Source: Styela clava (lineage: Eukaryota). From it: a DNA stretch of 64,000 bases. The notes beneath the pieces were generated by a model, which made no database searches, was not told where the DNA came from, and saw only the letters and a program-made list of their open reading frames with translations. Positions 1-64,000 of this stretch are shown piece after piece. The position numbers and the translations under genes were made by a program. The stretch is from contig NC_135256.1 of assembly GCF_964204865.1 (NCBI RefSeq), forward strand, positions 12,834,001 through 12,898,000, given 5' to 3'. Positions within the stretch are counted from its first letter, which is position 1. Every line of letters begins with the position of its first letter.

Positions 1-85
1 ATCTTTTGAACACATCCACAGGTTTATGTAATACATCACCGACCTTAAACGAACTGGAACTTAGAACATTTTTATCTTGTCGCAA

Positions 86-1423
86 AACCTGAATCCTAAC
101 CGGTACACACTAGAGATGTACCGATGTATCGGATATCGGTATCGGCAATATCGGCCATTTTTTCGGTATCGGCCATGTATCGGTATCGGTTAGATTAAGG
201 CCGATATTTCCGATATATTAAACTTTTTGATATGGTCCAGAACGTTTAAAAGATTAGTTGGAATACTACTTTTTAATTTATTTTTTGTCTGGAGAGATTG
301 TGAGCTATGAGCCATACATGTCCCCACCCCCGTGAGAAAATATTCACATGTTTTTAGCTATTTATCAGCCAAACTAGCTCAACTAATTTAGATATTTTCG
401 CTGTCAAATTTTTATATTGACATTTTTAATATTACATAGTAATTATGAAGAAATATATCAACACAGCACATAACAAAAAGCAATCAGGCGCCCGGTTTTA
501 AATCATACAGTGGAATTGGGGTCCTTATTAACGGCACATAGACTTTTGGCACAGGTATAAATTCTGACTGTTTGTCGTCAAGTACGAGTGTCATTTAGTC
601 CGTCGACATCGATTAACTAAATTCCGACACAATTATCTCTCTACGCAGGTATTAATTTTAATTTTGTTTAACTACACAACTACTTTATAGATATATTGAC
701 ATGACCGCCTAGCCCTAGACTGTCTCAAAATATATGATTGCAATTGTAAAATATTATAAAATCTATTTCGTTGAGAGATCATGTTATTTTTACTAAAAAA
801 AACTCCTCGACGGTTATAGGTAGGCCTTCTTTTTGTTGGTGCTGATTGATATTCTTTATTCATGTTGGCATTGACTTGTTGCGTCGACGATTACGATTAG
901 CCACGAAATACAATATTTGTAAAATGCTTTTAATTTGAACGTAGGACGGCGGCGCTAGAATATGTGGGTGATATTCGATATTCTTTTAAACACGAATAAC
1001 GATATTCGAAGGTCGCGATATTAACATTAAATTCAAATTTGACATCCCGGCTTATGAGTTTTCTAATTGAACACCGAGATTACTAGCGTTACTGTACAAT
1101 GTATCTTAATCAGTTAAAGCAAACTCCAAACATTAATTTCATATTATGTGATATATCTTTTTTTTCGATCTGAAATAATGTGTACTATGAACAACGCTCA
1201 TAGACCATTGTTTTAACCCGTCTGCCCTACACAGCACCCCTAATTAAGTAATAATTACATAGTATCGGTATCGGGAATATCGGCCTTCTTATAGTATCGG
1301 TATCGGCGTTTTTAGCTGGTATCGGATCGGTATCGGCGACAAAAGTGGTATCGGTACATCTCTAGTACACACATACTATGTTCAGGTTGTGCGCCATCTT
1401 GGTGCGCATACTTCTGGAGGTCC
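86..1423. mobile_element. Host MITE (right arm) interrupted by the hAT element
   Basis: 1380-1423 GTTCAGGTTGTGCGCCATCTTGGTGCGCATACTTCTGGAGGTCC matches the right TIR of the palindromic MITE at 15041-15150. Removing the hAT restores CCTAACCGGTACACACATACTATGTTC, similar to the copy at 6903-6965. The left arm probably lies upstream of the window. Confidence 0.7.
111..1364. mobile_element. Non-autonomous hAT-type DNA transposon (1254 bp) in the last MCM7 intron
   Basis: Perfect 15-bp TIRs TAGAGATGTACCGAT (111-125) and ATCGGTACATCTCTA (1350-1364). Exact 8-bp target-site duplication GTACACAC (103-110 and 1365-1372). Dense subterminal TATCGG/CCGATA repeats at both ends. No transposase ORF seen. Confidence 0.9.
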
Positions 1424-1602
1424 TATTTTTATCAATATTTTTTTTATTGTTAATCAATGGGCCTTAATTGGTAAAGTTAGGATCGTATTATATTTCGATT
1501 ATAATATATACAACTCAATTCTATAAATTTGAATTAATCTAAGTGATCAGAAATTGATTTTGCTTGTTAGGTTTATTTAATAGTAACAAATCTATTTTTT
1601 AG

Positions 1603-1816
1603 ACAACAACGACCTACAGACCTCATCTATCAAATCATTCGTGAGATGGCTCCTGATACCGGCGTTCCAATGGTGCGATTGACCGAAGCCAAGCAGAGAT
1701 GCGTTGCCAAAGGTTTTACTCCAGATCAGTTTGAAGAAGCGGTGGAAGAATATGAGGCTCTCAATGTGTGGCAACTCAATGCAGCCAAGTCCAGAATTAC
1801 TTTTGTAAATGTTTAA
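1603..1816 (+). CDS. MCM7: DNA replication licensing factor MCM7, last coding exon (C-terminal winged-helix region); 5' part outside the window
   Basis: After acceptor TTTTTTAG (AG 1601-1602, phase 2) it reads QQRPTDLIYQIIREMAPDTGVPMVRLTEAKQRCVAKGFTPDQFEEAVEEYEALNVWQLNAAKSRITFVNV*. This closely resembles the recognisable MCM7 C-terminus (QRPxD...AEQRCVSRGFTPAQF...EYEELNVWQVN...RITFV). Not in the ORF track. Confidence 0.95.
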
Positions 1817-2339
1817 ATTCAATTAAATCTAATTGATTTGCGCTATGACTGATCGCCAGATTGTTTCTGTGCTACATGCTAGAGTAAAGAAAAATTGCAT
1901 ACTTGAGCACAAAACACAATATTTTCTTATTTTAACTGCTGCTGTTTCTTCTTTTTCCCAGTGCTGAACTTTAACCACTGCCTTTTTATTTGTAATATAT
2001 TTTTCATGTGGGATATTGGTGAGCTAAATGGAGGAATCTGTAATTATTGATTGCTTTCACCATTCATGTTTTTTGTCACACATGTATTGAGTTATTGATG
2101 GACTGGCAAAAACGTTAGAATGTCTAAATTGAAGCATATTCTTGTGAATACTTTTTTTCGGTGTAATTTTTTCTGTTTTGCTTGGGTGCCAAATTTCGAT
2201 TGTTTTATCATGCTTCGGTTCTCCACACAATCATAACTTACTAATTTGGTTTCATGGATTTTGAGAAACCCTTGCCACTGCCATCATGTTTAGCTGCTAT
2301 TAGTCGTTTTATGTAACTTTGTACACATTTGTTGATATA

Positions 2340-2345
2340 AATAAA
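2340..2345 (+). terminator. Candidate MCM7 polyadenylation signal
   Basis: AATAAA about 520 nt after the MCM7 stop, followed by T/G-rich sequence. A further AATAAA lies near 2394. Confidence 0.45.
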
Positions 2346-2457
2346 ATGTTTCAGTTGAATTCCTGGTTTTGGCTTTGCCATTTCTATCATTCTAATAAAT
2401 AATAGGAATTCAATGCGCTACTACTATTGGTACAACTGCTGGCTGCTATAACTGACG

Positions 2458-2700
2458 AACGTTTCCCAACCAGGGAGGAATTTTAATGTTCTTGGGAGGG
2501 AGTTTGGAGTCGGTTCCACAATATTGTTTAGATATTTAGTAGTTATAGAAATATTAGGTGCGAGTTATGCGTAGCATTCTTAGGACTCATTACGTATTTA
2601 TCAAATAACGGAATTTTCTGTTTGGTGGGGGAGGAATAAAGACTCCAAAATAGGCAACGGAGAAATCTATCGTTTGCGAAAAAAAGTTTGGGGACCACTG
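2458..2700. mobile_element. Degenerate hAT/Charlie-like MITE remnant
   Basis: Left GTTTCCCAACC and right GTTTGGGGACCACTG resemble CAGTGGTTCCCAA-type inverted ends. No clear TSD. Confidence 0.35.
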
Positions 2701-3737
2701 ATTTAGCGCAACGTGATCGAAGCATCCTCCGAACAATTTGACTTCGGTCGTGTATCGCTGTTCCAACCTGCGGCTGCAGTTTTATTTCAAATCTTCAGCT
2801 CAATTTTTTATTATCTCTGGTTATCCTGGTGTTTAAACAGTACCTGAGTGAGAGGATGTGGTCGGCCAGATGATTGGATCGGTTTATCGACTTGTTTATT
2901 CTTATCAATTTGGGTGTTTAATGAAGCTTGAAAATGCAGAACAATACATTTTCAATAACCGATCTGATCGTAGGCTATTTTATATTATTTGGTATGTAAA
3001 AATAATCACTTATGAGCTTGGCTGCGAACAACAGAGTCGAAGTTTAGAGAATGTCTCATTCACACCAAAATGTCAAACATGGTGCTAATGTAAATTTCCT
3101 CCTTTTGCAGCAGTCAGCGTATTTTGGTGCAGCAAAAGCGATACTAGTTGGGGTACGTTTTCCTCAACCGGCACTTTTGTAATTGGGGTCGAATCGCCTT
3201 ACGTTAGAAATATGCAGTGTCTATATGGTTACAACGTGTTGGGTATTCGTTTGTTATATCAGAAGTAGTAACTTACCTGCCTTTGCTGTTGAGCTAGGTT
3301 TATCTTGACGTATATATATCTCATTTACATAAAAACTTGATGAAATGTTAAGATTTTGAAGAAATTTGATGAATGACAGTTTCATTCGTGTCAAGGCAAA
3401 CGATAATTCAAATACCCAACTATAGCATTTGACGACAAAATGCGTTTTGCATTAACTGACTGAAATCCGCCGAAAATATGAAGTTATTATCTAAAAAAAA
3501 TCCGCCTCCCATCGGGAATTAAGAAACCTTTTCTCTCTTCCGGCAATATTATTTTTCGTTTTTGAGATACGGAACAATGTTTGCACTTTTTATACTTTAT
3601 TGCCGGTAATTCTTTTTTTATTCCATAATCGAAGACTAAACTACTTTGATTTTTTTTTCAGTCATGCACCGACACCCCCTAGCATAAAATCACTTGTTAA
3701 TTCAATTCCTTTATGTGACAACTCGATCTAGACATTG

Positions 3738-4003
3738 TAGGACTTTGAAGTCGGAGCCGGAGTTTGGTCTGCTTTCACCGGCTTTGTATTTTCAAAGTTC
3801 AAATTCTGAATTGACCGGAGTCAGGAGCCAGAATTGCAGAATTTCAATGGCAATAAAAACATCAAAATTTTCTACAGAAACAAATTTGGATTTTTTTAAA
3901 TCTGGAGTCTGAGACGAAATTATCGTATATACAGGTCAAATTTTCATTCAACGCGAGTTCGGGAGTCCAATGTAAACTGTTCTCTACTGACTCCACAGCA
4001 CTA
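3738..4003. mobile_element. Degenerate DNA-transposon remnant with GGAGTC subterminal repeats
   Basis: Imperfect inverted ends TAGGACTTTGAAGTCGG and CTGACTCCACAGCACTA, with repeated GGAGTC/GGAGCC motifs inside. A related fragment lies near 61081-61178. No intact TSD. Confidence 0.4.
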
Positions 4004-6019
4004 CCAGACAAGATATCACAAAAAGTATGAACATAGTCAAGTACGTCAACGACATCAATCAATTATCTAAATTCTAGGTAATTAATTACTAATAGTGTGG
4101 TAGGTTACTAAAACACACACCAGAACGGTTAATTTAGAATTGAATTAGGAACAGAATTTAACCTCAGCTGATCGTTTCCTTTGGCTAGAAATTTATTCGT
4201 GTCGCAGGCGTGAGAAAACCTTTTGAAATTGTAAATGCTTATACAGAAATGCCAACCCATAGAACTCTCTAACAGACTGTTAAAAGTTAGGTACAGAACA
4301 GCACGAGCGAAAGCCGCCAAAATGTATGTATATATGCACAACGAAAGGAGATGAATGATAGTTTCATATCGACATTTTCCCGCTTATTTAACGTTGTCCA
4401 AGCAAGTAACTTATGATGGGCTAAAATATCATTTGTCTAATTGTTACCAACCCAACTGTTTGATAGACCGGGCTACTGATTTCAATCAGCTTATCCATGG
4501 AGATGACTCAAATCGTTTGATGTAGCACTGAAATATATCAGAGTTCCTATGAGTGTTCCTATGTAAAATATGGGCTGAAAGAATTAGGTAAATTGAACGA
4601 TAAGAAGTTTACTATCAAACTTTAATAATTGAAAAATGTAACAAATAAACTGTGTAAATAAACTGTGTTTTTTTGAGTCTAGAATAAATAAAATCTGATA
4701 ATATAAATTATAGATCCCCATTATGGGAACACTGTAAATTGGCGGGTCATATCACGCTACAGAAGCTTAGTCAGGATGTGAGAGCCACGATTATATTGTC
4801 TTCCTGCCGCTTCAATATCATATAATACATTGCATATTCTGCTGTGTTTTCTTACACTTCGCATGCACAGCTGTTTTCTATGTAGGCGGTAGAACAGGAT
4901 ATAACGTAGGAATACTGTGCTTGGTGAACAGGGGAATTCTTCACAAGCTATGTGTGTTGGTTTTAGAAACAATTGAATATATCTACATAAAAACTGTTGC
5001 GTAGTTTTAACAACAGTTTCAGCATGGTACGGGGCAGGGAGTCGTGGACGTCGGACGGCATAATTATAATGAGGAATTTCGGATCTGGAGTTGTGTGCTG
5101 TGATGTCGGCCTAGTACGAAAGCTACATCCAATCATTTATTTTCGAGTATTTAAACAGTTTATTCAAATGCAGACGCGAGGAAGAGAGGCACGAATATTT
5201 CAAGATCCGCAAACCATACACTTACATTGTCAGAGTCCCCTGACCAGCAGATACCAACGCTACATATGGCGTACATAAATAGAGGCAGGTTTTATTTTGT
5301 CGTAATCGTGACTGATATGGAAGAATTAAAAACGCTGAACGAAATACAGAGTGGTTGCACGGAAGTTCATTTTTGTTTATAGCAGGGATCAACAGGATAT
5401 CATAATTGGCAATTTGCTTCAAATTCACCCGTGAGTTCGTAATGAGTGATTCTGCAAAATGGCGACGTTTGTAGTACACTTTTACCCGAACAAGATCGTT
5501 TCAAATACTTTATACATTGGGACGACTGGAATTGATTGAATTCATTTTTAAACTTATTTTATTACATTAAACTCGTTCCTTTTTAACGTATAACGCTCAA
5601 CCTATTTGTTTCACAGTATTCGTAGCTAATTATGTGATTACGATTAACGACAAAGTGTCAAGTTCCAGTATCAGGTCAGTATATTAACAGGCACATTTTA
5701 TTCATGCTACGAATGTAAAGGCGAACGATTGGATATTTTAGTTATACTACATTGGCAAATAGGAGCAACGCGTAGCTATGTACATTTTAAATTGTAATTG
5801 TACACTTGTGGAATTATGTTTGCAAGTGTACAAAGCAGGTTATCTACAATGTGTGATGTGGTCGAAAAAATATCAACGACGAATGACCAGTATAAGGGGA
5901 ACTTTTCAACGACTCAACTGCGAATTTCCGATTAGTAAATGATTATACTAAATTGTGTGTATGCGCGCCAGGAAAGAAAAACACCGATTCACTGATAAGT
6001 GATATCCTAATACTTATTA

Positions 6020-6027
6020 TGACGTCA
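6020..6027. promoter_or_regulatory. Full palindromic CRE (TGACGTCA) upstream of the first coding exon of gene A
   Basis: Exact consensus about 190 bp upstream of the acceptor at 6216. Function unproven. Confidence 0.25.
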
Positions 6028-6176
6028 ATTCCGGTTCAATGAGTTATTATGTAAATATGTAACGAAGACTGACCGTATAAAGTTGTTTCCTGGTGCCACA
6101 GCTATTCCATAGAAATAAAAATCGCTGGCACTATTTCGCCGCTTGTACAGGATAAGCTATGTTCTTTCTTATACTA

Positions 6177-6200
6177 ATATATATATATATATATATATAT
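6177..6200. repeat. (AT)12 microsatellite
   Basis: Perfect dinucleotide run ending 16 nt before the gene A exon that starts at 6217. Confidence 0.9.
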
Positions 6201-6238
6201 GTATTTTGTGTTGCAGTATCAACATTTGAGTGACAAGT

Positions 6239-6345
6239 ATGCAAGAAATAAATTTAGAACATCTTCAAGAAGACGAAGTTCAACTTATTCTAAAAGTATT
6301 GGAGAGAGATGCAAAGATACAAAAGCGAGAAGATGCACGGCGACG
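6239..6345 (+). CDS. Gene A coding exon 1: Slp-homology domain part 1 (SHD1, Rab27-binding helix) of a synaptotagmin-like/exophilin-5 (Slac2)-like protein
   Basis: Acceptor TTGCAG at 6211-6216, ATG at 6239. Reads MQEINLEHLQEDEVQLILKVLERDAKIQKREDARR, matching the SHD1 pattern (IDLSxLxEEExxxILxVLxRDxxLxxxExxR). Phase-2 donor CG|GTATGT. Confidence 0.88.
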
Positions 6346-6902
6346 GTATGTTAATTGATTGTGGTGCAAACGCGTATCAGCTTATAAATTTGTCTATAAC
6401 TAGGGATTTGTACAAAAAGAATTATTTTAAAACAATTGCTTCAAATCAAGTTTTTTTTTGCCTTTTTTTGTTCAAATGGCTGTACTCTTTGATTTTTTGT
6501 ATTAAATAGGTTGAAGAAAAATGGATGTAAAACTTGCCAAGCGCTTCTTATTTGCAATAAATCCTTCGAAACGCCACAAATATAGATAAAGGCCCATACA
6601 CACCTTCTCAAGCTGTAGTTCAGTGCGACCACAAACGTGGTTGTCGCAGTAAGACGCAACCGATGAGCCATTATGCGAACGACCCTGCGACGAAACCACC
6701 TTGCGAAAATTGAAATGCGATCAAATAAATGAATTTATATAACTTTGGAAAAATTCAATTACTTCAGCCTTAAGAACAAAGTATGCTGAGCATAAATAAA
6801 ATGAACAGTATTAACCGCAATTATGTCTACTGCGAGTGTCACTTAGCTAGTCTCCGAACTCGTAATAGAACTTAAATAAGGAAAATTGGAATAAAATTAT
6901 GG

Positions 6903-6965
6903 CCTAACATACACATACTACGTTCCGGTGTCCGCCATCATTGTGCACATACTTCTGGTGCGCCC
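6903..6965. mobile_element. MITE arm, related to 1373-1423 and 15041-15150
   Basis: CCTAACATACACATACTACGTTCCGGTGTCCGCCATCATTGTGCACATACTTCTGGTGCGCCC aligns by eye with the other copies. Confidence 0.6.
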
Positions 6966-7887
6966 CTTGATTTATGTCAATACATAAATTCAAAATCCTT
7001 ATTATGGTGTCAGGTGTCATAACAAATTAGTCTGGCGTCCTTGCATCAGAAGACTATTGCAATAAGCATAGCCTAGGTTAGGGTGTCTCCTCGTTTAAAT
7101 CAGTAGATTGCCGCCGATGTGAGTATATTCTTCATTATCGTAACGCACTCGTTTTGTCGAAGACTGTCCTTGATCCAATTGCTTTTGTGGTAGGCTCGTG
7201 AGCTAAATTTCATGATTTTTCTTACTCAAAACGTCTCTCTGGTATCTCGGATAAACATTCCGGTTACAATCTTATAACTTTGTTGTAAATACAAACGTTG
7301 CGAAAAATGTACGCAAGTCAAAACAAAAATTGTTACTTACGTTTTTGAAATTATAATTCCGGCAGCGTATGCAACGTTTTGGCTTAGTTTCGCGGCGATG
7401 CAAGGGGTACCTAAATGAAAAATACAGAAAAAATTGATTTAAAACAAGCCCTTGTTTTAAAACACGATATTTTTTTTAGAATTGATAAAAAAACAAAACC
7501 CTATCTATAACTATCTTTAGTTACCAACTAGCAGCCCCATTTTCAACACTGTTACCGCTTTCTAGCAGCTTCACTTTCTTTGGTATTTGGAAAATTACAC
7601 CAAACCAGTTACTAATATACAACCTACCTATTGTTTCTTAATCCGGGATCGCGGTTCATAATTTGACTCATACGACGGTAAAGATAAAACAAAATCGTGA
7701 GTTTATCTCAATCGTTTCATGGAAGCAGACAGTAAGCGTTGAGTTTTTCTGGATTAAAGCTATTGCATTAATGTTCGGTTGACTGTAAGAATGTGTATTA
7801 CATTTTCGAATATTGAAAACCATTCGCAGTTTTACTCAAATGCATAAATTCCCTGTTTGTTATCGTTTTTATATCTATTTCATTCAG

Positions 7888-8042
7888 GAGATTACAAAGC
7901 TCCATCAAAGGTGAAAGAATTCCTGAAAAGAGGTTGTCGATTCACATCAGAACAGGAGACTGGATGTCAGACATGACAGCAGCTACGCGCTCGCTTAAAA
8001 AAAGAGGAACAGATCTAGTGAGAGCTTCAATTAGGCGCAAAG
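7888..8042 (+). CDS. Gene A coding exon 2: SHD2 (155 nt)
   Basis: Acceptor CATTCAG, phase 2 in and phase 1 out (G|GTATAA). Reads RLQSSIKGERIPEKRLSIHIRTGDWMSDMTAATRSLKKRGTDLVRASIRRK, containing the SHD2 (S/T)GxW motif and the GxDLVRASIRRK helix typical of Slp proteins. Confidence 0.88.
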
Positions 8043-8673
8043 GTATAATTACCTTAGAGCAAATGATCTTCGATTGATATTAAATCACCCTAAATGATTT
8101 TCCTTCGCAAATATGACTTTAAAATCACCAGGCAGAGCAATCGATGAAATTGACCGTTGTATGACTGGCTTGATCCATATTGTGCCAGACCTACTTATTT
8201 TGTTTGTGCGTTGTGATTTTTGTTTTGAGCCTAATGTTTCTCCCTTCGGGACAGGTCCCGATCGTACAAACTCATTTACGCCGTACTCTTTTTACTTGCC
8301 CACTATAGAATAGAATAGATGCAACGTTAAAAAATAATTTCTAAAACTACTTATCGACCCATACCTAAATCTTATTTCTTCATTTGGAACATCTAAAATA
8401 AACACTTACATAGCAATGCTATTTATGACATGAGTCAGTAACTTGCTCACTTCCAATTTTGAGTAATTCACGATCGCGTTTCAGATAAATTCGTCTGTCT
8501 CAAATCTCATAATTATTGTGTTTACACTAACCACTAACCGATCACCCTATGCATTGTTAACATGGTACATCTTAGTGATTTAACAAAACAAATTAATTAC
8601 GAGTTTTTTTAAATTATCAAGTACGGTCACTTCTTTACGGCACTTAATGATTCAAACGATTTCTATGTTTCAG

Positions 8674-8730
8674 ATACGACAAAGTCAAATGACACCGACG
8701 GAGAAAAATTGGAATCCAAAAGTGCGCAAG
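8674..8730 (+). CDS. Gene A coding exon 3 (57-nt phase 1-1 microexon)
   Basis: TTTCAG acceptor and CAAG|GTAGTC donor. Reads DTTKSNDTDGEKLESKSAQ and keeps the frame between exon 2 and the terminal exon. Confidence 0.75.
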
Positions 8731-8984
8731 GTAGTCCTATATATTTTTTCAAAATGAATCGCAAAAAATAGTTCAGTAGTAGTAATTATTATTATAAGTT
8801 CATATTTAAAATATATATTTCTTTTGTGTGAATTGGTTAGAAAGCGACTAGACGATTAAATTAGACGATTTCTCTTCTAAATCTATTGGCAGAGATAATT
8901 GAAACTTCAACGTGAAACACTCATCTCATCTATTGCTCCACGCACGTATATGAATTTGTATCTATTTTTTTCATTTTCTCATAG

Positions 8985-10864
8985 AGTCTGAACATATTGC
9001 TGAGAATGATCATGAGGGCCAAAAGTTTGGGACCAAACCCACAGCAATTGTCACTCCAACAAATAAATCACCTGTTAGGAGAACTTCGATTCGAAAAAAG
9101 AAAACATCATCTAAGCAAGAAAAACAGATCAAAGAGGTCAAATTTGACACTGACAAGACCGAAAAGTATATCTACGAACAGGCGAACCTTGAGACTGGTA
9201 GTCAGGAATCTTTATTAATAGATACGGATGTCAAGAAGGTACCAACTATTGTCATTGACGACAGCGATGTTGCATTGGAACTCGAGGACAAAATAAAAAA
9301 TTCTGACGATTCTGCAGAACTAGACAAGACTACAGATGAACCGGTCTCCTATGATGATAAGATCTATTCATCAAGTGCTACATTTGAAAATTTCCACAAT
9401 TCCATCGGAAAAGATATGCATAAACCAGACGAAAAAAATGAAGAAAACATCATTTCAGCTGATACACAAGGAAGCCCTAAAAGCGAGAAACCTGTCTCAG
9501 ATGAACCACTTACCGGCAAGAAAAAAATTCGAGTCGTGAAACGTAAAGGAAGTTCAAGAAGAAAACCAAGTCCTAAAATTACTGACGATAGCAGCCGTAA
9601 TACTCTCTTCAGCATGCCAGATGAAGAAAAGCCGGACCACGATAAATCAGACCTGAACAAAGAAACGGAGACTTTGCAGGATCAAGTGGAGGAAAATACC
9701 CACGGAGAGACTGATACTCCAATAGCTGAATTATCTTCCAAACCCGACGTTGTTGATATGGCTCCCATTGCTAAAAAGATACATGAAAATGTCCAGACAT
9801 CCTACTTAGCAGATCAAGACCCTGTTCAAGATCACAATGTAAAAGAATTAGTAGAAGAAACTGTGAAACCTTTGTTAAACTACGTCGACGAAATTGAAGT
9901 ACCAAAAGAGGAAAATGATAAGGAAGAATCTGTTTCTGAAATTGTACTCGACCAAATTAAGGATGTTCCAATAGCTGTTGATGTCTTCAAAACTGACACA
10001 AGTTATGTCGCCGAAGAAAAAATCGACGAACAGATCGCGAAAATATCAAAAGTTGAAAATGTAGCATTATTTGATGAAAAAGAAAACAAACAACAAGTCG
10101 AAGAACCTAATGTAGCTACAGAAGATAAAGGAAGCGTTAACCAAGATTTAACGGTAACGGTATTTGAAACCGTGAAACCAGTCGGAGCTATTGCTTTTGA
10201 TACATATGCTATAGCGGAGCAGGTGGATAAAAATAAAGATAACGAAGATACAAATGAAATGAACACCGACTTGGAACACCTGTCGGTCGATGAAAATAAA
10301 GAGAATAGGGACAAAAAAGAAACGAAAACGGACTTGGAAACTCAGATGGGAGATTTGTTGAGCTCAATGTCGGCTACATACGACTCTATGATGCCAAGTA
10401 TAGACAAAAAGGATCTTGATGAAGTTGTAGCTTCCCCCGAAAAGCATGAGTCACAGACTGAATCTATTGCCACCAAAGATTTTGCCTCATTAGAGAATAT
10501 ACAACAATATTCACCACAACAGGAAAATTTTAAGCTTTCACAAGATACAAACGGACAGGATATATCTGGTGAAACAATTGTGGGAAATTTGGTTGAGGAA
10601 GTGTTGAATACCACGGAGCCTATTGCGGCGGAAATCGAGGAGACATCTGAAGAAAAACCCACACATGACAAACCAAAGAAGAAAGTTGTCAAAAAAATTG
10701 TCAAGAAGAAAAAGGCAACAGATGAAGAACAAGGTTCACCAAAATCGGAGGGAGCTACAGGAAAAGAAAATGATGAAAATTCACCCAAAAATTTATCCAA
10801 ACTTTCGAGAACCAGAACCGTGCGAAAAAAGGTCGTAAGAAAACCACCCCCTCCTCAAACGTGA
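8985..10864 (+). CDS. Gene A terminal exon: acidic, low-complexity tail with polybasic clusters (whole protein about 732 aa)
   Basis: Polypyrimidine tract plus TAG acceptor (8982-8984), phase 1. The frame is open from 8985 into the 9275-10864 ORF, so the ORF track's TTG start is not the real start. E/D/K/T/S-rich, ending KKKVVKKIVKKKK...RTVRKKVVRKPPPPQT*. No C2 domain. Confidence 0.88.
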
Positions 10865-13800
10865 CAATGCTAATTTATTTATCTTTCATGACTGTTTGTA
10901 AACGGTTTCAGGAGAAACCAGTTTTAGATGTAAAGACATCACGACTATGCATTTTGTATCACTGACATCACTTCCTTTCGCCCTCTTTGTTCAATTATAC
11001 CGCCTAATAGAGTCAAGTAGGCTAAACACGAACATTTTTCCGCGATTGGAAATCGTTAGAAATTGTAAATATAAATCTCTGCAACATTCCCTACAACGAC
11101 AAATTCGAAGATCAAATTTATCAATTGTTTATACCATCACAATTTTTTTTACCATTATCTATATATAGTATATCACTGCCGAAATAAGTTGAATTTCATG
11201 TAAGGTTTCTGAGTGAATATCCAAGATTCTGGCATTGTATCATTGGTCATTGCAGTAAAATCATTAAATGGAGACTACATTCATACTCTGTAATAGTTCC
11301 TATACTCATGTGGACTACTATCGCTATGTTTAATATAATATGACCAAGCTAAAACCTGATTTTGCATATTTCGAAATTTCCATTCTGAGTGTGCATAAAA
11401 GATAATTTCCCTTTTAACAAAGGACTCTATTGTTTGCAGTGGTTTCTTCCGTCTACTTTAATTTTATGTGTTTTAATTATTATGTGTTGTGTTACTTATT
11501 CAGCATTCAGATAGAACAAAAAGCCTTTACTTGCAGCATATTTTACTTATTTTTGTACATATTGAAAATTTTTTCTTCCCAAGAAGCAATATATATTGAT
11601 AAATATCTTGCCAAGCTCAAATTTTTAAACAATAACAGTTTCCAAGCCTTTCTTTTCTTTGGAAAATTTGAGATTTTTTTATCTTGTTTTTCTCTAAAAT
11701 TCGGGGTAAGCAGTACGTTGAAGTTAATGTGCCCAGAAAGCATAATCTTTGAGACCCGCTACATCTCATCAGTTTGTTACATCCATTGATAAGTGAGATG
11801 TTGTGGGGAACTCTCTTCATAATTACGAGAGTCCGAAGCTTATACCTAGGACTGACGCACTATGTCAAATCAGTACCGTATTTCAATTTGAATCTGATGT
11901 TATTACGAAACACAAATTTACCAAAATGGTAATTTATTCTCTTCATTCGGCTCTTTTATTTTTAAAAAAGGCAGTTTAAACTATCAATGCATTGCCCTCT
12001 TATGCTTCAACGAAAAATCTATATAATAAGAGATAAATGCATGGTATTTTATTTTTTATTTTATTCTGTTGAATATGGGATCAGTATTTGTGCAATCACA
12101 CAACCAGCATGGGCTTGTAAATAAACGAAACTGTTTTATCGTCTTAAGTTTTGTGAATAAATTTTGTTTTAATTTCTGTAGAGAAGTATAGTTTATTGCT
12201 TATGGCAATGTCAAAATATTGGAGAATATCATAGGAATCTTTTACTTGTTTCATCGCATGTATACAAATTTGGCATAATATATCTCTCACAGTTGAGATC
12301 CTCATCAAATTGTTATTTTATTTACTGTAATATTGTTTCACGATTGACGAATTCACAATAAATTTAATAATTAATAAAAAGGAATTTTGAATAATATATA
12401 TTCATTTCATTTTTTGTTGTTGTCTTGAAGATAGGGGGTATTCTGATTTGACAATTGTGAAAAAGTTATCATTTATTAAAATATCCTGTAATGTTCATTG
12501 AAATTGCTTAAATTTTCAACGTTTTTCGCAGGACACCGAGTGCGTATGTTACAATTAGAAAAGCTATAAAACAAGGCGCTAGTCAGAAATTACCACGGGT
12601 TGCGAATGCGGACAAGGGACAACTAAAAGGGAAATTGATGCAAATTGTATGCAATTGATTCAAGTATTGTATGGCTGGGATAAAATTTGCCGGATGACTT
12701 AGGCAAATAGAATTGTCATAAAATCTTTTAAGGTATTTAGAATAGACAAAAAGAAAGCAGGCTGGGAAATTTAGGTGCGAATATACGGATTTTAAACAGG
12801 AATACCCAAATACTGACTTTTAAAGCATTTCAACCAAATGAAGTGCTAAAGTTTCAAACACTGGAGCTGGGAAGCCAGTTCAGTATCCATATCAGTGGCC
12901 AAATATCGACAGTGCTCACTACTATCTGAAATTATGCTATTTTGGATATTAAAAACATATTATGCAAAACCTTGTGACTTACAATACAAGGAAGTTATCA
13001 GTCATCTATGCAGTGCGAACGTTGCCACGCCTTTAGAATAGGAATTACATGTGGCAACAAACGACACTCTTTTTTATCACAATTTTGTTTTGTTAATTTT
13101 TATAATATGCTAGTATTACCTCAGATATATCTATTATAGGTAAATAATAAAAATCTTCAGCTGGTTATCAGATCATTAATTTGAGCGCTGTTCACGTCAA
13201 TCTAAAATGTTTACGGACCAAAATGGTACCATGGACCAAAATGGTTCGTATAATAATACATTGCATTTGGAAAGAACACCCTCTCTGACAACCGATTTAG
13301 GCAATTCTCTTTGTTTTGAATTGACTAATATGAAATAAACAAACATATGGTTAGCTGCCCTACCAGAGCATGAACGCGGATTGCTCTGTGTAATATCTGC
13401 GTAGGACGGGTGAGTCATGTGTTGTGATGGTGCGTATGAAAGGAAGTGGCAAAACTTATACCTTCCTGGAATATCTTATATGTAGCAACGCAACACTATA
13501 CACACGCATTACAATTTCGTTCTGCACATTGCCTATTGGACAACACCATGGCATTGTAACAATGAAAGAAACAACTCATAGAGAGCGATGAAAAGTTAAG
13601 CAGTGTTAGTTCGTATCCCCAGTATAAATAGTAGGAATTCAGTAGGCATATGTCGCTATTTATCAGTTCGATGAAAGGTCACATTATATTGTAATACTGT
13701 TTAGGTACCGTTACAGCATTGTTGCCAGGATTTTGTCAGTTTAGCGTTACTTATAAATTGAATGCAGTAATAAAAAGTTTCATAAGGATGTGAATAGCCA

Positions 13801-14827
13801 AAATTATGTATTCGAGGGACAAGTAAATGTAGCTACATAATTTAAACCATATTATTTTAAACCAAATTAGCTATGTTCCATACATATTAAAAAAAATAAG
13901 TGCAGAAATGAAAGAAAAAATACACTTTTGTTTTTGTCAGAAATTATTGTACATTCGTCAATATCACCATATGTGTGTATGTTGGCTGATTGGATATGAG
14001 GAACTGATTTATGGCAATTTATTCAACTAATGAAAAGACTACATTGAAATACTACAGGTGAGACAACTGACTTTTTAATTACAAAGTATCATGCAATAAG
14101 TATCTCAGTGCATGTCTCTCTCGTTCAACAATGTAAGTCATTATATACTTACTCATATTACAATATAGGATGTGCAAAGGTACTGTAACATTGTTACACA
14201 GTGAACAAACCATGATATTTACAAACATGAAAGTGTAGGTTGGTAGGCTACATCCTACGCAGTTTAGATAATTTTTATGAAATGAGCTTTCAATGTACAC
14301 TGATCAAAACTTTATCATTTTAACACTAAGAAAAATTCAATTGTATGGTAAATCAAAACAGACAAGAACAAAGCGTTTAACCAAGTGTCATCATCCATTA
14401 CCAGATTTGAAACAAGGGGCAATACCTTCTTATCGAATAGCCTTTATTGTCCAGGTGGGTCTGGGTCAAGGTTTGCAATTTGAGAAAGAGTGTCGTCTAC
14501 GTAGCTACAAACCGAGCAATTTACTAGATAAGATTATAAGTAGCTTTACGCTGTATAATATCATCTGCATGTTTTTGTACACTCGGAAGATTAAATCTAA
14601 GCGACAATTACTTTTTGTTTCGTCGTCTTATCAAATAAATAAATTCTTGGGCCTACTTAATCAAATACTAGTAGTTAATTTACACGCTCATTCGCGCGGT
14701 GATACAATTTCAGACGCCAAAACCTGGATATATCTGGATTGCGACTCGTTTATATAATGCATATCGACATTTAATGTAAAAACCAAAAACAACTCATATT
14801 TGACACGAATGTTACCTTGCAGGCAAC

Positions 14828-14940
14828 ATGGTATCTGAAAACATCGATCTTTCTTATCTGACGGTTGAAGAAAGGACAACGATTCTTAAAGTTCTAAACA
14901 GAGATGAGAAAATCAGAGAAACTGAGGAAAAAAGAGTCAA
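14828..14940 (+). CDS. Gene B coding exon 1: SHD1
   Basis: Acceptor CCTTGCAG (AG 14821-14822), ATG at 14828. Reads MVSENIDLSYLTVEERTTILKVLNRDEKIRETEEKRV, a near-canonical SHD1 (IDLSxLTxEExxxILKVLxRD). Phase-2 donor AA|GTATGA. A possible 5'UTR exon donor CAG|GTGAGA lies at 14057/14058. Confidence 0.92.
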
Positions 14941-15040
14941 GTATGAAAAAATGGATTAATTTTATTTCGTTGTTGAGGTCTATTTTGAAAGGGAATATAC
15001 CTATTTATTAAAACTTTTTGGAAATCGAAAAAAAAATTTA

Positions 15041-15150
15041 GGTACTCCTGAAGTATGCGCACCAAGATGTCGCACAACCTGAACCATGACCTGGTACACA
15101 GCCTGAGTTCAGGTCGTGCGCCCTCTTGGTGCGCATACTTCAGGAGATCC
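15041..15150. mobile_element. 110-bp palindromic MITE in gene B intron
   Basis: About 44-bp imperfect TIRs GGTACTCCTGAAGTATGCGCACCAAGATGTCGCACAACCTGAAC and GTTCAGGTCGTGCGCCCTCTTGGTGCGCATACTTCAGGAGATCC, with a 22-nt spacer. Flanks AAAAATTTA and AAAAATTAT resemble a decayed 8-9 bp TSD. Confidence 0.85.
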
Positions 15151-16153
15151 AAAAATTATTTATTGCTGTTTTGTTTTGCACGAGATTATATTTGCGAAAT
15201 ATTTGATAATACTGATTCCATTTTATCAAACTATATTTGGAATATTAAGATGTTTTCGTTTATGTATGTCCAGTGATCATTTCTAATCAACAAGACGGTT
15301 CCATATCTATAAAGCAGTAACATTGCAATGTGTAAATACCTCATGTGGTTTTGCAAAATCGTTATTGCAAATTGTATTTTCCTTGTTCATGTATCCCTTT
15401 GTTGTCGTGCTAAAATCCTTGCAGAAAGTTTCGATACCTACTAACAATATAGAAATTTCAATTTTGCCGTTGCAAACGATTATTGTCATGCAATCATGTT
15501 TGAATAGGTCGCAACAATAATTTCAAGTAGAAATACTATGTTATAAGGTGAGGGTATGAAGACTGCATTATTTCACGAAACAGAGAATGATTATTAAGTG
15601 TATGATGAAGTGTTTTATTTTATAATGCGAAACGCGATGCGAAAATACAGAATACAAACCAAAAACATTGAGTTGAAAATGACCATTGTAACAAATATGA
15701 AACTCAAATCAGACAGCAGGAAAGCGATATGCTAAACTGCCTTCTACTTTCGATATATTGTATGCAAAACTGCCTAACCTGCTAGAAAGCATGAGTCATC
15801 TTACATTCTTACTATGGCATTTTAGACATCTCGTAAAAGTCAGTCTAATGATATATATTTTTCAATGTCAATCAACAAGATCTAACAGATTATGGGATAA
15901 ATATGAATTTAATTAAGATTTGCATAGGAAAAGCTATTAATAACATTCAAATCTATGTTCAATTATATAGTTTGACTGTTTATTTCGAAGTGTACTGTCG
16001 TTCATGTAATAGTAAGTTTTTTTTTAGTTTTAGCGTAGCATCTTTAGATCCCTCAAACAACTTATTTAAATTCTATTCGGCAGCATTATGCAACTGGAGG
16101 CAGTTTTTATTCCACATAAATAATAAGTTATAAATAATATCTGTTGCTTTAAG

Positions 16154-16308
16154 AATACTTCGACGAAAGTCAGTGAACTTCGATAAAAAACAATTGACTT
16201 TTCTGAAAATATTTACTGGCGAATGGATAAAAGAGGTAGCAACAAGAGGCAAGAACTTCACTCTAGCAGCTAGTGGTCTCGTTAGGACACATCTCTTAAC
16301 AACAACCG
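16154..16308 (+). CDS. Gene B coding exon 2: SHD2 (155 nt)
   Basis: Acceptor TGCTTTAAG, phase 2 in, strong donor G|GTGAGT phase 1 out. Reads ILRRKSVNFDKKQLTFLKIFTGEWIKEVATRGKNFTLAASGLVRTHLLTTT with the TGEW motif. Same length and phases as gene A exon 2. Confidence 0.88.
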
Positions 16309-16431
16309 GTGAGTAACGTTTTTTTTTTTCAGGCTTGTAAAAATTTAATTCAGATGACTTGAAATGTTTTTTTTACTGTTTTGCAACATGCATGCTACTA
16401 TGGAGTGTTTTACTAACATCTTTATCAACCT

Positions 16432-16746
16432 TCGTGTTAGGCTTTAAGAATGCGCTTGACATCGCATCTCTGATTACCCTGCTTGGGTTCGCAGGTTAGA
16501 ATCTCATGGAGATATTTATGTGCGAGAGAACGGCTGGATCACCCTCGCTGCCAAAGGGTGATTCATGTAACCGCTGTTCGGTTACGGCTCCCTCCACCAC
16601 CAAGTCCATGCATCTGAAAAAATAACTGGCGTACTCATCCCATACCTGACTGGTGACGGACGAGAGGCCGCGGTTCGGTATATCATTCAGTCGTCTTATC
16701 GGCCTTCCTCTCCATCGGGATGAATTTGTAAATCCTCCTCCTCCTC
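16432..16746 (+). mobile_element. Probable tRNA-derived SINE in gene B intron
   Basis: GC-richer island in an AT-rich intron. Degenerate Pol III B-box GGTTAGAATCT at 16494, internal hairpin GTAACCG...CGGTTAC (16567-16585), and simple-repeat tail (CCT)n. The 5' boundary is approximate. Confidence 0.6.
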
Positions 16747-17117
16747 GTTTACACGATACCAACAGCTAATGCCGTGCTAAAGTGCAGTAGTTACTTAGCT
16801 CTATCTATACTGCCATAAGTTGAATAAAAAGTTTTCGCCTTTTGATAATAAAACTGTTTCTCTGGTCATATGAGATCGAATTGTTTCACGTCTCGTGGCA
16901 ACCTCTATCTACTGGCATCTCTACCGAAAAAATTAATCTGTATAAAGCACTTAGTAGTTATTAGTAGTCATTTACAATTATTCTATCGTCGCTGTTCCTC
17001 TTTTTAGTTGATTGTTGAGTTAGGTAATTTCTCAACATCTTTGCAACCACATGATTTATTAACCTAGTGATTTATTGTCACATCATTATTCATCTTCAAA
17101 GTGTTTTATATCTGCAG

Positions 17118-17168
17118 AAACAGTTACCACTGCACCGTTGGAAATCATAGAGACTACGACAGATATAA
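17118..17168 (+). CDS. Gene B coding exon 3 (51-nt phase 1-1 microexon)
   Basis: TCTGCAG acceptor and A|GTGAGA donor. Reads ETVTTAPLEIIETTTDI. Positional equivalent of the 57-nt microexon of gene A. Confidence 0.65.
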
Positions 17169-17603
17169 GTGAGACTTTAATTGCATGCACATTTTTATGA
17201 CTGAGTTGGGAGAGGGGTTCTGGACGTTTAACTGTAGCGTAGAAACCAGTTTTGGTCACTGTTATTGTTTTTGATATAGCATGACTCAATGCTAACTGAT
17301 CATTATAATTTCGATGTAGTGTTTACTAAAAGAATATTTCCTAATCTGACATAGAGAAATAAATATTTAAATATATATTTTATATCTTTAACGTGATGGT
17401 AGTAAACGTTTTTTAAATTCTGACAAAATATGAAACCTCTAGTAGTTTCTCCAAACAAAAAGTAGCTAAGGTTTACTAATGCATTCCAATATCGATTGTT
17501 CACCTTATTATACATGGTAAATATTGGTAAAACTTTGTAACTAATACTTGAGTTTAAAATCTAACAACATTTGTTTTCTAACACACAATCTTAAATTTGA
17601 AAG

Positions 17604-20600
17604 ACTACAAAAAATCCAATGATGCTTCAGATAAAGAGAAAATCAATACCACGATCCAAGAACAGTCCATCAACAGACCCAAGGACACTTCAGTAGTTGT
17701 TACCATAGACGTCAAAGGCAATGACGTGAAAATTACATCCAAAGTTGATACCACTGCACCCCAAACTTCTCAAATTGAAAATTTAGCCCAGGAAAAACAA
17801 CAAATAAGCTTCGACGAGCACATCGAAAAGAAACAGATAGCCGATAAGTCGTTCAGCGAAAGCGAAGAAAAAGGTTCTCCAAGTGCGAACGATCCCAAAG
17901 AAACATCTGAAATATCGAAAGAGTCTGAAACGCCACCAGAAAATCATTCGAATGAAGAAGATGATGATAAGGAAGGAAAAAGCAAAATCGCCGAATGGTT
18001 TTCAGACACGTTCTCCTCATGGAATATTGGGAAGGACAAAAAGGATGACGACCCCGATGAAGAGGCGAATGAAGAAACTATTGTACCAACAAACGTAAGC
18101 AATGAAAATGTACCGAAATCTGTTGGCGGAGACGAGAAAGAGACTAAAGATAAATTCGAAAACTTTGCGGACCTAATAAGCACTGAATTTGATTCGACTT
18201 TTGCCCGATTAGACGAAACTGTTGATAAAATCACCATAAAAGATTACGCAGAAAATGAGCCGGAGGTCGTTCCTGTCATTGTTCCATCCGAAGAGTATCA
18301 ACCAGATTTATTCGGAAGGTTACTCGCGCAACAAACTGATTACACACATACAACGGCGAAACAAGAACATATGCAGTATGAAAAAACACCCAATAAAATG
18401 AGTCACTTGGGTGATGAGTTCAACGACGCCGACGTTGACATATGTAGAAGTTTGGAAAGCATCACAGATGAACCGTGTGAGATTAACCTTTCAGATTTAC
18501 GCTCCGGAGATACAGTAGAAACGGAAGAAATTGTGTTATATGCAGCAACCAACGAAATATCTGCGACGACTACGCCATTTTTAGATGTTCATATTAGCAA
18601 TGTTATAGAAACCCAACAAACAATATCTGCAGAAAATTTGATTCTGTCTACTGATCAAGCAGAGGCAGACATAAACTCTCCAATTAAATCGGATAACGGT
18701 ACATTTTCATTTGAAAGCAAAAATACTGAATGGGTTGAAGACATTTCAACGTTTGAACATGTCACTGAAACTAATAGTGCGAATGTGTTAGAAAACGCTG
18801 ATTTGGCGAATGCTGACAGTATTTTTAGCAGTGATGGCCATAATGTCCAAACAACTCCTTATTTACCAATACCACTATACACCGATAATTTGGCTCCGAC
18901 AGGGTCAGTTTCAGATGATGGTTCATACGGAGATGATCCTCTTTCTCTTGTAGAATTTCTAGATTCCATACCATCAACAGATCAAAGCGAAGTGAAATTC
19001 GAAAACAAATTTGGCTTCGAAAAACAGTTATCTATTGACGAAATCACAAGTTCGCAATCGGTATTGAATGTGGTGGAAGATCTTCTGCACAATGTTGAAA
19101 AGTTGCAATTTGAAAGTGAGTTGGCCGATGAAATTTTGACTGAGGACAACGGTTCACAACTCACAAATCTCTTTATTAAAGACGAGGCCGATGATGACAA
19201 CATCAGCATTCCTGTGAAAGAAATATCGGAAAAGATGTCTTCAGACTCTGGTGATGTTCACGCTGTGAGTAATGTAATCGTTCATCCGAGCGAACAGGCA
19301 GGTGAAATAATTCAATCGCAAACCACAAATACATATAATGTAATTTCAGATTCGGCATTGAACCTTGCAGTCTCTCCATCTTCTGCCGAAAATAAAATCG
19401 CTGCACAATCAAAGGATCTAACATTGGATGAGTCAACTGAGCAAACCATTGACATAACGGATGTCGCTCAAGTACAGGAAGCATCCACCTCAGCGAACGT
19501 CAATGTATCTGCTGAACAAACAACAGTGATTCAATGTGACGATGATGGAAATGATTTATCATCCGAATACGACAACACAACAGCATATAATACATTTCCA
19601 CAATTTGCGATTCGTTCAGATGTAGATACATCAGAACAAAAGAAAATTGAAATCTATTCTCAAAAATCCAATGTTAAAGACATTCCACAAAACTATTTTC
19701 ACGATGATAACACCGACTCAGTATTACACAAAGAACACGATCCTGAACCAAGTTATGCTCCAGAAGATTATATCGACTCGACCGAAAAAATTCTTGAAAA
19801 ACAGATAGATATTACTAATATTGAAGCTTCGGCAATTTCTGAACAATCTCCACAAGGCTCAGTAGAAATACCGCTGCTTACGACTGAAGAAAGCAGCAGC
19901 TTAGTAATAACAGGTGAAACAATATTAGACCAAGATATCGAGGATTCCTCAAGTACAATTCCTAGCGAAAGCAACAGCCCTGATATGCCAACATACATGA
20001 AATTTACAGAATTCAGTGATATCACTATACCAGACACTGATTACAATGCTGGCTTTAAACCTCTATGCGAAGCAATAGAAGAAGAAGATGAAACTCAAAT
20101 AGAAGAATCTCCTATACAACCGAAAATTCCAACAATTTCTATATCAGACTATGACGAGGAGAAATACAGAGAATACAGTGAGCAGTTCGACAGTGATGAT
20201 TCTGAACTTTACATCAGCGAGGGGAATGATTATGAACAGTACTTTTATGATCAACAATACCATGTTGATGATGATGACACCATTCCACAATATTCAGATC
20301 CCAACAACGGCGGATTTGAATCCCATCCTGATGAGGAAGTCATCCTAGAGGAATCATATGATTACGGAGCTTCGGAAACTAGTTCACATACTATTACAGA
20401 TGTTCATGATGCAACTGGTGAAGTCAAAGATATGATAACAAATTACGAAACTCCCGGTAATCACGATTCTGATATGAGAATGAAAAGTGAATCCGATGAA
20501 GCATTAACAAGCACGAAAAAAATTGAAATTCCTGGAAGTGGACACAGAACAGAAGTGGAAAGTGATATTTCATATGATTTGCCGTTTGTAAATAACAATA

Positions 20601-23600
20601 CTGGAATTCTTGATGCTCAATCTGATGACCACAACATAGTGATAGACTCTGAAACACTAGATATAACTCTTACAAACGACGATGTCACTTTAACACCTAT
20701 CTCGCATGATACATTGTATAATGATACTGGATTAGTTGAACCTAATGTTTCCGAGATATCAGAAGGAACAAATGACGACATGGTAATATCAACTGAAATC
20801 ATTGATAAAGCGACATCAATAATAACAGACGCAATGTCCAAAGCTATGGAGAGTTTTCTCGATGCTGATCGAAATGCCGGTGTTCATAAGGATTCAGGGG
20901 ACATAGCACCATCCGATGGAAGCTATCAAGTCGTTACAATGTCGCTAAATAATGAAAATACCAACACACTGGACATTGCAAACAGTGAAGAAATTGGTAG
21001 GCCAGGTAATGACTTCAAATCTACGAATGAAAGCAGTGATCTCGAGGTTGTAGGTGGGGACATTCCAAGCTCTATACCTTTCGAAATACCGGAAGATATT
21101 TCTGATCTCAAAGAAATAGACATATTGACTAAGTCTGAAAACACAAATGAGGTACAAAAGTATACTGATCATTTTACTCTTGATGACGAAACTGGGAAAC
21201 AACGTGATGGTTCTATGACTGAGAACATTTACAGTCCGAGTCATAGACAAATTGAATTGATACAACAACTCGGGGCTGAGTTGGTTGAAACAGTAACGGA
21301 AGCTATCGAAGCACTTTCTGCTGAAGAATCTTCAGACGAACTTGCAGACGACAAACCAACTGATAAAACTCTAAGCACTGCAACAGATAAGTTTGTCAAT
21401 GAAAGAAAAGAATCACAATCTCCACCAAAAAGCAAAGAAATATACATGGAAAAAATACCTATTGCCAGAGAATCCGAATCTGCAAATGATTTGGACGTTG
21501 AAAACAAAAGAAATGATATATCCTATATTGAAGATGAGAATCAATCTGTATCTGAAAATTCCAAACCATTAGATGAGACAATTGACGATGAAGCAGAAAC
21601 AAGTGCAATGCCTATCTCTACAGCTGTCGTGTTAGATGATATTGCAGCAAAAATAGTATTAGAAGCGATTATGGAATCACCCCCTATTGGAACTATTCCT
21701 GATACGACCGATTCAACAGAATATTCCAATGAAGGGAATACATCTGAAACCCAAGAATTACATGATGTTCAAGCCGATGATCAAACTGTAAGTCATGTTT
21801 CGAAAGAAACAATACCTTCCAGCATATATGAAGATACCAAGCCAAACAAAGACAATTCTGACATTCCAGTCACTATGTTATCATCCTCCGAAGACGTGTA
21901 TCCATTATCTTCAGTTAACACACAAGAAACTACTGAAGACTATCATAAACCTAAATCCGGAGATAGCGTTACTATGAAAGAAAAAAAGTCAGTAAAGAAA
22001 ATAAAGAGTATAAAGATAAAGAAGTCAGGTCAAAGTATTAAAAGAAGTAAGATCTCCACAGATGCAGACATACAAACAACAACTAGTTCCGAAGACTTGT
22101 CTAATACTGAAAGAAAGTCAAGAGCATCGACGAAAAGAAAAGTTATAAAGAAAAAAACTGACGTTGCCGGTAAAATTAGCAAAGTGAAATCAAACGAAAA
22201 TAAAGAAGGACATGATATTGAAGCTGTGCAAAATCTTGAAGAAATTCAAGAGTCTATCGGTGAAAGTCAGCCGGCAGAAAGTTCAAACAGTGCGTCAGTT
22301 GATGCGCTAGGAGAGTCTCATATGGAGGAAAAACCGAATGATGTTGAAAAACAATCTTTGAATCTGGCTGGTGATATTGATCCAGATATACAAAACTCAG
22401 CCAGAGCACTTGAAAGTGATGAAATGCTTTCATTGGGGGATATATTGTTAGAACTGAGAATAAACAGTCTCTCTGATAAAACAAGAACTGTGTCTGATCC
22501 GATACGTATATGTGATTCTCCAGAATTGCGAAATAAAGTAACTCAAGCGGAAACTTCTGTTTTAGGTACAATGGCTGAAGATGATGGTTCCGCACACGTC
22601 GCCCCTGAAACAGGCATAAATACGGAAATGGGTGAAAGAAAAGAGACAGATGGCATGCTTGCCTTTTCTGGTGAAACTTATGATCTTCAACAAGAAACAA
22701 TCGAAGATACGGCTGCGGAATTGCAATCAAACACATTGCATGACGCTACGTCTGAGAAAGATTCAGATGAAATATCTGCGAGTAAATCCATCGAATCAGA
22801 CGAAGTTACTTTCATATCCGACACCGAAGGTTCACTTCCAGTGTTGCAAAAGACAGAAACTAAAAAGGAAGAAGATATAAATAAGCACGACATCGATAAT
22901 GAGTTTGTCGCACAAGATGCCGAAAATGTCGAAAGAAACGAGACGGAACATGAAATGTTTCACATGCAATCAATACCCGAGGAACCTGATAGCCAGGATG
23001 AAAATGCTGCTGCGTCAATACCTCAAGATTTACAATACAGTGAACACCCCGTGCTTGCTCCGATTAAAGAGGAAGAGGCCGACGAAATATATAAGTCAGA
23101 ATATAGTGACGCATCGAGTTCCATAACGGAGATCACAAAAGATACAATTTTATCTGTGACCTCAGTGAATTTAGAAAACGAACCCTCATCCCATATAGAC
23201 TCAGCAGACAGAGATACTTTGCACTCTGCAATTAATATGAGGGAATTAATTGATGATGAGGATGACAAACTTTCACTTTTTGACATCCTGGCAGAACTTA
23301 ACTATGAAGCAAATCCAATGACTGGGGACTTGCAAGATACAGAAAATCCAATTTTTTTGTCACAAACTGAGGAAAAGAGTGGTGAAAGGAAAGTTTGGTA
23401 TTCGGAAGAGAAATCTACTCATTTGTCCGCGGAAGAAAAGGATACGACCTCTGTCGTGTCTGAATACGACAATGACATTACCAGTCAAAAATTACATATC
23501 GCCGAACAAGAAGAAATAAAGTTTGCACCTCAAGATGTAAACGTCAATACAACACACGATGGATCAGACGACATAATAAAATCACCTCTAAGTACAATGT

Positions 23601-26600
23601 GCGAAGGCGAAATAGATGGAACGTCGCAAAGGCTGGAAGAAGATATACCATTGGTCGAAAAGGTAGATGACTTCACTGGTAATGTAACAGACATTAGTCA
23701 ATCCATTCACAAAGACACCAGGGGTGTCGAAGAAAATACCGCATACCAAGAAAGCATGGGTTTTGATTACGATGCTGTCTTATCAGCTGAGTTAAATACC
23801 CAAGCTAATGATGGTGAGATTTCAAATTTAGCTGCTACGAAGAATCTCGATAGTACCAATGCAAATATGGAACAAAATACCGACTTTGAGAAAACTGAAC
23901 CGATTATTTCCGCTGGTTATCAACAAGAATTGGTAAAGGGAGTGGAAACCAATTTAAAAATGGGAACTGTCAGCCTTGAAAATGAAACTGCAAACTTAAC
24001 TCATACAGAAACATATGGCAGTAATGGTGCAGAAAAAAATTTTGTTAAAGATTTTAAAAACTCAGACGAAAATATCTCTATTAACGAGGAAGTCGAGGAA
24101 ACAGTCGTTGAGAGTAGCTTTACTCCAGTTGGAATTGATATCAACGAAACACACGAAAATGCAGACACGCTTTCGACGGACTATTCGAGTAGCGATCGAA
24201 AGCATGGCGAAAGGGTAGAAATTGATACTACACTTCCTGAGGTGTTGCCAATAGAACACGAACATGAGGACGACGTACACGCTCAAGATAGCTCAAATGA
24301 AGAAGGTATATATGGCAATGAAACCATAAATAATGAAAACAAAAATAATGATGGGCTAAAGGCAGCTAGCACTGAAAATGTAAATCAAGACCTCGCACTA
24401 TCTGTTGAAGAGGCAGTTGAGAATATTACTGGCCATGCTGAGGAAGATTCAAGCAAAAATCACGTGCACGTCAAAAATGTTGATATTGATACAACATTTT
24501 CTGAAGAATCGTCATTAAAAGACAGAGATTTACAAGCATATCTTAGCTCCAAGGAAGAACATGCAAGTGGCGAGCAAGAACCTAATGTTGTCATAATCAT
24601 GAAAACTGAAATGCTACTTGATAGCACTAAAGAACCCAATTTAGAAAAAGGTAATGTGGATTTGGAAAAAGAGAATGGAAGCCTAGAACGTGTTGATCTG
24701 GATAAAAATTCCAATGTCAATGCCAACCAAAATCTTCACGAAGACATTCAGATTTCCACAGAAAATATAATACCTCTCAAAATAACGAAGGAAACAAAAG
24801 ACGAAGATGATTTCACCAAACTGTCAGTGATTAACCAATCAACAAGTGAAAACATTGTCACTCAATCAATGCTATATTCAAGTAACGATCAAAATGACCG
24901 TGAACATAGAGATGTTGATACAGCGGATTCAAGTAATGAGCAAATACAAGTCGAACATATAGAAATTGAAGCAAATGTTTCCCAGGAGTTGCCAATAGAG
25001 CTGCAACATGATACTGGTATGCAAACACAATTTGGCTCCAATGAAGACCGCATAAGTGCCGGGGAAGAAACTGTTGTTGCCCAAAATATTAAAACGGAGA
25101 CAACCACTGATACTACAAAATCTGAACGGAAGAGTAAAAAAGTTGTTAAGAAAATTAAAAAACCGTCAGAAGATAACAAAAAGTCGGAATCGTCAATTAA
25201 AAAAGTCTCTGTTCGACGTAAAGTTGTTAAGAAGCCCAACGTTGCAATTAAACTGACAGATGCTGATCAAGGAGTAACTGAAATTGATGTTCCGGGTGAT
25301 GTTCCAAATCAACAAGAGTTGGCAAACGTGACAGAACCTGATTTGGCGAAAAAACCTGTTGATATGGACAACGAGATTGAAAACAAAACACATGTTGAGC
25401 TAGAAACATATAATACCGAGCAAGAAAAATCTTTGTCTGATGAAGTCATTAAAGACAAAGAGTTGATAAAAGATGGAGAAGCTGATTTGGAGATGAGTTC
25501 TGTTGACCTGAACAATGTGACTGATAACAAAACGCACGATCAGCTGCAAACATATCGCACTGATGATGTTAATCAAAATCTAGGCCAAGACTTTAATATT
25601 TCAGAGGAGTCTGCCGCGCCTCAGGATGTAAAGGATGAAGCAAAATTTGACGACAATTCTACCATAACCACAGTTGTTAACGACGAATCAAATGGAACCG
25701 TTACCGCATATTCGTTAGGTGAATCAAGTAATGACCTAATGCAAGTTGAACAAGACAAAACTGATACAAAAGTTTTCGAAGAGTTGCCGATAAATTCGCA
25801 AGATGATACGGACTTGCAAGCACAATTTGGCTCCAATGAAGATAGCATAAGCGCCGGGGAAGAAACTGCTGTTGCCCAAAATATTGAAACTGAGACAACC
25901 ATTGATACCACAAAATCTGAACGAAAAAGTAAAAAAGTTGTTAAGAAAATTAAAAAACCGTCAGAAGATAACAAAAATTCAGAATCACCAATTAAAAAAG
26001 TCTCTGTTCGAAGTAAGGTTGTTAAGAAACCAAACGTTGCAAATAAACTGACAGAAGAGAAGGTTGACAAAACTTATAATGAAAAAGATGCTGATCACGA
26101 AGAAACTGAAATTGTTGTTCCGGATGATGTTCCAAATCAACAAGAGTTGGCAAACGTGACAGAACCCGATTTGATGATAAAACCTGTTGATATGAACAAC
26201 GAGATTGAGAACAGAACACATGCTGAGCTAGAAACATATAATACTGAGAATACCATCCAAGAAAAACCTTTGTCCGATGAAATCATAAAAGACAAAGAGT
26301 TGATGAAAGATGCAGAAGCTGATTTGAAGATGAGTTCTGTTGACCTGAACAATGTGACTGATAACAAAACGCACGATCAGCTACAAACATATCGCACTGA
26401 TGATGTTAATCAAAATCTTGGCCAAGACTTCAATATTTTAGAGGAGTCTGCCGCGCCTCAGGATGTAAAGGATGAAACAAAATTTGACGACAATTCTACC
26501 ATAACCACAGTTGTTAACGACGAATCACATGAAAACGTTACCACATATTCGTTAGGTGAATCAAGTAATGACCTAATGCAAGTTGAACAAGACAAAGCTG

Positions 26601-29600
26601 ATACAAAAGTTTCCGAAGAGTTGCCGATAAATCCGCAAGATGATACAGACTTGCAAGCACAATTTGGCTCCAATGAAGATCGCATAAGCGCCGGGGAAGA
26701 TACTGCTGCTGCCCAAAATATTGAAAATGAGACAACCATTGATACCACAAAATCTGAACGGAAAAGTAAAAAAGTTGTTAAGAAAATTAAAAAACCGTCA
26801 GAAGATAACAAAAAGTTGGAATCATCAATTAAAAAAGTCTCTGTTCGACGTAAGGTTGTTAAGAAACCAAACGTTGCAAATAAAATGACAGAAGACAATG
26901 TTGATAAAACTTATAATGAAAAAGATGCTGATCAAGAAGAAACTGAAATTGTTGTTCCGGATGATGTTCCAAATCAACAAGAGTTGGCAAACGTGACAGA
27001 ACCCGATTTGGCAATTAAACTTGTTGATATGGATAACGAGATTGAGAACAAAACACATGTTGAGCTAGAAACATTTAATACTGACAATACAGACCAAGAA
27101 AAACCCTTGCTCGGTGAAGTCACAAAAGACAAAGAGTTGATAAAAGATGCAGAAGCTGATTTGAAGATGAGTTCTGTTGATCTGAACAATGTGACCGATA
27201 ACAAAGCGAACGATCAGCTACAAACATATCGCACTGATGATTTTAATCAAAATGTTGGCCAAGACTTCAATATCTCAGAGGAGTCTGCCGCGCCTCAGGA
27301 TGAAAAGGATGAAACAAAAATTCACGACAATTCTACCGTAGCCACGGTTGTTAACGACGAATCAAATGAAAACGTTACCGCCTATTCGATAGGTGAATCA
27401 AGTAATGAGCAAATGCAAGTTGAACCCATAGAAGTTGATGCAAAAGTTTCCGATGAGTTGCCGAAAGAACCGCAAGATAATACCGACTTGCAAGCACAAT
27501 TTGGCTCCGATGAAGATTGCATAAGCGCCGGGGAAGAGACTGCTACTGCCCAAAATATTAAAACTGAGACAACCATTGATACCACAAAATCTAAACGGAA
27601 AAGTAAAAAAGTTGTTAAGAAAATTAAAAAACCGTCAGAAGAAAACAAAAAGTTGGACTCACCAATCAAAAAAGTCTCTGTTCGACGTAAGGTTGTTAAG
27701 AAACCAAACGTTGCAAATAAACTGACAGAAGACGAGATTGACAAAACTTATAATGAAAAAGATGCTGATCAAAAAGAAACTGAAATTGTTGTTCCGGATG
27801 ATGTTCCAAATCAGCAAGAGTTGACAAACGTGACAGAACCCGATTTGGCGATAAAACCTGTTGATATGGACAACGAGATTGAAAACAAAACACATGTTGA
27901 GCTAGAAACATATAATACCGAGCAAGAAAAATCTTTGTCTGATGAAGTCATTAAAGACAAAGAGTTGATAAAAGATGAAGAAGCTGATTTGGAGATGAGT
28001 TCTGTTGACCTGAACAATGTGACTGATAACAAAACGCACGATCAGCTGCAAACATATCGCACTGATGATGTTAATCAAAATCTAGGCCAAGACCTTATTA
28101 TTTCAGAGGAGTCTGCCGCGCCTCAGGATGTAAAGGATGAAGCAAAATTTGACGACAATTCTACGATAACCACAGTTGTTAACGACGAATCAAATGGAAC
28201 CGTTACCGCATCTTCGTTAGGTGAATCAAGTAATGACCTAATGCAAGTTGAACAAGACAAAACTGATACAAAAGTTTTCGAAGAGTTGCCGATAAATTCG
28301 CAAGATGATACGGACTTGCAAGCACAATTTGGCTCCAATGAAGATAGCATAAGCGCCGGGGAAGAAACTGCTGTTGCCCAAAATATTGAAACTGAGACAA
28401 CCATTGATACCACAAAATCTGAACGAAAAAGTAAAAAAGTTGTTAAGAAAATTAAAAAACCGTCAGAAGATAACAAAAAGTCAGAATCCCCAATTAAAAA
28501 AGTCTCTGTTCGACGTAAGGTTGTTAAGAAACCAAACGTTGCAAATAAACTGACAGAAGAGAAGGTTGACAAAACTTATAATGAAAAAGATGCTGATCAC
28601 GAAGAAACTGAAATTGTTGTTCCGGATGATGTTCCAAATCAACAAGAAGTGGCAAACGTGACAGAACCCGATTTGATGATAAAACCTGTTGATATGGACA
28701 ACGAGATTGAGAACAGAACACATGCTGAGCTAGAAACATATAATACTGAGAATACCATTCAAGAAAAACCTTTGTCCGATGAAATCATAAAAGACAAAGA
28801 GTTGATGAAAGATGCAGAAGCTGATTTGAAGATGAGTTCTGTTGACCTGAACAATGTGACTGATAACAAAACGCACGATCAGCTACGCACATATCGCACT
28901 GATGATGTTAATCAAAATCTTGGCCAAGACTTCAATATTTTAGAGGAGTCTGCCGCGCCTCAGGATGTAAAGGATGAAACAAAATTTGACGACAATTCTA
29001 CCATAACCACAGTTGTTAACGACGAATCAAATGAAAACGTTACCACATATTCGTTAGGTGAATCAAGTAATGACCTAATGCAAGTTGAACAAGACAAAGC
29101 TGATACAAAAGTTTTCGAAGAGTTGCCGATAAATCCGCAAGATGATACAGACTTGCAAGCACAATTTGGCTCCAATGAAGATCGCATAAGCGCCGGGGAA
29201 GATACTGCTGTTGCCCAAAATATTGAAAATGAGACAACCATTGATACCACAAAATCTGAACGGAAAAGTAAAAAAGTTGTTAAGAAAATTAAAAAACCGT
29301 CAGAAGATAACAAAAAGTTGGAATCATCGATTAAAAAAGTCTCTGTTCGACGTAAGGTTGTTAAGAAACCAAACGTTGCAAATAAAATGACAGAAGACAA
29401 TGTTGATAAAACTTATAATGAAAAAGATGCTGATCAAGAAGAAACTGAAATTGTTGTTCCGGATGATGTTCCAAATCAACAAGAGTTGGCAAACGTGACA
29501 GAACCCGATTTGGCAATTAAACTTGTTGATATGGATAACGAGATTGAGAACAAAACACATGTTGAGCTAGAAACATTTAATACTGACAATACAGACCAAG

Positions 29601-32600
29601 AAAAACCCTTGTCCGGTGAAGTCACAAAAGACAAAGAGTTGATAAAAGATGCAAAAGCTGATTTGAAGATGAGTTCTGTTCATCTGAACAATGCGACCGA
29701 TAACAAAGCGAACGATCAGCTACAAAGATATCGCACTGATGATTTTTATCAAAATGTTGGCCAAGTCTTCAATATCTCAGAGGAGTCTGCCGCGCCTCAG
29801 GATGAAACAAAAATTCACGACAGTTCTACCGTAGCCACGGTTGTTAACGACGAATCAAATGAAAACGTTACCGCCTATTCGATAGGTGAATCAAGTAATG
29901 AGCAAATGCAAGTTGAACCCATAGAAGTTGATGCAAAAGTTTCCGATGAGTTGCCGGAAGAACCGCAAGATAATACCGACTTGCAAGCACAATTTGGCTC
30001 CGATGAAGATTGCATAAGTGCCGGGGAAGAGACTGCTACTGCCCAAAATATTAAAACTGAGACAACCATTGATACCACAAAATCTAAACGGAAAAGTAAA
30101 AAAGTTGTTAAGAAAATTAAAAAACCGTCAGAAGAAAACAAAAAGTCGGACTCACCAATCAAAAAAGTCTCTGTTCGACGTAAGGTTGTTAAGAAACCAA
30201 ACGTTGCAAATAAACTGACAGAAGACGAGATTGACAAAACTTATAATGAAAAAGATGCTGATCAAAAAGAAACTGAAATTGTTGTTCCGGATGATGTTCC
30301 AAATCAGCAAGAGTTGACAAACGTGACAGAACCCGATTTGGCGATAAAACCTGTTGATATGGACAACGAGATTGAAAACAAAACACATGTTGAGCTAGAA
30401 ACATATAATACTGACAATACAGACCAAGAAAAACCCTTGTCCGATGAAGTCACAAAAGACAAAGAGGTGATAAAAGATGCAGAAGATGATTTGAAGATGA
30501 GTCCTGTTGATCTGAACAATGTGACTGATAACAAAGCGCACGATCAGCTACAAACATATCGCACTGGTGATCTTAATGAAAATCTTGGACAAGACTTCAA
30601 TATCTCAAAGGAGACTGGCGCGCCTCAGGATGTAAAGAATGAAACAAAAATTGACTACAATTCTCCCGTAACCACAGTTGTTAACGACGAATCAAATGAA
30701 AACCTCACCGCATATTCGATAGGAGAATCAATTAAGGACCGAATGCAAGTTGAACATATAGAAATTGATGCAAAAGTTTCCGAAGAGTTGCCGATAGAAC
30801 CGCAAGATGATACAAACTTGCAAGCACGATTTGGCTCCGATGAAGATCGCATAAGCGCCGGGGAAGAGACTGCTGTTGCCCAAAATATTAAAAATGAGAC
30901 AACCATTGATATCACAAAATCTGAACGGAAAAGTAAAAAAGTTGTTAAGAAAATTAAAAAACCATCAGAAGATAACAAAAATATGGACTCACCAGTTAAA
31001 AAGGTTTCTGTTCGACGTAAGGTTGTTAAAAAGCCCAACGTTGCAATTAAACTAGGTGAAGACGAGGTTGTTAAAAGTAATAAGAAACAAGGGGGCGATG
31101 GTGAGGAAGCCAAAAATATCATCTCCGATGAGGCTCAGAATCAACATAAGTTGATAAACGTTGCAGAAATCAATTTGGAAATGCAGTCTGTTGATACGGA
31201 CAACGAGATTGAAAACAAAACACACATTGAGCCAGAAACATATTACACTGACAATGTCATTTTGAATCTTAGCCAAGATTTACAAAACCCCCAAAAATAT
31301 GCCTTGCTTGGTGAAGTAATTGATGAACCAAAAACAAAAGATAGATTAACCGAAACTGCGGCCACGATGGTCGAAACAAGCGATAACGTCACCGCCCAGA
31401 TTATGGAAGTTACAAGTAGTAATCAAATGCATGTAGAAAATGACACAATAGGGTCTGGGGAGTTGGCGATAAAACTTCAAGACGATAAGGATGTGCTAAC
31501 TCAAGTTGTATCTGCCGAAGAACGTACAGGTGACGAGCAAGAGATTGCTGACGCCAATAATATTGAAAGTGAAGCAAACATTGATACTACAAAATCTGGA
31601 CGGAAGAGTAGAAAAGTTGTGAAGAAAATTAAAAAACCATTAGAAGGTGACAAAAAATCGGATTCACCCCATAAGAAGATTTCCGTTAGGCGTAAAGCAA
31701 CAAAGAAACAAGGCGATGAAGTGAAAATTGCAGAAGACGAAGTTGCTACGGGTAATGCGGAAAATCAAGATGACCAAGAAAACTCTGAAACTACTATTTC
31801 TGATAAAGTGCAAAATCACGAAGAGTTGAATAAAGATGCAGGAACCGGATTGAAGAACGCTTTTGTTGACGTGGATAATGCGACTGATAACAAAGCATTT
31901 GATCAGCTCCAAACATATCTTACTGGGGATGACAATCAAAATCTTGTCCAGGACTCTGATATCACAAAGAAGTATGCCGTGCCCCAGGATGCAACGGGTG
32001 GCACAGAAATTGACGATAATTCAACCATAACCATAGTTACAGCAAATGAAAATGTTATCGCATATTCGACAAATGATTCAAGTAACGACCAAATGCAAGT
32101 AGAACAAATAAAATTCGATGCAATAGTATCCGAGGAGTTCCCGATGGAACTCCAAGGCGATATGGATGTAAAAGCACAAATTGTCTCAACTGCTGAAGAC
32201 CGCGTAGGCGGCGTGCAAGAGACTGCTGTTACCGAAGGTATTAATAAAGAGACTACCATTGAAATCATAAAACCTGATCGGAAGAGTAAAAAAGTTGTAA
32301 AGAAAATTAAAAAGCCAATGAATAATGACAATAAGTCTGATAACCCACCGAAAAAAATTTCGATTAGGCGCAAGATTATTAAGAAGCCAAAAGACACAGA
32401 GGACCCTAGTGAAGATGTGTCTGACATAATAGGTACAGAACAACAAACTATTGATGAAACTGAAAAAATGGCCCACACTGACATTCAAACTCCACAACAT
32501 GAGTTGTTGAAAGTTTCAGAAGGCAATTTACAAATAGATGCATCAGATCTAACTACAGACAATGAAAATAAAATAGACATTGATCAACAAGAACATAAAA

Positions 32601-33397
32601 GAGATGATCAAAATAATCACGATGATTTCCCAATGTCACCAGAACACGTTTTGCCTGATGAAGTACCCGATGATAAAAACGTCGTGATGAATCGCACTCA
32701 AAATTTAGACAAAGAAGAACAAGAAACGAATCAATCCTCGAATTTAAAAGCCGATCTACCGGACGGTGAAGAAGATATTGTTGCCGCAAACGAATCACTT
32801 CCCGAAACACTCAATTTGGAAAGTACCGCGAACGAACTACAAGCTACTGATGTTCACATAAATTTGACAGAAAAATCAGACAATTTGGAACTTGATGGAA
32901 CAGATCTAGATCCGTTGGCGACTGCCCAACTGCACGACGCCCATAGCACCAAGAAAATTGTCAAAAAAACGAAAACACTTTCCACAGCCGGGGAGAGTTT
33001 AAAAAAACCATCCATCAGGCGAAAGGTCATCAAGAAGAAAGAAAAATCAAACAAAGAAGTTTCTCAAGATGGCGAAATTGAAACTAGCAAAGAAAACCCC
33101 AAAGGGTCATCCGGAAATAAGGAGGGAGAGTATCTTATGGAAGAAATTGATTCCGGAACTAAAGCGTCAGTGCCTGTTGCAACAAGCTGTAATTTAACTC
33201 TAGAAACTACTTCTTCTAATCTAACCATGACGGAAGATGGAGGGGACATTGCTGAAGCAAAGCCATCTAAAAAAAGCATAAAGGTATTGAAGAAATCGGT
33301 GAAAAAAGACCTGGACGAAAAGGATTCGAACAAAGACGATTCCCCAACACCAAAGAAAAGTTCCACTCGCCGAAAAGTCGTAAAGCGCACAAAATAA
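17604..33397 (+). CDS. Gene B giant terminal exon (about 15.8 kb): acidic, probably disordered region with tandem repeats (whole protein about 5370 aa)
   Basis: Uninterrupted 5266-codon ORF with no ATG at its start. Phase-1 acceptor AAG at 17601-17603 with branch-like CTAAC at 17578; an alternative phase-1 CAG lies at 17628-17630. Repeat-unit length differences are all multiples of 3. Confidence 0.9.
24920..32560 (+). repeat. Coding tandem array of about 10 units (675-837 bp) with a 2.5-kb higher-order duplication
   Basis: The KKVVKKIKKP anchor recurs at 25142, 25937, 26774, 27611, 28439, 29276, 30104, 30941, 31616 and 32294 (spacings 795, 837, 837, 828, 837, 828, 837, 675, 678). Units 2-4 match units 5-7 at offsets 2502, 2502 and 2493. 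Confidence 0.95.
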
Positions 33398-33401
33398 TAA
33401 A
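33396..33401 (+). terminator. AATAAA overlapping the stop codon of the giant exon
   Basis: Sequence AAA TAA TAA AAC; the hexamer shares bases with the stop codon at 33395-33397. Confidence 0.3.
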
Positions 33402-33736
33402 ACTATGCACGGGAGGTGGACTTTTCAACTATGAACAAAGAACATATGATCAATTCCTTTCTGATATTAGTATATATTTCAAGAGGAAATACAACAAATA
33501 GCGCTGCACCAAACTATGGGGTTCTTTGTTTAACTTTAGTATATCTCTGATGAATATGAAATGGAGTCCAATAAGAACATGTCATTCTTAGCTTATAATT
33601 TGATATGGCAATCTACATGCCTGCTAAAGGCATATTTTATTTGACGACTAAGCCTCATTCAAGTGCGCCTGAGAGTTTCCTGGTTCTTCGGAACACTTTT
33701 GTGACAGGACATTAACGTTGTCCAATCTTTTTTCAG

Positions 33737-36498
33737 ATATGGTGAGAGGTGTAGCCGGTTTAGCAACTGACACATCCACTTCTATAGTGGCGGGTGCCGT
33801 TGGTGGTGTGGCAACTGTGGTCACCGGTATTGCGGAGACGGGAACACTTGCTGGTACTGGTGGAGCTGAGATTTTGGTGACTGGCGTGATGCGCACAGAT
33901 ATTATGTCAGACGGAGTCGTTGTAGAGGAATCTGCATTAGAAGCAGACATCGCGACAGTCAACGTTGATCAAGCCAGCACAGAAAGTGAGAAATATATTG
34001 TTGTTAAGCCGGCGAAAAAACGAATAAAAAAGAGCGTTCAGAATACAATTCACCAGAAAGAAGTCATAACTCCACAAACACAAGTATTAAAGAAAAAAAT
34101 CATCGTTGAAGATAATCTTGCAGAAAGCAAACCTCAAGTAGATTTGGTTAAAAAAGAAATTGTGATTCAGAATTTCATTCCATGCGAACCCAAAGTCCAA
34201 ATATTGGCAGAAAAAGAAATTTTGATTCAAAGGCCTTCAACACAAAAGCCAGCAATAACTATAGAAAGTGTCGCTGTTCAGATTGATGAAAACCCGATTA
34301 CACAAGACGGATATGAATGTGCTGAAGAGATTCTAATCAGGCAGGATGTAGTTTCGATCTCTGATTCTCAATCGGGGTCATTCTCATCAGAAGATAATCA
34401 GAGTTGTGATTCTCAATATGAAGTTTTGATTCAAGATGAGATTCTCTCTCACGCTGTGGATGAAAAACAAATATCAGAACAAAACCCTTTGGCTTTTAAA
34501 GAAGCAACAATTCAGATTGATAAGCAGATTATTTGTGACAGCGAAGACGATGCAGAACATGAAGAAATTTTGGTTTATGAGCAATTTACTTCGAATTCTG
34601 AATGCCAATCAGAAGATTCTTCTATTGGTATCCAGGTTCAGGATAATAATGCCTTTCAGTCAACCACGGAATTAGTTTCGGAAACTCAAGAGCAGACTAT
34701 GCAAGCGGGTGAAATACGGAAAGCAGTACAAGATATTATGATAACGTCGAAGGAAGCCACTAATGCAGCTCAGATCGATGTTCAGGAAATTGATGTTAAT
34801 TTCAACTCCAGCTCAAAGAAGAAAACTGGCATTGCAGGGTCGGCAGTTGGTATTATTGGAAACGTTTTCTCGTCTGCCAAGAATATATCTGTAGGTAAAC
34901 ATGCTGCAAAGATTGTAAATGGCGCCAAGGAAACAGTTGTCGGATTGATTCCTAGTGTTACTCCGCATGACGTGATCATATCAGCTTTTGATAATGAAGC
35001 CATCGTAGAGGTTGACAACAGTAGTAGTGGAACTAATATTGTTGAAGTTGTAAGTAGCACTACAAGGCTGCCTACAAGACTTTTCGAAATCGCAAACATT
35101 GGAGGAATTGTTGAAGGTGGGTCAAATATTGTGAATGCTGCTGTGACCGGGCCTGTTGAAATTACCAGCGGCGTAGTCGACGTAGTTGGAGTTGGGGGTG
35201 TGATCGAAAGTGGAAGGAACGTCGTTGGGAGAATTACAGAAGGTGGATCAAATATTTTACATGCTGCTGTGACCGGACCTGTTGAAATTACAAGCGGAGT
35301 AGTCGACGTAGTTGGAATTGGGGGTGTGATCGAAAGTGGGGGAAACTTGGTTGAATTCGCAACGGACACTGTAGGCGTAACCGATGGCATTAATAGCGTT
35401 GTTGAAATGGCAAGTATTGAAAGAGTCGTCGGCACTGGAGGAGATATTGTGGATGTCGTTGTTGATACCATTAATATTTCGGGTGATGGCATTGAAAGAA
35501 CAGAAATAGTGGAAGAAGTGATTGTTGATAGGGATTCCGAGCCAATTCAAATGCAACAAAATCTTGTAGCTTCTGCTGCACATAGAAAAGTAATAAAGAA
35601 AGCGAAAAAGGCTGGACAATTTCCTCCAGAAGAGCAAAGAGACATTGTGATACAAGAAAATCCGAACACACAAATCGGACAAGTTGTGGATCTCATAAAG
35701 CTACAAGACCAGGTAACAGTTGGTAAACAAATCAGCTCAGATGGTAAAGCAGTAACTGAAACCAAACAAATTTCACGAGACGTGGAACCATTGATTGCAA
35801 AAAATACTGAGGTCGTTAAAATTATACAAAAAGCACCAATGAAAACACAAAACGTTAGCCAGGGTGAAAAGAGAAAGAAAATTGTAAAAGCGGTACAAAA
35901 GCAAGATGCTCTGGTAACAATAAAAGAAAAGGGCAGTAAGGAACCGAACGAAAAAACGACACAGGTGAAAGCGATGCCGGTTCAAAAACAGAGCGTAAAG
36001 CGTAAAGTAGTAAAGAAAATTACCAAGAAAGTCAATCCCACAAAAGTCGTTGAAACAGCTACACAGCAAGAGTCCAAGATTATTCCAAAAGTTGTTATTC
36101 CTCTGGTCGATCAAAAAGTTATACCCGGTTCGAAAATAGTCCAAGGTAAAGTTCTATCAACTAAGGTAGTTACATTTGATGAGGATTTCCAAAGGAAAAT
36201 GGATGATGCTGAAATGGATAGACTGGAACGAATCGCCCAATCACAAGAAGTAGGTCAGACTTCTAAAGAAGTACAGCAACCAGCGGATGGCATCAAGTTG
36301 ACCCAAGAATCTCTCGTGGAAGAACTTGTAAGTCACGACGTTCAAGATGTCGTTTCTCAGATGTGGGATATGCTAGACGACGACTCTAATCAACAAGGAG
36401 AACAAAATATAGCTCAGACACAAACTGCAAAAAAATTGACAAAAGTAGTCAAAGTTGCTAAAAGCTCCATACCACAGCAAGCTGTCCACGTGAAGTAA
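33737..36498 (+). CDS. 2.76-kb coding exon: probable alternative terminal exon of gene B (isoform about 1026 aa), or a separate single-exon gene from ATG 33739
   Basis: 926-codon ORF. Strong acceptor TCTTTTTTCAG (33734-33736) with TTAAC upstream, in phase 1 like the gene B donors. Shares the KKVVKK-type basic motif (KRKVVKKITKK, RKVIKKAKK) with both other tails. V/G/E/Q/K-rich, with no recognisable folded domain. Confidence 0.8.
35113..35358 (+). repeat. 126-bp (42-aa) coding tandem duplication
   Basis: EGGSNI..AAVTGPVEITSGVVDVVG.GGVIESG.N starts at 35113 and again at 35239. Confidence 0.9.
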
Positions 36499-39400
36499 CT
36501 TCCTAACGTGTATCATATTCATAATGCTCCATGGTCAATACCAAATTATCTCATTTCACACAAATACATTATTAAAATATTTTATTTTAAAAGCATAATT
36601 TCAATGTTATTTCTACTTTAAATATTTGAACTGTTTGTCATGTTGTTAGAGAACGAACATATCGTTAAAATATTATTTAAACATCTACATTACTGATATT
36701 ATATTTCTACTTTTACATTTGACCAATAGTAGCTTTGATATTAGAAACCCGTGTTTCATAGCAAATACTCCAGCGAAATACTTTATAGTCTTCAAATAGC
36801 TTCATATTTACCTGTATCAGGCTTTTCTTTATAATTGCGATCTTCGAGCTTCCACAGGTGATTCACGTAACACTGTTGTACTAAAATGTCTACCAAGAAC
36901 GATGAATTAACACCAAAACGAAATGGTTCGCTGTATATTCTCATTTATCTTCTTGCAGAAATGGCAGTTCTTACCCATACCATTGCGTCTAAATATATAA
37001 CTTTAACCAAGTTTCAATACACAAGTATCTGTTTGGATAAAATTCCATCACGAATAAGTTAATTCACTTTTGAATAACAAAATTCTTAAATATTTAAAAA
37101 TTATTATACTTTTTGCATAACTAGGTTTTTTAATTAGCAATCGAGAATTAACTATAATGTAGATTTGAAAACTTCACGATATATCGTAGTGGTCATAAAA
37201 TATTCAATCATTCATGAAGTATCGGATGTGTTAAAATGTAAAATTCACGTTTTGTGTTTCTCCAAGCTCTCCACTGTTTAAAATTGTATATAGTCCTAAA
37301 TTTTAACATAATTCGCTATTTAATATATGTAACCGCTATTCGTTACAACTTATATCATTTCACACACAGTGTACTTGTTTTACTGTTATATGATAATTAT
37401 ATTCCTAATATCAATATCGGTTATAAATGTGTATACCCACTTGGTCGTATTAAAAGGTTATACGTTGTGATTTTTAGAGACTGGTTCAAGTTTCTTAAAT
37501 AAGGCATTGGGCTATCAGGCTCCTCTTATAGTTATAAAAAGGTTAATAACACCTTTCAGTGGATAGCCTACCGTCTGGAATTACTGGCGGCTGGACATGA
37601 AGTGAATATCTGAAATAATTTGCGTCCCTGCTTTTGCAACTCTGTTTTACGAGCAAAAGATATATATTTGATATTGTGCCTAGTGTAATCAGCCACTTTT
37701 TCTAACACACGGCAAAAAATTGTCAAGGGACTAATAATAAATATCCGACTATGTTTTATTCCCAACTAAATCAAAAGCGCAGGCAGACGCTCCAAGTCAA
37801 ATGTTAGGGACAACAACGTGATTTAGGGTCCAGGCACTGCCCTAATACATATATATTTCATCCCATCCATCGACAGATTAAATATAATGGGTGAGCTATG
37901 CAGAACCGTATAAATTCCAGTTTTCCTCAACCCAGCAGCTCCTAATTCCTATGCGTAGATTGACTTCTGCTTGCTGTTTGGGGAAAAAAAATCTATTAGC
38001 ATGTTCGCCCCAGGTACTTCACAACTTTTTCTGGTCATGTGATTTAAATTTGTTATGTGAATGAATGCTTACAATTTGAAAACGCTGGGTCGAAACATAC
38101 ATTTGGATGTAATCGATCCTTTTCTGTATTGATAACCATTTTATATTATTTTTATGTTTCTGTATTTCCCATGCTTCAATCTCAGATGTTGATCATCAAG
38201 TTTGTGATTTGTAGATTATCGGACTGTAAATTTACTGTTACTATTGCTTAATTATCGAAATGTGCCCATTTTTGTAAATAAAATATAATATATAACACAG
38301 TTTCAATGAAGAAATGTTAGGAATCCATCTAATACGATATTTTGGAGAAAGAAGACGTGTAGGAACGCCGCGGTCATCATATTTTTATATAAAACCTTTG
38401 ACAATTTGAGTTTTTAAACGAAAATTATTCGGCATCAAATGCGTTTGATGTTTAGTCTATTTTATCAATAAATAATATATGTAGCATCTAAAGTTTGTTT
38501 GAGAGATTTGTTTCAGGCCTGGGTAACTTACCTAAAACGCAATAACGAAGTCCTTTCAAACGGGAAGGAAAGCCCTATTGCCCTCACACAATACTTTTCA
38601 GAAAGAGCCGGTTCTTTTTCAAAAACAAACATAGCATGTAAACTATAGTGTATTTTAGAACTCACAATCTCAAAAGATTTGACTAAGCAGAAATGTATTA
38701 GTAAAATCTTCATAACACCTTTGCATTGCACTCCATGTGTTTGACACAAACTCTATCAGTCAATATTTTTCTGCTGTGCTGTTTGTGAAACTTTTGTAAT
38801 ATGCTGAATTGAAAATATTCCGAGCAAAAGCGTTCAAAAAAGGGCCCAGAAATCACATAGTAATCCCAGTCTCATCTGTTAATAGGCTATTCAATTCGCC
38901 TTAAAATTATGCTCTGAAGTATGTGAATAGGACTGTTTAACCTGTCTTCATAGATGGCAACCTATTTGACATAATTATGTTTTTTTTTTAATGCGAGTTA
39001 TCTTCAGTCGTTTGTCAGACAGAATGTGATTATCCCAAAATTAGATTTGGCGTAGCCAATGTCGTGGTCGAGCATATTTTTATCTATGAGTCGGGTGTCA
39101 AAAAGCCTGGCGTAAAGTGTAGAAAGCGTGGCTTGACCGCTGTATATTTCTCATATGTTTCATCTGAAATGAATGGTCGTCTATAGACCTATAGCTATAG
39201 CATTGTTCACGATCATATCATTAGTCCAGATCTCAGTAGATTTTGCACAATGTTTTAACGCATGAATATGTGAAGGGCATAGGACAGTTGTATTTTTCGT
39301 CTCCTCGCGATGATTCCTATGAAGGGACGCATCCTGCTACACGTAAAGGAACTGCTGAATCGAGACAATGAAACCGAATCCTAATGTATATGTGATCTTT

Positions 39401-42400
39401 GCCCGTAATCTTTCTGAATTTATCAAAATCAATCCGTTTTAGCATCACTAACCGTTTTGTGTCAAACAATAAATTTGGAGATTATTCAGCTATCGGATAA
39501 ATCAAACCTATTTTAAATGGTACACTCCCGAAACTAATGTCAGAACATGTCATTTTAATCTAATAAGAACAAAAATTAAAAAAATATCCTAGATGGATTC
39601 ATTCGTAAGGTATTGTACTACACCTTCTAAATCCAAGATAAGTAAACTAATCAAATTTTCGTTACAGTCGGTTTTAATATCAGGTCACACTTATGGATAT
39701 TAAGCGGAAGTTCATCGAACGACTGCAACAGACGAAGTCATCCGCCAGCATTATACTGTATACCAGGAGTGTCCAACCTGCTTTCGACTGATTTTTGTCA
39801 TACACAAAAACGATTTAGTATACTGAATATGCAGATAACTGTATACACGCATACAAAAAATTACATTTGGCTCTGTGAGCGCAATCGCCACCAAAATTTA
39901 TATATTTTATGTTTCATTCAATTTGATTATGTAATTGTACCAGGGTCAAATTCTCATCATTTATTAGTTGTAAATTTCTCAAAAAATCTTGCGAAGTATC
40001 CATATTATCTAAACAGCGAAAAATAAATATTCTCAAATCATAAATGTTACATGACTGCTCAAAGTTTAATATCTAATTTATAATTTCCTTCAAACCCGAT
40101 TCTTCGCTCGCTTGGAATTAGAAAAATTGGTCATGTTGGGTGCCAATGTCTTCCTGGGAATACAATTTATCACACTACTCTTGGGGTTAGGAATAACTTT
40201 AGCATACTGCAAAGTTTTTGTTGGTTCGTTTCCCAGTCAAGACACACGATATGCGGCACGTTCATATTAGAATCTTGACAATGACGTTTGTTACGTAATA
40301 ATATTCGCTATCGGGCTTGCCCAGACTCAAATATTGTGTAAATCGTATTTTGCGCATGTACAGTACTGTATTCGTTCTGTTTCAAAACACACAACAGGCG
40401 CTGCATGAAACTGGAACTCGAGACGTGGCGATCGACGTGTCGGCTGTAAAAAGTATCCACGCTCGGACTGATATGAATGATACTGTTTTTTATAAACCTT
40501 TGAGTAATCCTGTAACATTTCTCTTCAGCCCCGAATACTTTATATCTGAGTATTGTTCGGAAACATAAAGAATCCATTTACCAAATCAACAAAAACAATA
40601 ACAGTGTAACCAATGAAGTATGGGAAAGATCAAAAACAAAGGTTCACTTAGTCTGGGAATGAAAGCTCTTTAGAATTATAAATAATTGTTTCGGGAGCGT
40701 TCGATTGTTATCATTTTGATGTGGTAATGGGCAATTTGGTGTTTGCGTTACCGAAATACGATACATATTAACAAATTCATTGTAAAAAGTTCAGAATAAT
40801 GTATTGATTTCAAATCAATACTTTTCTGCTCACCAAAAATAAGAACGGACAAAAGATGTTGCCTAAATAATCAACTTAATCATTTGCTCTCTTCACTACT
40901 TAATGTGTAATTGTCGTGTCTGGGTTTGTGTAGTTTTTAAAAAACCCAACAGCCTAATTTGAATGCGGGCTTCAGCCAAATTAAACAAAACGGCCTAAGG
41001 ATTCGTAGAAGGCTATATTAAGTTTACTATTTACGTTCACTATTGGTAATTTTAATTAATAGTTACCAAATAGTTGAAACAACTTAAAATATCATCAAAA
41101 AGGCGGAATTTAGATATAAAATAAATTAGTATATTTCAACGTTAAATAAGAGCTATGACGGCTAATCAGACCAGGTTGATCGTTTTGTTATTTTGCTGTT
41201 GTTAATGGTCATGTTAGTATTTTTATTGTGAAAAAACAGCTTTTCTCATTAACTATTGAACCAATTGCTTTAAAATTTTACAGTGGTTAAGAATTGCATA
41301 TATTTGAGCATTGCTCTCTTGTTTTATACACGAAAGTTAATCCTTATACGAAAAAGCCATTTCGGTGTGAAATTTAGATATATATAACATTACTGTTTTC
41401 ATAGAAAGGATCAATAAACTTTTAGGCAAATGATCGAAAGGGTCCATCTTACTGAAAAGGCCGAGAACAAACTGCTGGGTTAGACAGAGCAACACTTGGC
41501 CCGCGAGCACGAAAACGCCAATAGCTTGTTGAGTGGCAGTATCTATCGACTTGATAAATTGTTTTAGTTACAAGTCACCAAGTTTGAGATTTTCTACACC
41601 AGGATACTAGAAATGTACTTTAATGCAAAAACCTGCTACCGTTTGGATCTAGAGGCCATTCAGTGAAACATATCGCTATGGCTAGCTACTTCATTTCATA
41701 TGATTGCGATGATTTTGTGGTGTCACACATCACAATCGCGGTGGACTGAATGTCAGCTTTAATTAAGCGCCGACAAACCGCATAACCTAGCCCTAGATAG
41801 ACCCCTAGATAATTAACTGAGCCAAAAGGTTATTATTTGATTGGTAAATGTGCATTTCGCTTTATTCGTATCACCCCCAATGGTGATTGGTGGGCACTCG
41901 GCGTTCTTTCACATGCTCTCAATAACATTGCAAGCAAAGAAACAAACCACCAATACCTATTGCGTTATGAAATTTAGTACCCACCATACTATATGTTAAA
42001 AACAACACTTTGAAATAGTATTTTAGAGCCACCCTCACGTAACAATTTAGATATATATAAAAAAAATCGCTTCAGCGGCTTGATGTTGTTTGTATTTGTC
42101 CGAGACCACGAATTCCGCACTATATTTTTATTGGTAGGTTAGTTATGTGCTGCCCTTGTGCTCTCAACAAATAGAGCCTGATCGACCGTCTTATCCATAT
42201 CACTAATCTCTTATCGCTTGTTTGAATTCCTCGCGAGAACTTTGATGCTTCGCTAATACTTCGCGCGACGGAACCGTCAACATCAACCAGTAAAGTTCTA
42301 CGGTCGCTTTGCCGGGTGTGGATTGCGCTTTGGATATCATTATGACATAACAATTAATTATTGAGATTGTATTAGTTTAGAGGCGAAGTCGCTACAGCGG

Positions 42401-43180
42401 ACAAAAATAGCTGGTTCATTAGAACATTTATCTTGCCCGACAACAGGATTTCGTTAAAGTGAAATAATAAATTGAGATGATATAATTGTTGGGCTAAATT
42501 AAAATTCGGATTGAATCTATCTTCAAAACGCAGAAACTCAATACTTTTCGTGTTTCACTAATTGAATTTGGTCTAATTGCTGAGAAACTCGGAATATTGA
42601 GAAAATCGATACACCTAATCGCGTTAACGGTGCCTCGCGAACGATCTGCTGTGATAGCGGCGTTGCGACGTTTTTAAAAGTCAGCATGTCGTAGACGTTT
42701 TCATTACATCGCAAGGGGTTCAGCCTTTCGGAGCAATAATAGTTAGTTCAGAGTACTATTTAGCAGAGTTGTGAAAGTGGATAAATACTTTGATTTCGTC
42801 ATGCCAAAAGTAGAGCAGTACAATTGTACTAATAAGATAATTCACTAACTACTTCAAGGCAATTTCTCCTTTGTGTTTAAATAAACTATTCTCATCTACT
42901 TTGCTCAATTCGGGTTTTCAGACCAGTTCTTACCGTATATTGATTTTTATGAAGGGCCTTGTGAAAATGCAAGGCCATATTGCGTTTTCATCCGAAACAT
43001 TGAAATACTCATGTGCGAAATTTTGGCTTCATTTCAGATTTTTACTAATAAACGTAATACGTCTGATAAATTTTTGTATTGGTGGAGATAAAAAGACATT
43101 GCGAAAAACATTTCAAGAAGTTAAATTTGTTTCGGACAAGTCATTTACACTTGGATTTATTATCTGCAACAAACTGTGCG

Positions 43181-43343
43181 ATGGCGTTTACATGGGAGAC
43201 GGTGGTACAAATCATCATCCTTGTATTAGCACTCCGGGCTCTACATATGGTTTCGGCGAACAATTCGTGCTCTGAAGTCCGCAGAAACTTTGTTTCAAAG
43301 CGGATAGGTCCGGTGAAAATTGTCCCATTCACCGCTTTTGAAG
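43181..43343 (+). CDS. GPC5: Glypican-3/5 family, coding exon 1 (signal peptide plus first Cys)
   Basis: Reads MAFTWETVVQIIILVLALRALHMVSANNSCSEVRRNFVSKRIGPVKIVPFTAFE: a hydrophobic signal peptide followed by the glypican xCxEVRxxF...GxxxxVP motif. Phase-1 donor G|GTGGGT. Likely co-orthologous to vertebrate GPC3 and GPC5. Confidence 0.88.
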
Positions 43344-46300
43344 GTGGGTAGACGATTTTAGTTTCATTTTCTGGCAAAATAATTGAACTTTCACAAGTTG
43401 TTAATTGGTATTTTGTATTTATTATTAATAATATCAAGTACCAAGAAAATTTTCATCTCTCTGTTGCAACTTCATATAGTACTCTAAACGCGTACAAAAT
43501 CAGCTATACAATGGATCGACGGATTTCCCAAATCGGTTCGAAATAGAAGGAGTAATTGTTAAAACATAAATTTATATTATATATATGCGACTGATATCTT
43601 GGCATGAGCGTGCATCAGAATTTTTGTTTATCATATGTGTTTCTGGTATTTAATTAATATAGGTTACTTCACGTTATAAAATATACAATAGGCAAAGACG
43701 ATGAACAATAGCGGATATATATGCTACGTGTATCAGATCCACTAAGATTCAAACGTAACTACTCAAAGGTGAAACAATTTGATAAATCCAACAATATTAC
43801 TCTTTTATTCTATACGTAGGGGGAAACATGACAAATGCTCACTACTCTGAAATTGTGATCGAAATTATTATTCCTTACGCGTTAGACACGCAGACCCTAC
43901 GTAGGTTTCGTGACTAAACTATACGTGAATTGTTATTTCTATATTATAAAAATAAATCTGCGATAACGAGCGCGTATATAAAGTGTAATAAAATATATTT
44001 GTGGATTAGCTTTGCTGTAAAAGAAATGTAATTTACTGTATTTTTACTTTGTCAGTATGGCTTGAAAAAAAAATGTTGATAATATTGTGTAGGCAGAATT
44101 GCTATATTTTCCTTACTTTGTGGCGAGAGGTATTCAGTATTGTATTACTTTTTATTGTGTTGCAAAGCAATGAAAAACCGCTCCAACACGATAAGATCTC
44201 AGATATTCACACCCTGAAAATAGCTTGATCGTTTTTCATATAACGTCGTTAATTTTAGGGTGGAATGTCTGAAGGTGGCAATTATTGGGCAGTCGAAATA
44301 AACACTTCTTAAGAAAATTGCGCGGTCGAGTTTTTTGCACAAATGTGCGAAATGTACACACATCTTTATAATATTATTAAAACCATTGCCTCCAGCAAGA
44401 TATAAAATGCAGAGTTATTCTAGCAATTACCTAAAATGCGTCACGACCAACGCAGATATAAAATGATTCAAATTTCACAGTCAAACGGGTATAATTTGCC
44501 TGATGAAACGAAATGTCATAAAGTTGTTGGGTAGTTTCAGTTGGTCCCATTGAACAGTGGCATGAAAAAACAATTGAAGCAAGTGATACTAAATTTTAAT
44601 CATCATAATCTTATAATTTCATATATAAGAAAATTGAAGCGGCATTGCAAAATATAGCAAAATCGTTGTCCATGCGGGATATGTTTTCGCATTTGTTCCC
44701 CTTTCCTACGTGTCGTATATTACATACAGAAGTCTGAGAGGAAGCTTAAGATAAGATCCTTATCAATATTTTACTTTCATCTTTGGTGACGAGTTACTAA
44801 CGCAACCGCAATTGTAATTTCATTATAACTGACCAAAATCATCTTTTAATATTTTTCGCGTTTTGTTGCCAGAGGCGTTCCGTTGTCGTGATACATTGGA
44901 TTTCATAGCATAAATGTTTTGATCAGTTACCATGTTCTGTAATTTACTATGTGACCTACCTGCTTGGGACATTTGGAAGGGTTCGTGGTAACTTATTTTT
45001 AATTTTATTCTAATTAGTTCGTGTTTTTGAAAATGGATTCGATTCGATACCAAATATAATATATATAGATGTTTAATGCGCTTGAAAGTTTCATGATCAC
45101 CCAGTTTAGTCTTCTGTTATAAAGACATCCCTCTCAACTATGTTCGAAACTGGTTTTGTGTTTATTGTGCCTGTGTATGTACTTACAATCATATATATGC
45201 ATAAAAACTGTCAAATGTTCGTTCCATTTCTATCTTTTAAGCGCCCAGTGTCATAAGCTAACACATCCAAGACGGTGGCAGATCATTTCAGGCCGGATTA
45301 TTATAAGTCTTTTGATTTTTTCAAAGACTTGTTTATATGTAATCCCCTCAAAGAAAAGTTGCACACTAGAAAATCCTGTAGAATCAAAATTATAATACAA
45401 TTATAAATGATTTCGTTTTCAATCGCAGAGGACGCATGATTTACAAGAACTTGGGTCATAACGGAAAATGTTTAAATATGTTTACATTCGGAACCAATAA
45501 AAAAACGTATGGTCGACTATCCGTGGATATGTTTTGTTATACCATTAATAAGTTCAAAACATGCCCCAATCATTACGCCTAGTTTTTATTTCATTTTTAT
45601 TATTAATTATACTTATTTTTGACTTGATGCTTTATCATACTTCATCAGGGACATTTTTTCATCATCATATAGTTTCGTAATAGCACGAGATCGATATACG
45701 CAAGGCGGCTTCATTACTTGTGTCTTGCAGTCGCATTCCGAATTGCAGATATAGAATAATCCAAGTAGCTAGGAAATATATAGCACCTTGAGCGGGATAA
45801 ATTTATCGAACACATCCTGGGACAACTATTAATCGCTTCGTTTTGCATCATAATTCGTGTATGTATGCAATTATTAATAGAGAAAAATACTTTCTGTCTT
45901 CTACTCGTCCGATCTTTAATGGTGCTTAACACGGCCAAATGAAATAATGATTTACAATATTTTCCCTATAAGTAGAGCGTACCTTGAACTAATCTCGTTT
46001 ACCATCTTCTGTCCTATTTTGGGGACGAGTGTTTTGCTTTAAAAAAGCACTGAGCGCACATTGATTTCGCGCCTAAATAAGATCTGTTGATAATGTTTGT
46101 GTCGCAAGTATGGCCATGCTTCATATGAGGCTGAGAAAATTCGAATGCTTGATAAGAATCTCTTCTGATTTGAATCCCGTATTGTCATACTTTGGCGAGT
46201 ATTCATCTTGATATCAAGGTCCTTAAGAAATCTTCACAATTTGGATATTTATGTTCAATAATCACCGACGACGAGAGGTAGCGATGACCACCATAGCCGT

Positions 46301-49300
46301 TAGTCTATGCTGATATTACAGTTAGTGAAATTGAGACTTGAAATCGATTGCTCGCATTGATTTCAATATAACGCATTTCAATCAGAATATAAAAAATGCT
46401 GCATGCTACGCATCAATTCATGCGCTTTCGATTATATGATTGCGAAACGTTAATATTAAAATTGCCAACACTCATTTTTTACATATTTTCTCAGTCTTGG
46501 CTGACCTAATGAAATTACAGGGTTCCTTAAAAACTGTATAAGTATTATATATTATATTTGCCACTGAAGGCCTCTAGTTTTCAATCTTCATAAAGCCTGT
46601 AGTTGAAGTATATGTTTCCAGGGCCTATTAGCACTACTTTGCATGGAATTTTGATCAGATTTGTTTCTTTTATGGGATCAAGTTTTGACCGCCTTTGTAT
46701 TACGCGGTTGACGTTGGTGTTGATTTTGCTTAGTGGGATTAGTAGTAATAGACACATTGGGCTACACAAATAAACGTCTCAACTTTGGCTTTGTTTAGTG
46801 TCAAGGTCGGCAAAGTTGTTTTATGGTCATCCTTGGATAACAGCGGATATTTTGTATACCGTATCTTGATTATCTAATTCCACATTTGTTTAACACTTGG
46901 CTTTTCGAATACTAACTCATGGCATTTACATTGTGCCCTGATCAAGCTTGGCCTACCATCGATCGTTGATAGGAATAGATGAATGTTGCCATCTTTTATT
47001 TTCGGTGCAATCTTGATATCTTGCAAATGGCCTGCCAATGGTCATTTCAAATCTCGACCACTGGCGCCATCATTTCTAGCGTATCGGGGTCAATTCTTAC
47101 GCGATCCGTTTCTAAACATTAGTAAGCCCTTTACTAAAAAGGACTTCCGATAAAAATCTCCGTAACGGGTACAATATTACAGAAGAAGAGTTTGCCGCTT
47201 ACTGAGTTGTCTCTGGTAAAAATAGTCTGTTTCAAGTAGGCCGGTCAACAAAACAATTACCCCGATAGGCGATTAGTGACCGGTGGCTCGGGGCGTTTTT
47301 ATCACTATTTCATTTCCTTGGTATATTCTATAAAGTACCATCGATGTTGATTGTTTATAATAAGCAACTTGCAAAAGTGAATACGCGAAATTTTGGCGCG
47401 CTCACCATTTATAGTGCAATAATAATATACAATTGGCGAATATCCATTTTGATAAAAACAAGCAAACTTTGCTAACTTCCATATCAGACAAGCATCGCAT
47501 GATATGTGTGGTTGACCCACAGCAAATACGCATGATCGGCGCCACACTAATCGCAATTGGCGACCTTAGGTAAACGGACTCGACAAAAACAGACGCCAAC
47601 ATGTATTGAGATTTAACAGGTATACGATAAAAACTATTAATGTGTATTTAAAACAGCTTACAAGTTATATATATTGAAGTGACAAAATAAAATATACAAC
47701 AATGTGTTTTTAGTACCATGATAAACATGATCCACATGTAGATATGATTAAAATCCAGTTCTTTGCCAGGCATCAACTGTACATCAATCCCGATTTTTAT
47801 GTAGACTCCAGATTATTTGCATACTAAATAATAGACTACAACAAAACTATAATAAATATACCGTGAATTGGCAGTGACACAATGAACGCAAAAGTATGTT
47901 TACAATTTGTCTATCCTAACACTATAGTTTGCCAGTTGTGTGAACAAATTTCCCGAAAAGCAATACCGCGCATGGATGTGTAGTATCCATTTTGAATTGT
48001 TTTGCGTCAACCGCATATGTAAGAATACACTTATCTAATTACAATTTAATGTGCTGCATTGGTAATATCGCTGTAAAGATAGTGGTTTTGGGATATAATG
48101 CTACCCGAGCACTCACTGACGGTTTGAATGTGATTGCGAATTTCCGCCAATGATATTTTTTAAGTCTGTTTCACAAAATATTTTTTTATTCACTCGTCGA
48201 CTGAAACATTACAATGACTAATAATTTTGAAAAAGTGTGTGTCGTTATTCACGCTTTGTTAACCTTTCGTCCTAATACTCGCTGCGTACATGATAGTCTC
48301 AGATTTGTTACGATACGAAGTAAATGTTAGCAGTGTAAATAAAATATTGAATAACTTAAATTGGTCGCTCGAGGGATTGGTACAAGATTCACGCGCGTGG
48401 CCGATTTATCGCTTCTGCAGCGTTTGAAGTTTTCAAACTGAGACCCAGTCAGTCATGAGACAACGATAAATGAAAATCAGGTAGCACAATTTATATAGCA
48501 CCTGATTGTACATGATTGAGTTAACTCATTTGAATTGGTTTATTATTTTTCTGGCACATATTGCTAGGCTGGTAATTGAGAAATGGGGCCTGTAGGTTGA
48601 CCGTAATAAATAAAGCAAACAAAAGCTCCCAAAAACCTCTCTTCGTGAAGTGTGGTTTTTGCGTTGCCAAAAAGTACCCGAACTTTCCGTAAGCTGCATC
48701 AAGGCAAAACTAGAGATAAAACATTTCTTGAGTTAGATTTATCGCCGGTTCATCTGTGGTTAAAGAAATGTACGATTCCCGTTTGACAGGCGTGTTTACA
48801 TATCTAAATTCTCTACGCTGTAGGAATGATGAATTTTTGTTTGCCTCTTCGCGCGTGGAATATAATTAATTAATGGCTTGGTGTACACATCTTGGCTACT
48901 GTTTTAGCCGCCCGGTGCGTACAAAAATATTTAAACACTTTAAATTTGTTATGTTATGTCTTTTAGTGTTGCTAACGCCTTCTAATGGAATGACACTTGT
49001 ATAACGTAAACCTTAGCGGGTGGTCTAACACTTATACACAACAAGGTATAATTTGTGAATCAAACAAATACATATGCATAACACCACTGTTGCTGATAAA
49101 ATCAAAGACAAGGTGCAAACACGGGACAAAGCGTGCAACAAGCATTTAGTATTTAACAGACTGGTCTTTGTCTGGTTTTAAACTTACCTTTGAACTGTGT
49201 TATGCTTTACTTGTATACAAAATCCTCTATTTGTGGTGATTGACACTTTTGTTCAACGTTTGTTTTACTTCTCACTCGAAATGGGAATCTCCTCGGAAAT

Positions 49301-50734
49301 CTGAGGTATATAAATTCTACCAAATAGTCACCTGTCAAAGCGTAATAATTTTAATAAATAAATAAAATATAAAAATCACGAATGTGCATAAATTAAAGTC
49401 GGTAAAATGGAAAATCTTGAAGGAAGCTGTTGTTGTGCCCATCTAATTTTGACATTCTGAATTTTGAAAGTACCTTTTAAATCGGCCATACGACAAATTA
49501 CCGTAAAGTGCTTAGGGACCTATTTCATACAATCAGTATTAAAACATCGAAATTAATTTTCGATTTTTTTCTCACAAGCCGTTACATGCATTTCATAACG
49601 TTTAGAGGTTAGATGTGTGGACATTCAAAAATCCCGTCCATTTTAATAAATTCTACTTCCACATCCATATTCCGCCAATATTAATTTTCAATTTCCCCGC
49701 ATAAATTCCTGGCATTAATTTTGTTAAATCAAAACTCACCAGCTTAATCCAATTTACATTTGTACTTATTGGGATTTAGGGACATTCAGTAGATTAGTAC
49801 TCTGCTAATCTCAAGTCGAAATAGGGTAAATACTTTTTCTGTATTCAATTATACCAGATAACCGTTCTTTTGAAAACCGCTAATGGAATTTGAGCAGCAT
49901 CGGCAACATTTTTAGTTTTTTTGTTTTGTTTACGATTAACAAATGTCTACAACATACAATTGTAACCCTACGTAATTAATACCCATAAAAATAACGGTTA
50001 ACCCGATCTGGGATAAATTTTAACGGAACCGTCTTTGTAATAGCAGTATCCGTTTATATGTGAGTGTAATCGTTCTTGGTCAAAATGGTATTCCCAAGTA
50101 CATATTGGTAAAATGCGGTTTCAAAAAAAGCTCTATGGAAAACCGATGACTCTTGGAACAACAATAACTTAAATCGGACATTTATAATCTTTTAGTGATT
50201 TTTCCACCCAGCCTAGGGTATAAAATTAAGTCGGATATGCCGAACCGATAAAATTTCGACCAATCGAATCTTCGCTTTTAAACTCACTTCTTGGTTTTAC
50301 TCCATTGTTGACCTCACAAAGGGTGTCAAGTATTTCAAAGCCGAAATGTTTTTGTCGAGCGTAGACTTTGAAAACAAATTAATATTTTTGACAGAAGTAT
50401 GCAAGGAGGTATTTATCAGCATTAACTAAATACCGCCTAATAAAACAGCATCAATCGAAGGTAGAATGCTGCACGGGTGGTCTTGCATTATCATGCAATA
50501 TTTGGCTGTGTTTATTTTTAATAAAATAAAAAAGTTATGATTTTCTACAGTATTGCTTAATGTACGTGATTGTATCACATCCATACATTAGCTAGCCAAT
50601 GTATTTTGTTGATTTACTATTATTTTCTGCAACTACCCATACTATTGTCATATTCGATGTTTCCGAATTTTGAATGTTTATTCGTAGTTATTTGTATTCA
50701 TATTTAAATGAAAGTGTTGACTTTATTTTAACAG

Positions 50735-50899
50735 CCAAAGATCTTCGTGTTTGTCCAATGTCCGATAGACTGACATGCTGCAACAGACAAATGGAGATCA
50801 GATTCATGACCGCTGCAAGAAATGATGTCTCGAAAGTATTGGAATACAAAACATTAAGCTTAAGATTCAACTTCCGATCGTTTTCGAAAAATTTTCAAG
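50735..50899 (+). CDS. GPC5: Glypican-3/5 family, coding exon 2
   Basis: TTTTAACAG acceptor, phase 1-1. Reads AKDLRVCPMSDRLTCCNRQMEIRFMTAARNDVSKVLEYKTLSLRFNFRSFSKNFQ, matching the glypican DLxVC...TCCxxxMExxxxxAARxD signature, which is closest to GPC3/5. Confidence 0.93.
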
Positions 50900-53800
50900 G
50901 TTGGTGGAAGTCGTTTACTAATTATTTTTAACTCTTGCAGTCTTGATAGTGGTCTTTAAAAATGCATCAACTCGCCCAGCGGAGTTTATTACATTCGCAT
51001 TTGATAGTACTGAAATACAGTAGGAATGTCACCATACATTTGTATGTCTCTCAGGGGTGATGGAATTGGAGGAAAGAATTACATTACCGGTATATATATA
51101 CTACGCCGTATACATATACCTTATTCAGTTATCATTTTACGTATATGTCTACAATAGCATCTATATCAAACGAAAGTATGGAAAAATTAAAGGAGAAAAT
51201 AGATTTTAGATGAAATGTACCATGCTTTTTATCTAAATACATGTTTGAAATAATAAAGTAGTGGTTTTACAAATTTGACTCTAAATACAAAAAAAGGCTT
51301 TTAAACTGTCTGAATACATCTGCTTAGTGGGGTCAAGGTTTCCAAACACTATGCTTTGAGAGCAAAACTTGAGCTGTTATTCACCCCTGACGTTCATTAT
51401 GGTGATGTGTTTTTGTTACGCTAAACTCATCGTCTTATGGTGAGAGATTTTAGCAATTTTGTATAGGCGTGGTGAGGCTTAGCAAGTCACGATGTAGTAG
51501 TTGTTTTGTTTTAACGGGAAAGTTCCTCGAGAAACAAATTTTCTTAATGCTGATTGAACTGACATTTTGTTTTTATAACGGATTTTAACATTTGGTTTAA
51601 CGTTTAACTTTAAGCATGGTCATGATTGGATTGCACTTGAAATGTATACTCCTCCTATAATCATGCTTGCCTGAGAAGAATGTGAGCAAATTCTTATAAA
51701 ATGGGATTTACTGTCGTTTTTCAAATACATTATCTAGATGGAAATCTATGTAAATCTAATTACATGTCTATAATTTAATAAAAAATAGTGAATTCCACCC
51801 GTTATGGTCTCATTCAATTGATGGACGCTAGCCTCAGAGTGATGACACTCGGTCTGTTTTCAAAGCCAAATTTCTAATCATGGTTTGCCATGCTATTCAT
51901 AGTAATAAATGTATAACTGGTCACAAGTAAACGATGTCGTTTAGCTAAGACGGAAATATGTTCTATATAGTTGTGTACATATAGTAACTTTTATTTTCAA
52001 TTCATTGTCCTGATGAAGTATGTCTTTATGAACATTCGAAACATTGGCAAATTACATCGTTTGTATGTATTATATGCCATCGATATAGCTTTTCCACAAG
52101 TCCAATTTTTACCTTCATCAGTCAGTCCACGTTTTCCCCGACAAAAGACTGCTCCCCCGTCGCCTGCATTTCCCTGTTGTATCATATTAAGCGAGTGTTG
52201 GTATTTACTTTGAATGTCACTTAGATACATAACCACACTTCATTAAAAAGTGTTTTCCGGTTTTCAAGTTAAATTGTATAAAGTCACGATTTAAAAGATA
52301 AGAGTTAAATATCGCTATCGGAATATTTCCGGATTATAATATTTGCGAGGATGCATAATTGTTGTGAAATTTGAAGCATTTGACCAAATCACGTTTGCTG
52401 ATTGTATCTTTTATGATATGGGAAATATGTGAAAAAGACATAAAGACATATTATGCTAAAATTGTTGGTAGTTTACTAACCAGATGGTATCTCACTTTAA
52501 GAACTTATGAATTTAAGGCTAAATTTTCTGGCTCCACAATTGATTCGAGGCTGTGTACCTGATGAAAATCATATAATTTTTCGGTTTATTCAGTTGGTGT
52601 CATCATATGCATAGGTCACAAAGTTAAACGGGGCAAATATAATGCTTGAATCTTTTACAAAACGGCTGTAGTTCAATTTTCGTTCGTACTGTGAACTGAG
52701 ACCAATATTCATTCATGTAGAAATAACTAAAAACACAACGATTCGTTTGCACAACTTGCAAATCCTGTATACCTCACCACACTTCATTGTCGGGGTTAAA
52801 ATTAGTTGTATTTTAGTGACAAACTAATAGAACAAAGCTGTGTTTATATTGCAATTGTACAGCTGCCCATTTCCGACAATTCATGATAAATTGACTCCTT
52901 GTCATTTCAGATGGAAATTTATTTTTTTCTACTTTTTTCGGATTGGACTAATATTTAAAAATATACGTTATAGAAATCTGTGTGTGAAAAAGCATACTCC
53001 TTCATCCCGTTGTCCGCAGGCAATGTCGAATAAAATTTACCCCAATAATCCGGCGTTTGTGAATTAAACTGGCCTTTCGATGGCTTGATTCATGTCGCAA
53101 TTCCCCTCACGCAGTTAATAGATAAAACAAAGTCAAATACATAAAACAAATATACAAAAAATTGAGCAATATACGTTTTCGCCGACCTAACATTAGAATG
53201 GGCAATTTTGTAATGGTCAATGTCAATAGCTAAACTTTCTAATGTATTTACAATTAAAACTCCGACTCAAATATTGTCAATGCGATATCCATACCCGGTA
53301 TTCGGAATAATTAATTTCCCTCCAAGAATCTCCGACCAAATCTCATTATGCAGAAGAAAAACCTAAATGTCGCCAATGATTGAGTGTTTTTAGACTTGTG
53401 TTGGGGTCATGCCCTTGGTGTTGGGTGAAACAAGCATTCTCACAAAAACGTGTTACCCTTCATTACAATTATTCTTGGCAATGTATCAAACCCTCGAATC
53501 CAGTCCAGCACTCTTCATTATCTAGTACGATGGTGACAAAACAGGACTACTTAAAGAAATTTAATATTGGTTAATGTGGTATTGACTTTATATCGAACTC
53601 TTAAGTGGATTTATCGATAATGAAGATGAACGGGCCTGCTTGTATATTTATTATTTGAAACTCAAACAGAAATATACACTGATCGTCACTCCTTAGAGAG
53701 ATGTCTTATTCATTATGCAAATAATGAAATTAGAGAAGTGTTTGGTAAAAATGAACAACTGAATAAATTGGATGATCCGAGCCAAATTAATGGGTTTTAT

Positions 53801-56800
53801 TCGGAGAAGTTATCGCTTCAATATGATTCCGCCATCATGGACCTAATATCAACCGGAATACATGCTGATCTTTTTCGACCTAGTTCAAGTAGAAACTGTT
53901 TAAATAAGAATTACTTGTGAATAAAACAACAAAGTTGCGGCCCAACAAAAACAAACATATAAACATCAAAAAAATCCGAACCCGTATGTGACATTTTATC
54001 ACTTCAGTATTGTGAAGATATATACACAAATGTAACTTGACTTGGTCATGAATCTTCAGATAATAATAATTTGTTCAACTGTTTCATCACTTTACTGCTG
54101 TTGCGCCCAAGCCGCGAATTCCTATCGTCGAACCGTATTACCGGCGTTACTAATGACCTAAAGCGTTATCTTTTCGCGTAAAAGAAAAGTTTGTGTAAGG
54201 AACAATAGCAAGTTTATTTTACGGACATGTTTGTCAAACTACTCGAGTTTCCAGTCCATTCTATTTTACGAGAAAAAAATACGCAAAACGTAACGGTCAA
54301 TTTCCCGCGCCTAGTGTCCGATGTCCGTGTAGTAATGGTCAGTAAATAAAAACCATCCGTTCGCAAATTTGCACATTGTTTTTCCACGAGATACTTTAGT
54401 GCCTTGATTGACAAACAGTCTCATTAACGTTGCAAGGTAATTTTAACTGGGATCCACTTTAAAGCGTATAAAAGTATATGAACGTTTTTAATTACTTCGC
54501 CTATATGGATGAGAAATCTCTTTATGGATTCAATTAATGATGAATCAAAATTACCCCGCTGCAGAATCTTCAAGTTTATTTCATACCACGTGCTAAAGTT
54601 ACTAACATCCAACAGCATAAATTCTTTTCAATCAGTAGTCTAAGTACTAAAATCTTTCCAACAAACGAACGAACTCCAACGTTGCCCAACTTATATTAAA
54701 ACAAACGGAAATGTGTGATAATAACACGCTATAGTAGGATAATGGTAACGCGAGACCGGTGATCGTGTAATTGAAATGCAAAGCACACAGTAGTAGACAA
54801 TTTCAAGTATTCAGTGACTGGTCCAGAAAACGAATAAGCGCTCGCGAATAACGTTGCAGCAGCTAAAACGATTCCATTATTACTACGATTTATACAATTT
54901 CATTTAGTTTTCTTCATCCGGACAATTGATGGCAAATCTGTCATAATTTGAGCCCCCTTATCTGACGAAATATTGTATAAAACTCTTTCCCATAACATTA
55001 CAAGTCTTGGGAACTAGATTACTAATCGTGGTTTGATATTAGTTAATAGTCCTGTCAAGTCGAGATGTCTTGAGAATTGAGAGAGTAATCATCAAACAAA
55101 AAGTACATTCATGTTATGTGTGCTGTTTTCAACAAACTTGGGTCATTGATGAGACGAGACGCAAATACACACGTTAGGGATAGACCACGTGTGATCGGAG
55201 ATTATTGGTAAAAAGACATCCCCAATCCCAAAATGTTTCCCCAAGCGTCGATTTCTTCCATCATACTTATTGTCAATTGTACGGGTAGCTGGTATTAAAT
55301 GAATGTCTAAGCTAAATAAGCGATAGTGTTTTGAAAATGTGTCGTGAAAATATATGAAATTCAACAATTCCAAAACAGTTTTGCTCCTGTTGCACACTGT
55401 GTCTTCACACATTGGAAAATCATTTTCAGAATCTATCACGAAAAAAATATTGAACTAAAACTTAACTGTCTGCAAACAGAAGCAGGGTTGAAGGAGGCAC
55501 ACATGCAAATTAAGAAGCCTGAGTGATAAAAATATTATTCCGTTAAAGAATTTCACAATAAACCCACATTTTCTCGATATGTTTATTTTAATCTTCGGTT
55601 TTACGAAATGTCGTGGAGCAGAAAACATCCCAACTAATGATAGTGTATAACGCTAAACCCATCATTTCTCTCTTTTGTTGTTCGATCCACACAGGTGCGT
55701 AAGTTAATCCAGAGTCTAACACGCAATATATCCAACTATACACACTTCAAAGACTTTGTTAAGAAGCTTAGCCTACTGTGGGCGCGTGACGGCATACTGT
55801 ATTCACGAGTATGGCTTATGAGCCTATAATGAATGGACCACTGATCATATTGCTATACTTTGTGGTTTAGCGTAATCAAAGCTCGGTTTATTCGACTTTT
55901 TGGTGAGGTTGAAAACATAACCTAAAGTAGATTGATTTTATACTTGAATCTATTCAGTCATAAATACACCAAATAATCACGACGATGTCGATGGTCGGTA
56001 TTTTTGCGTTGATTGTTTCCTAATACTTGGTTTGTAAACCAATTTCAACTAGAAAACTGAATACATTAAAGGGCATTATTTTTCCCATATTAGAGCATGC
56101 AATGCTTCTTTCCATATAGCAAAAGAAAAACAATAATATTGCGAAAATTACTATGTATCTATGTTTACTTTTTCAGCAATAATGGCAAAAATTGTGTCCT
56201 ATCTAAATACCCAATAAATCGGTTCCGGTTTCCATTTCTAAAAATTGATATTTTTTAATTTGAATAGAAATAGGCTGAGTGAAAATCGAATATTTATTAG
56301 CTAAGTACTATCAATTTCACATCCTTCTCATTAAGTCCGGTTATAATTATCAATACTCATTCTAGCATTCAATATCAGAAGCTTCGATATCAATATCTTC
56401 GACTTCTTGGTATTATGAATATGTACTATGGTTTAACTTTACTCTATGTTGTAAAATAATGTTTTTTTTTCCTACTACAAAGTGTTTGTCATTGATTTGT
56501 GGCGATGTCTTAGATGTGTCGCTATGACATCGTTCAATAAGTAATTTGTATTCATTGCTGATGATGCCTGACCGTGCCAACATGAAAATATTGTCTATGT
56601 CATATCATACCAAGTGTGATCATAAATAATTTTCTGTTCTATGGAAAATTATTTGAATGTCATTCTTTATCGTGAGATATTTATCACTTGGATCGATTGA
56701 CATGAAAGATATTGAAAGTTGCAACCAACTTTGAAGATACTCGAATTTAATTCAGTATACTATTTTCAATTACTAAATTACTTTTATTGATTATAGTATT

Positions 56801-59800
56801 TTCCCGTTCATTCTTTTATTGGGTCAATCCTATACTCTTAACTTTTGCCAAAAATATTATTTACAAGCAGCATACGAAAATGCGGTGTTGCTACAAAAGT
56901 AAAATATACCAAACATAGAACGTTTATCTGGAATCTAGGTTGAAACTATAACTGGCGACCCTGCGAAAGCTATTTGCAATCAAATTGTATATTTCAACGG
57001 ATAAAACTAAAATAGTAGCAGAATCTGCATAACTGTGCATGCTTGTCTGCCATTTTTTGATTTTTGAACGTCTATGTTGTACTCTGATTTTAAATCATTG
57101 TACTAAACTACGGAATCGGTCATTAAAACATAAAAAAGCCTGGAGTTCAGCTGAATAAACTCATAGTATAAATCCGTTTGAAAGTTGAAGAACTTAAATG
57201 CACTTGCATTGGAAATTTATAGAAATCACTATTGCAAACGCTTTTCATGATTTATTCTCAATTTACACTCAAATGCAGATACATAGCATATAGATCAAGC
57301 CTGAACATGCATAAATATTCACTGAATTCTACCTGTTATAATCTTTACATACATTAGAATATCTACAACTTCTTTTCATTATGAGTGTTTCAATGTCGTG
57401 CGGGGTTAAGTGGGGTTAACATTTGTGACGTCAAAGGCATTATTCTGAAGCATTTAGATATATTTGTAAACCAGATTCGGTATTCGGTCAGTAAAGTAAT
57501 GATATACCTGGATGTACCTGCGAATAAATAACCATTTATAGTATATGAAGTGAAATAATTTTTTCAAAAAGTTACAAATGACATTCCGATACGGTGCCTA
57601 TGAATAATATTACTGTTCTGGGTGTTTCATTGATTAAATTAAATGAATTTACCATCACCATACAAGATTAGAAAAAAAAAATTATGTTACATATTAGAAG
57701 AATTTTTTGCTTAGGACAAGTTTGGTAGGTGCCCTTAGATTAATGATCAACCACGTTGCCTTGTTCAGTCCAAATGATTTTTGACTATGAGTTGTATTTC
57801 TATATACAATAGATAGAGAAATTTATCTATTTTTTAATTTTAATCACACGAGACAAAAAATAAATAACGAAGATAACCACCGAAGAATGTTCAAAATATT
57901 TAAAAAAATGTTTCAGCTGAGGTATGGTTCATTTTAAGATTATGTTTTTAAAATTTGAAGCAAACATTTTTTTCACTCTATGAAAATCAGAATCCCAGAA
58001 CGTTTGATCGATGCTTTTTTATTGATGTAGTTATATTATATATATATAATTACCTGGCCTATCTTCGATTTAAAATAATCTGGACTCGTGTCACTGGATA
58101 AATTGTCAAGCGTCACTGACAACCTGAAATGACAACTTAAGATGAGAAAATGAATGTAATTTAGGGGGATTGTCAATGACGCGGAACATACTAAATGGAT
58201 GATTCGACGAATAACAACTTAATCTTGATTTGACGCCAAGTCAATGGATCTGTGATGCATTATGATGTATTAGTCAACTATAAACAGGGAAATTAACGTA
58301 ACAAAACACTGCAAATTGGTAAAAATTTATAAAATGTGTCAATCTTAGATAGAAAGTAAGTTTGGGGATAGAAGAACTTTCTTTGGTAGTTCCCTATTTC
58401 AATATACTAATCAACACTTCCGGCGTAAATGCATCTCAAAAATAAAATTTAAGTGAAAGAGTTTCATTCTACAGAAAAGTGTGATTCTAATATTGACATA
58501 ACTTGACCCCCAATCGATTTTTACTGTTTTTTTACAACATTCAGAATCAAAACAGTGTGCATTACCATATTATTTTTATAAATCCAAGGTACAATATTGA
58601 GTCAATTCAGTATCAATATGACATAGGTTTTCATACACATTTTACGATTAGTCGAATTTGGATCGATATGTATTTTACTATTACAGCACCTGAATTATAG
58701 CATCTTAAATCTTTCGGCATTCATCAAACCATGCGAATGGATATTATTAAATTTCCTCGCGCGACATCGTAAAAATGTCGATTTATTGACACAATGTTCA
58801 TAAGTAAAATAATTTACAACCCGGCGTCCAGTTGGCACCGACAAATCGACAGGTACTTGAATAACCCGCATTGGCAGATAATCTTTGACCCGTAGTTAAA
58901 CGGCACGTGATATAACGAAGGTCGAAAGCTGATTTTGAATCATACCTGTGTCATATAATTTTACTTTATCGTTAAAGATTAGGTCTTTGATCATTTTTAA
59001 CACACTCAATCTGTAAAATAATGTTTTCGAAATCTGATCCTGCTCACATCATGGAAATCGGGGAAATATCACCTATATTTTACCGATACCATAATACTAA
59101 ATGATATCATAATGTCTCAGCGTGTATTTTTGTATTTGGCCATGGATTTTTACTTAACTATTTCTAATTTTTCACTGAGTTTGAAAATTTCAAGTAGAGA
59201 TAAAGTTGGTCGATAATATTTGACTTTTACACGTCGGTGGTCCTGTTCTATGACCGATGAATCAAAGAATTCAGGGATTCGTATAGACCGGAAATGGTTT
59301 CATGTTACAAGTCAATAGTTGAATGTTGTCTCGACTTTAACACAATTTCAATAGATTGAAGTAATTAACGTTCTTTGTTCTAATTGGTATATCTCTGTTT
59401 TAACTTGTTGGTTGCCGAGTAGAATAAAAAGATTCTTTTCAGTAAAGAATCTGAAAGGTTCGTTTCTGAAAAGATTTTAATGAGACTCTGAAATTTAAAA
59501 GACATTTTGATTTAATAAAAGAGCAAAATCTTTTTTCAAATAATACAAGTTTACTTCGTATTCCAAAACATAGTCTAGACTAGAGGTTTGTATAACTTAG
59601 TAACATACATTTCCAGTGATACAAGGAGCGAAGAATGCAAAGTTTTTTTGCGACAGTTGGCCATCATTGCGTTTGACTGTAAAATAATGAGAATTCAGAA
59701 ATTTGCTGGCAGTTGTCTTTCGTCTTAATTGAAAAAATCTTTGAAAGAAGAATAAGAATCTTTGAAAATTGAAAGAATCTTTCTGTCATTTACATTTTAA

Positions 59801-61080
59801 TGTAAATAAGCGTCCTCTAAACAACTTTGTCACTCATTTTATTCCCACCGGATTAAAATATATACTATATTTAACTACACACATTTGCTGATGTCCATCG
59901 TTAGCATCAACGTCGTCAACGAAAGATATCAATAGTTTTAATATATTTTGTATTGATCGTGGAGGGGAAGTTGGCTAGCGTTTCAGAAAGACTTGACTTC
60001 GCTAGGATTTAATTAATTCCTATGTCATTCTTAAATTAAGTTACATGGCAAATGTTACAAACTTGAATTCAAATTATGAGGTTTTATGTATTTTTACCTT
60101 TTTCTTTAAATCAGATATAATCCCTTTCATAAGTTTGTATTTGCACATTTGCAGACTCAAGAAATCTTGTACAATATACGTGACGGTAGTTACCGGGTTA
60201 TTCCAGGAGAAAAGTTTGTTTCCTATAAACTGTGTGTAATATTACCCTAGATTAATAGAAAATCGATGGACTGGACGGCGCCTGCCCATTTGAAAGTAAT
60301 TGGGCTTTCATTGATAACAACTGCAGTCTATAAAGACGAAACAAATAAAATTCGAAAAAATGTTCTTTACCATCGCATAAAACGAGGTGTTGAATTTCGT
60401 CAGCTTTATTCCCCACTAAAGTACGATATTATCAGTTTCATCTCGACACGACTTTCACGATTTTTTTCCCTCTGTTGCTCACAAACCGTAGATGATGCGA
60501 TTGCTTAGTATATTGTTCAAGCTTGATACAAGTTTCAGTTTGATTACATCTGCGGCAACGATTTTACGCGAATTGTCGCAATTGCGGTCGCCAATTGACT
60601 TGACCAAAAGTATGTAAAACTTTGAATTACACTTAGTCGTGTAGGTATGACGTTACTCAAAGAACTCGGCACCCTGAAAATGAAGTAATCAATGCGGTAC
60701 AAACTTGAGCTCTATAAAGACCAAATGCCCTCAACACGAGAAAACAGTTATTATCTTTTCGATATTTTTTCATATCTTTGCACTATTCAAAATTGCTTCC
60801 TAGAACTTGTATTCTGCAATTCTGGACCAATCAGAGCGGGTGTTGGATTGTTAGTCTTGCATTAGAAAGCACTAGAACTTGAGACGGTGACATTACTGGT
60901 AGATGAATAATTTATCCAATGACGTCATGTGTAAAGTTTTATTAAAATAATCTTAAAAATTATATGAAATCAGAGAAAACATCTATTCTACTTTACCGTC
61001 GATCTATTCAGAAAACTAACTTCCGTATTACAATAAATTTAGATAACGATTTTTTGATTACGATCAAGTTTGCAAGACCC

Positions 61081-61178
61081 CTGGAGTTTCAATTGAGTAT
61101 TTCGACAACATTTTGCGACTCCGGCTCCGATTCTATAACAGTAAAAAGCCCGGGCGCTGAGTTTAGACTCCACATCCC
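61081..61178. mobile_element. Fragment of the GGAGTC/GACTCC-repeat transposon family
   Basis: GCGACTCCGGCTCCGATTC...AGACTCCACATCCCT resembles the right end of the 3738-4003 element. Confidence 0.35.
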
Positions 61179-61707
61179 TTTTGCATAGAACGTAGACAAA
61201 TTTTGTTGATTTCAACACTGCCTCCCCACCCTCTGCCTCTGAAACCTAATACAAATATGCATGCATAATTTGTGAAAGGCCATCATTAACTATACAATAC
61301 CAATAAAATGTGGCGTAAGGCAAACTTGAGTTTTTTCTAATAAATTTTGGTAACTCGCGTGATTTTAATTTAACCTGATGAGGTGACTGATCTTCTCTAG
61401 CATGACAGCAAAAATTTGTGGTATGATATTATTTCTACAACCAGCAATCACTTTCAATATTGGTACTAAAAATTTCTTTTTTATTGGAAGGTGAAATTAT
61501 AAATCTGATCGTTATTTGTTTATTGATCTTCTGTCAAAAGTTGCACTAAGAGTGTGGTATCGCAATCGGCGTGCGAGAACATACTCTACTTGGAGATGTC
61601 GGTTTAAGATAATGCTACAAGCCTACGATCACAGCAAGCCAGGACAAAAAATAAAACTACAATAATTTAGCTGTAGAGGATTTACAAGACTTTATTTCGT
61701 TTTTCAG

Positions 61708-61885
61708 GGGATGTGGTTGAAACCGTCCTGATTGCCAGAAATCAAACGAAAGAAATCCTTCGACAATCACTGAGGAAGAAAATCGATTCTCGTTCCTTGA
61801 AATCGTCTATGTCTGCACTTGATCGTTTATTTCGATCTTTAGATATTCAAGCCACTCCGGAAGATGTTAAGAAGGCATTCAATAG
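61708..61885 (+). CDS. GPC5: Glypican-3/5 family, coding exon 3; gene continues beyond the window
   Basis: TTTTTCAG acceptor, phase 1 in, AG|GTAGGT phase 2 out. Reads GDVVETVLIARNQTKEILRQSLRKKIDSRSLKSSMSALDRLFRSLDIQATPEDVKKAFN. The AxNxT sequon matches the GPC3/5 AxNYT position, and the frame joins exon 2. Confidence 0.78.
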
Positions 61886-64000
61886 GTAGGTGTCTCCATA
61901 CGGTAAACAAAATGCATATTATTTAAAGTGTATGTATGAAGCATATGATAAATTAATGGTAGGAAAGTGTTTCGTACAATAAATCTGAGAACAGTTTATT
62001 ATTTACAACACCGTGGCCTGATATATTCCATACAGCGAAGCCAACAAAACTTGAAATTGATACTTTTAGCCTGGTAATATTATAAATATTGAACCGTTTC
62101 ATTTTGTATATACGATAGGGGAGTAATATTTTCGAACATTTTAAAAATCATTTGATTATTTTAAAATTATTGTTTGTCACCCGGTTTCTAGTCGTATAGT
62201 TTGGGGCTGGGCTAGTGTTAAGTTGCCATAGACAGGCAACTTTTTAATTCCAGTGAGTATTTTGCTTATAATCATATTGGTAATAGATTTTATTCGTCAC
62301 TTTATTAATATTATTGTTGTTCACGTACGTTTAATCGCCTGCAAAACTCACTTGCAAGGGACGGCAGGCAATTCCGTTTGTCAATCGAGGTGCTCAAGTA
62401 TTTTTATTATTAAACGTCCCAAAGCGTTCTCGTGGCTTAATGATTTTAATTAGATACAGGACGACCTAATGATTTTTCGCTTTCATCGCCCTTGTCTCTT
62501 CACAAAATAAAGTTGATCACGAGCAACCACGTCCCAAGTGTAAACCATACAAAATTTAGCAGCCAGGCTGAGGATTATAATACATCCTAGCATGATCAAG
62601 CTTTAATGAACGGCATACCAATTTGTGACGCGTAGTATGGATAATTGCGAAAATTAATTTCGTGAAAGATGACAAGACATTGTCATCAAGTCTGTTTTGA
62701 GGCCAACAAAATCCTCTGACGATGGACAAATGCTCCCTGGACACTGACAAAGGTCAATGGGGAAGCGCGAGTTCCGTGTGACTTGTGGTTGGCGGTTTCG
62801 GGTGTAGTTGTGTAAAACCACATGAATAACTTCATATGAAAATATTTGTAAATACTTTGTATCATGTCATTGTAATATTTGAATACAAGTTCATATTAAA
62901 AATATGAAGCTAAATAGAAACGGATGAAATATATCAGAGGCAATAAGAATTGGCTCCAAACTTTCGCCCATTTAAAAGATTTGACCTTTCTGTTTTGAAA
63001 CAAAAATACAAAGGGTTATGCCATTACAACACTTCAATTTTCATATATTGAATTGAATTAACCAGTCTAGTAGAACATACCATCATTTTAAATACTGTCA
63101 TCTGCTCTTGGCTATTGATAAATAGCGCGCCCGCGGCTGTTACATCTGCCCTATTTTTGAAGGCTTTGCCAGAAAATGTTCCAAGCCAAGAGAGGATTAC
63201 ATTTAGCCATGTGTACGGCCGCTCAATAACTTCAAATACATATTTTAGCGATGGTATATGACGAAATGGAACTTGTCACCCTTGTCACATTGCATCTCCG
63301 ACTAATGACTTGAATCTGGTCAGAATCCACGTTACAAAATAACGCGAATTTCTTGTGACGATAAGTAGATTTCCCACCGGGACGATCTGTGTCATATCAT
63401 GTCAAGAGCGTGAGTACGTGATGTCGAAAGACAAATCATGGTTTAATCATCTCATAGATTCTCCTTGGTCAAATGTGGCAAACCGATAATTTAAGCAACA
63501 AGCGCGGTATTTCTCGTAGGCCAATCTGCGCCATACCATATTTTGATGTTATTTTGGGAAACTTATCGCGGTTTTCAGTATTCGACTGATGTCTTTCACA
63601 GCCACAAAGTTGGAAGTTAACCAAATCCCTTGTGACGAACATTATATAATGTCATTTAAAAGTCATGGTCGTGTCTGTACACACACTACTCAAGAGTGGG
63701 AATGACATACAAACTGTTCCTAAGAAGGATAATTTTTAAACAAATCGATGACGTATCGGTAAAATATTTTTAGCTACTTGGTTGTGAACATTTCTTGATT
63801 TTGATCGTTTTAGCTTAGGTGACTTTATTCGGAGATAATATCAAAAATCGGCAATTTGGTAAAATATCTCTAAACTGGATAAACAAAATGTCTCTATTTA
63901 TTTAAAATAATCAGTTTGTTCTCATTAGTGTTCAATATTTGAAGCTGAAATAACGGAAAATTAAACCGAGTAATGTGCAATTAAGGTGAATTATATTCTT

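What the first reader, a model, noticed from the sequence alone, without database searches (positions are those of the whole stretch)
6239..36498. Hidden tandem pair of zinc-finger-less, C2-less Rab27-effector-like genes, one with a 15.8-kb exon
Seen: the three large orphan-looking ORFs are not standalone genes. Two sets of small upstream exons, absent from the ORF track, encode Slp-homology domains (SHD1 and SHD2). They splice in consistent phase (2, 1, 1) onto the large ORFs. Both genes share the plan SHD1 exon (107/113 nt coding), 155-nt SHD2 exon, microexon (57/51 nt), large terminal exon. Known: an SHD without the intervening zinc finger occurs in Slp1, Slp2-a and Slac2-b/exophilin-5, and Slac2 proteins lack C2 domains. 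Inference: this is a lineage-specific duplicated exophilin-5/Slac2-like module in which a conserved Rab-binding head is joined to very divergent tails of about 0.6k, 5.3k and 0.9k aa. It may be an undescribed giant secretory-granule tether or scaffold system.
Basis: partly seen in the sequence, partly recalled or inferred. Interest (0 to 1): 0.9.

Follow-up and report, generated by a model that had tools for sequence, protein, structure and literature searches.

The report
Tandem C2-less Rab-effector-like genes in Styela
Two neighbouring sea-squirt (Styela clava) genes join a small Rab-GTPase-binding head of the synaptotagmin-like-protein type to long disordered tails (732 and 5,370 residues) with no C2 domains; both are already in RefSeq as "uncharacterized proteins", so what is new is what they are, not that they exist.

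Summary
All six predicted splice junctions match RefSeq models of Styela clava exactly. Gene 1 is LOC120328371 (732 aa). Gene 2 is LOC120327732 isoform X1 (5,370 aa); isoform X2 uses an acceptor 27 nt further on (17631). The genes are therefore not hidden, only unnamed.

The heads are Slp-homology domains (SHD1+SHD2) without a zinc finger. A profile of gene 1 and two ascidian orthologues found 81 proteins among 1.84 billion. Apart from a few ascidian relatives matched through the tail, they match through their N-terminal SHDs. Those I looked up are SYTL1/SYTL2 or Ciona "RabBD domain-containing protein". No C2 exon lies in the window or for megabases downstream, and orthologous transcript-sized contigs end at the same C-terminus.

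Exophilin-5 orthology is not shown; the named relatives are Slp1/Slp2-type. The tails share only a bipartite polybasic motif (KKVVKKIKKP…RRKVVKKP). It occurs once at the end of gene 1 and about 13 times in gene 2, mostly in a 276/279-aa repeat.

The third ORF (33737-36498) is certainly coding but is in no database protein I could find. It may be an alternative last exon or a separate trans-spliced cistron.

Verdict: a real, moderately interesting new variant of the Slac2-type Rab effector. Other first-reader notes of this scan cover the same stretch; none covers other DNA.

The parts
6239..6345 (+). Gene 1 (LOC120328371) coding exon 1: start codon plus the SHD1 helix. An AG acceptor at 6215-6216 lies 22 nt upstream of the ATG.
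   Evidence: Equals aa 1-35 of XP_039250768.2. Pfam FYVE_2 positions 2-28, E 0.016. AF2 helix 11-44 with pLDDT about 90.
7888..8042 (+). Gene 1 exon 2: SHD2 (…RTGDWM…VRASIRRK).
   Evidence: Equals aa 37-87. Conserved in three ascidian orthologues. Matches the TGxWF…RASIRxKK consensus of 78 SHD proteins.
8674..8730 (+). Gene 1 microexon (57 nt).
   Evidence: Equals aa 89-106.
8985..10864 (+). Gene 1 terminal exon: 625-aa acidic, disordered tail with conserved islands. It ends in the bipartite polybasic motif KKKVVKK…RKKVVRKPPPP plus the stop codon. ATTAAA at 11263.
   Evidence: Equals aa 108-732. No Pfam domain. Orthologues P0005 and P0006 end at the same place. 590 of 732 residues have pLDDT below 50. 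Poly(A) signal.
14828..14940 (+). Gene 2 (LOC120327732) coding exon 1: start codon plus SHD1. An AG acceptor lies 5 nt upstream of the ATG.
   Evidence: Equals aa 1-37 of XP_077970289.1. FYVE_2 positions 2-29, E 0.0029. Also hit in the whole-genome FYVE_2 scan.
16154..16308 (+). Gene 2 exon 2: a divergent SHD2 (…FTGEWI…LVRTHL).
   Evidence: Equals aa 39-89. Aligns to the gene 1 family head over 81 columns, hhalign 87%, E 3.9e-6.
17118..17168 (+). Gene 2 microexon (51 nt).
   Evidence: Equals aa 91-106.
17604..33397 (+). Gene 2 giant terminal exon (15.8 kb, 5,263 codons). An alternative acceptor at 17631 gives isoform X2. AATAAA at 33396 overlaps the stop codon.
   Evidence: No Pfam domain. Composition is E/D/S/K/T-rich.
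25100..31400 (+). Tandem repeat array inside the giant exon (approximate bounds). The unit is 276/279 aa. A higher-order unit of 834 aa is nearly 100% identical. Each unit carries one bipartite polybasic motif.
   Evidence: Autocorrelation peaks at offsets 279, 555 and 834 aa. Motif positions and contexts.
33737..36498 (+). Third large ORF ('tail 3'). A strong acceptor (…ttttttcag|) in phase 1 is followed directly by ATG at 33739, giving 919 codons. The sequence is V/I/Q/G-rich with one clear KRKVVKKITKK motif. ATTAAA at 36571. Whether it belongs to gene 2 is unresolved.
   Evidence: chance of 941 stop-free codons about 4e-31. Single copy in the genome. No database protein of 505-1,608 aa. No BLAST similarity to tails 1 or 2. 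Poly(A) signal.

Best explanation
The window is Styela clava chromosome-scale contig C8. It holds two tandem, same-strand paralogous genes. [quoted passage not shown] That exon encodes an acidic, intrinsically disordered tail with no C2 domains, which is a Slac2-type architecture.

Shown:
- The exon structure and its identity with the RefSeq models.
- Homology of the heads to SHDs.
- Absence of C2 domains.
- Conservation of gene 1 in other ascidians.
- Expansion of gene 2 by a 276/279-aa tandem repeat.

Inferred mechanism:
- The head docks on a GTP-bound exocytic Rab (Rab27, Rab3 or Rab8 class) on a vesicle.
- The tail carries 1 (gene 1) to about 13 (gene 2) copies of a bipartite lysine/arginine-valine motif. 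These copies bind anionic membrane lipids or the cortical cytoskeleton multivalently, doing the job that C2 domains or actin-binding regions do in Slp and Slac2 proteins.

The third ORF is a real coding sequence. It is either an alternative last exon for these heads or, as I think slightly more likely, a separate downstream cistron whose acceptor-plus-ATG start receives a spliced leader.
For: - Exon-by-exon identity with XP_039250768.2, XP_077970289.1 and XP_039250012.2.
- SHD homology. The only PDB sequence hit at E<=10 is the Slp2-a SHD from the Rab27A complex, 3BC1_B (E 0.059). The profile search of 1.84e9 proteins gave 81 hits at E<=1e-3. Most align profile positions 4-90 to residues about 2-80 of the target. 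Of 76 hits scanned, 70 carry FYVE_2 and 45 carry C2. Names are SYTL1/SYTL2 and Ciona RabBD proteins. The consensus of the hits is the classic SHD1/SHD2 pattern.
- The sub-threshold Pfam scores (15-19 bits) are expected. Genuine Slp2 proteins reach only 20-30 bits on FYVE_2 positions 2-48.
- C2-less. No PF00168 candidate lies on C8 between 12.52 and 17.9 Mb, even at E<=10. Orthologues on 2.2-3.1 kb contigs carry head, tail and stop.
- Paralogy of the heads.
- Disorder.
- Motif and repeat structure.
- The next + strand gene is a glypican at 50.7 kb.
Against: - No binding data exist, and no complex could be predicted. A Styela Rab27 model would need joined exons, which I did not build.
- Pfam FYVE_2 stays below its gathering score.
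- Gene 2's SHD2 is degenerate. It has W-I instead of W-F and LVRTHL instead of VRASIR, and it sits on a very long branch, so it may have lost Rab binding.
- The SHD2 helix is not confidently predicted by AF2.
- The role of the polybasic motif is pure inference. It could equally be a nuclear-localisation-like or calmodulin/kinase site.
- No RNA evidence of my own. I rely on RefSeq models and on unnamed Logan contigs.
Confidence: 0.7

Rival explanations
1. The heads are evolutionary relics of an SHD that no longer bind Rab GTPases. The proteins act through their disordered, charged tails alone, for example as cytoskeletal spacers, condensate scaffolds or nuclear/chromatin polyampholytes that use the KKVVKK/RRKVVKK motifs as localisation signals.
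For: Gene 2's head is very divergent: end branch 3.7 substitutions per site, odd composition, and the F after the SHD2 tryptophan and the RASIR motif are lost. The motifs resemble classical basic localisation signals. The tails make up more than 85-98% of the proteins.
Against: Gene 1's head is the best-conserved part of the protein across three ascidians. Nearly all positions that are invariant across the SHD family are retained. That argues for purifying selection on the Rab-binding surface. The head keeps the same exon plan in both paralogues.
Confidence: 0.17
2. The whole 6.2-36.5 kb stretch is one complex transcription unit. Two alternative SHD head cassettes are spliced combinatorially to three alternative terminal exons (tails 1, 2 and 3), all in phase 1.
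For: All three tail acceptors (8985, 17604/17631, 33737) accept phase 1, and both microexon donors leave phase 1. Everything is on the same strand with short spacing. Slp genes such as Drosophila btsz make many isoforms (PMC10153138).
Against: RefSeq models two separate genes, and only head 1+tail 1 and head 2+tail 2 were found. Gene 1 orthologues exist as self-contained transcript-sized contigs in other species. Each unit has its own ATG just after an AG acceptor and its own poly(A) signal. No head+tail 3 protein (about 1,026 aa) is in the database. Phase agreement has a 1 in 3 chance.
Confidence: 0.1
3. For tail 3 only: it is an independent gene, monocistronic or the downstream member of an operon with gene 2. 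Its 5' end is made by spliced-leader trans-splicing at the unpaired acceptor 33736|33737, and it is translated from ATG 33739. It is unrelated in function to the SHD genes.
For: The first complete codon after the acceptor is ATG, and the same 'AG then ATG within 2-22 nt' layout begins genes 1 and 2. About half of Ciona genes are SL trans-spliced at unpaired acceptors, and operons are common (PMC1488885, PMC2760879). Gene 2 has AATAAA at its stop, 340 nt upstream. Tail 3 differs in composition (V/I/Q/G-rich) and has no BLAST similarity to tails 1 or 2.
Against: Ciona operons usually have no intercistronic DNA (PMC1488885), whereas the gap here is 340 nt. No stand-alone 919-aa protein is in the database. 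Tail 3 carries a KRKVVKKITKK motif like the other tails.
Confidence: 0.5

Closest known systems
Slp1/JFC1 and Slp2-a (SYTL1, SYTL2), vertebrate synaptotagmin-like proteins
   Same: They are the nearest relatives of the head by sequence. They share a contiguous SHD1+SHD2 without a zinc finger, at the extreme N-terminus, followed by a long, poorly conserved, partly disordered linker. The Slp2-a SHD is the only PDB sequence hit. In these proteins the SHD binds Rab27A in a GTP-dependent manner (PMC2329822).
   Different: Slp1 and Slp2 end in tandem C2A/C2B phospholipid-binding domains. The Styela proteins have none and instead end in polybasic motifs. Gene 2 is 3-10 times longer.
Exophilin-5 / Slac2-b (EXPH5)
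   Same: The same architecture class: an SHD-containing Rab27 effector without C2 domains (PMC2329822), with most of the protein encoded by one very large last exon. Disease mutations from c.1395 to c.3650 all lie in exon 6 (PMC4695416). That its SHD lacks a zinc finger is from my own knowledge of Fukuda's work and was not checked here.
   Different: No sequence evidence of orthology. None of the 20 profile hits whose names I looked up is EXPH5. The tails share nothing detectable. EXPH5 has no periodic polybasic repeat that I know of.
Drosophila Bitesize (Btsz), the fly Slp
   Same: An invertebrate Slp-family gene with many isoforms (nine, by alternative splicing). Its C-terminal half binds and bundles F-actin directly (PMC10153138). 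This is a precedent for Slp-family tails acting on the cortex or cytoskeleton. That Btsz also has very large exons and long linkers is from my own knowledge and was not checked here.
   Different: All Btsz isoforms keep the C2 domains that localise it to membranes (PMC10153138). The Styela genes have none.
Slac2-a/melanophilin and Slac2-c/MyRIP
   Same: SHD head, no C2 domains. The tail links a Rab27 vesicle to myosin or actin (PMC2329822).
   Different: Their SHD contains a FYVE-type zinc finger between SHD1 and SHD2. The Styela heads have no cysteine motif there. No myosin-binding region is recognisable.
Ciona 'RabBD domain-containing proteins' (UniProt F6U481_CIOIN, H2YI84_CIOSA)
   Same: Tunicate proteins with the same zinc-finger-less head (profile E 3e-16 and 7e-14) and no C2 in the available sequence.
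   Different: Only fragments or short models are available (153-414 aa). The tails are not alignable. They are named automatically and have not been studied.

Membership tests
SHD / RabBD superfamily (Slp, Slac2, rabphilin heads) | N-terminal SHD1 helix with the pattern (D/N)L..L(T/S)..E...I..VL.RD..(L/I) | tested here: met
   Present in both genes. FYVE_2 positions 2-29 matched. 3BC1_B is the only PDB hit. The nearly invariant columns of 78 SHD proteins are retained.
SHD / RabBD superfamily (Slp, Slac2, rabphilin heads) | SHD2 with (S/T)GxW(F) and a following …(I/V)RAS(I/M)R… motif | tested here: met
   Gene 1 has RTGDWM…LVRASIRRK, conserved in its orthologues. Gene 2 meets this only partly: TGEWI…LVRTHL.
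SHD / RabBD superfamily (Slp, Slac2, rabphilin heads) | Statistically significant profile match to accepted members | tested here: met
   81 hits at E<=1e-3 in 1.84e9 proteins. SYTL1/2 proteins reach about 2e-9. 70 of 76 scanned hits carry FYVE_2.
SHD / RabBD superfamily (Slp, Slac2, rabphilin heads) | Pfam FYVE_2 (PF02318) above its gathering score of 27.2 bits | tested here: not met
   15.2-19.3 bits. The model is built around the zinc finger. Ten relatives were scanned: the eight vertebrate Slp2-type proteins score 19.9-30.1 bits and the two tunicate relatives 21.5-21.9 bits.
SHD / RabBD superfamily (Slp, Slac2, rabphilin heads) | GTP-dependent binding of Rab27, Rab3 or Rab8 | not testable with these tools
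   Needs a pull-down. A complex prediction would need a spliced Styela Rab27 model, which I did not build.
Synaptotagmin-like proteins (Slp1-5) | Tandem C2A and C2B domains at the C-terminus | tested here: not met
   No C2 in any ORF piece or in the RefSeq and orthologue proteins. No PF00168 candidate on C8 between 12.52 and 17.9 Mb at E<=10.
Slac2 (Slp homologue lacking C2 domains), architectural class | SHD at the N-terminus and no C2 domains | tested here: met
   See the rows above. The stop codons of genes 1 and 2 are followed by poly(A) signals. Orthologues end at the same position.
Exophilin-5 / Slac2-b orthologue | The SHD groups with EXPH5 rather than with SYTL1/2 in sequence comparison | tested here: inconclusive
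   No EXPH5 among the 20 named hits. The head tree is unresolved at its base and contains no EXPH5, MLPH, MYRIP or SYTL3-5 sequences.
Slac2-a / Slac2-c (melanophilin, MyRIP) | FYVE-type zinc finger (two CxxC pairs) between SHD1 and SHD2 | tested here: not met
   SHD1 and SHD2 are separated by about 15 residues with no cysteine. In contrast, the Styela loci on C9 and C19 do have CxxC exons.

The most novel reading that the evidence does not exclude
A chordate lineage has rebuilt the Slp-type Rab effector. It dropped the C2 domains and instead strung 1 to about 13 copies of a bipartite polybasic module along an acidic, disordered chain of up to 5,370 residues. The result would be a giant multivalent tether linking Rab-marked vesicles to anionic membrane or cortical cytoskeleton. 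The tail may be swappable through a third, unannotated terminal exon. The near-identical 834-aa higher-order repeats would show that the tether's length and valency are still evolving.
Probability: 0.15. Interest if true: 0.6.

Novelty: new variant of a known kind. Interest (0 to 1): 0.35.

Why it matters
It gives a function-level name (SHD/RabBD head, Slac2-type architecture) to two RefSeq 'uncharacterized proteins'. One of them is among the largest predicted proteins of an ascidian.

It also shows that tunicates carry C2-less relatives of the Slp1/Slp2 branch. If the periodic polybasic motif proves to be the membrane or cytoskeleton anchor, this would be a natural example of a folded C2 lipid-binding module being replaced by multivalent short linear motifs. 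That would be useful for understanding how vesicle tethers set reach and avidity.

The third ORF is a 919-codon coding sequence that I found in no database protein, so it may be missing from the annotation.

None of this overturns current views of Rab27 effectors.

Tried and rejected
- Joined exon models. Spliced sequences came only from database proteins (P0001, P0003, P0007).
- Complex prediction of head with Rab27.
- AF2 of gene 1. Only the SHD1 helix is confident, which is too little for a meaningful fold search.
- AF2 of tail 3 as a single sequence. Mean pLDDT 31, uninformative.
- ESM Atlas on the gene 1 head. Best scores were 0.77/0.76 (one cluster named 'RabBD domain-containing protein'), which is below the level that counts. 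The second Atlas call failed on length.
- Searching the genome with profile A1. It found only gene 1 itself and missed even gene 2, so it is too insensitive to count SHD paralogues.
- Head phylogeny. The base is unresolved and gene 2 is on a very long branch. It supports no orthology statement.
- A donor near the end of the giant exon that could splice to 33737. The only decent phase-1 donors are 1.7-1.9 kb upstream of the stop (31529, 31646), and no such protein is in the database, so I rejected this as the likely structure.
- The 51-aa sub-repeat noted by another reader. It gives no signal in simple identity autocorrelation.
- TRF cannot see the 837-nt period because its longest period is 500.
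- Pfam on the 154-aa ORF at 14293-14757: nothing.


Full report
**Where we are.** The window is G000:C8:12,834,001-12,898,000 (+) of a 377-Mb assembly. Protein searches identify it as the ascidian Styela clava. The region is AT-rich (about 35-40% G+C). A strong A-over-T skew runs across 18-36 kb, where the large ORFs lie.

**Checking the observation.** I translated the whole-codon part of each exon by reference and looked for it in the database proteins that the large ORFs retrieved.

- For gene 1, the four pieces occupy aa 1-35, 37-87, 89-106 and 108-732 of XP_039250768.2 (LOC120328371, 732 aa).
- For gene 2, they occupy aa 1-37, 39-89, 91-106 and 108-5370 of XP_077970289.1 (LOC120327732 isoform X1).
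- Isoform X2 (5,361 aa) differs only by using the acceptor at 17631, 27 nt downstream.

So all six junctions, the phases (2, 1, 1) and the exon sizes are right. But the genes are already modelled by NCBI, both as "uncharacterized protein".

**What the heads are.**

- Exon by exon, both SHD1 exons hit the first 28-29 positions of Pfam FYVE_2, the Rab-binding domain model, at E 0.016 and 0.0029.
- The full RefSeq gene 1 protein and its orthologues reach 15-19 bits, below the 27.2-bit cut-off. This is not evidence against membership. Real vertebrate Slp2-type proteins, which lack the zinc finger the model is built around, score only 20-30 bits on the same positions.
- A profile of gene 1 plus two orthologues (alignment A1) gave a single hit at E<=10 against all PDB sequences. 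That hit is the Slp2-a SHD crystallised with Rab27A, 3BC1_B, at E 0.059.
- Against 1.84 billion representative proteins, the profile gave 81 hits at E<=1e-3. Apart from a few ascidian relatives matched through the tail, these align profile positions about 4-90 with residues about 2-80 of the target.
- The consensus of the hits is the textbook SHD1/SHD2 pattern followed by two C2 domains.
- Of 76 hits scanned, 70 carry FYVE_2 and 45 carry C2.
- The 20 whose names I looked up are SYTL1, SYTL2 or SYTL2-like proteins of vertebrates, two Ciona "RabBD domain-containing proteins", and unnamed Logan contigs.
- SHD1 and SHD2 are contiguous in the alignment and no cysteine motif lies between them. The head is therefore of the zinc-finger-less Slp1/Slp2 type.
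- AlphaFold predicts the SHD1 helix (residues 11-44) with pLDDT about 90 and leaves almost everything else unstructured.
- Gene 2's head aligns with gene 1's over both SHD halves: BLASTP 33% over 79 aa, E 4e-7; hhalign 87%, E 3.9e-6. It is much more divergent, with a very long branch, and has lost part of the SHD2 signature.

**No C2 domains.**

- None of the large ORFs has any Pfam domain.
- A six-frame scan of the whole genome with PF00168 listed all 103 candidates at E<=10. None lies on C8 between 12.52 and 17.9 Mb.
- The next gene on the + strand is a glypican, with an exon at 50,674-50,931.
- Three gene 1 orthologues (693, 679 and 661 aa) come from Logan contigs of only 2.2-3.1 kb. Two of these contigs carry the whole protein from head to stop, and those two proteins end at the same ...RKKVVR(R/K)xPPP C-terminus.
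- The Styela genome also has zinc-finger-type RabBD genes next to C2 exons on C9, C19 and C3. The window genes are therefore additional members, not the species' only Slp-like genes.

**The tails.**

- All three are low in aromatic and cysteine residues. Tails 1 and 2 are E/D/K/S/T-rich.
- Tails 1 and 2 share no BLAST-detectable similarity. They do share a bipartite motif, K-x-KKVVKKIKKP, about 16 residues, then (V/I)S(V/I)RRKVVKKP.
- The motif closes gene 1 (conserved in the orthologues) and closes gene 2. It occurs about 13 times in gene 2.
- Most copies sit in a 276/279-aa tandem repeat over residues about 2,600-4,700. An 834-aa higher-order unit in this array is almost 100% identical between copies.
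- An older database version of the protein is 5,008 aa, so copy number differs between assemblies or haplotypes.
- Gene 1's tail also has several islands conserved across ascidians, for example ...TEKYIYEQ......ATFESYHNSIGKDM... and ...KKKIRVVKRKGSSRRKPxPKITDDSSRNTLF.

**The third ORF.**

- 33,737-36,498 is coding beyond doubt. The chance of 941 stop-free codons here is about 4e-31. It is single-copy.
- Its acceptor is strong, in phase 1 like the other tail acceptors, and is followed immediately by ATG.
- Donors just before gene 2's stop are in phase 0 and cannot feed it. The only fair phase-1 donors are 1.7-1.9 kb upstream.
- No database protein of 505-1,608 aa contains it. The two RefSeq isoforms of gene 2 end at the giant exon's stop, where an AATAAA sits.
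- Genes 1 and 2 also begin with an AG acceptor a few nucleotides before the ATG. This is the layout of spliced-leader trans-spliced genes, which make up about half of Ciona genes. However, Ciona operons usually lack any intercistronic DNA (PMC1488885), and here the gap is 340 nt.
- I rate 'separate trans-spliced cistron' at about 0.5, 'alternative terminal exon' lower, and 'silent ORF' lowest. A single-sequence AF2 model was uninformative.

**How it most likely works.**

- Shown: the gene structure, the SHD homology, the lack of C2, the disorder, and the motif periodicity.
- Inferred from the family: SHDs of Slp/Slac2 proteins bind Rab27A in its GTP form, and Slps then bind membranes through C2 domains (PMC2329822). 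The Drosophila Slp Btsz also binds F-actin directly (PMC10153138). By analogy, the head recruits the protein to a Rab27-, Rab3- or Rab8-positive vesicle. The polybasic, valine-spaced motifs supply multivalent electrostatic attachment to anionic membrane or cortical filaments. The acidic disordered chain acts as a long spacer.
- Gene 1 is the conserved, probably ancestral form. Gene 2 is a fast-evolving, repeat-expanded paralogue with no detectable counterpart of similar length in the protein database.

**Comparison with known families.**

- By sequence, the heads are nearest to Slp1/Slp2.
- By architecture, the proteins fall in the Slac2 class and most resemble exophilin-5/Slac2-b. EXPH5 is also an SHD protein without C2 domains, and its disease mutations from c.1395 to c.3650 all lie in one exon (PMC4695416).
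- Orthology to EXPH5 is not shown. Membership of the Slp family proper fails on the C2 criterion.

**Verdict.** This is a correct and careful observation of real genes. It is overstated on novelty, because the models and an automatic RabBD label already exist. It is unproven on EXPH5 kinship, on the third tail and on function.

Noticed in passing
window 6400-7500 (intron 1 of gene 1): A two-part interspersed repeat with more than 90 copies across the genome at 75-87% identity. Probably a SINE- or MITE-like element.
   Followed up: no
window 50674-50931 (+): An exon matching the N-terminal part of Pfam Glypican (PF01153, E 7e-9). It marks the next gene downstream on the same strand.
   Followed up: partly
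window 17604 vs 17631: Two alternative acceptors 27 nt apart for the giant exon. Both are annotated, as isoforms X1 and X2. The upstream one has a poor polypyrimidine tract.
   Followed up: yes
window ~25100-31400: Nearly 100% identical 834-aa (2.5-kb) higher-order repeats inside the giant exon. An older database version of the protein is 362 aa shorter, which suggests copy-number variation or assembly collapse.
   Followed up: partly
window 35113-35339: A 126-nt (42-aa) tandem repeat, 1.8 copies at 92% identity, in the Gly/Val-rich middle of the third ORF.
   Followed up: no
window 14293-14757 (+): A 154-aa ATG ORF ending 70 nt before gene 2's first coding exon. No Pfam match. Its meaning is unknown.
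   Followed up: partly
G000:C16:536207-536365 (-), locus L005: Another SHD1-type first exon (MGRKLDLGSLTEEEEKIILQVIKRDYTVRKVE…). There is no large ORF in the fetched 9-kb locus (6 kb of it downstream) and no C2 candidate within about 0.67 Mb on C16. Possibly a further C2-less SHD gene.
   Followed up: partly
G000:C9:13545893-13563180 (-), loci L001/L003; G000:C19:11459025-11479375 (+), locus L004; G000:C3:1231092-1246367 (+): Zinc-finger-type RabBD exons (CxxC pairs, SGAWF/Y) with C2 exons downstream. These are the species' Slp3-5-, rabphilin- or RIM-like genes.
   Followed up: partly
G000:C1:20943840-20946452 (-): A 1,039-aa open frame carrying the best FYVE_2 match in the genome (positions 2-89, E 3.7e-10). 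A second piece (positions 89-116) lies about 2.3 kb further on in the same frame. This is an unusually split or very long RabBD protein.
   Followed up: no

What the first reader, a model, noticed from the sequence alone, without database searches (positions are those of the whole stretch)
17604..33397. Single coding exon of about 15.8 kb encoding about 5260 probably disordered residues
Seen: a stop-free ORF of this length in AT-rich DNA, dominated by E/D/S/T/N/K, with few Trp or Cys and no evident folded domain. Known: coding exons this large are rare; AHNAK, titin and mucins are examples. AHNAK likewise joins a small N-terminal interaction domain to one giant repeat exon. Inference: a convergent AHNAK-like design on a Rab-binding head, possibly a very long entropic tether or spacer around vesicles.
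Basis: partly seen in the sequence, partly recalled or inferred. Interest (0 to 1): 0.78.

Follow-up and report, generated by a model that had tools for sequence, protein, structure and literature searches.

The report
Giant disordered tail on Rab-effector head
A sea-squirt gene joins a small vesicle-GTPase-binding head to about 5,260 floppy residues written in one 15.8-kb exon, an extreme form of a design already known from the human gene EXPH5.

Summary
Window 17604-33397 is one stop-free coding exon (5,263 whole codons; chance about 1e-167). It is the last coding exon of Styela clava LOC120327732, which NCBI lists as uncharacterised (isoforms of 5,370 and 5,361 aa). Three small upstream exons encode a Slp-homology domain (SHD1+SHD2) with no zinc finger. 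It resembles the Rab27-binding domain of Slp2-a and melanophilin, so the "Rab-binding head" is supported by similarity, below Pfam's cut-off. No C2 or other domain was found.

The tail looks disordered by charge-hydropathy and by two low-confidence AlphaFold fragments. It has no detectable relative outside this species. It is not a featureless spacer. Its 3' half is a nested repeat array found only at this locus, and 13 conserved polybasic modules punctuate a chain with net charge -622.

The closest known design is exophilin-5/Slac2-b (SHD head, huge last exon), not AHNAK. I read it as a C2-less Rab27-effector-type linker with many polybasic contact sites; that function is inferred.

A smaller paralogue lies just upstream in the window. 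Other first-stage notes cover this same stretch, none on other DNA.

The parts
14828..14940 (+). Exon 1 of LOC120327732: start codon and the SHD1 helix (37 whole codons plus 2 bases; donor GT at 14941)
   Evidence: Translation equals residues 1-37 of both NCBI isoforms. Pfam FYVE_2/RabBD 18.2 bits, E 0.0029, below the 27.2 cut-off. A profile of 7 S. clava SHD1 exons hits Slp2-a at E 4.3e-07.
16154..16308 (+). Exon 2: linker and SHD2 (TGEW motif); no cysteines, so no zinc finger
   Evidence: Whole codons 16155-16307 equal residues 39-89. The PDB alignment to the 59-residue Slp2-a Rab27-binding chain 3bc1_B runs through this exon to residue 67.
17118..17168 (+). Exon 3: 17-residue T-rich linker, phase 1 at both ends
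   Evidence: Translation of 17117-17167 equals residues 90-106.
17604..33397 (+). Exon 4, the giant terminal coding exon (15,794 nt with stop); alternative acceptor with the exon starting at 17631
   Evidence: X1 and X2 differ only by the 9 residues between the two acceptors.
17604..23917 (+). Non-repetitive acidic part of the tail (about 2,100 aa), with a few isolated predicted helices and a twice-occurring LSLxDILxEL motif (nt 22427 and 23270)
   Evidence: No relative in 1.84 billion representatives for ORF aa 801-2000 except the species' own older model.
23918..25138 (+). Degenerate older repeat copies leading into the array
   Evidence: Own-genome search with one unit gives 33-63% identical partial matches at window 23918-24352, 24596-24922 and 24893-25138.
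25139..33127 (+). Array of 10 units (265-279 aa; U8 and U9 are 225-226 aa), each a 39-aa polybasic block plus an acidic spacer of 186-240 aa. U1-U3 and U4-U6 are a recently duplicated three-unit block. Each full unit holds a 48-51-aa sub-repeat.
   Evidence: Nucleotide identity U1/U4 97.0%, U2/U5 98.6%, U3/U6 98.6%, U8 and U9 about 70% to the rest, U10 about 53%. Charges per block. Sub-repeat spacing.
21983..33394 (+). 13 polybasic modules (KSxRKSKKVVKKIKKP ... KKVSVRRKVVKKP type). The first is at 21983-22156, ten lie in the array, and the last two are at 32999-33058 and 33353-33394.
   Evidence: 15 clusters with at least 8 K/R in 14 residues group into 13 modules, spaced 225-281 aa within the array. 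15 of the 19 invariant columns of the unit alignment lie in the first 32 residues of the unit. pN/pS is 0.31 in the block.
33396..33401 (+). AATAAA overlapping the double stop TAATAA: a possible poly(A) signal giving a very short 3' UTR
   Evidence: Read from the sequence. Its use is not tested.
6239..10864 (+). Upstream tandem paralogue (gene A). Exons are about 6239-6345 (SHD1), 7888-8042 (SHD2-like, TGDW) and 8985-10864 (626-aa acidic tail ending in the same polybasic motif).
   Evidence: It has the same phase-2 intron after SHD1 as the giant gene.
33737..36498 (+). Third large open exon (ORF C, about 920 codons) 340 nt after the giant exon. It has a phase-1 acceptor compatible with the exon 3 donor, an ATG 2 nt inside the exon, and the same polybasic motif at two sites.
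   Evidence: No protein of 509-1,620 aa in the 5.8-billion collection matches it. Its relation to the giant gene is undecided.

Best explanation
The exon is the tail of a C2-less member of the synaptotagmin-like (Slp/Slac2, exophilin) family of Rab27/Rab3-type effectors in the ascidian Styela clava. Shown or well supported: a roughly 90-residue head made of SHD1 and SHD2 helices without zinc fingers, followed by about 5,260 residues with no detectable fold. Inferred: the head docks on a GTP-bound Rab27/Rab3-type GTPase on secretory vesicles. The tail is an extended, highly acidic chain (net charge -622) that carries 13 short, proline-capped polybasic modules at intervals of about 225-280 residues. 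I propose that these act as many weak contact sites for acidic partners: F-actin or microtubules, as the positively charged patch of melanophilin does, or acidic membranes, replacing the C2 domains of true Slps. The protein would then hold or cluster vesicles on the cortex or cytoskeleton over distances of roughly a hundred nanometres (my estimate). The array grew by recent tandem duplication and differs between the two assembly versions, so its length is probably not tightly fixed.
For: Gene model. The exon-by-exon translations match NCBI XP_077970289.1 and XP_039250012.2.

Head.
- phmmer against PDB: the top 7 of 7 hits are Slp2-a or melanophilin Rab27-binding domains. The best is 3bc1_B, E 0.0021, covering SHD1 and SHD2.
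- Pfam FYVE_2/RabBD is the top hit for the head (20.9 bits). It is also the top hit for exon 1 of this gene and of the paralogue separately.
- A profile of 7 SHD1 exons from this genome hits Slp2-a at 4.3e-07, melanophilin at 1.2e-3 and rabphilin-3A at 0.021; these are the top 8 of 10 hits.
- The residues aligned with melanophilin D25 and R35, both needed for RAB27A binding (PMC9120966, passages), are D and R here.
- The Atlas top cluster is 'RabBD domain-containing protein', score 0.83 (a lead only).

No C2 or other domain was found.

Disorder.
- 26 of 26 windows of 200 aa fall on the disordered side of the charge-hydropathy line.
- AlphaFold2 on one unit with a 10-row alignment gives pLDDT 44.2 and no secondary structure.
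- AlphaFold2 on ORF aa 1041-1960 gives pLDDT 36.2, with 882 of 920 residues below 50 and only 5 isolated helices.

Modules.
- They are invariant across units while the spacers drift.
- The motif is enriched in all three neighbouring tails; 0 of 500 shuffles reach the observed counts.
- Melanophilin's actin binding depends on a positively charged C-terminal patch, which that preprint proposes is exposed by flanking prolines (bioRxiv 10.1101/2020.03.11.987495, passages).

The frame is kept in a second, 95%-identical model of 5,008 aa. In its non-repeat part the indels are runs of 1, 3, 9 and 8 residues.
Against: - The head scores below Pfam's gathering cut-off (20.9 against 27.2 bits).
- Gene B's exon 1 alone is only E 3.66 in the genome-wide family scan.
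- No binding to any Rab is shown, and SHD-type domains differ in Rab preference.
No holder run is on record as RNA.
- The tail matches nothing known, including no myosin- or actin-binding domain of Slac2-a/c.
- No classical trafficking motif is enriched: NPF, DPF/W, clathrin box, SxIP and LIR are all at or below shuffle expectation.
- Constraint on the spacers is weak. dN/dS is 0.39-0.62 for old unit pairs and up to 1.37 for young ones. There are 110 mismatches over 2,596 aa between the two assembly versions.
- The polybasic modules also look like nuclear localisation signals.
- The AlphaFold runs had one row or 10 paralogous rows, so low confidence is weak evidence of disorder.
Confidence: 0.5

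Rival explanations
1. The head is a working Rab-effector domain, but most of the tail is evolutionary ballast. On this reading it is a fast-evolving, nearly neutral low-complexity expansion kept open only because a frameshift would remove a few C-terminal or periodic motifs, and its length has no function of its own.
For: - The tail is an orphan.
- The repeat unit occurs nowhere else in the 377-Mb genome: 15 of 15 matches lie inside this exon.
- The three-unit block duplication is very recent, 97-98.6% identical.
- The unit complement differs between the two assembly versions.
- dN/dS is near 1 for several young pairs.
- About 4% of residues differ in the unique part between versions.
Against: A 15.8-kb frame with no stop needs continuing selection. 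Old unit pairs have dN/dS of 0.39-0.62. The smaller paralogue shows that a 626-aa tail is enough to carry the motif, so the extra length was at least tolerated repeatedly.
Confidence: 0.25
2. It is a nuclear or nucleolar acidic-basic scaffold of the nucleolin/Nopp140 type (comparison recalled). The polybasic modules would be bipartite nuclear localisation signals, and the head similarity would be incidental.
For: Strongly acidic stretches alternate with K/R-rich blocks of the KRKSKK...RRKVVKK type. PKA-type basophilic sites are enriched through the repeats, 26 against 10.4 +- 3.1 in shuffles.
Against: The head similarity is specific: only Rab27/Rab3 effectors lead the PDB lists. It is shared with a neighbouring paralogue that has the same intron position. 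No RNA-binding or nucleolar domain was found.
Confidence: 0.08
3. The annotated single-exon product is not what the cell makes. Internal splicing (exitrons) or alternative last exons would give much shorter proteins, for example head plus ORF C, and the giant isoform would be rare or absent.
For: No RNA evidence could be obtained here. ORF C has a phase-1 acceptor compatible with the exon 3 donor. All head donors and tail acceptors of the two genes and ORF C are phase 1.
Against: The open frame over 5,263 codons cannot be explained unless the whole exon is translated at least sometimes. NCBI predicts only full-length forms for this gene among the proteins found. No 509-1,620-aa protein containing ORF C exists in the collection.
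Confidence: 0.12

Closest known systems
Exophilin-5 / Slac2-b (EXPH5), vertebrate Rab27B effector
   Same: An N-terminal Slp-homology (Rab27-binding) head and no C2 domains. Nearly all of the protein is encoded by one very large last exon: all six reported mutations, from c.1395 to c.5786, lie in exon 6 (PMC4695416, passages).
   Different: The Styela tail is about 2.7 times longer (human protein length of about 1,989 aa is recalled). It is strongly acidic, half of it is a young tandem repeat array, and it carries 13 polybasic modules. No tail similarity to anything outside S. clava was detectable for ORF aa 801-2000. Orthology was not tested directly because no EXPH5 sequence was available from a tool.
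Slp2-a and melanophilin (Slac2-a) Rab27-binding domains (PDB 3BC1, 2ZET)
   Same: The SHD1 helix and the SHD2 (S/T)GxW motif are aligned. As in the 59-residue Slp2-a chain, SHD1 and SHD2 are adjacent with no zinc finger. Melanophilin also has a basic C-terminal patch that binds actin.
   Different: Slp2-a has two C2 domains and melanophilin has myosin-Va-binding regions (PMC11189624, abstract in the search listing). None of these was detected here. Similarity of the head is weak, 14-21 bits for the single sequence.
AHNAK
   Same: A small N-terminal interaction domain plus a giant repeat-rich region in one huge exon, and a link to exocytic vesicles (recalled, not from a call).
   Different: No PDZ domain, no 128-aa AHNAK-type repeats and no sequence similarity. 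It is an analogy only.
Piccolo / Bassoon, giant presynaptic scaffolds
   Same: Proteins of about 400-550 kDa, largely disordered, with N-terminal rabphilin/RIM-like elements, large central exons and a role in vesicle clustering (all recalled).
   Different: They carry zinc fingers, and Piccolo also has PDZ and C2 domains. None is present here. There is no sequence relation.

Membership tests
Slp/Slac2 (exophilin) Rab27-effector family | SHD1 helix with the conserved L-T-x-E-E ... I-L-x-V-L-x-R-D ... E-x-x-R pattern | tested here: met
   Aligned to Slp2-a and melanophilin. A profile of 7 S. clava SHD1 exons, including this one, hits Slp2-a at E 4.3e-07.
Slp/Slac2 (exophilin) Rab27-effector family | SHD2 with the (S/T)GxW motif after SHD1 | tested here: met
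   TGEW in exon 2 aligns with SGQW of 3bc1_B. The paralogue has TGDW.
Slp/Slac2 (exophilin) Rab27-effector family | Residues equivalent to melanophilin D25 and R35, needed for RAB27A binding | tested here: met
   D and R stand at the aligned positions. Their role in MLPH comes from PMC9120966 passages.
Slp/Slac2 (exophilin) Rab27-effector family | Pfam PF02318 (FYVE_2/RabBD) at or above its gathering score | tested here: not met
   20.9 bits against 27.2. Only profile positions 2-36 of 118 match, because the zinc-finger part of the model is absent from this protein.
Slp/Slac2 (exophilin) Rab27-effector family | Binding to GTP-bound Rab27 or a related Rab | not testable with these tools
   Needs a pull-down or two-hybrid assay.
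Slp subfamily (Slp1-5) | Tandem C-terminal C2 domains | tested here: not met
   No C2 or any other Pfam family in the giant exon or in ORF C. The protein is therefore of the C2-less (Slac2) type.
EXPH5 / Slac2-b orthologue | Architecture: an SHD head followed by a long tail in one giant last exon | tested here: met
   Exon map. EXPH5 exon 6 span from PMC4695416 passages.
EXPH5 / Slac2-b orthologue | Sequence similarity of the tail, or a head closest to EXPH5 | tested here: inconclusive
   ORF aa 801-2000 has no relative in 1.84 billion representatives beyond the species' own model. The head was not compared with EXPH5 because no EXPH5 sequence came from a tool.
AHNAK | N-terminal PDZ domain and 128-aa central repeats | tested here: not met
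   No PDZ hit. The units are 265-279 aa and unrelated to anything known.
A-kinase anchoring proteins | Amphipathic RII-binding helix | tested here: inconclusive
   There is one good-looking site at ORF aa 1344-1361. The pattern count, however, is 5 against 3.5 +- 1.9 in shuffles, and there is no Pfam hit.

The most novel reading that the evidence does not exclude
An ascidian-specific giant vesicle scaffold, playing the part that Piccolo and Bassoon play in vertebrates. A Rab27/Rab3-docking head would sit on a blocky polyampholyte of about 590 kDa. Its 13 basic modules and acidic spacers would drive multivalent self-association or cytoskeleton binding, so that secretory vesicles are clustered or held at a distance. 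The locus may also be modular: two heads and three tails (626 aa, 5,263 aa and about 920 aa) all join in phase 1, which would allow tails to be exchanged by alternative splicing.
Probability: 0.1. Interest if true: 0.75.

Novelty: new variant of a known kind. Interest (0 to 1): 0.42.

Why it matters
From recall, a 15.8-kb coding exon is among the largest known in animals. It gives an uncharacterised NCBI gene a testable identity: a Rab27-effector-type protein whose tail is several times longer than any described family member that I know of (recalled). Three features make it a natural system for asking whether length and charge patterning of a disordered tether matter for vesicle positioning. 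It has strictly conserved polybasic modules, freely drifting acidic spacers, and a repeat number that differs between the two assembly versions. It also shows that the EXPH5-style design (small SHD head, one giant last exon) occurs outside vertebrates.

Tried and rejected
- AKAP idea. Three amphipathic helices in ORF aa 1073-1361 looked like PKA-anchoring helices. The RII-binding pattern is not enriched, 5 hits against 3.5 +- 1.9 in 200 shuffles, and Pfam finds nothing. I dropped it to a side note.
- Classical trafficking motifs. NPF, DPF/W, FxDxF, clathrin box, SxIP, WxxF, LIR, FFAT-like, DLL, KEN and RGD show no enrichment.
- Homology of the three neighbouring tails. BLASTP of A vs B, C vs B and A vs C gave no hit at E<=0.01, with or without SEG. 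Only the short polybasic motif is shared.
- Pfam and PDB searches with a single polybasic module and three other short segments found nothing.
- Relatives of the tail or of a giant with this head. Region 1-2400 of the exon among proteins of 2,896-9,215 aa gave only the two S. clava models. The head among proteins of 2,949-9,382 aa gave only the same two, out of 168 candidates. ORF aa 801-2000 against 1.84 billion representatives gave one hit, the older S. clava model. These searches do not cover head-only relatives of ordinary length.
- Literature. 'LOC120327732' found 0 papers. 'Styela clava' plus 'Rab27' found 0 papers. Supplementary files were not consulted and might hold expression tables for this gene. 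McGrath et al. 2012 (PMC3516608) is not held.
- TRF with a period limit of 500 missed the roughly 840-nt unit. The array was defined with anchors and MAFFT instead.
Full report
**Observation.** The window holds a + strand ORF at 17597-33397 of 5,266 codons. The open frame begins at 17582, and the window has no N runs. With the exon's own composition (A 39%, T 23%), the chance of 5,263 codons without a stop is about 1e-167, and the other five frames carry 140-706 stops. E, D, S, K, T and N make up 2,971 of 5,272 residues; Trp occurs 4 times and Cys 9 times.

**Identity of the gene.** A search with residues 1-2400 of the ORF found two proteins, both from the ascidian Styela clava. One is 'uncharacterized protein LOC120327732 isoform X2' (5,361 aa, 100% identical). 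The other is an older version of the same accession (5,008 aa, 95% identical). Isoform X1 has 5,370 aa. Translating exon by exon and comparing with these models gives this map:
- Exon 1: 14828-14940.
- Exon 2: 16154-16308.
- Exon 3: 17118-17168.
- Exon 4: from 17604 (X1) or 17631 (X2) to the stop at 33395-33397.

X1 and X2 differ only by the 9 residues between the two acceptors. The giant exon is therefore the last coding exon. An AATAAA at 33396-33401 overlaps the double stop. The window is contig 8, 12,834,001-12,898,000, of a 377-Mb assembly.

**The head.** I used residues 1-130 of the NCBI model.
- The best Pfam hit is PF02318 (FYVE_2, the rabphilin/Slp Rab-binding domain) at 20.9 bits. 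This is below the 27.2 cut-off and covers only the first 35 of 118 profile positions.
- Against PDB sequences, all 7 hits are Rab27-binding domains of Slp2-a or melanophilin. The best is the 59-residue Slp2-a chain 3bc1_B (E 0.0021), aligned across both SHD1 and the SHD2 motif (TGEW against SGQW).
- There are no cysteines between the two helices, so the zinc fingers of melanophilin and rabphilin are absent.
- Exon 1 alone gives the same Pfam family (18.2 bits).
- The genome holds at least six other SHD1-like exons, 41-54% identical. One of them is in this window.
- A profile of seven such exons hits Slp2-a at 4.3e-07, melanophilin at 1.2e-3 and rabphilin-3A at 0.021.
- The positions aligned with melanophilin D25 and R35 are D and R here. 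Substitutions at these positions reduce RAB27A binding (PMC9120966, passages).
- The protein-atlas look-up put a 'RabBD domain-containing protein' cluster first, at score 0.83, which is only a lead.

The 'Rab-binding head' is thus well supported as a homology statement. It is untested as biochemistry.

**The tail: no fold found.**
- Pfam finds nothing real in the exon. The single hit is 18 bits against a cut-off of 27.
- All 26 windows of 200 aa lie on the disordered side of the Uversky charge-hydropathy boundary. Net charge is -622.
- AlphaFold2 on one repeat unit with the ten units as alignment gave mean pLDDT 44.2 and pTM 0.10. No secondary structure was called, and 242 of 279 residues were below 50.
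- AlphaFold2 on ORF residues 1041-1960 without an alignment gave pLDDT 36.2, with 882 of 920 residues below 50. It called five isolated helices, at about ORF 1066-1094, 1216-1241, 1258-1270, 1352-1355 and 1894-1900.

Only 1,199 of 5,263 residues were folded, and the inputs were shallow. This agrees with disorder but does not prove it.

**The tail: not featureless.**
- From about window 23918 the exon becomes a repeat array. Degenerate copies come first, followed by ten units anchored on KVVKKIKKP, with spacings of 265, 279, 279, 276, 279, 276, 279, 225 and 226 residues.
- Units 1-3 and 4-6 are a duplicated three-unit block (97.0, 98.6 and 98.6% nucleotide identity). Unit 7 is 90-92% identical to these, units 8 and 9 about 70%, and unit 10 about 53%.
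- Each full unit contains a 48-51-residue internal duplication. Units 8 and 9 each keep only one copy of it.
- This confirms the nested repeat noted by another first-stage note on the same stretch.
- The unit occurs nowhere else in the genome: 15 of 15 matches lie inside this exon.
- Each unit is a 39-residue block of net charge +11 to +15 followed by a spacer of 186-240 residues with net charge -26 to -46.
- Counting clusters of at least 8 K/R in 14 residues gives 15 clusters in 13 modules. One is in the unique part (ORF 1463-1520), ten are in the array and two are near the C-terminus, the last ending the protein.
- Fifteen of the 19 invariant alignment columns lie in the first 32 residues of the unit.
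- Over pairs that involve the old units 8-10, the block has pN/pS 0.31 at pS 0.50. Whole units have dN/dS of 0.39-0.62 for old pairs and 0.45-1.37 for young ones.

Selection is therefore concentrated on the polybasic modules.

**Variation.** The older model (XP_039250012.1) has nine anchors instead of ten. It lacks the second three-unit block and has two units that the current assembly lacks. In the non-repeat part it differs at 110 positions over 2,596 aa, plus four indels of 1, 3, 9 and 8 residues. The C-terminal 368 residues differ at 12 positions with no gaps. Whether this is haplotype difference or assembly error in the older version cannot be told from proteins alone.

**Relatives.** Nothing outside S. 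clava was found for three queries:
- Exon residues 1-2400 among proteins of 2,896-9,215 aa.
- ORF residues 801-2000 against 1.84 billion cluster representatives read in full by HMMER.
- The head among proteins of 2,949-9,382 aa, where 2 of 168 candidates scored and both were self.

The tail is an orphan at the sensitivity of these tools.

**Neighbourhood.**
- A paralogue lies about 8 kb upstream. It has an SHD1 exon from the ATG at 6239, an SHD2-like exon at 7888-8042 (TGDW), and a 626-codon acidic tail exon at 8985-10864 that ends in ...RKKVVRKPPPPQT.
- Its SHD1 exon independently gives Pfam FYVE_2 (15.8 bits) and Slp2-a in PDB.
- The intron after SHD1 has the same position and phase 2 in both genes.
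- A third open exon of about 920 codons begins 340 nt after the giant exon's stop, at a good acceptor (33737), with an ATG two bases inside.
- All head donors (gene A exon 2; gene B exons 2 and 3) and all three tail acceptors are phase 1.
- The three tails are not alignable. All carry the [KR][KR][KR]?[VI][VI][KR][KR] motif far above chance, with 5, 33 and 3 overlapping hits against shuffle means of 0.01 or less; 0 of 500 shuffles reach them.
- No protein of 509-1,620 aa matches the third exon. Whether it is an alternative tail, a separate or trans-spliced gene, or unannotated remains open.

**Expression.** This is the weak point.
- The look-up of sequencing runs listed 15 runs, and none is on record as RNA.
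- Nine runs are guessed to be RNA. They have 54-79 million letters of contigs and hold 8-59% of the sampled words of 17000-23000; five of them hold 38-59%.
- Four genome-sized runs hold 83-86%.
- Two runs of other organisms hold none.
- The shares in the small runs exceed what random DNA sampling of a 377-Mb genome would give, which hints at transcription but is not proof.

**Mechanism.**
- Shown: the architecture, the charge pattern, and the conservation of the modules.
- Inferred from family knowledge: SHD heads dock on GTP-Rab27 or related Rabs on secretory organelles (PMC9120966, passages). C2-less members use their tails to reach the cytoskeleton. Melanophilin binds actin through a positively charged C-terminal patch, and that preprint proposes the patch is exposed by flanking prolines (bioRxiv 10.1101/2020.03.11.987495, passages). 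The Styela blocks likewise end in proline (KKIKKP, VVKKP).
- My reading: the protein is a Rab-anchored, very long, self-repelling acidic chain with 13 weak basic contact sites for actin, microtubules or acidic membrane. It would hold or cluster vesicles.
- The main rival is that most of the length is tolerated ballast.

**Comparison and verdict.** The nearest known design is exophilin-5/Slac2-b, a Rab27B effector. All six of its described mutations, between c.1395 and c.5786, lie in a single exon 6 (PMC4695416, passages). AHNAK, titin and the mucins (recalled) share only the giant-exon property. The gene is already in NCBI as a predicted uncharacterised protein. I found no paper naming it. I file it as a new variant of a known kind: an extreme, repeat-expanded, polybasic-studded C2-less Slp homologue.

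Noticed in passing
window 6239-10864 (+): A smaller tandem paralogue: an SHD1 exon, an SHD2-like exon (TGDW) and a 626-codon acidic tail ending in the same polybasic motif. It has the same phase-2 intron after SHD1 as the giant gene.
   Followed up: partly
window 33737-36498 (+): A third open exon of about 920 codons, 340 nt after the giant exon's stop. It is V/I/G-rich and holds a 126-nt tandem repeat at 35113-35339 (1.8 copies). It has a phase-1 acceptor compatible with exon 3, an ATG 2 nt inside, and two polybasic motif sites. No matching protein of 509-1,620 aa exists in the 5.8-billion collection.
   Followed up: partly
window about 100-1370; also L001: A dispersed repeat of about 1.27 kb. 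At least 43 matches at 87-97% identity lie on many contigs of the genome. It is probably a young transposable element or MITE-like family.
   Followed up: no
window 22427-22456 and 23270-23299: The motif LSLxDILxEL, preceded by an acidic run, occurs twice in the unique part of the tail (0 of 200 shuffles; the pattern was chosen post hoc). AlphaFold calls a short helix on the second copy.
   Followed up: partly
window 21626-21680: VVLDDIAAKIVLEAIMES looks like an AKAP-type PKA-anchoring helix. The pattern is not enriched in the protein (5 hits against 3.5 expected).
   Followed up: partly
window 33396-33401: AATAAA overlaps the double stop codon TAATAA of the giant exon, which would give an unusually short 3' UTR if it is used.
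   Followed up: no
G000 C1:20943840-20946452, C9:13559532-13563180, C3:1231077-1231656, C3:4189067-4189174, C10:15394438-15394533, C16:536207-536311: Other RabBD/SHD1-bearing loci of the genome. The C1 locus scores 48 bits, above Pfam's cut-off, and sits in a 1,039-codon open frame. Four of the five fetched SHD1 exons end at the same position as in the two genes of this window, which suggests a conserved intron.
   Followed up: partly

Follow-up and report, generated by a model that had tools for sequence, protein, structure and literature searches.

Hornerin, Ki-67, AHNAK and the NBPF/Olduvai triplets are disordered proteins with nested or long tandem coding repeats in large exons, and filaggrin is an S100-fused precursor that is cut into monomers. 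Satellite higher-order repeats and the protein super-repeats of nebulin and titin are built of multi-unit blocks, and units in corresponding positions resemble each other more closely than they do their neighbours. For filaggrin exon 3, passages of PMC13720807 describe differences between alleles that amount to whole units or to blocks of units, one allele inserting five repeats at once, and intragenic recombination in filaggrin (FLG) that leaves hybrid units. The initial annotation of the DNA analysed here, a stretch of 64,000 nucleotides from Styela clava (the window), called its nested repeat satellite-like 'inside a CDS'; such structures in one coding exon are thus already known, filaggrin exon 3 as covered in those passages of PMC13720807 being the case in point.

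Host gene and repeat units

The repeat array sits in the last exon (15.8 kb) of LOC120327732, which is annotated as 'uncharacterized' and has a product of 5,361 aa. The gene encodes a putative Slp homology domain (SHD) at its N terminus and lies next to a paralog.

6239..10864, + strand: tandem paralog LOC120328371, 732 aa, same four-exon plan, SHD, no repeat array
14823..14941, + strand: first coding exon of LOC120327732, SHD1-like helix (MVSENIDLSYL...), ATG at 14828, phase-2 donor; P0001 residues 1-38
16154..16308, + strand: second coding exon, SHD2-like, TGEW motif, zinc-finger cysteines absent; P0001 residues 39-89 at 16155-16307
17117..17168, + strand: third coding exon, small, phase 1-1; P0001 residues 90-106, splice sites read
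17604..33397, + strand: giant terminal coding exon, ~15.8 kb, 5,271-codon open frame, placed by mapping P0001 and P0003
33737..36498, + strand: second long open frame, possible alternative last exon, ~920 codons after a phase-1 AG, three basic motifs

The SHD exons are joined to the giant exon in the annotated proteins P0001 and P0003, and the small-exon junctions rest on splice sites and NCBI models. Two annotated acceptors at the giant exon give isoforms X1 and X2, and the annotated isoforms terminate at its stop, a TAA at 33395 that overlaps an AATAAA. The exon is acidic and predicted to be disordered; its frame matched no Pfam family above the cut-off, and a sub-threshold HTH_Tnp_4 match was rejected as chance. 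The second long frame had no exact protein on record and shows no clear relationship to P0004 (score 75, shuffle maximum 100) or to P0001 (151, shuffle maximum 149). Literature searches returned nothing on LOC120327732 among the top-ranked matches.

A nested repeat had been placed at 24.9-32.6 kb, and alignment and self-BLAST indeed resolve about ten coding units of 0.7-0.8 kb there.

23855..24353, + strand: decayed relic unit, score 204 against a maximum of 131 in 200 shuffles; b-type by alignment inspection
24926..25135, + strand: 3' part of partial unit U0, where self-BLAST homology begins; alignment
25136..30934, + strand: young core units U1-U7, 795-837 bp each; alignments
26102..26254 (a) and 26255..26407 (b), + strand: example of the sub-repeat in U2, 2 x 153 bp, 63% nucleotide identity
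30935..31609, + strand: old a-type unit U8, 675 bp; alignment
31610..32287, + strand: old b-type unit U9, 678 bp; alignment
32288..33394, + strand: U10 motif, decayed tail and C-terminal basic motif (...SPTPKKSSTRRKVVKRTK stop); alignment

Anchored on KKVVKKIKK, the units start at 25136, 25931, 26768, 27605, 28433, 29270, 30098, 30935, 31610 and 32288, with successive spacings of 795, 837, 837, 828, 837, 828, 837, 675 and 678 bp. The proposed 837-bp unit is therefore exact in four of the seven core units, while the others are off by in-frame indels. All spacings and all core end-to-end self-BLAST offsets are multiples of 3, in agreement with the claim that indels preserve the frame. The described pattern of a near-identical centre and decaying edges also holds: core pairs are 89-98.6% alike, led by U2/U5 and U3/U6 (98.6% each) and U1/U4 (97.0%), with the remaining pairs at 89-94%, and the core is 69-72% identical to U8 and U9. 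Partial units had been traced back to ~23940, where the relic unit was found, but the stretch after 32400 stayed within shuffle range (local score 97, shuffle maximum 116). Tandem Repeats Finder, with a period limit of 500, did not detect the array.

In each core unit a basic bipartite motif is combined with sub-repeats a and b, and the 3' part is acidic; in U8, homogenisation with the core extends over the first 41 codons. An AlphaFold2 model of U2, built from a 6-row alignment, had a mean pLDDT of 42 and no helices of at least 4 residues. The repeat unit matched only P0002, the second annotated allele, among 1.84 billion representatives; a protein atlas search gave no usable matches, and no repeat ortholog was found outside S. 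clava in our searches. Since disordered sequence diverges fast, this lack of matches is no proof of novelty. When the basic motif was searched against the species' own genome, only the 10 units of LOC120327732 matched among 13 candidates.

The three-unit block and unit-number alleles

Near-perfect duplication of a three-unit block (the trimer) had been claimed, and the two copies align at an offset of 2502 and then 2493 and differ over 2,563 columns by 30 substitutions and a single 9-bp indel.

25351..27913, + strand: trimer copy A, 98.8% identical to copy B
27853..30406, + strand: trimer copy B, 9-bp deletion near 29799; single copy in allele P0002
27853..27913, + strand: crossover interval in chimeric U4 (5' U7-type, 3' U1-type), from informative substitutions

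The trimer copies pair in the unit tree. Unequal crossing-over, the turnover mechanism put forward by the initial annotation, is backed by U4, which has the U7 state at 18/18 informative substitutions up to 27852 and the U1 state at 60/61 beyond it. Such a sharp chimera is, judged by its informative substitutions, the mark of a single unequal crossover. The comparison with satellite-like higher-order repeats did not survive: the trimer is one two-copy block duplication that is missing from the other allele (about two copies here, one in P0002), which is not amplification of the satellite type, and the trimer period gives no sign of a function of its own.

Unit number is polymorphic between alleles, and the predicted length polymorphism between individuals is thereby borne out. 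P0002 encodes 5,008 aa, lacks the trimer duplication and carries two other units, its unit lengths being 265, 279, 279, 279, 274, 225, 226 and 217 aa, against 265, 279, 279, 276, 279, 276, 279, 225 and 226 aa on the window haplotype. These extra units recur in read contigs. The 274-aa unit was seen in contigs of DNA run X1 (ELKKDE junction) and of run X3 (15-bp in-frame gap at 30408), and the 217-aa unit in X3 and X5 (joints 32284>30932 and 31017>30246); an X5 contig at 31676-32347 (6 differences) bridges U9-U10 as the window does. Runs X3 and X5 were taken as probable RNA on the size of their contigs (53-59 Mb against a 377-Mb genome) and, for X3, a depth of ~50 at the locus, no listed run being recorded as RNA. 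The row of repeats looks transcribed; the X3 depth of 82.9 at the U2/U5 junction is uninterpretable.

We also considered that the trimer might be an assembly artefact, with two alleles placed in tandem in an otherwise real array. The divergence of its copies, 1.2%, is at the allelic level (0-2.3% in read contigs; reported heterozygosity 1.72%, PMC7540406), and P0002 has only one copy; the block could thus be two merged alleles, or P0002 itself could be collapsed. The read-depth check that had been proposed is compatible with both 4 and 7 units (Hi-C, 5.1-fold, bootstrap 3.3-8.2) and so leaves four core units possible; summed core contig depth, ~5-7x that of the flank, was excluded as a copy-number measure. 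However, the join is one sharp switch inside 61 bp between units that are just 90% alike, and both copies have 21 amino-acid states in common against P0002. In run X1, moreover, a G allele at 30307 common to U4 and U7 has a contig depth of 15.7, against mostly 6.5-10 in single-haplotype contigs, and the run also contains TEDEV, a third 5' variant resembling U7, at depth 6.5. These contigs suggest, indirectly, three U7-type starts in one animal, contig depth being no copy number. On balance, an artefact appears very improbable to us, and we retain the block duplication as most probably real.

Selection on the motif and origin of the 153-bp level

Stops are absent from 156 variant alleles, where 5.4 were expected, in line with the proposed selection for an open frame; the frame is not the sole target, as the lysine-rich motif is also constrained. 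The motif segment has 9 synonymous and 10 nonsynonymous changes (omega 0.35-0.42, p 0.02-0.05, an estimate that depends on these 19 changes), whereas the spacer has 30 and 107 (omega 0.9-1.2), and overall omega is 0.8-1.0. Over eight unit types, invariant columns amount to 19/33 in the motif and 10/104 in the 3' spacer. Altogether, the substitution patterns show selection on the frame and on the lysine-rich bipartite motif KKVVKKIKK...KKVSVRRKVVKK, with the acidic spacer nearly free.

An array that is real and polymorphic could still be near-neutral disordered filler, selected only against stops and frameshifts, with the terminal motif or the SHD alone of importance. Spacer omega near 1 and the overall value fit such filler, as do the 22 nonsynonymous versus 6 synonymous codon differences between trimer copies, the whole-unit differences between alleles and a paralog that works at 732 aa without an array. 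In our judgement this is unlikely: all units, old and young, keep the motif while spacers decay to 36-54%.

The internal 153-bp repeat of the initial annotation is present, but the joining of two older unit types accounts for it better than an internal tandem duplication does. The strongest internal offset within U2 is 153 bp, and sub-repeats a and b are 59-64% identical (in-frame 153-mers taken from outside the repeat in the exon give a null of 30 +/- 4%, at most 45%). The 675/678-bp units do carry a single copy, as stated, but different ones, U8 being a-like and U9 b-like; within U2, a is nearer U8 (72%) and b nearer U9 (70%). The nucleotide identity of a and b equals that between a-type and b-type 3' parts (63%). 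In its 3' part the core has 74% identity with U9 and 63-64% with U8 (Fisher p 0.004), and core a matches the a-type unit of the other allele at 33/47 positions, against 50/120 for the 3' part of that unit (p 0.001). The 217-aa unit could be a core/a-type recombinant, which weakens one fusion test.

A true tandem duplication in the ancestral unit, with U8 and U9 later losing different copies, would account equally for the a-like U8 and b-like U9, and segment trees are open to scrambling by recombination. Such a history takes one duplication plus two or more reciprocal losses, and under it a and b should predate the unit types, against the equal identities just given. We regard this course of events as rather doubtful, and the 153-bp level is likely a by-product of fusion.

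Family assignment, proposed role and comparison with known systems

Residues 1-90 of P0001 gave seven PDB matches, all to Slp2-a or melanophilin entries, the best to Slp2-a (3bc1_B, E 0.001) spanning both SHD1 and SHD2. These matches are weak (E 0.001-0.5), and Pfam FYVE_2 at positions 2-29 is below the cut-off (E 0.0018); they are nonetheless consistent with an N-terminal SHD made up of an SHD1 helix and an SHD2 with (S/T)GEW, the SGEWF motif appearing as TGEWI. Melanophilin has a zinc finger; none is present here, with zero cysteines in P0001 residues 1-90 and in the P0004 SHD. C2 domains are absent from P0004, P0006 and P0007, and on C8 none of the 69 listed C2 matches came closer than 300 kb to the window (at least 103 candidates scored). 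A search for longer homologs of the 90-aa head, covering 115 candidates of 159-2000 aa, found none at E <= 10, which is weak evidence. LOC120327732 is likely an SHD gene of Slac2-like type, by likeness to the family and not to one vertebrate gene.

The paralog has a confidently modelled helix (11-44) and one C-terminal bipartite basic motif. Between it and two relatives, 12/16 and 17/23 positions are invariant in the two C-terminal basic stretches and 18/222 in the acidic middle; LOC120327732 and its relatives have basic clusters that are conserved as sequence. When the repeat motif was compared with the paralog C terminus, shuffles reached the second-half score in 1.7% and the first-half score in 29%, and the likeness may be convergent low complexity.

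Taken together, LOC120327732 contains a length-polymorphic coding macro-repeat, most likely turned over by unequal crossing-over, and we think it probable that its protein serves as a long disordered tether in which the repeats multiply a basic binding motif. An old array of ~225-aa units would have split into a-type and b-type units, and a deletion would have left an a-type unit's 5' half fused to a b-type unit's 3' half, placing homologous 51-aa segments side by side in a 279-aa unit. By the unit tree, the 279-aa unit then multiplied to 4-5 copies, and, as read from the sequence, one U7 x U1 crossover in 27853-27913 doubled the three-unit block on the window haplotype; other haplotypes have units absent from it.

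Slac2 proteins are described in part of PMC10153138 as having an SHD without C2, the C-termini of Slac2-a and Slac2-c binding actin, and a passage of PMC11189624 attributes actin binding by melanophilin to a positively charged cluster. By analogy with this family, the N-terminal domain would attach to secretory vesicles by binding their GTP-Rab27, and the basic patches, at least 10 in number and kept apart by acidic disordered linkers, would make electrostatic contacts with F-actin (or microtubules or acidic lipid). The likely role would be that of a disordered multivalent vesicle-cytoskeleton tether, with unit number tuning its length and valency, probably under loose constraint. Very tentatively, stolidobranch-type sea squirts may have their own C2-less Rab27-effector pair, of which one S. 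clava copy became a 5,000-residue multivalent tether with its C-terminal basic cytoskeleton-binding motif amplified more than tenfold; wild alleles would vary in both valency and length, in steps of at most three units, making tether length a segregating, tunable trait.

The repeat mechanics are ordinary and filaggrin-like, in a case that is unusually well resolved (the crossover to 61 bp, and three unit-number differences between alleles). The 'nested' level is probably a fusion scar, which calls for caution in reading hierarchy off dot plots. Two uncharacterized tunicate genes gain a family assignment, and the short conserved basic motif is a testable target; if the tether reading is true, natural alleles would form a series for testing how a disordered Rab effector's length and valency affect vesicle capture.

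LOC120327732 resembles the Slac2/exophilin proteins (Slac2-b exophilin-5, Slac2-a melanophilin, Slac2-c MyRIP) in its N-terminal SHD with no C2 found, its long low-complexity body and its basic C-terminal cluster, and Slp2-a in its zinc-less SHD. It is unlike them in its ~5,400 aa with a polymorphic array, and unlike the Slac2-a/Slac2-c subgroup in having no zinc finger between SHD1 and SHD2. The sequences and hosts of hornerin, Ki-67, AHNAK and NBPF/Olduvai are not known to be related to it. With satellite higher-order repeats, nebulin and titin it shares a multi-unit block in which same-position units are most alike; unlike them, it has two copies from one event in one of two known alleles, and its units are disordered. 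Its in-frame tandem units in one exon, allelic unit number and hybrid joins are those of a filaggrin-type macro-VNTR. Like filaggrin as described in the passages of PMC13720807, it has a giant last exon, in-frame units of ~1 kb, unit-number alleles and hybrid units at joins; unlike filaggrin, with which no sequence relationship is claimed, its head is an SHD and its units are acidic with a basic motif.

The host gene and its head

The window covers bases 12,834,001-12,898,000 of contig C8 in the 377-Mb, 380-contig genome, and the repeat sits in a single reading frame there that stays open for 5,271 codons (17582-33394, forward strand). Searched against proteins, the frame matched two records, each annotated as "uncharacterized protein LOC120327732" of Styela clava: P0001 (5,361 aa), 100% identical to the window frame, and P0002 (5,008 aa), which is a previous version of P0001's accession. 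Since they differ outside the array at 109 of 2,591 and 12 of 369 residues (3-4%), we infer that P0002 represents a different haplotype, from another assembly. In the NCBI models three small exons, which agree with the splice-site reading, precede the giant exon. These and other features of the window are:

1571-1816, forward, last exon of MCM7 (Pfam HTH_MCM7, E 1e-15)
6239-10864, forward, LOC120328371, tandem paralog of 732 aa, an uncharacterized protein with a Slp homology domain (SHD) and without C2; exon plan same as LOC120327732
14828-14941, forward, small exon 1 of LOC120327732
16155-16307, forward, small exon 2
17117-17167, forward, small exon 3
33737-36498, forward, second frame of about 920 codons with three basic motifs, starting 340 bp past the giant exon's stop
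61707-61886, forward, exon-like frame with clean AG and GT ends (DVVETVLIARNQ...)

The last of these probably belongs to another gene, and had no significant Pfam match. Earlier MCM-like exons are seen in stretch L025; downstream on C8, L019 and L022 hold two histone H1-like open frames, by eye, and L020 transposase-like frames.

The head of LOC120327732 is SHD-like. All seven PDB matches of residues 1-90 at E ≤ 10 are to the Rab27-binding domain of two proteins, Slp2-a (3bc1_B, E 0.001) and melanophilin (E 0.13); the head has no zinc finger, and a C2 domain was found neither within the gene nor close to it. Net charge over the whole protein is -620, interrupted by short basic peaks where the repeat motifs lie.

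In LOC120328371 and two relatives (53% and 36% identical), 49 of 89 SHD columns are invariant, as are 12/16 and 17/23 in the two C-terminal basic stretches, but only 18/222 in the acidic middle. The basic stretches (KKKVVKKIVKKK ... TVRKKVVRK) are like each half of the repeat motif in sequence, and follow one another in the matching order; the likeness exceeds local shuffles for the second half (1.7%) but not for the first (29%). Internal PTNK.PVRRTSIRKKK, VKF..EKTEKYIYEQ and KKKIRVVKRKGSSRR are also kept in both relatives, which suggests further binding motifs. Five more SHD1-like exons occur in the genome (C3:4189064, C3:1231077, C1:20946369, C10:15394435 and C16:536210); C2 matches follow the one at C3:1231077, which looks like a conventional Slp gene.

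Structure of the array and selection on it

The nested repeat of the initial annotation, with its units, trimer block and 153-bp sub-repeat, is borne out. The motif KKVVKKIKK gives ten anchors, spaced 795, 837, 837, 828, 837, 828, 837, 675 and 678 bp. Within the young core (U1-U7, 25136-30934) U2/U5 and U3/U6 are 98.6% identical, U1/U4 97.0% and the remaining pairs 89-94%, while the old units U8 (a-type) and U9 (b-type) stand at about 70%. The trimer copies, 25351-27913 and 27853-30406, differ by 30 substitutions and one 9-bp indel. Nine of the 30, with the 9-bp deletion, fall within about 220 bp of U6 (29612-29823; scan P about 0.04) and are mostly private to it; a conversion tract is one possible cause, local relaxation another. 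Partial units had also been proposed further upstream, and a relic at 23855-24353 scores 204 against a maximum of 131 over 200 shuffles. AlphaFold2 gave no fold for one unit (mean pLDDT 42, from a shallow 6-row alignment).

The best internal offset of the unit is 153 bp, with copies a and b 59-64% identical against a null of 30 ± 4%, so the sub-repeat is real; its reading as a duplication within the unit fared less well. Copy a is 72-75% identical in nucleotides to U8 and 63% to U9, whereas copy b is 67-70% identical to U9 and 62-63% to U8; in their 3' part, core units are likewise closer to U9 (74%) than to U8 (63-64%; Fisher p 0.004). Over the same 3' part U8 and U9 are 63% identical to each other, and a and b are therefore as different as the two old unit types. 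Duplication followed by reciprocal losses is rather unlikely as the source of the sub-repeat, and these affinities make the lowest repeat level probably a fusion scar: loss of an a-type unit's 3' part together with the next b-type unit's motif would yield the 279-aa unit in one step.

Selection for an open frame also holds: the seven core units show 156 variant alleles, and none is a stop where 5.4 would be expected (P about 0.004). Constraint is biased to the motif: dN/dS between units shows it in the motif segment (9 synonymous, 10 nonsynonymous changes; omega 0.35-0.42, p 0.02-0.05) but not in the spacer (30 and 107; omega 0.9-1.2), and eight unit types agree fully at 19 of the first 33 columns, but at only 10 of 104 within the 3' spacer.

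One crossover and unit-number polymorphism

The trimer is the product of one crossover. U4 is a hybrid, with 18/18 informative substitutions in the U7 state up to 27852 and 60/61 in the U1 state thereafter, and the P0002 core is exactly four units, U1-U2-U3-U7; one unequal exchange within 27853-27913, pairing U7 with U1, would convert this into the seven units seen. Unequal crossing-over, as first proposed, is thus upheld, while the likeness to satellite higher-order repeats falls away, there being only two copies and one event. That the trimer is instead an assembly artefact is improbable. The 1.2% divergence of its copies does lie within the allelic range (0-2.3% in longer flank read contigs) and compares with the heterozygosity of 1.72% given in PMC7540406, and the core/flank depth ratio of raw Hi-C reads (5.1; 82 reads, bootstrap 3.3-8.2) fits four or seven units. 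However, the join is sharp, between units only 90% alike, and the copies have 21 amino-acid states in common against P0002, with about 23 sites differing between them. Run X1 also appears to contain three U7-type starts (G at 30307, depth 15.7; TEDEV variant, 6.5), an indirect count that presumes the linkage observed in X3 and X5.

The number of units is polymorphic, as had been expected between individuals. P0002 lacks the trimer but has two units that are absent from the window, one of 274 aa following U7 and one of 217 aa following U9. In reads compared over 30231-36600, the former appears as an ELKKDE junction (X1) and a 15-bp in-frame gap at 30408 (X3), neither in the window, and the latter as joints 32284>30932 (X3) and 31017>30246 (X5). 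X5 seems to hold both forms, because besides this joint a contig (31676-32347, 6 differences) runs from U9 to U10, as in the window. X1 and X3 belong to the same study, X5 to a different one, and the assembly itself may have been built from X1. At about 23600-25100, P0001 and P0002 differ by 8-10% of amino acids versus about 3% elsewhere, and reads of X1 and X3 contain another U0-type sequence that is clearly different, either an allele of deep divergence or an additional unit.

Expression and relation to known systems

X3 and X5 are probably RNA, because they comprise 53-59 Mb of contigs. None of the listed runs is recorded as RNA, and transcription is likely. X3 yields contigs over the repeat and one of 4,205 bases (32284-36488), and its contigs cross the stop at 33395 unbroken into the second frame. 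That frame is preceded by a phase-1 acceptor compatible with the donor at 17168 and may be an alternative last exon; its start is crossed unbroken by the probable-RNA contigs. X5 has a 12-bp in-frame insertion inside the frame and a 5-bp deletion in the spacer 5' of it. A 126-bp two-copy tandem repeat, Gly/Val-rich, lies inside it at 35099-35353.

Serines adjoin basic residues in the repeat motif (SPIKK, KKVSVRR), presumably resembling consensus kinase sites. By analogy with Slac2 proteins, the head would bind Rab27 and the basic motifs the cytoskeleton. PMC10153138 describes Slac2 proteins as having an SHD without C2, the C-termini of Slac2-a and Slac2-c binding actin; LOC120327732 likewise has an SHD-like head, and C2 was not found in or near it. 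In melanophilin, according to PMC11189624, actin is bound via a positively charged cluster and phosphorylation toggles between actin and microtubules. The array is real and its behaviour is already known from filaggrin, whose exon 3 (PMC13720807) has 1-kb units, insertions of whole units and of a five-unit block, and intragenic recombination, the same behaviour as in S. clava; what is new here is the family assignment and the amplification of a conserved motif.

Follow-up and report, generated by a model that had tools for sequence, protein, structure and literature searches.

Three large frames lie on the plus strand of the 64,000-nucleotide stretch of Styela clava DNA analyzed here (the window), at 8954-10864, 17582-33397, and 33673-36498. 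The second is the giant coding exon of LOC120327732 (100% match), the upstream gene, which we call gene B. The third begins shortly behind it. We asked whether this third open reading frame (ORF) is an interchangeable tail for the upstream gene, a gene in its own right, or part of a 3' untranslated region (UTR). The features of the locus are collected in Table 1.

TABLE 1 Features of the locus, in window positions
Feature	Position	Strand	Remarks
Gene A, SHD head paralogous to that of gene B	exons 6217-6345, 7888-8042, 8674-8730	+	predicted from sequence
Gene A, tail exon	8985-10864	+	whole gene 6217-10864, predicted 732 aa; splicing predicted from the DNA letters only
Gene B, first coding exon, SHD1 helix, ATG 14828	14823-14940	+	RefSeq proteins map there
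Gene B, exon 2, phase-1 donor	16154-16308	+	
Gene B, exon 3, phase-1 donor	17118-17168	+	
Giant coding exon, 5,264 codons	17604-33397	+	acceptors 17603 (isoform X1) and 17630 (isoform X2), weak
Double stop TAA TAA with overlapping AATAAA (33396-33401)	33395-33401	+	hexamer at chance level, use not evident
Noncoding spacer, 339 nt	33398-33736	+	unspliced in RNA-like contigs; likely 3' UTR of gene B
TTAAC branch-point-like motif, pyrimidine tract, CAG acceptor	33712-33736	+	putative site of trans-splicing (or, rarely, of cis-splicing)
Third ORF, 919 aa, single exon, single copy	33739-36498	+	
Internal 126-nt repeat of third ORF, two copies in frame	35099-35350	+	dN/dS 0.33
3' UTR behind third ORF	36499-38290	+	end follows AATAAA 38277-38282

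The genes upstream of the third ORF

LOC120327732 has two database isoforms, X1 (5,370 aa) and X2 (5,361 aa). Both use the giant exon, to which three head exons are spliced at the acceptor 17603 in X1 and 17630 in X2. These two acceptors, AAG and CAG, have almost no pyrimidine tract (17575-17630), and the first is preceded, at a distance of about 20 nt, by TTCTAAC, which resembles a branch point. Between 24837 and 32391 the giant exon carries about 10 in-frame repeats of 675 to 837 nt. An older RefSeq protein has 5,008 aa, compared with 5,361 to 5,370, and this suggests a difference in repeat copy number between haplotypes or assemblies.

Exon 1 alone of genes B and A matched Pfam PF02318 (FYVE_2) with E values of 0.003 and 0.016, both falling short of the cut-off. 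When exon 1 of gene B was compared with the PDB, the best matches were the SHD (Slp homology) helices of Slp2 and melanophilin, all of them weak (Slp2 chains, E 0.02). Exon 2 of gene A had no relevant match. We found no C2 exon near genes A and B: none of the 92 C2 matches in the genome fell in or near the window, and none of the 74 downstream frames matched. The first coding exons of both genes start at acceptors (6217 and 14823) that precede the ATG by 22 and 5 nt and could reflect either trans-splicing or introns in the 5' UTR.

Elsewhere in the genome, two PF02318 matches lie 2.4 kb apart at C1:20.94 Mb, each in a 1,039-codon open frame, and are possibly duplicated intronless SHD genes. 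The SHD locus on C16 is multi-exon, with no giant exon within 50 kb. Upstream, the window contains the last exon of MCM7 at 1603-1816 (winged helix, E 6e-16), with more MCM-like exons farther upstream. The next gene downstream is a glypican at 43182-61886 (Pfam match at 50674-50928, E 7e-9), in which we recognized by eye a signal-peptide-like exon near 43182-43344 and a likely further exon near 61709-61886.

The third ORF is long, single copy, and an orphan

The stop-to-stop frame of the third ORF spans 941 codons, a length with a chance expectation of about 1e-29. Its first ATG, at 33739, has G at both -3 and +4 and opens the 919 codons that make up the third large exon noted some 340 nt behind the giant exon in a preliminary description of this DNA. 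Residues 14 to 32 form a hydrophobic Gly/Val/Ala segment, which might anchor the protein in place of a Rab-binding head. Judged by its composition, the protein is probably largely disordered; a single-sequence fold was unusable (mean pLDDT 31).

Four basic KKVVKK-like motifs are present in the third ORF. This motif is common to all three tails of the locus (4, 23, and 4 copies, compared with shuffle maxima of 2 to 3), and the third contains more Val, Ile, and Gly than the other two. Alignment-level homology between the third ORF and the other tails was not found (best E 0.11). Since the tails share the motif but lack alignable homology, the idea that the third ORF began as a duplicated terminal exon is a guess, suggested by the motif.

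The third ORF is present as a single copy in the genome. No relatives were found among 7,987 candidates of 505 to 1,609 aa or among 1.84 billion representatives, and searches of Pfam, an exact look-up, the Atlas, and metagenome contigs were blank as well. No protein containing it occurs in the collection that holds isoforms X1 and X2, an absence to be expected if, as we infer, the annotation pipeline took the third ORF for UTR.

A strong acceptor lies directly before the start codon

The spacer between the giant exon and the third ORF is closed in all three frames, and its 10 ATGs each open only 5 to 39 codons. A tblastn search with four head exons returned no matches inside the spacer at E values up to 20, and a separate SHD exon search was blank. 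The earlier statement that no SHD exons lie between 33397 and 33737 is thus borne out, and degenerate SHD exons in the spacer can be discarded as an explanation.

The spacer ends in the acceptor at 33736, ccaatcttttttcag followed by ATATGG, which an ad hoc score placed ninth among the 3,432 AGs of the plus strand. It scored higher than the nine other acceptors scored (6.5, compared with 2.0 at 17603), and a branch-point-like TTAAC (33712-33716) precedes it. The ATG of the third ORF comes 2 nt past this acceptor. As a control, we considered 479 ATGs between 38.4 and 64 kb and found only one that lay within 10 nt after an equally strong acceptor. Whereas the first Met is codon 2 after the acceptor in the third ORF (Met, 1.4%), it is residue 145 or 257 in the comparable tail exons. 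Phase 1 is shared by the donors at 8730, 16308, and 17168, and joining them to 33737 stays in frame, giving proteins of 1,026, 1,009, and 1,026 aa. A strong phase-1 acceptor that matches the donors at 16308 and 17168 and has an ATG 2 nt on had been described beforehand, and our scoring and in-frame joins agree with that description.

An AATAAA overlapping the giant-exon stop had also been pointed out, and it is present. However, the hexamer occurs 18 times within the giant coding exon and 3 times within the third ORF. Because it is so frequent inside coding exons, its occurrence at the stop is at chance level and gives no support for its being a poly(A) signal. No AATAAA lies within 40 nt of the acceptor at 33736, the nearest being at 33396 and 34023. 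The spacer also contains a TATA-like TATATAT at 33472, a weak signal in AT-rich DNA.

RNA-like contigs run across the boundary

To follow cover across the boundary we had contigs from 15 runs, none of them recorded as RNA, and used four, one per study, over 32,500-40,500. That these runs are RNA is our guess, backed by the cover ending after the AATAAA at 38277. A contig is a path and not a molecule: rare branches are dropped, and starts, short leader branches, and poly(A) are not displayed, the contigs carrying no poly(A) even at their 38,290 end. Assemblers usually trim away leader tips that are short.

In all four runs the end of the giant exon, the spacer, and sequence of the third ORF were joined on a single unspliced contig (33158-37910, 32501-35169, 32501-35066, and 32500-36488), with at least 579 letters on each side of 33736/33737. 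The same was true of all three runs that remained when the study possibly behind the assembly was set aside. Among the joints and loose ends listed for the four runs, none was at 33737. The binned depth over 33,301-34,902 equaled that of one bridging contig in every run, and bridging held even in the run with a depth of 7.8. Depths to the left and right of the boundary were 15 and 28.7, 7.8 and 12.7, 52.7 and 66.7, and about 43 to 55 and 53, values that a step or 3' bias would fit equally.

Cover ended at 38279, 38284, and 38288 in three of the four runs, just past the AATAAA at 38277, and the last piece listed for the fourth ended at 38225. It was zero over 38,641-39,708 in all four, as RNA would give. 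One run had a low-depth contig (6.3) at 38286-38485 that stopped just past another AATAAA (38467), where a minor distal poly(A) site may lie. Farther on, over a dispersed repeat at 39700-40500, all four runs had large numbers of contigs and loose ends.

Because the contigs show no branch and the cover is unbroken, an abundant splice from a head exon to 33737 is unlikely, as is a main 3' end near 33420. The preliminary description had proposed terminal exons that exclude each other, which would call for a poly(A) site near 33420 behind the giant exon. The contigs give no support to such separate poly(A) ends: all four runs cross 33398-33736 unspliced and without a break, they keep no branch at 33737, and cover lasts until about 38,290. 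Nor does any database isoform join a head to the third ORF. There may be a minor poly(A) end near 33420, or a rare 3' splice to 33737 in transcripts that also finish at 38,290.

Cis-splicing and a separate promoter as possible explanations

Such a 3' splice, in minority transcripts or in tissues outside those sampled, would carry an SHD head past the weak acceptor of the giant exon to 33737 and make a short-tailed Rab effector of 1,009 to 1,026 aa with the same poly(A) site. We consider this unlikely, even though the three phase-1 donors with their in-frame joins, the higher score of the distal acceptor than of that at 17603, and the basic motif common to the three tails all suit it, and contigs lose rare variants. 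Against it are the lack of any break, joint, or extra record at 33737 among those listed for the four runs, and the presence of X1 and X2 in a protein collection where no protein includes the third ORF. In addition, an ATG at codon 2 would be superfluous in a cis-spliced tail.

The third ORF might instead be driven by a promoter of its own, located within the spacer or in the last part of the giant exon, with or without a leader, its link to gene B then being read-through. The family offers a precedent in the fuhc sec and tm genes of Botryllus, for which this kind of reading is favored (PMC3691228), Ciona outrons of about 460 nt are similar in size to the spacer (PMC3074122 and PMC11155486), and the TATATAT at 33472 could serve, weak as it is. 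However, reads linking the fuhc genes are far rarer than exon reads, whereas here all four runs bridge the gap, even at the lowest depth, and the contigs show no 3' end after the giant stop. We therefore judge a separate promoter improbable.

The third ORF shows signs of selection

The codon-position bias of the third ORF resembles that of the other tails. The copies of its internal 126-nt repeat differ at 10 synonymous and 8 nonsynonymous sites (dN/dS 0.33, P 0.017). In one haplotype, 28 substitutions in the third ORF appear among the 40 listed of 209; of these 28, 13 are synonymous and 15 nonsynonymous, with no stop (pN/pS 0.41, P 0.017). Eleven of the 28 fall within the 126-nt repeat, and the remainder (6 synonymous and 11 nonsynonymous) give a pN/pS of 0.64, which is not significant (P 0.26) and is near the 0.61 at the end of the giant exon. 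The sole indel in the third ORF is an insertion of 12 nt, in frame, while five of the seven events listed for the 1.8-kb UTR are not multiples of three. At the UTR rate, the chance of no frameshift in the third ORF is 0.0004, or 0.02 from one run alone.

The run with listed differences had 1 substitution in 33204-34559 (1,356 nt, covering the spacer and the start of the third ORF) compared with 28 in the next 1.1 kb; this may reflect either constraint or a shared haplotype block.

Taken together, the repeat, the in-frame indel, the polymorphism, and the codon bias favor a translated gene under moderate constraint. They also bear on the idea that the third ORF is never released as an mRNA of its own, being either an untranslated 3' UTR relic or reached by internal initiation on a two-ORF mRNA. 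Unbroken cover and the absent protein record would suit a plain UTR, and polymorphism outside the repeat is near neutral. However, 919 open codons with a coding-like bias, no stop among the 28 listed differences, an indel only in frame, a constrained repeat, and a strong acceptor kept at the ATG make this very unlikely.

A proposed downstream cistron opened by a spliced leader

If the third ORF is translated, it must have a 5' end of its own, since a double stop and 10 ATGs precede it, and those 10 ATGs make reinitiation unlikely. The ATG 2 nt past a strong acceptor is rare by chance and would not be needed by a cis-spliced tail, which points to trans-splicing. We therefore lean, with a confidence that is evenly balanced, toward the reading that the third ORF is a downstream cistron, spliced-leader trans-splicing at 33736 giving it its 5' end while much of the RNA is left unresolved. 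This possibility had been raised in the preliminary description, and it fits best with the ascidian host, the boundary-crossing contigs, and the position of the ATG, the leader itself being a candidate only.

According to this reading, transcription would start at the gene B promoter and run to 38,290. A portion of the RNA would be trans-spliced at 33736, yielding a 4.6-kb mRNA that is capped by the leader and encodes a protein without a head, probably disordered. The gene B mRNA would then end at the acceptor, as has been proposed for Ciona. Much of the RNA would stay unresolved and serve as gene B mRNA with a 4.9-kb tail. Less securely than these steps, the third ORF may derive from a duplicated terminal exon, which would explain both the phase-1 acceptor and the shared basic motif.

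Some observations sit less well with a downstream cistron of this kind. Bridging even at a depth of 7.8 makes boundary-crossing RNA seem common, which counts against a textbook operon. The phase-1 match, expected one time in three by chance, fits cis-splicing better than a leader. Patterns of spliced-leader RNA genes derived from Ciona occurred in this genome at or below control counts (11 compared with 11, 0, and 105 compared with 326).

The acceptor at 33736 might also have a dual use, with cis-splicing from a head exchanging the 5.3k-aa for the 0.9k-aa tail and leader trans-splicing making a headless protein. We think this quite unlikely, but if true, a duplicated terminal exon would have been caught becoming an operon gene, its old cis acceptor reused for trans-splicing. 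An acceptor serving both in cis and in trans would allow a direct test of how trans-splicing makes a new gene out of a duplicated exon, and of whether, as has been proposed, each transcript yields either the upstream or the downstream mRNA but not both.

Two further candidates were rejected. Stop read-through or frameshifting into the third ORF is ruled out by the double stop and a spacer closed in all frames. A small intron linking the last part of the giant exon to 33737 finds no support, as the contigs have no skip over 32.5-33.7 kb and no donor exceeds the score cut after 31,646.

We conclude that the third ORF is a real, apparently unannotated gene, most likely of the operon kind known from ascidians. 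At a minimum, it is a 919-aa orphan gene absent from the protein collections searched and placed where pipelines would see a 3' UTR, a position that is a known blind spot for ascidian operons. If the operon reading is true, operon-type expression extends to Styela clava.

Comparison with known systems

Genes A and B resemble the vertebrate Slac2/exophilin-type effectors of Rab27 and Slp2-a in having a candidate N-terminal SHD helix without a zinc finger and no nearby C2 exon. A very large, low-complexity terminal exon, as in genes A and B, also belongs to the EXPH5 layout. Unlike in Slac2/exophilin genes, the heads here come as a tandem pair, the 5.3k-aa tail carries 837-nt repeats, and a third ORF has no head at all; that the products of the locus bind Rab is a prediction.

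Our literature search on trans-splicing or operons in Styela found nothing on this locus, and the closest systems are in other ascidians. Operons contain about 20% of Ciona genes, which annotation pipelines tend to model wrongly (Satou 2008, PMC2760879). According to Satou 2006 (PMC1488885), the upstream mRNA of a Ciona operon stops exactly at the G of the downstream acceptor, leaving no intercistronic DNA; 16 of 18 operons lack an AATAAA within 40 nt of the boundary; and it is proposed that the upstream and downstream products of one transcript may be mutually exclusive. The Styela locus is like these spliced-leader operons in its same-strand ORFs with continuous RNA-like cover, the acceptor AG at the downstream 5' end, the lack of an AATAAA within 40 nt, a single-exon member, and its difficulty for annotation pipelines. 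However, single-exon operon genes in Ciona are mostly the 5'-most (PMC1488885 and PMC2760879), whereas here the single-exon member is downstream. RNA crossing the boundary also seems common here, each contig's depth being one flat figure, whereas it is rare in Ciona: operon 41 is reported with 2 dicistronic cDNAs against hundreds of monocistronic ones. Finally, the downstream gene here is an orphan that shares a motif and an intron phase with the upstream tail exon.

A comparison within the family is offered by Botryllus, a relative of Styela in which trans-splicing has been reported (PMC3691228). As described by Nydam 2013 (PMC3691228), fuhc sec and tm of Botryllus schlosseri are two genes 227 bp apart with linked RNA and rare cross-gene splices, and a leader was not found. 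Both cases are styelid, with a short gap (227 bp and 339 nt), linked RNA, and the same doubt as to whether there is one gene or two. In that account, exon 1 of fuhc tm lacks both a canonical acceptor and a leader, and RNA linking the two genes is rare, whereas the third ORF of Styela has a strong acceptor at its ATG and a gap that is bridged in all four runs.
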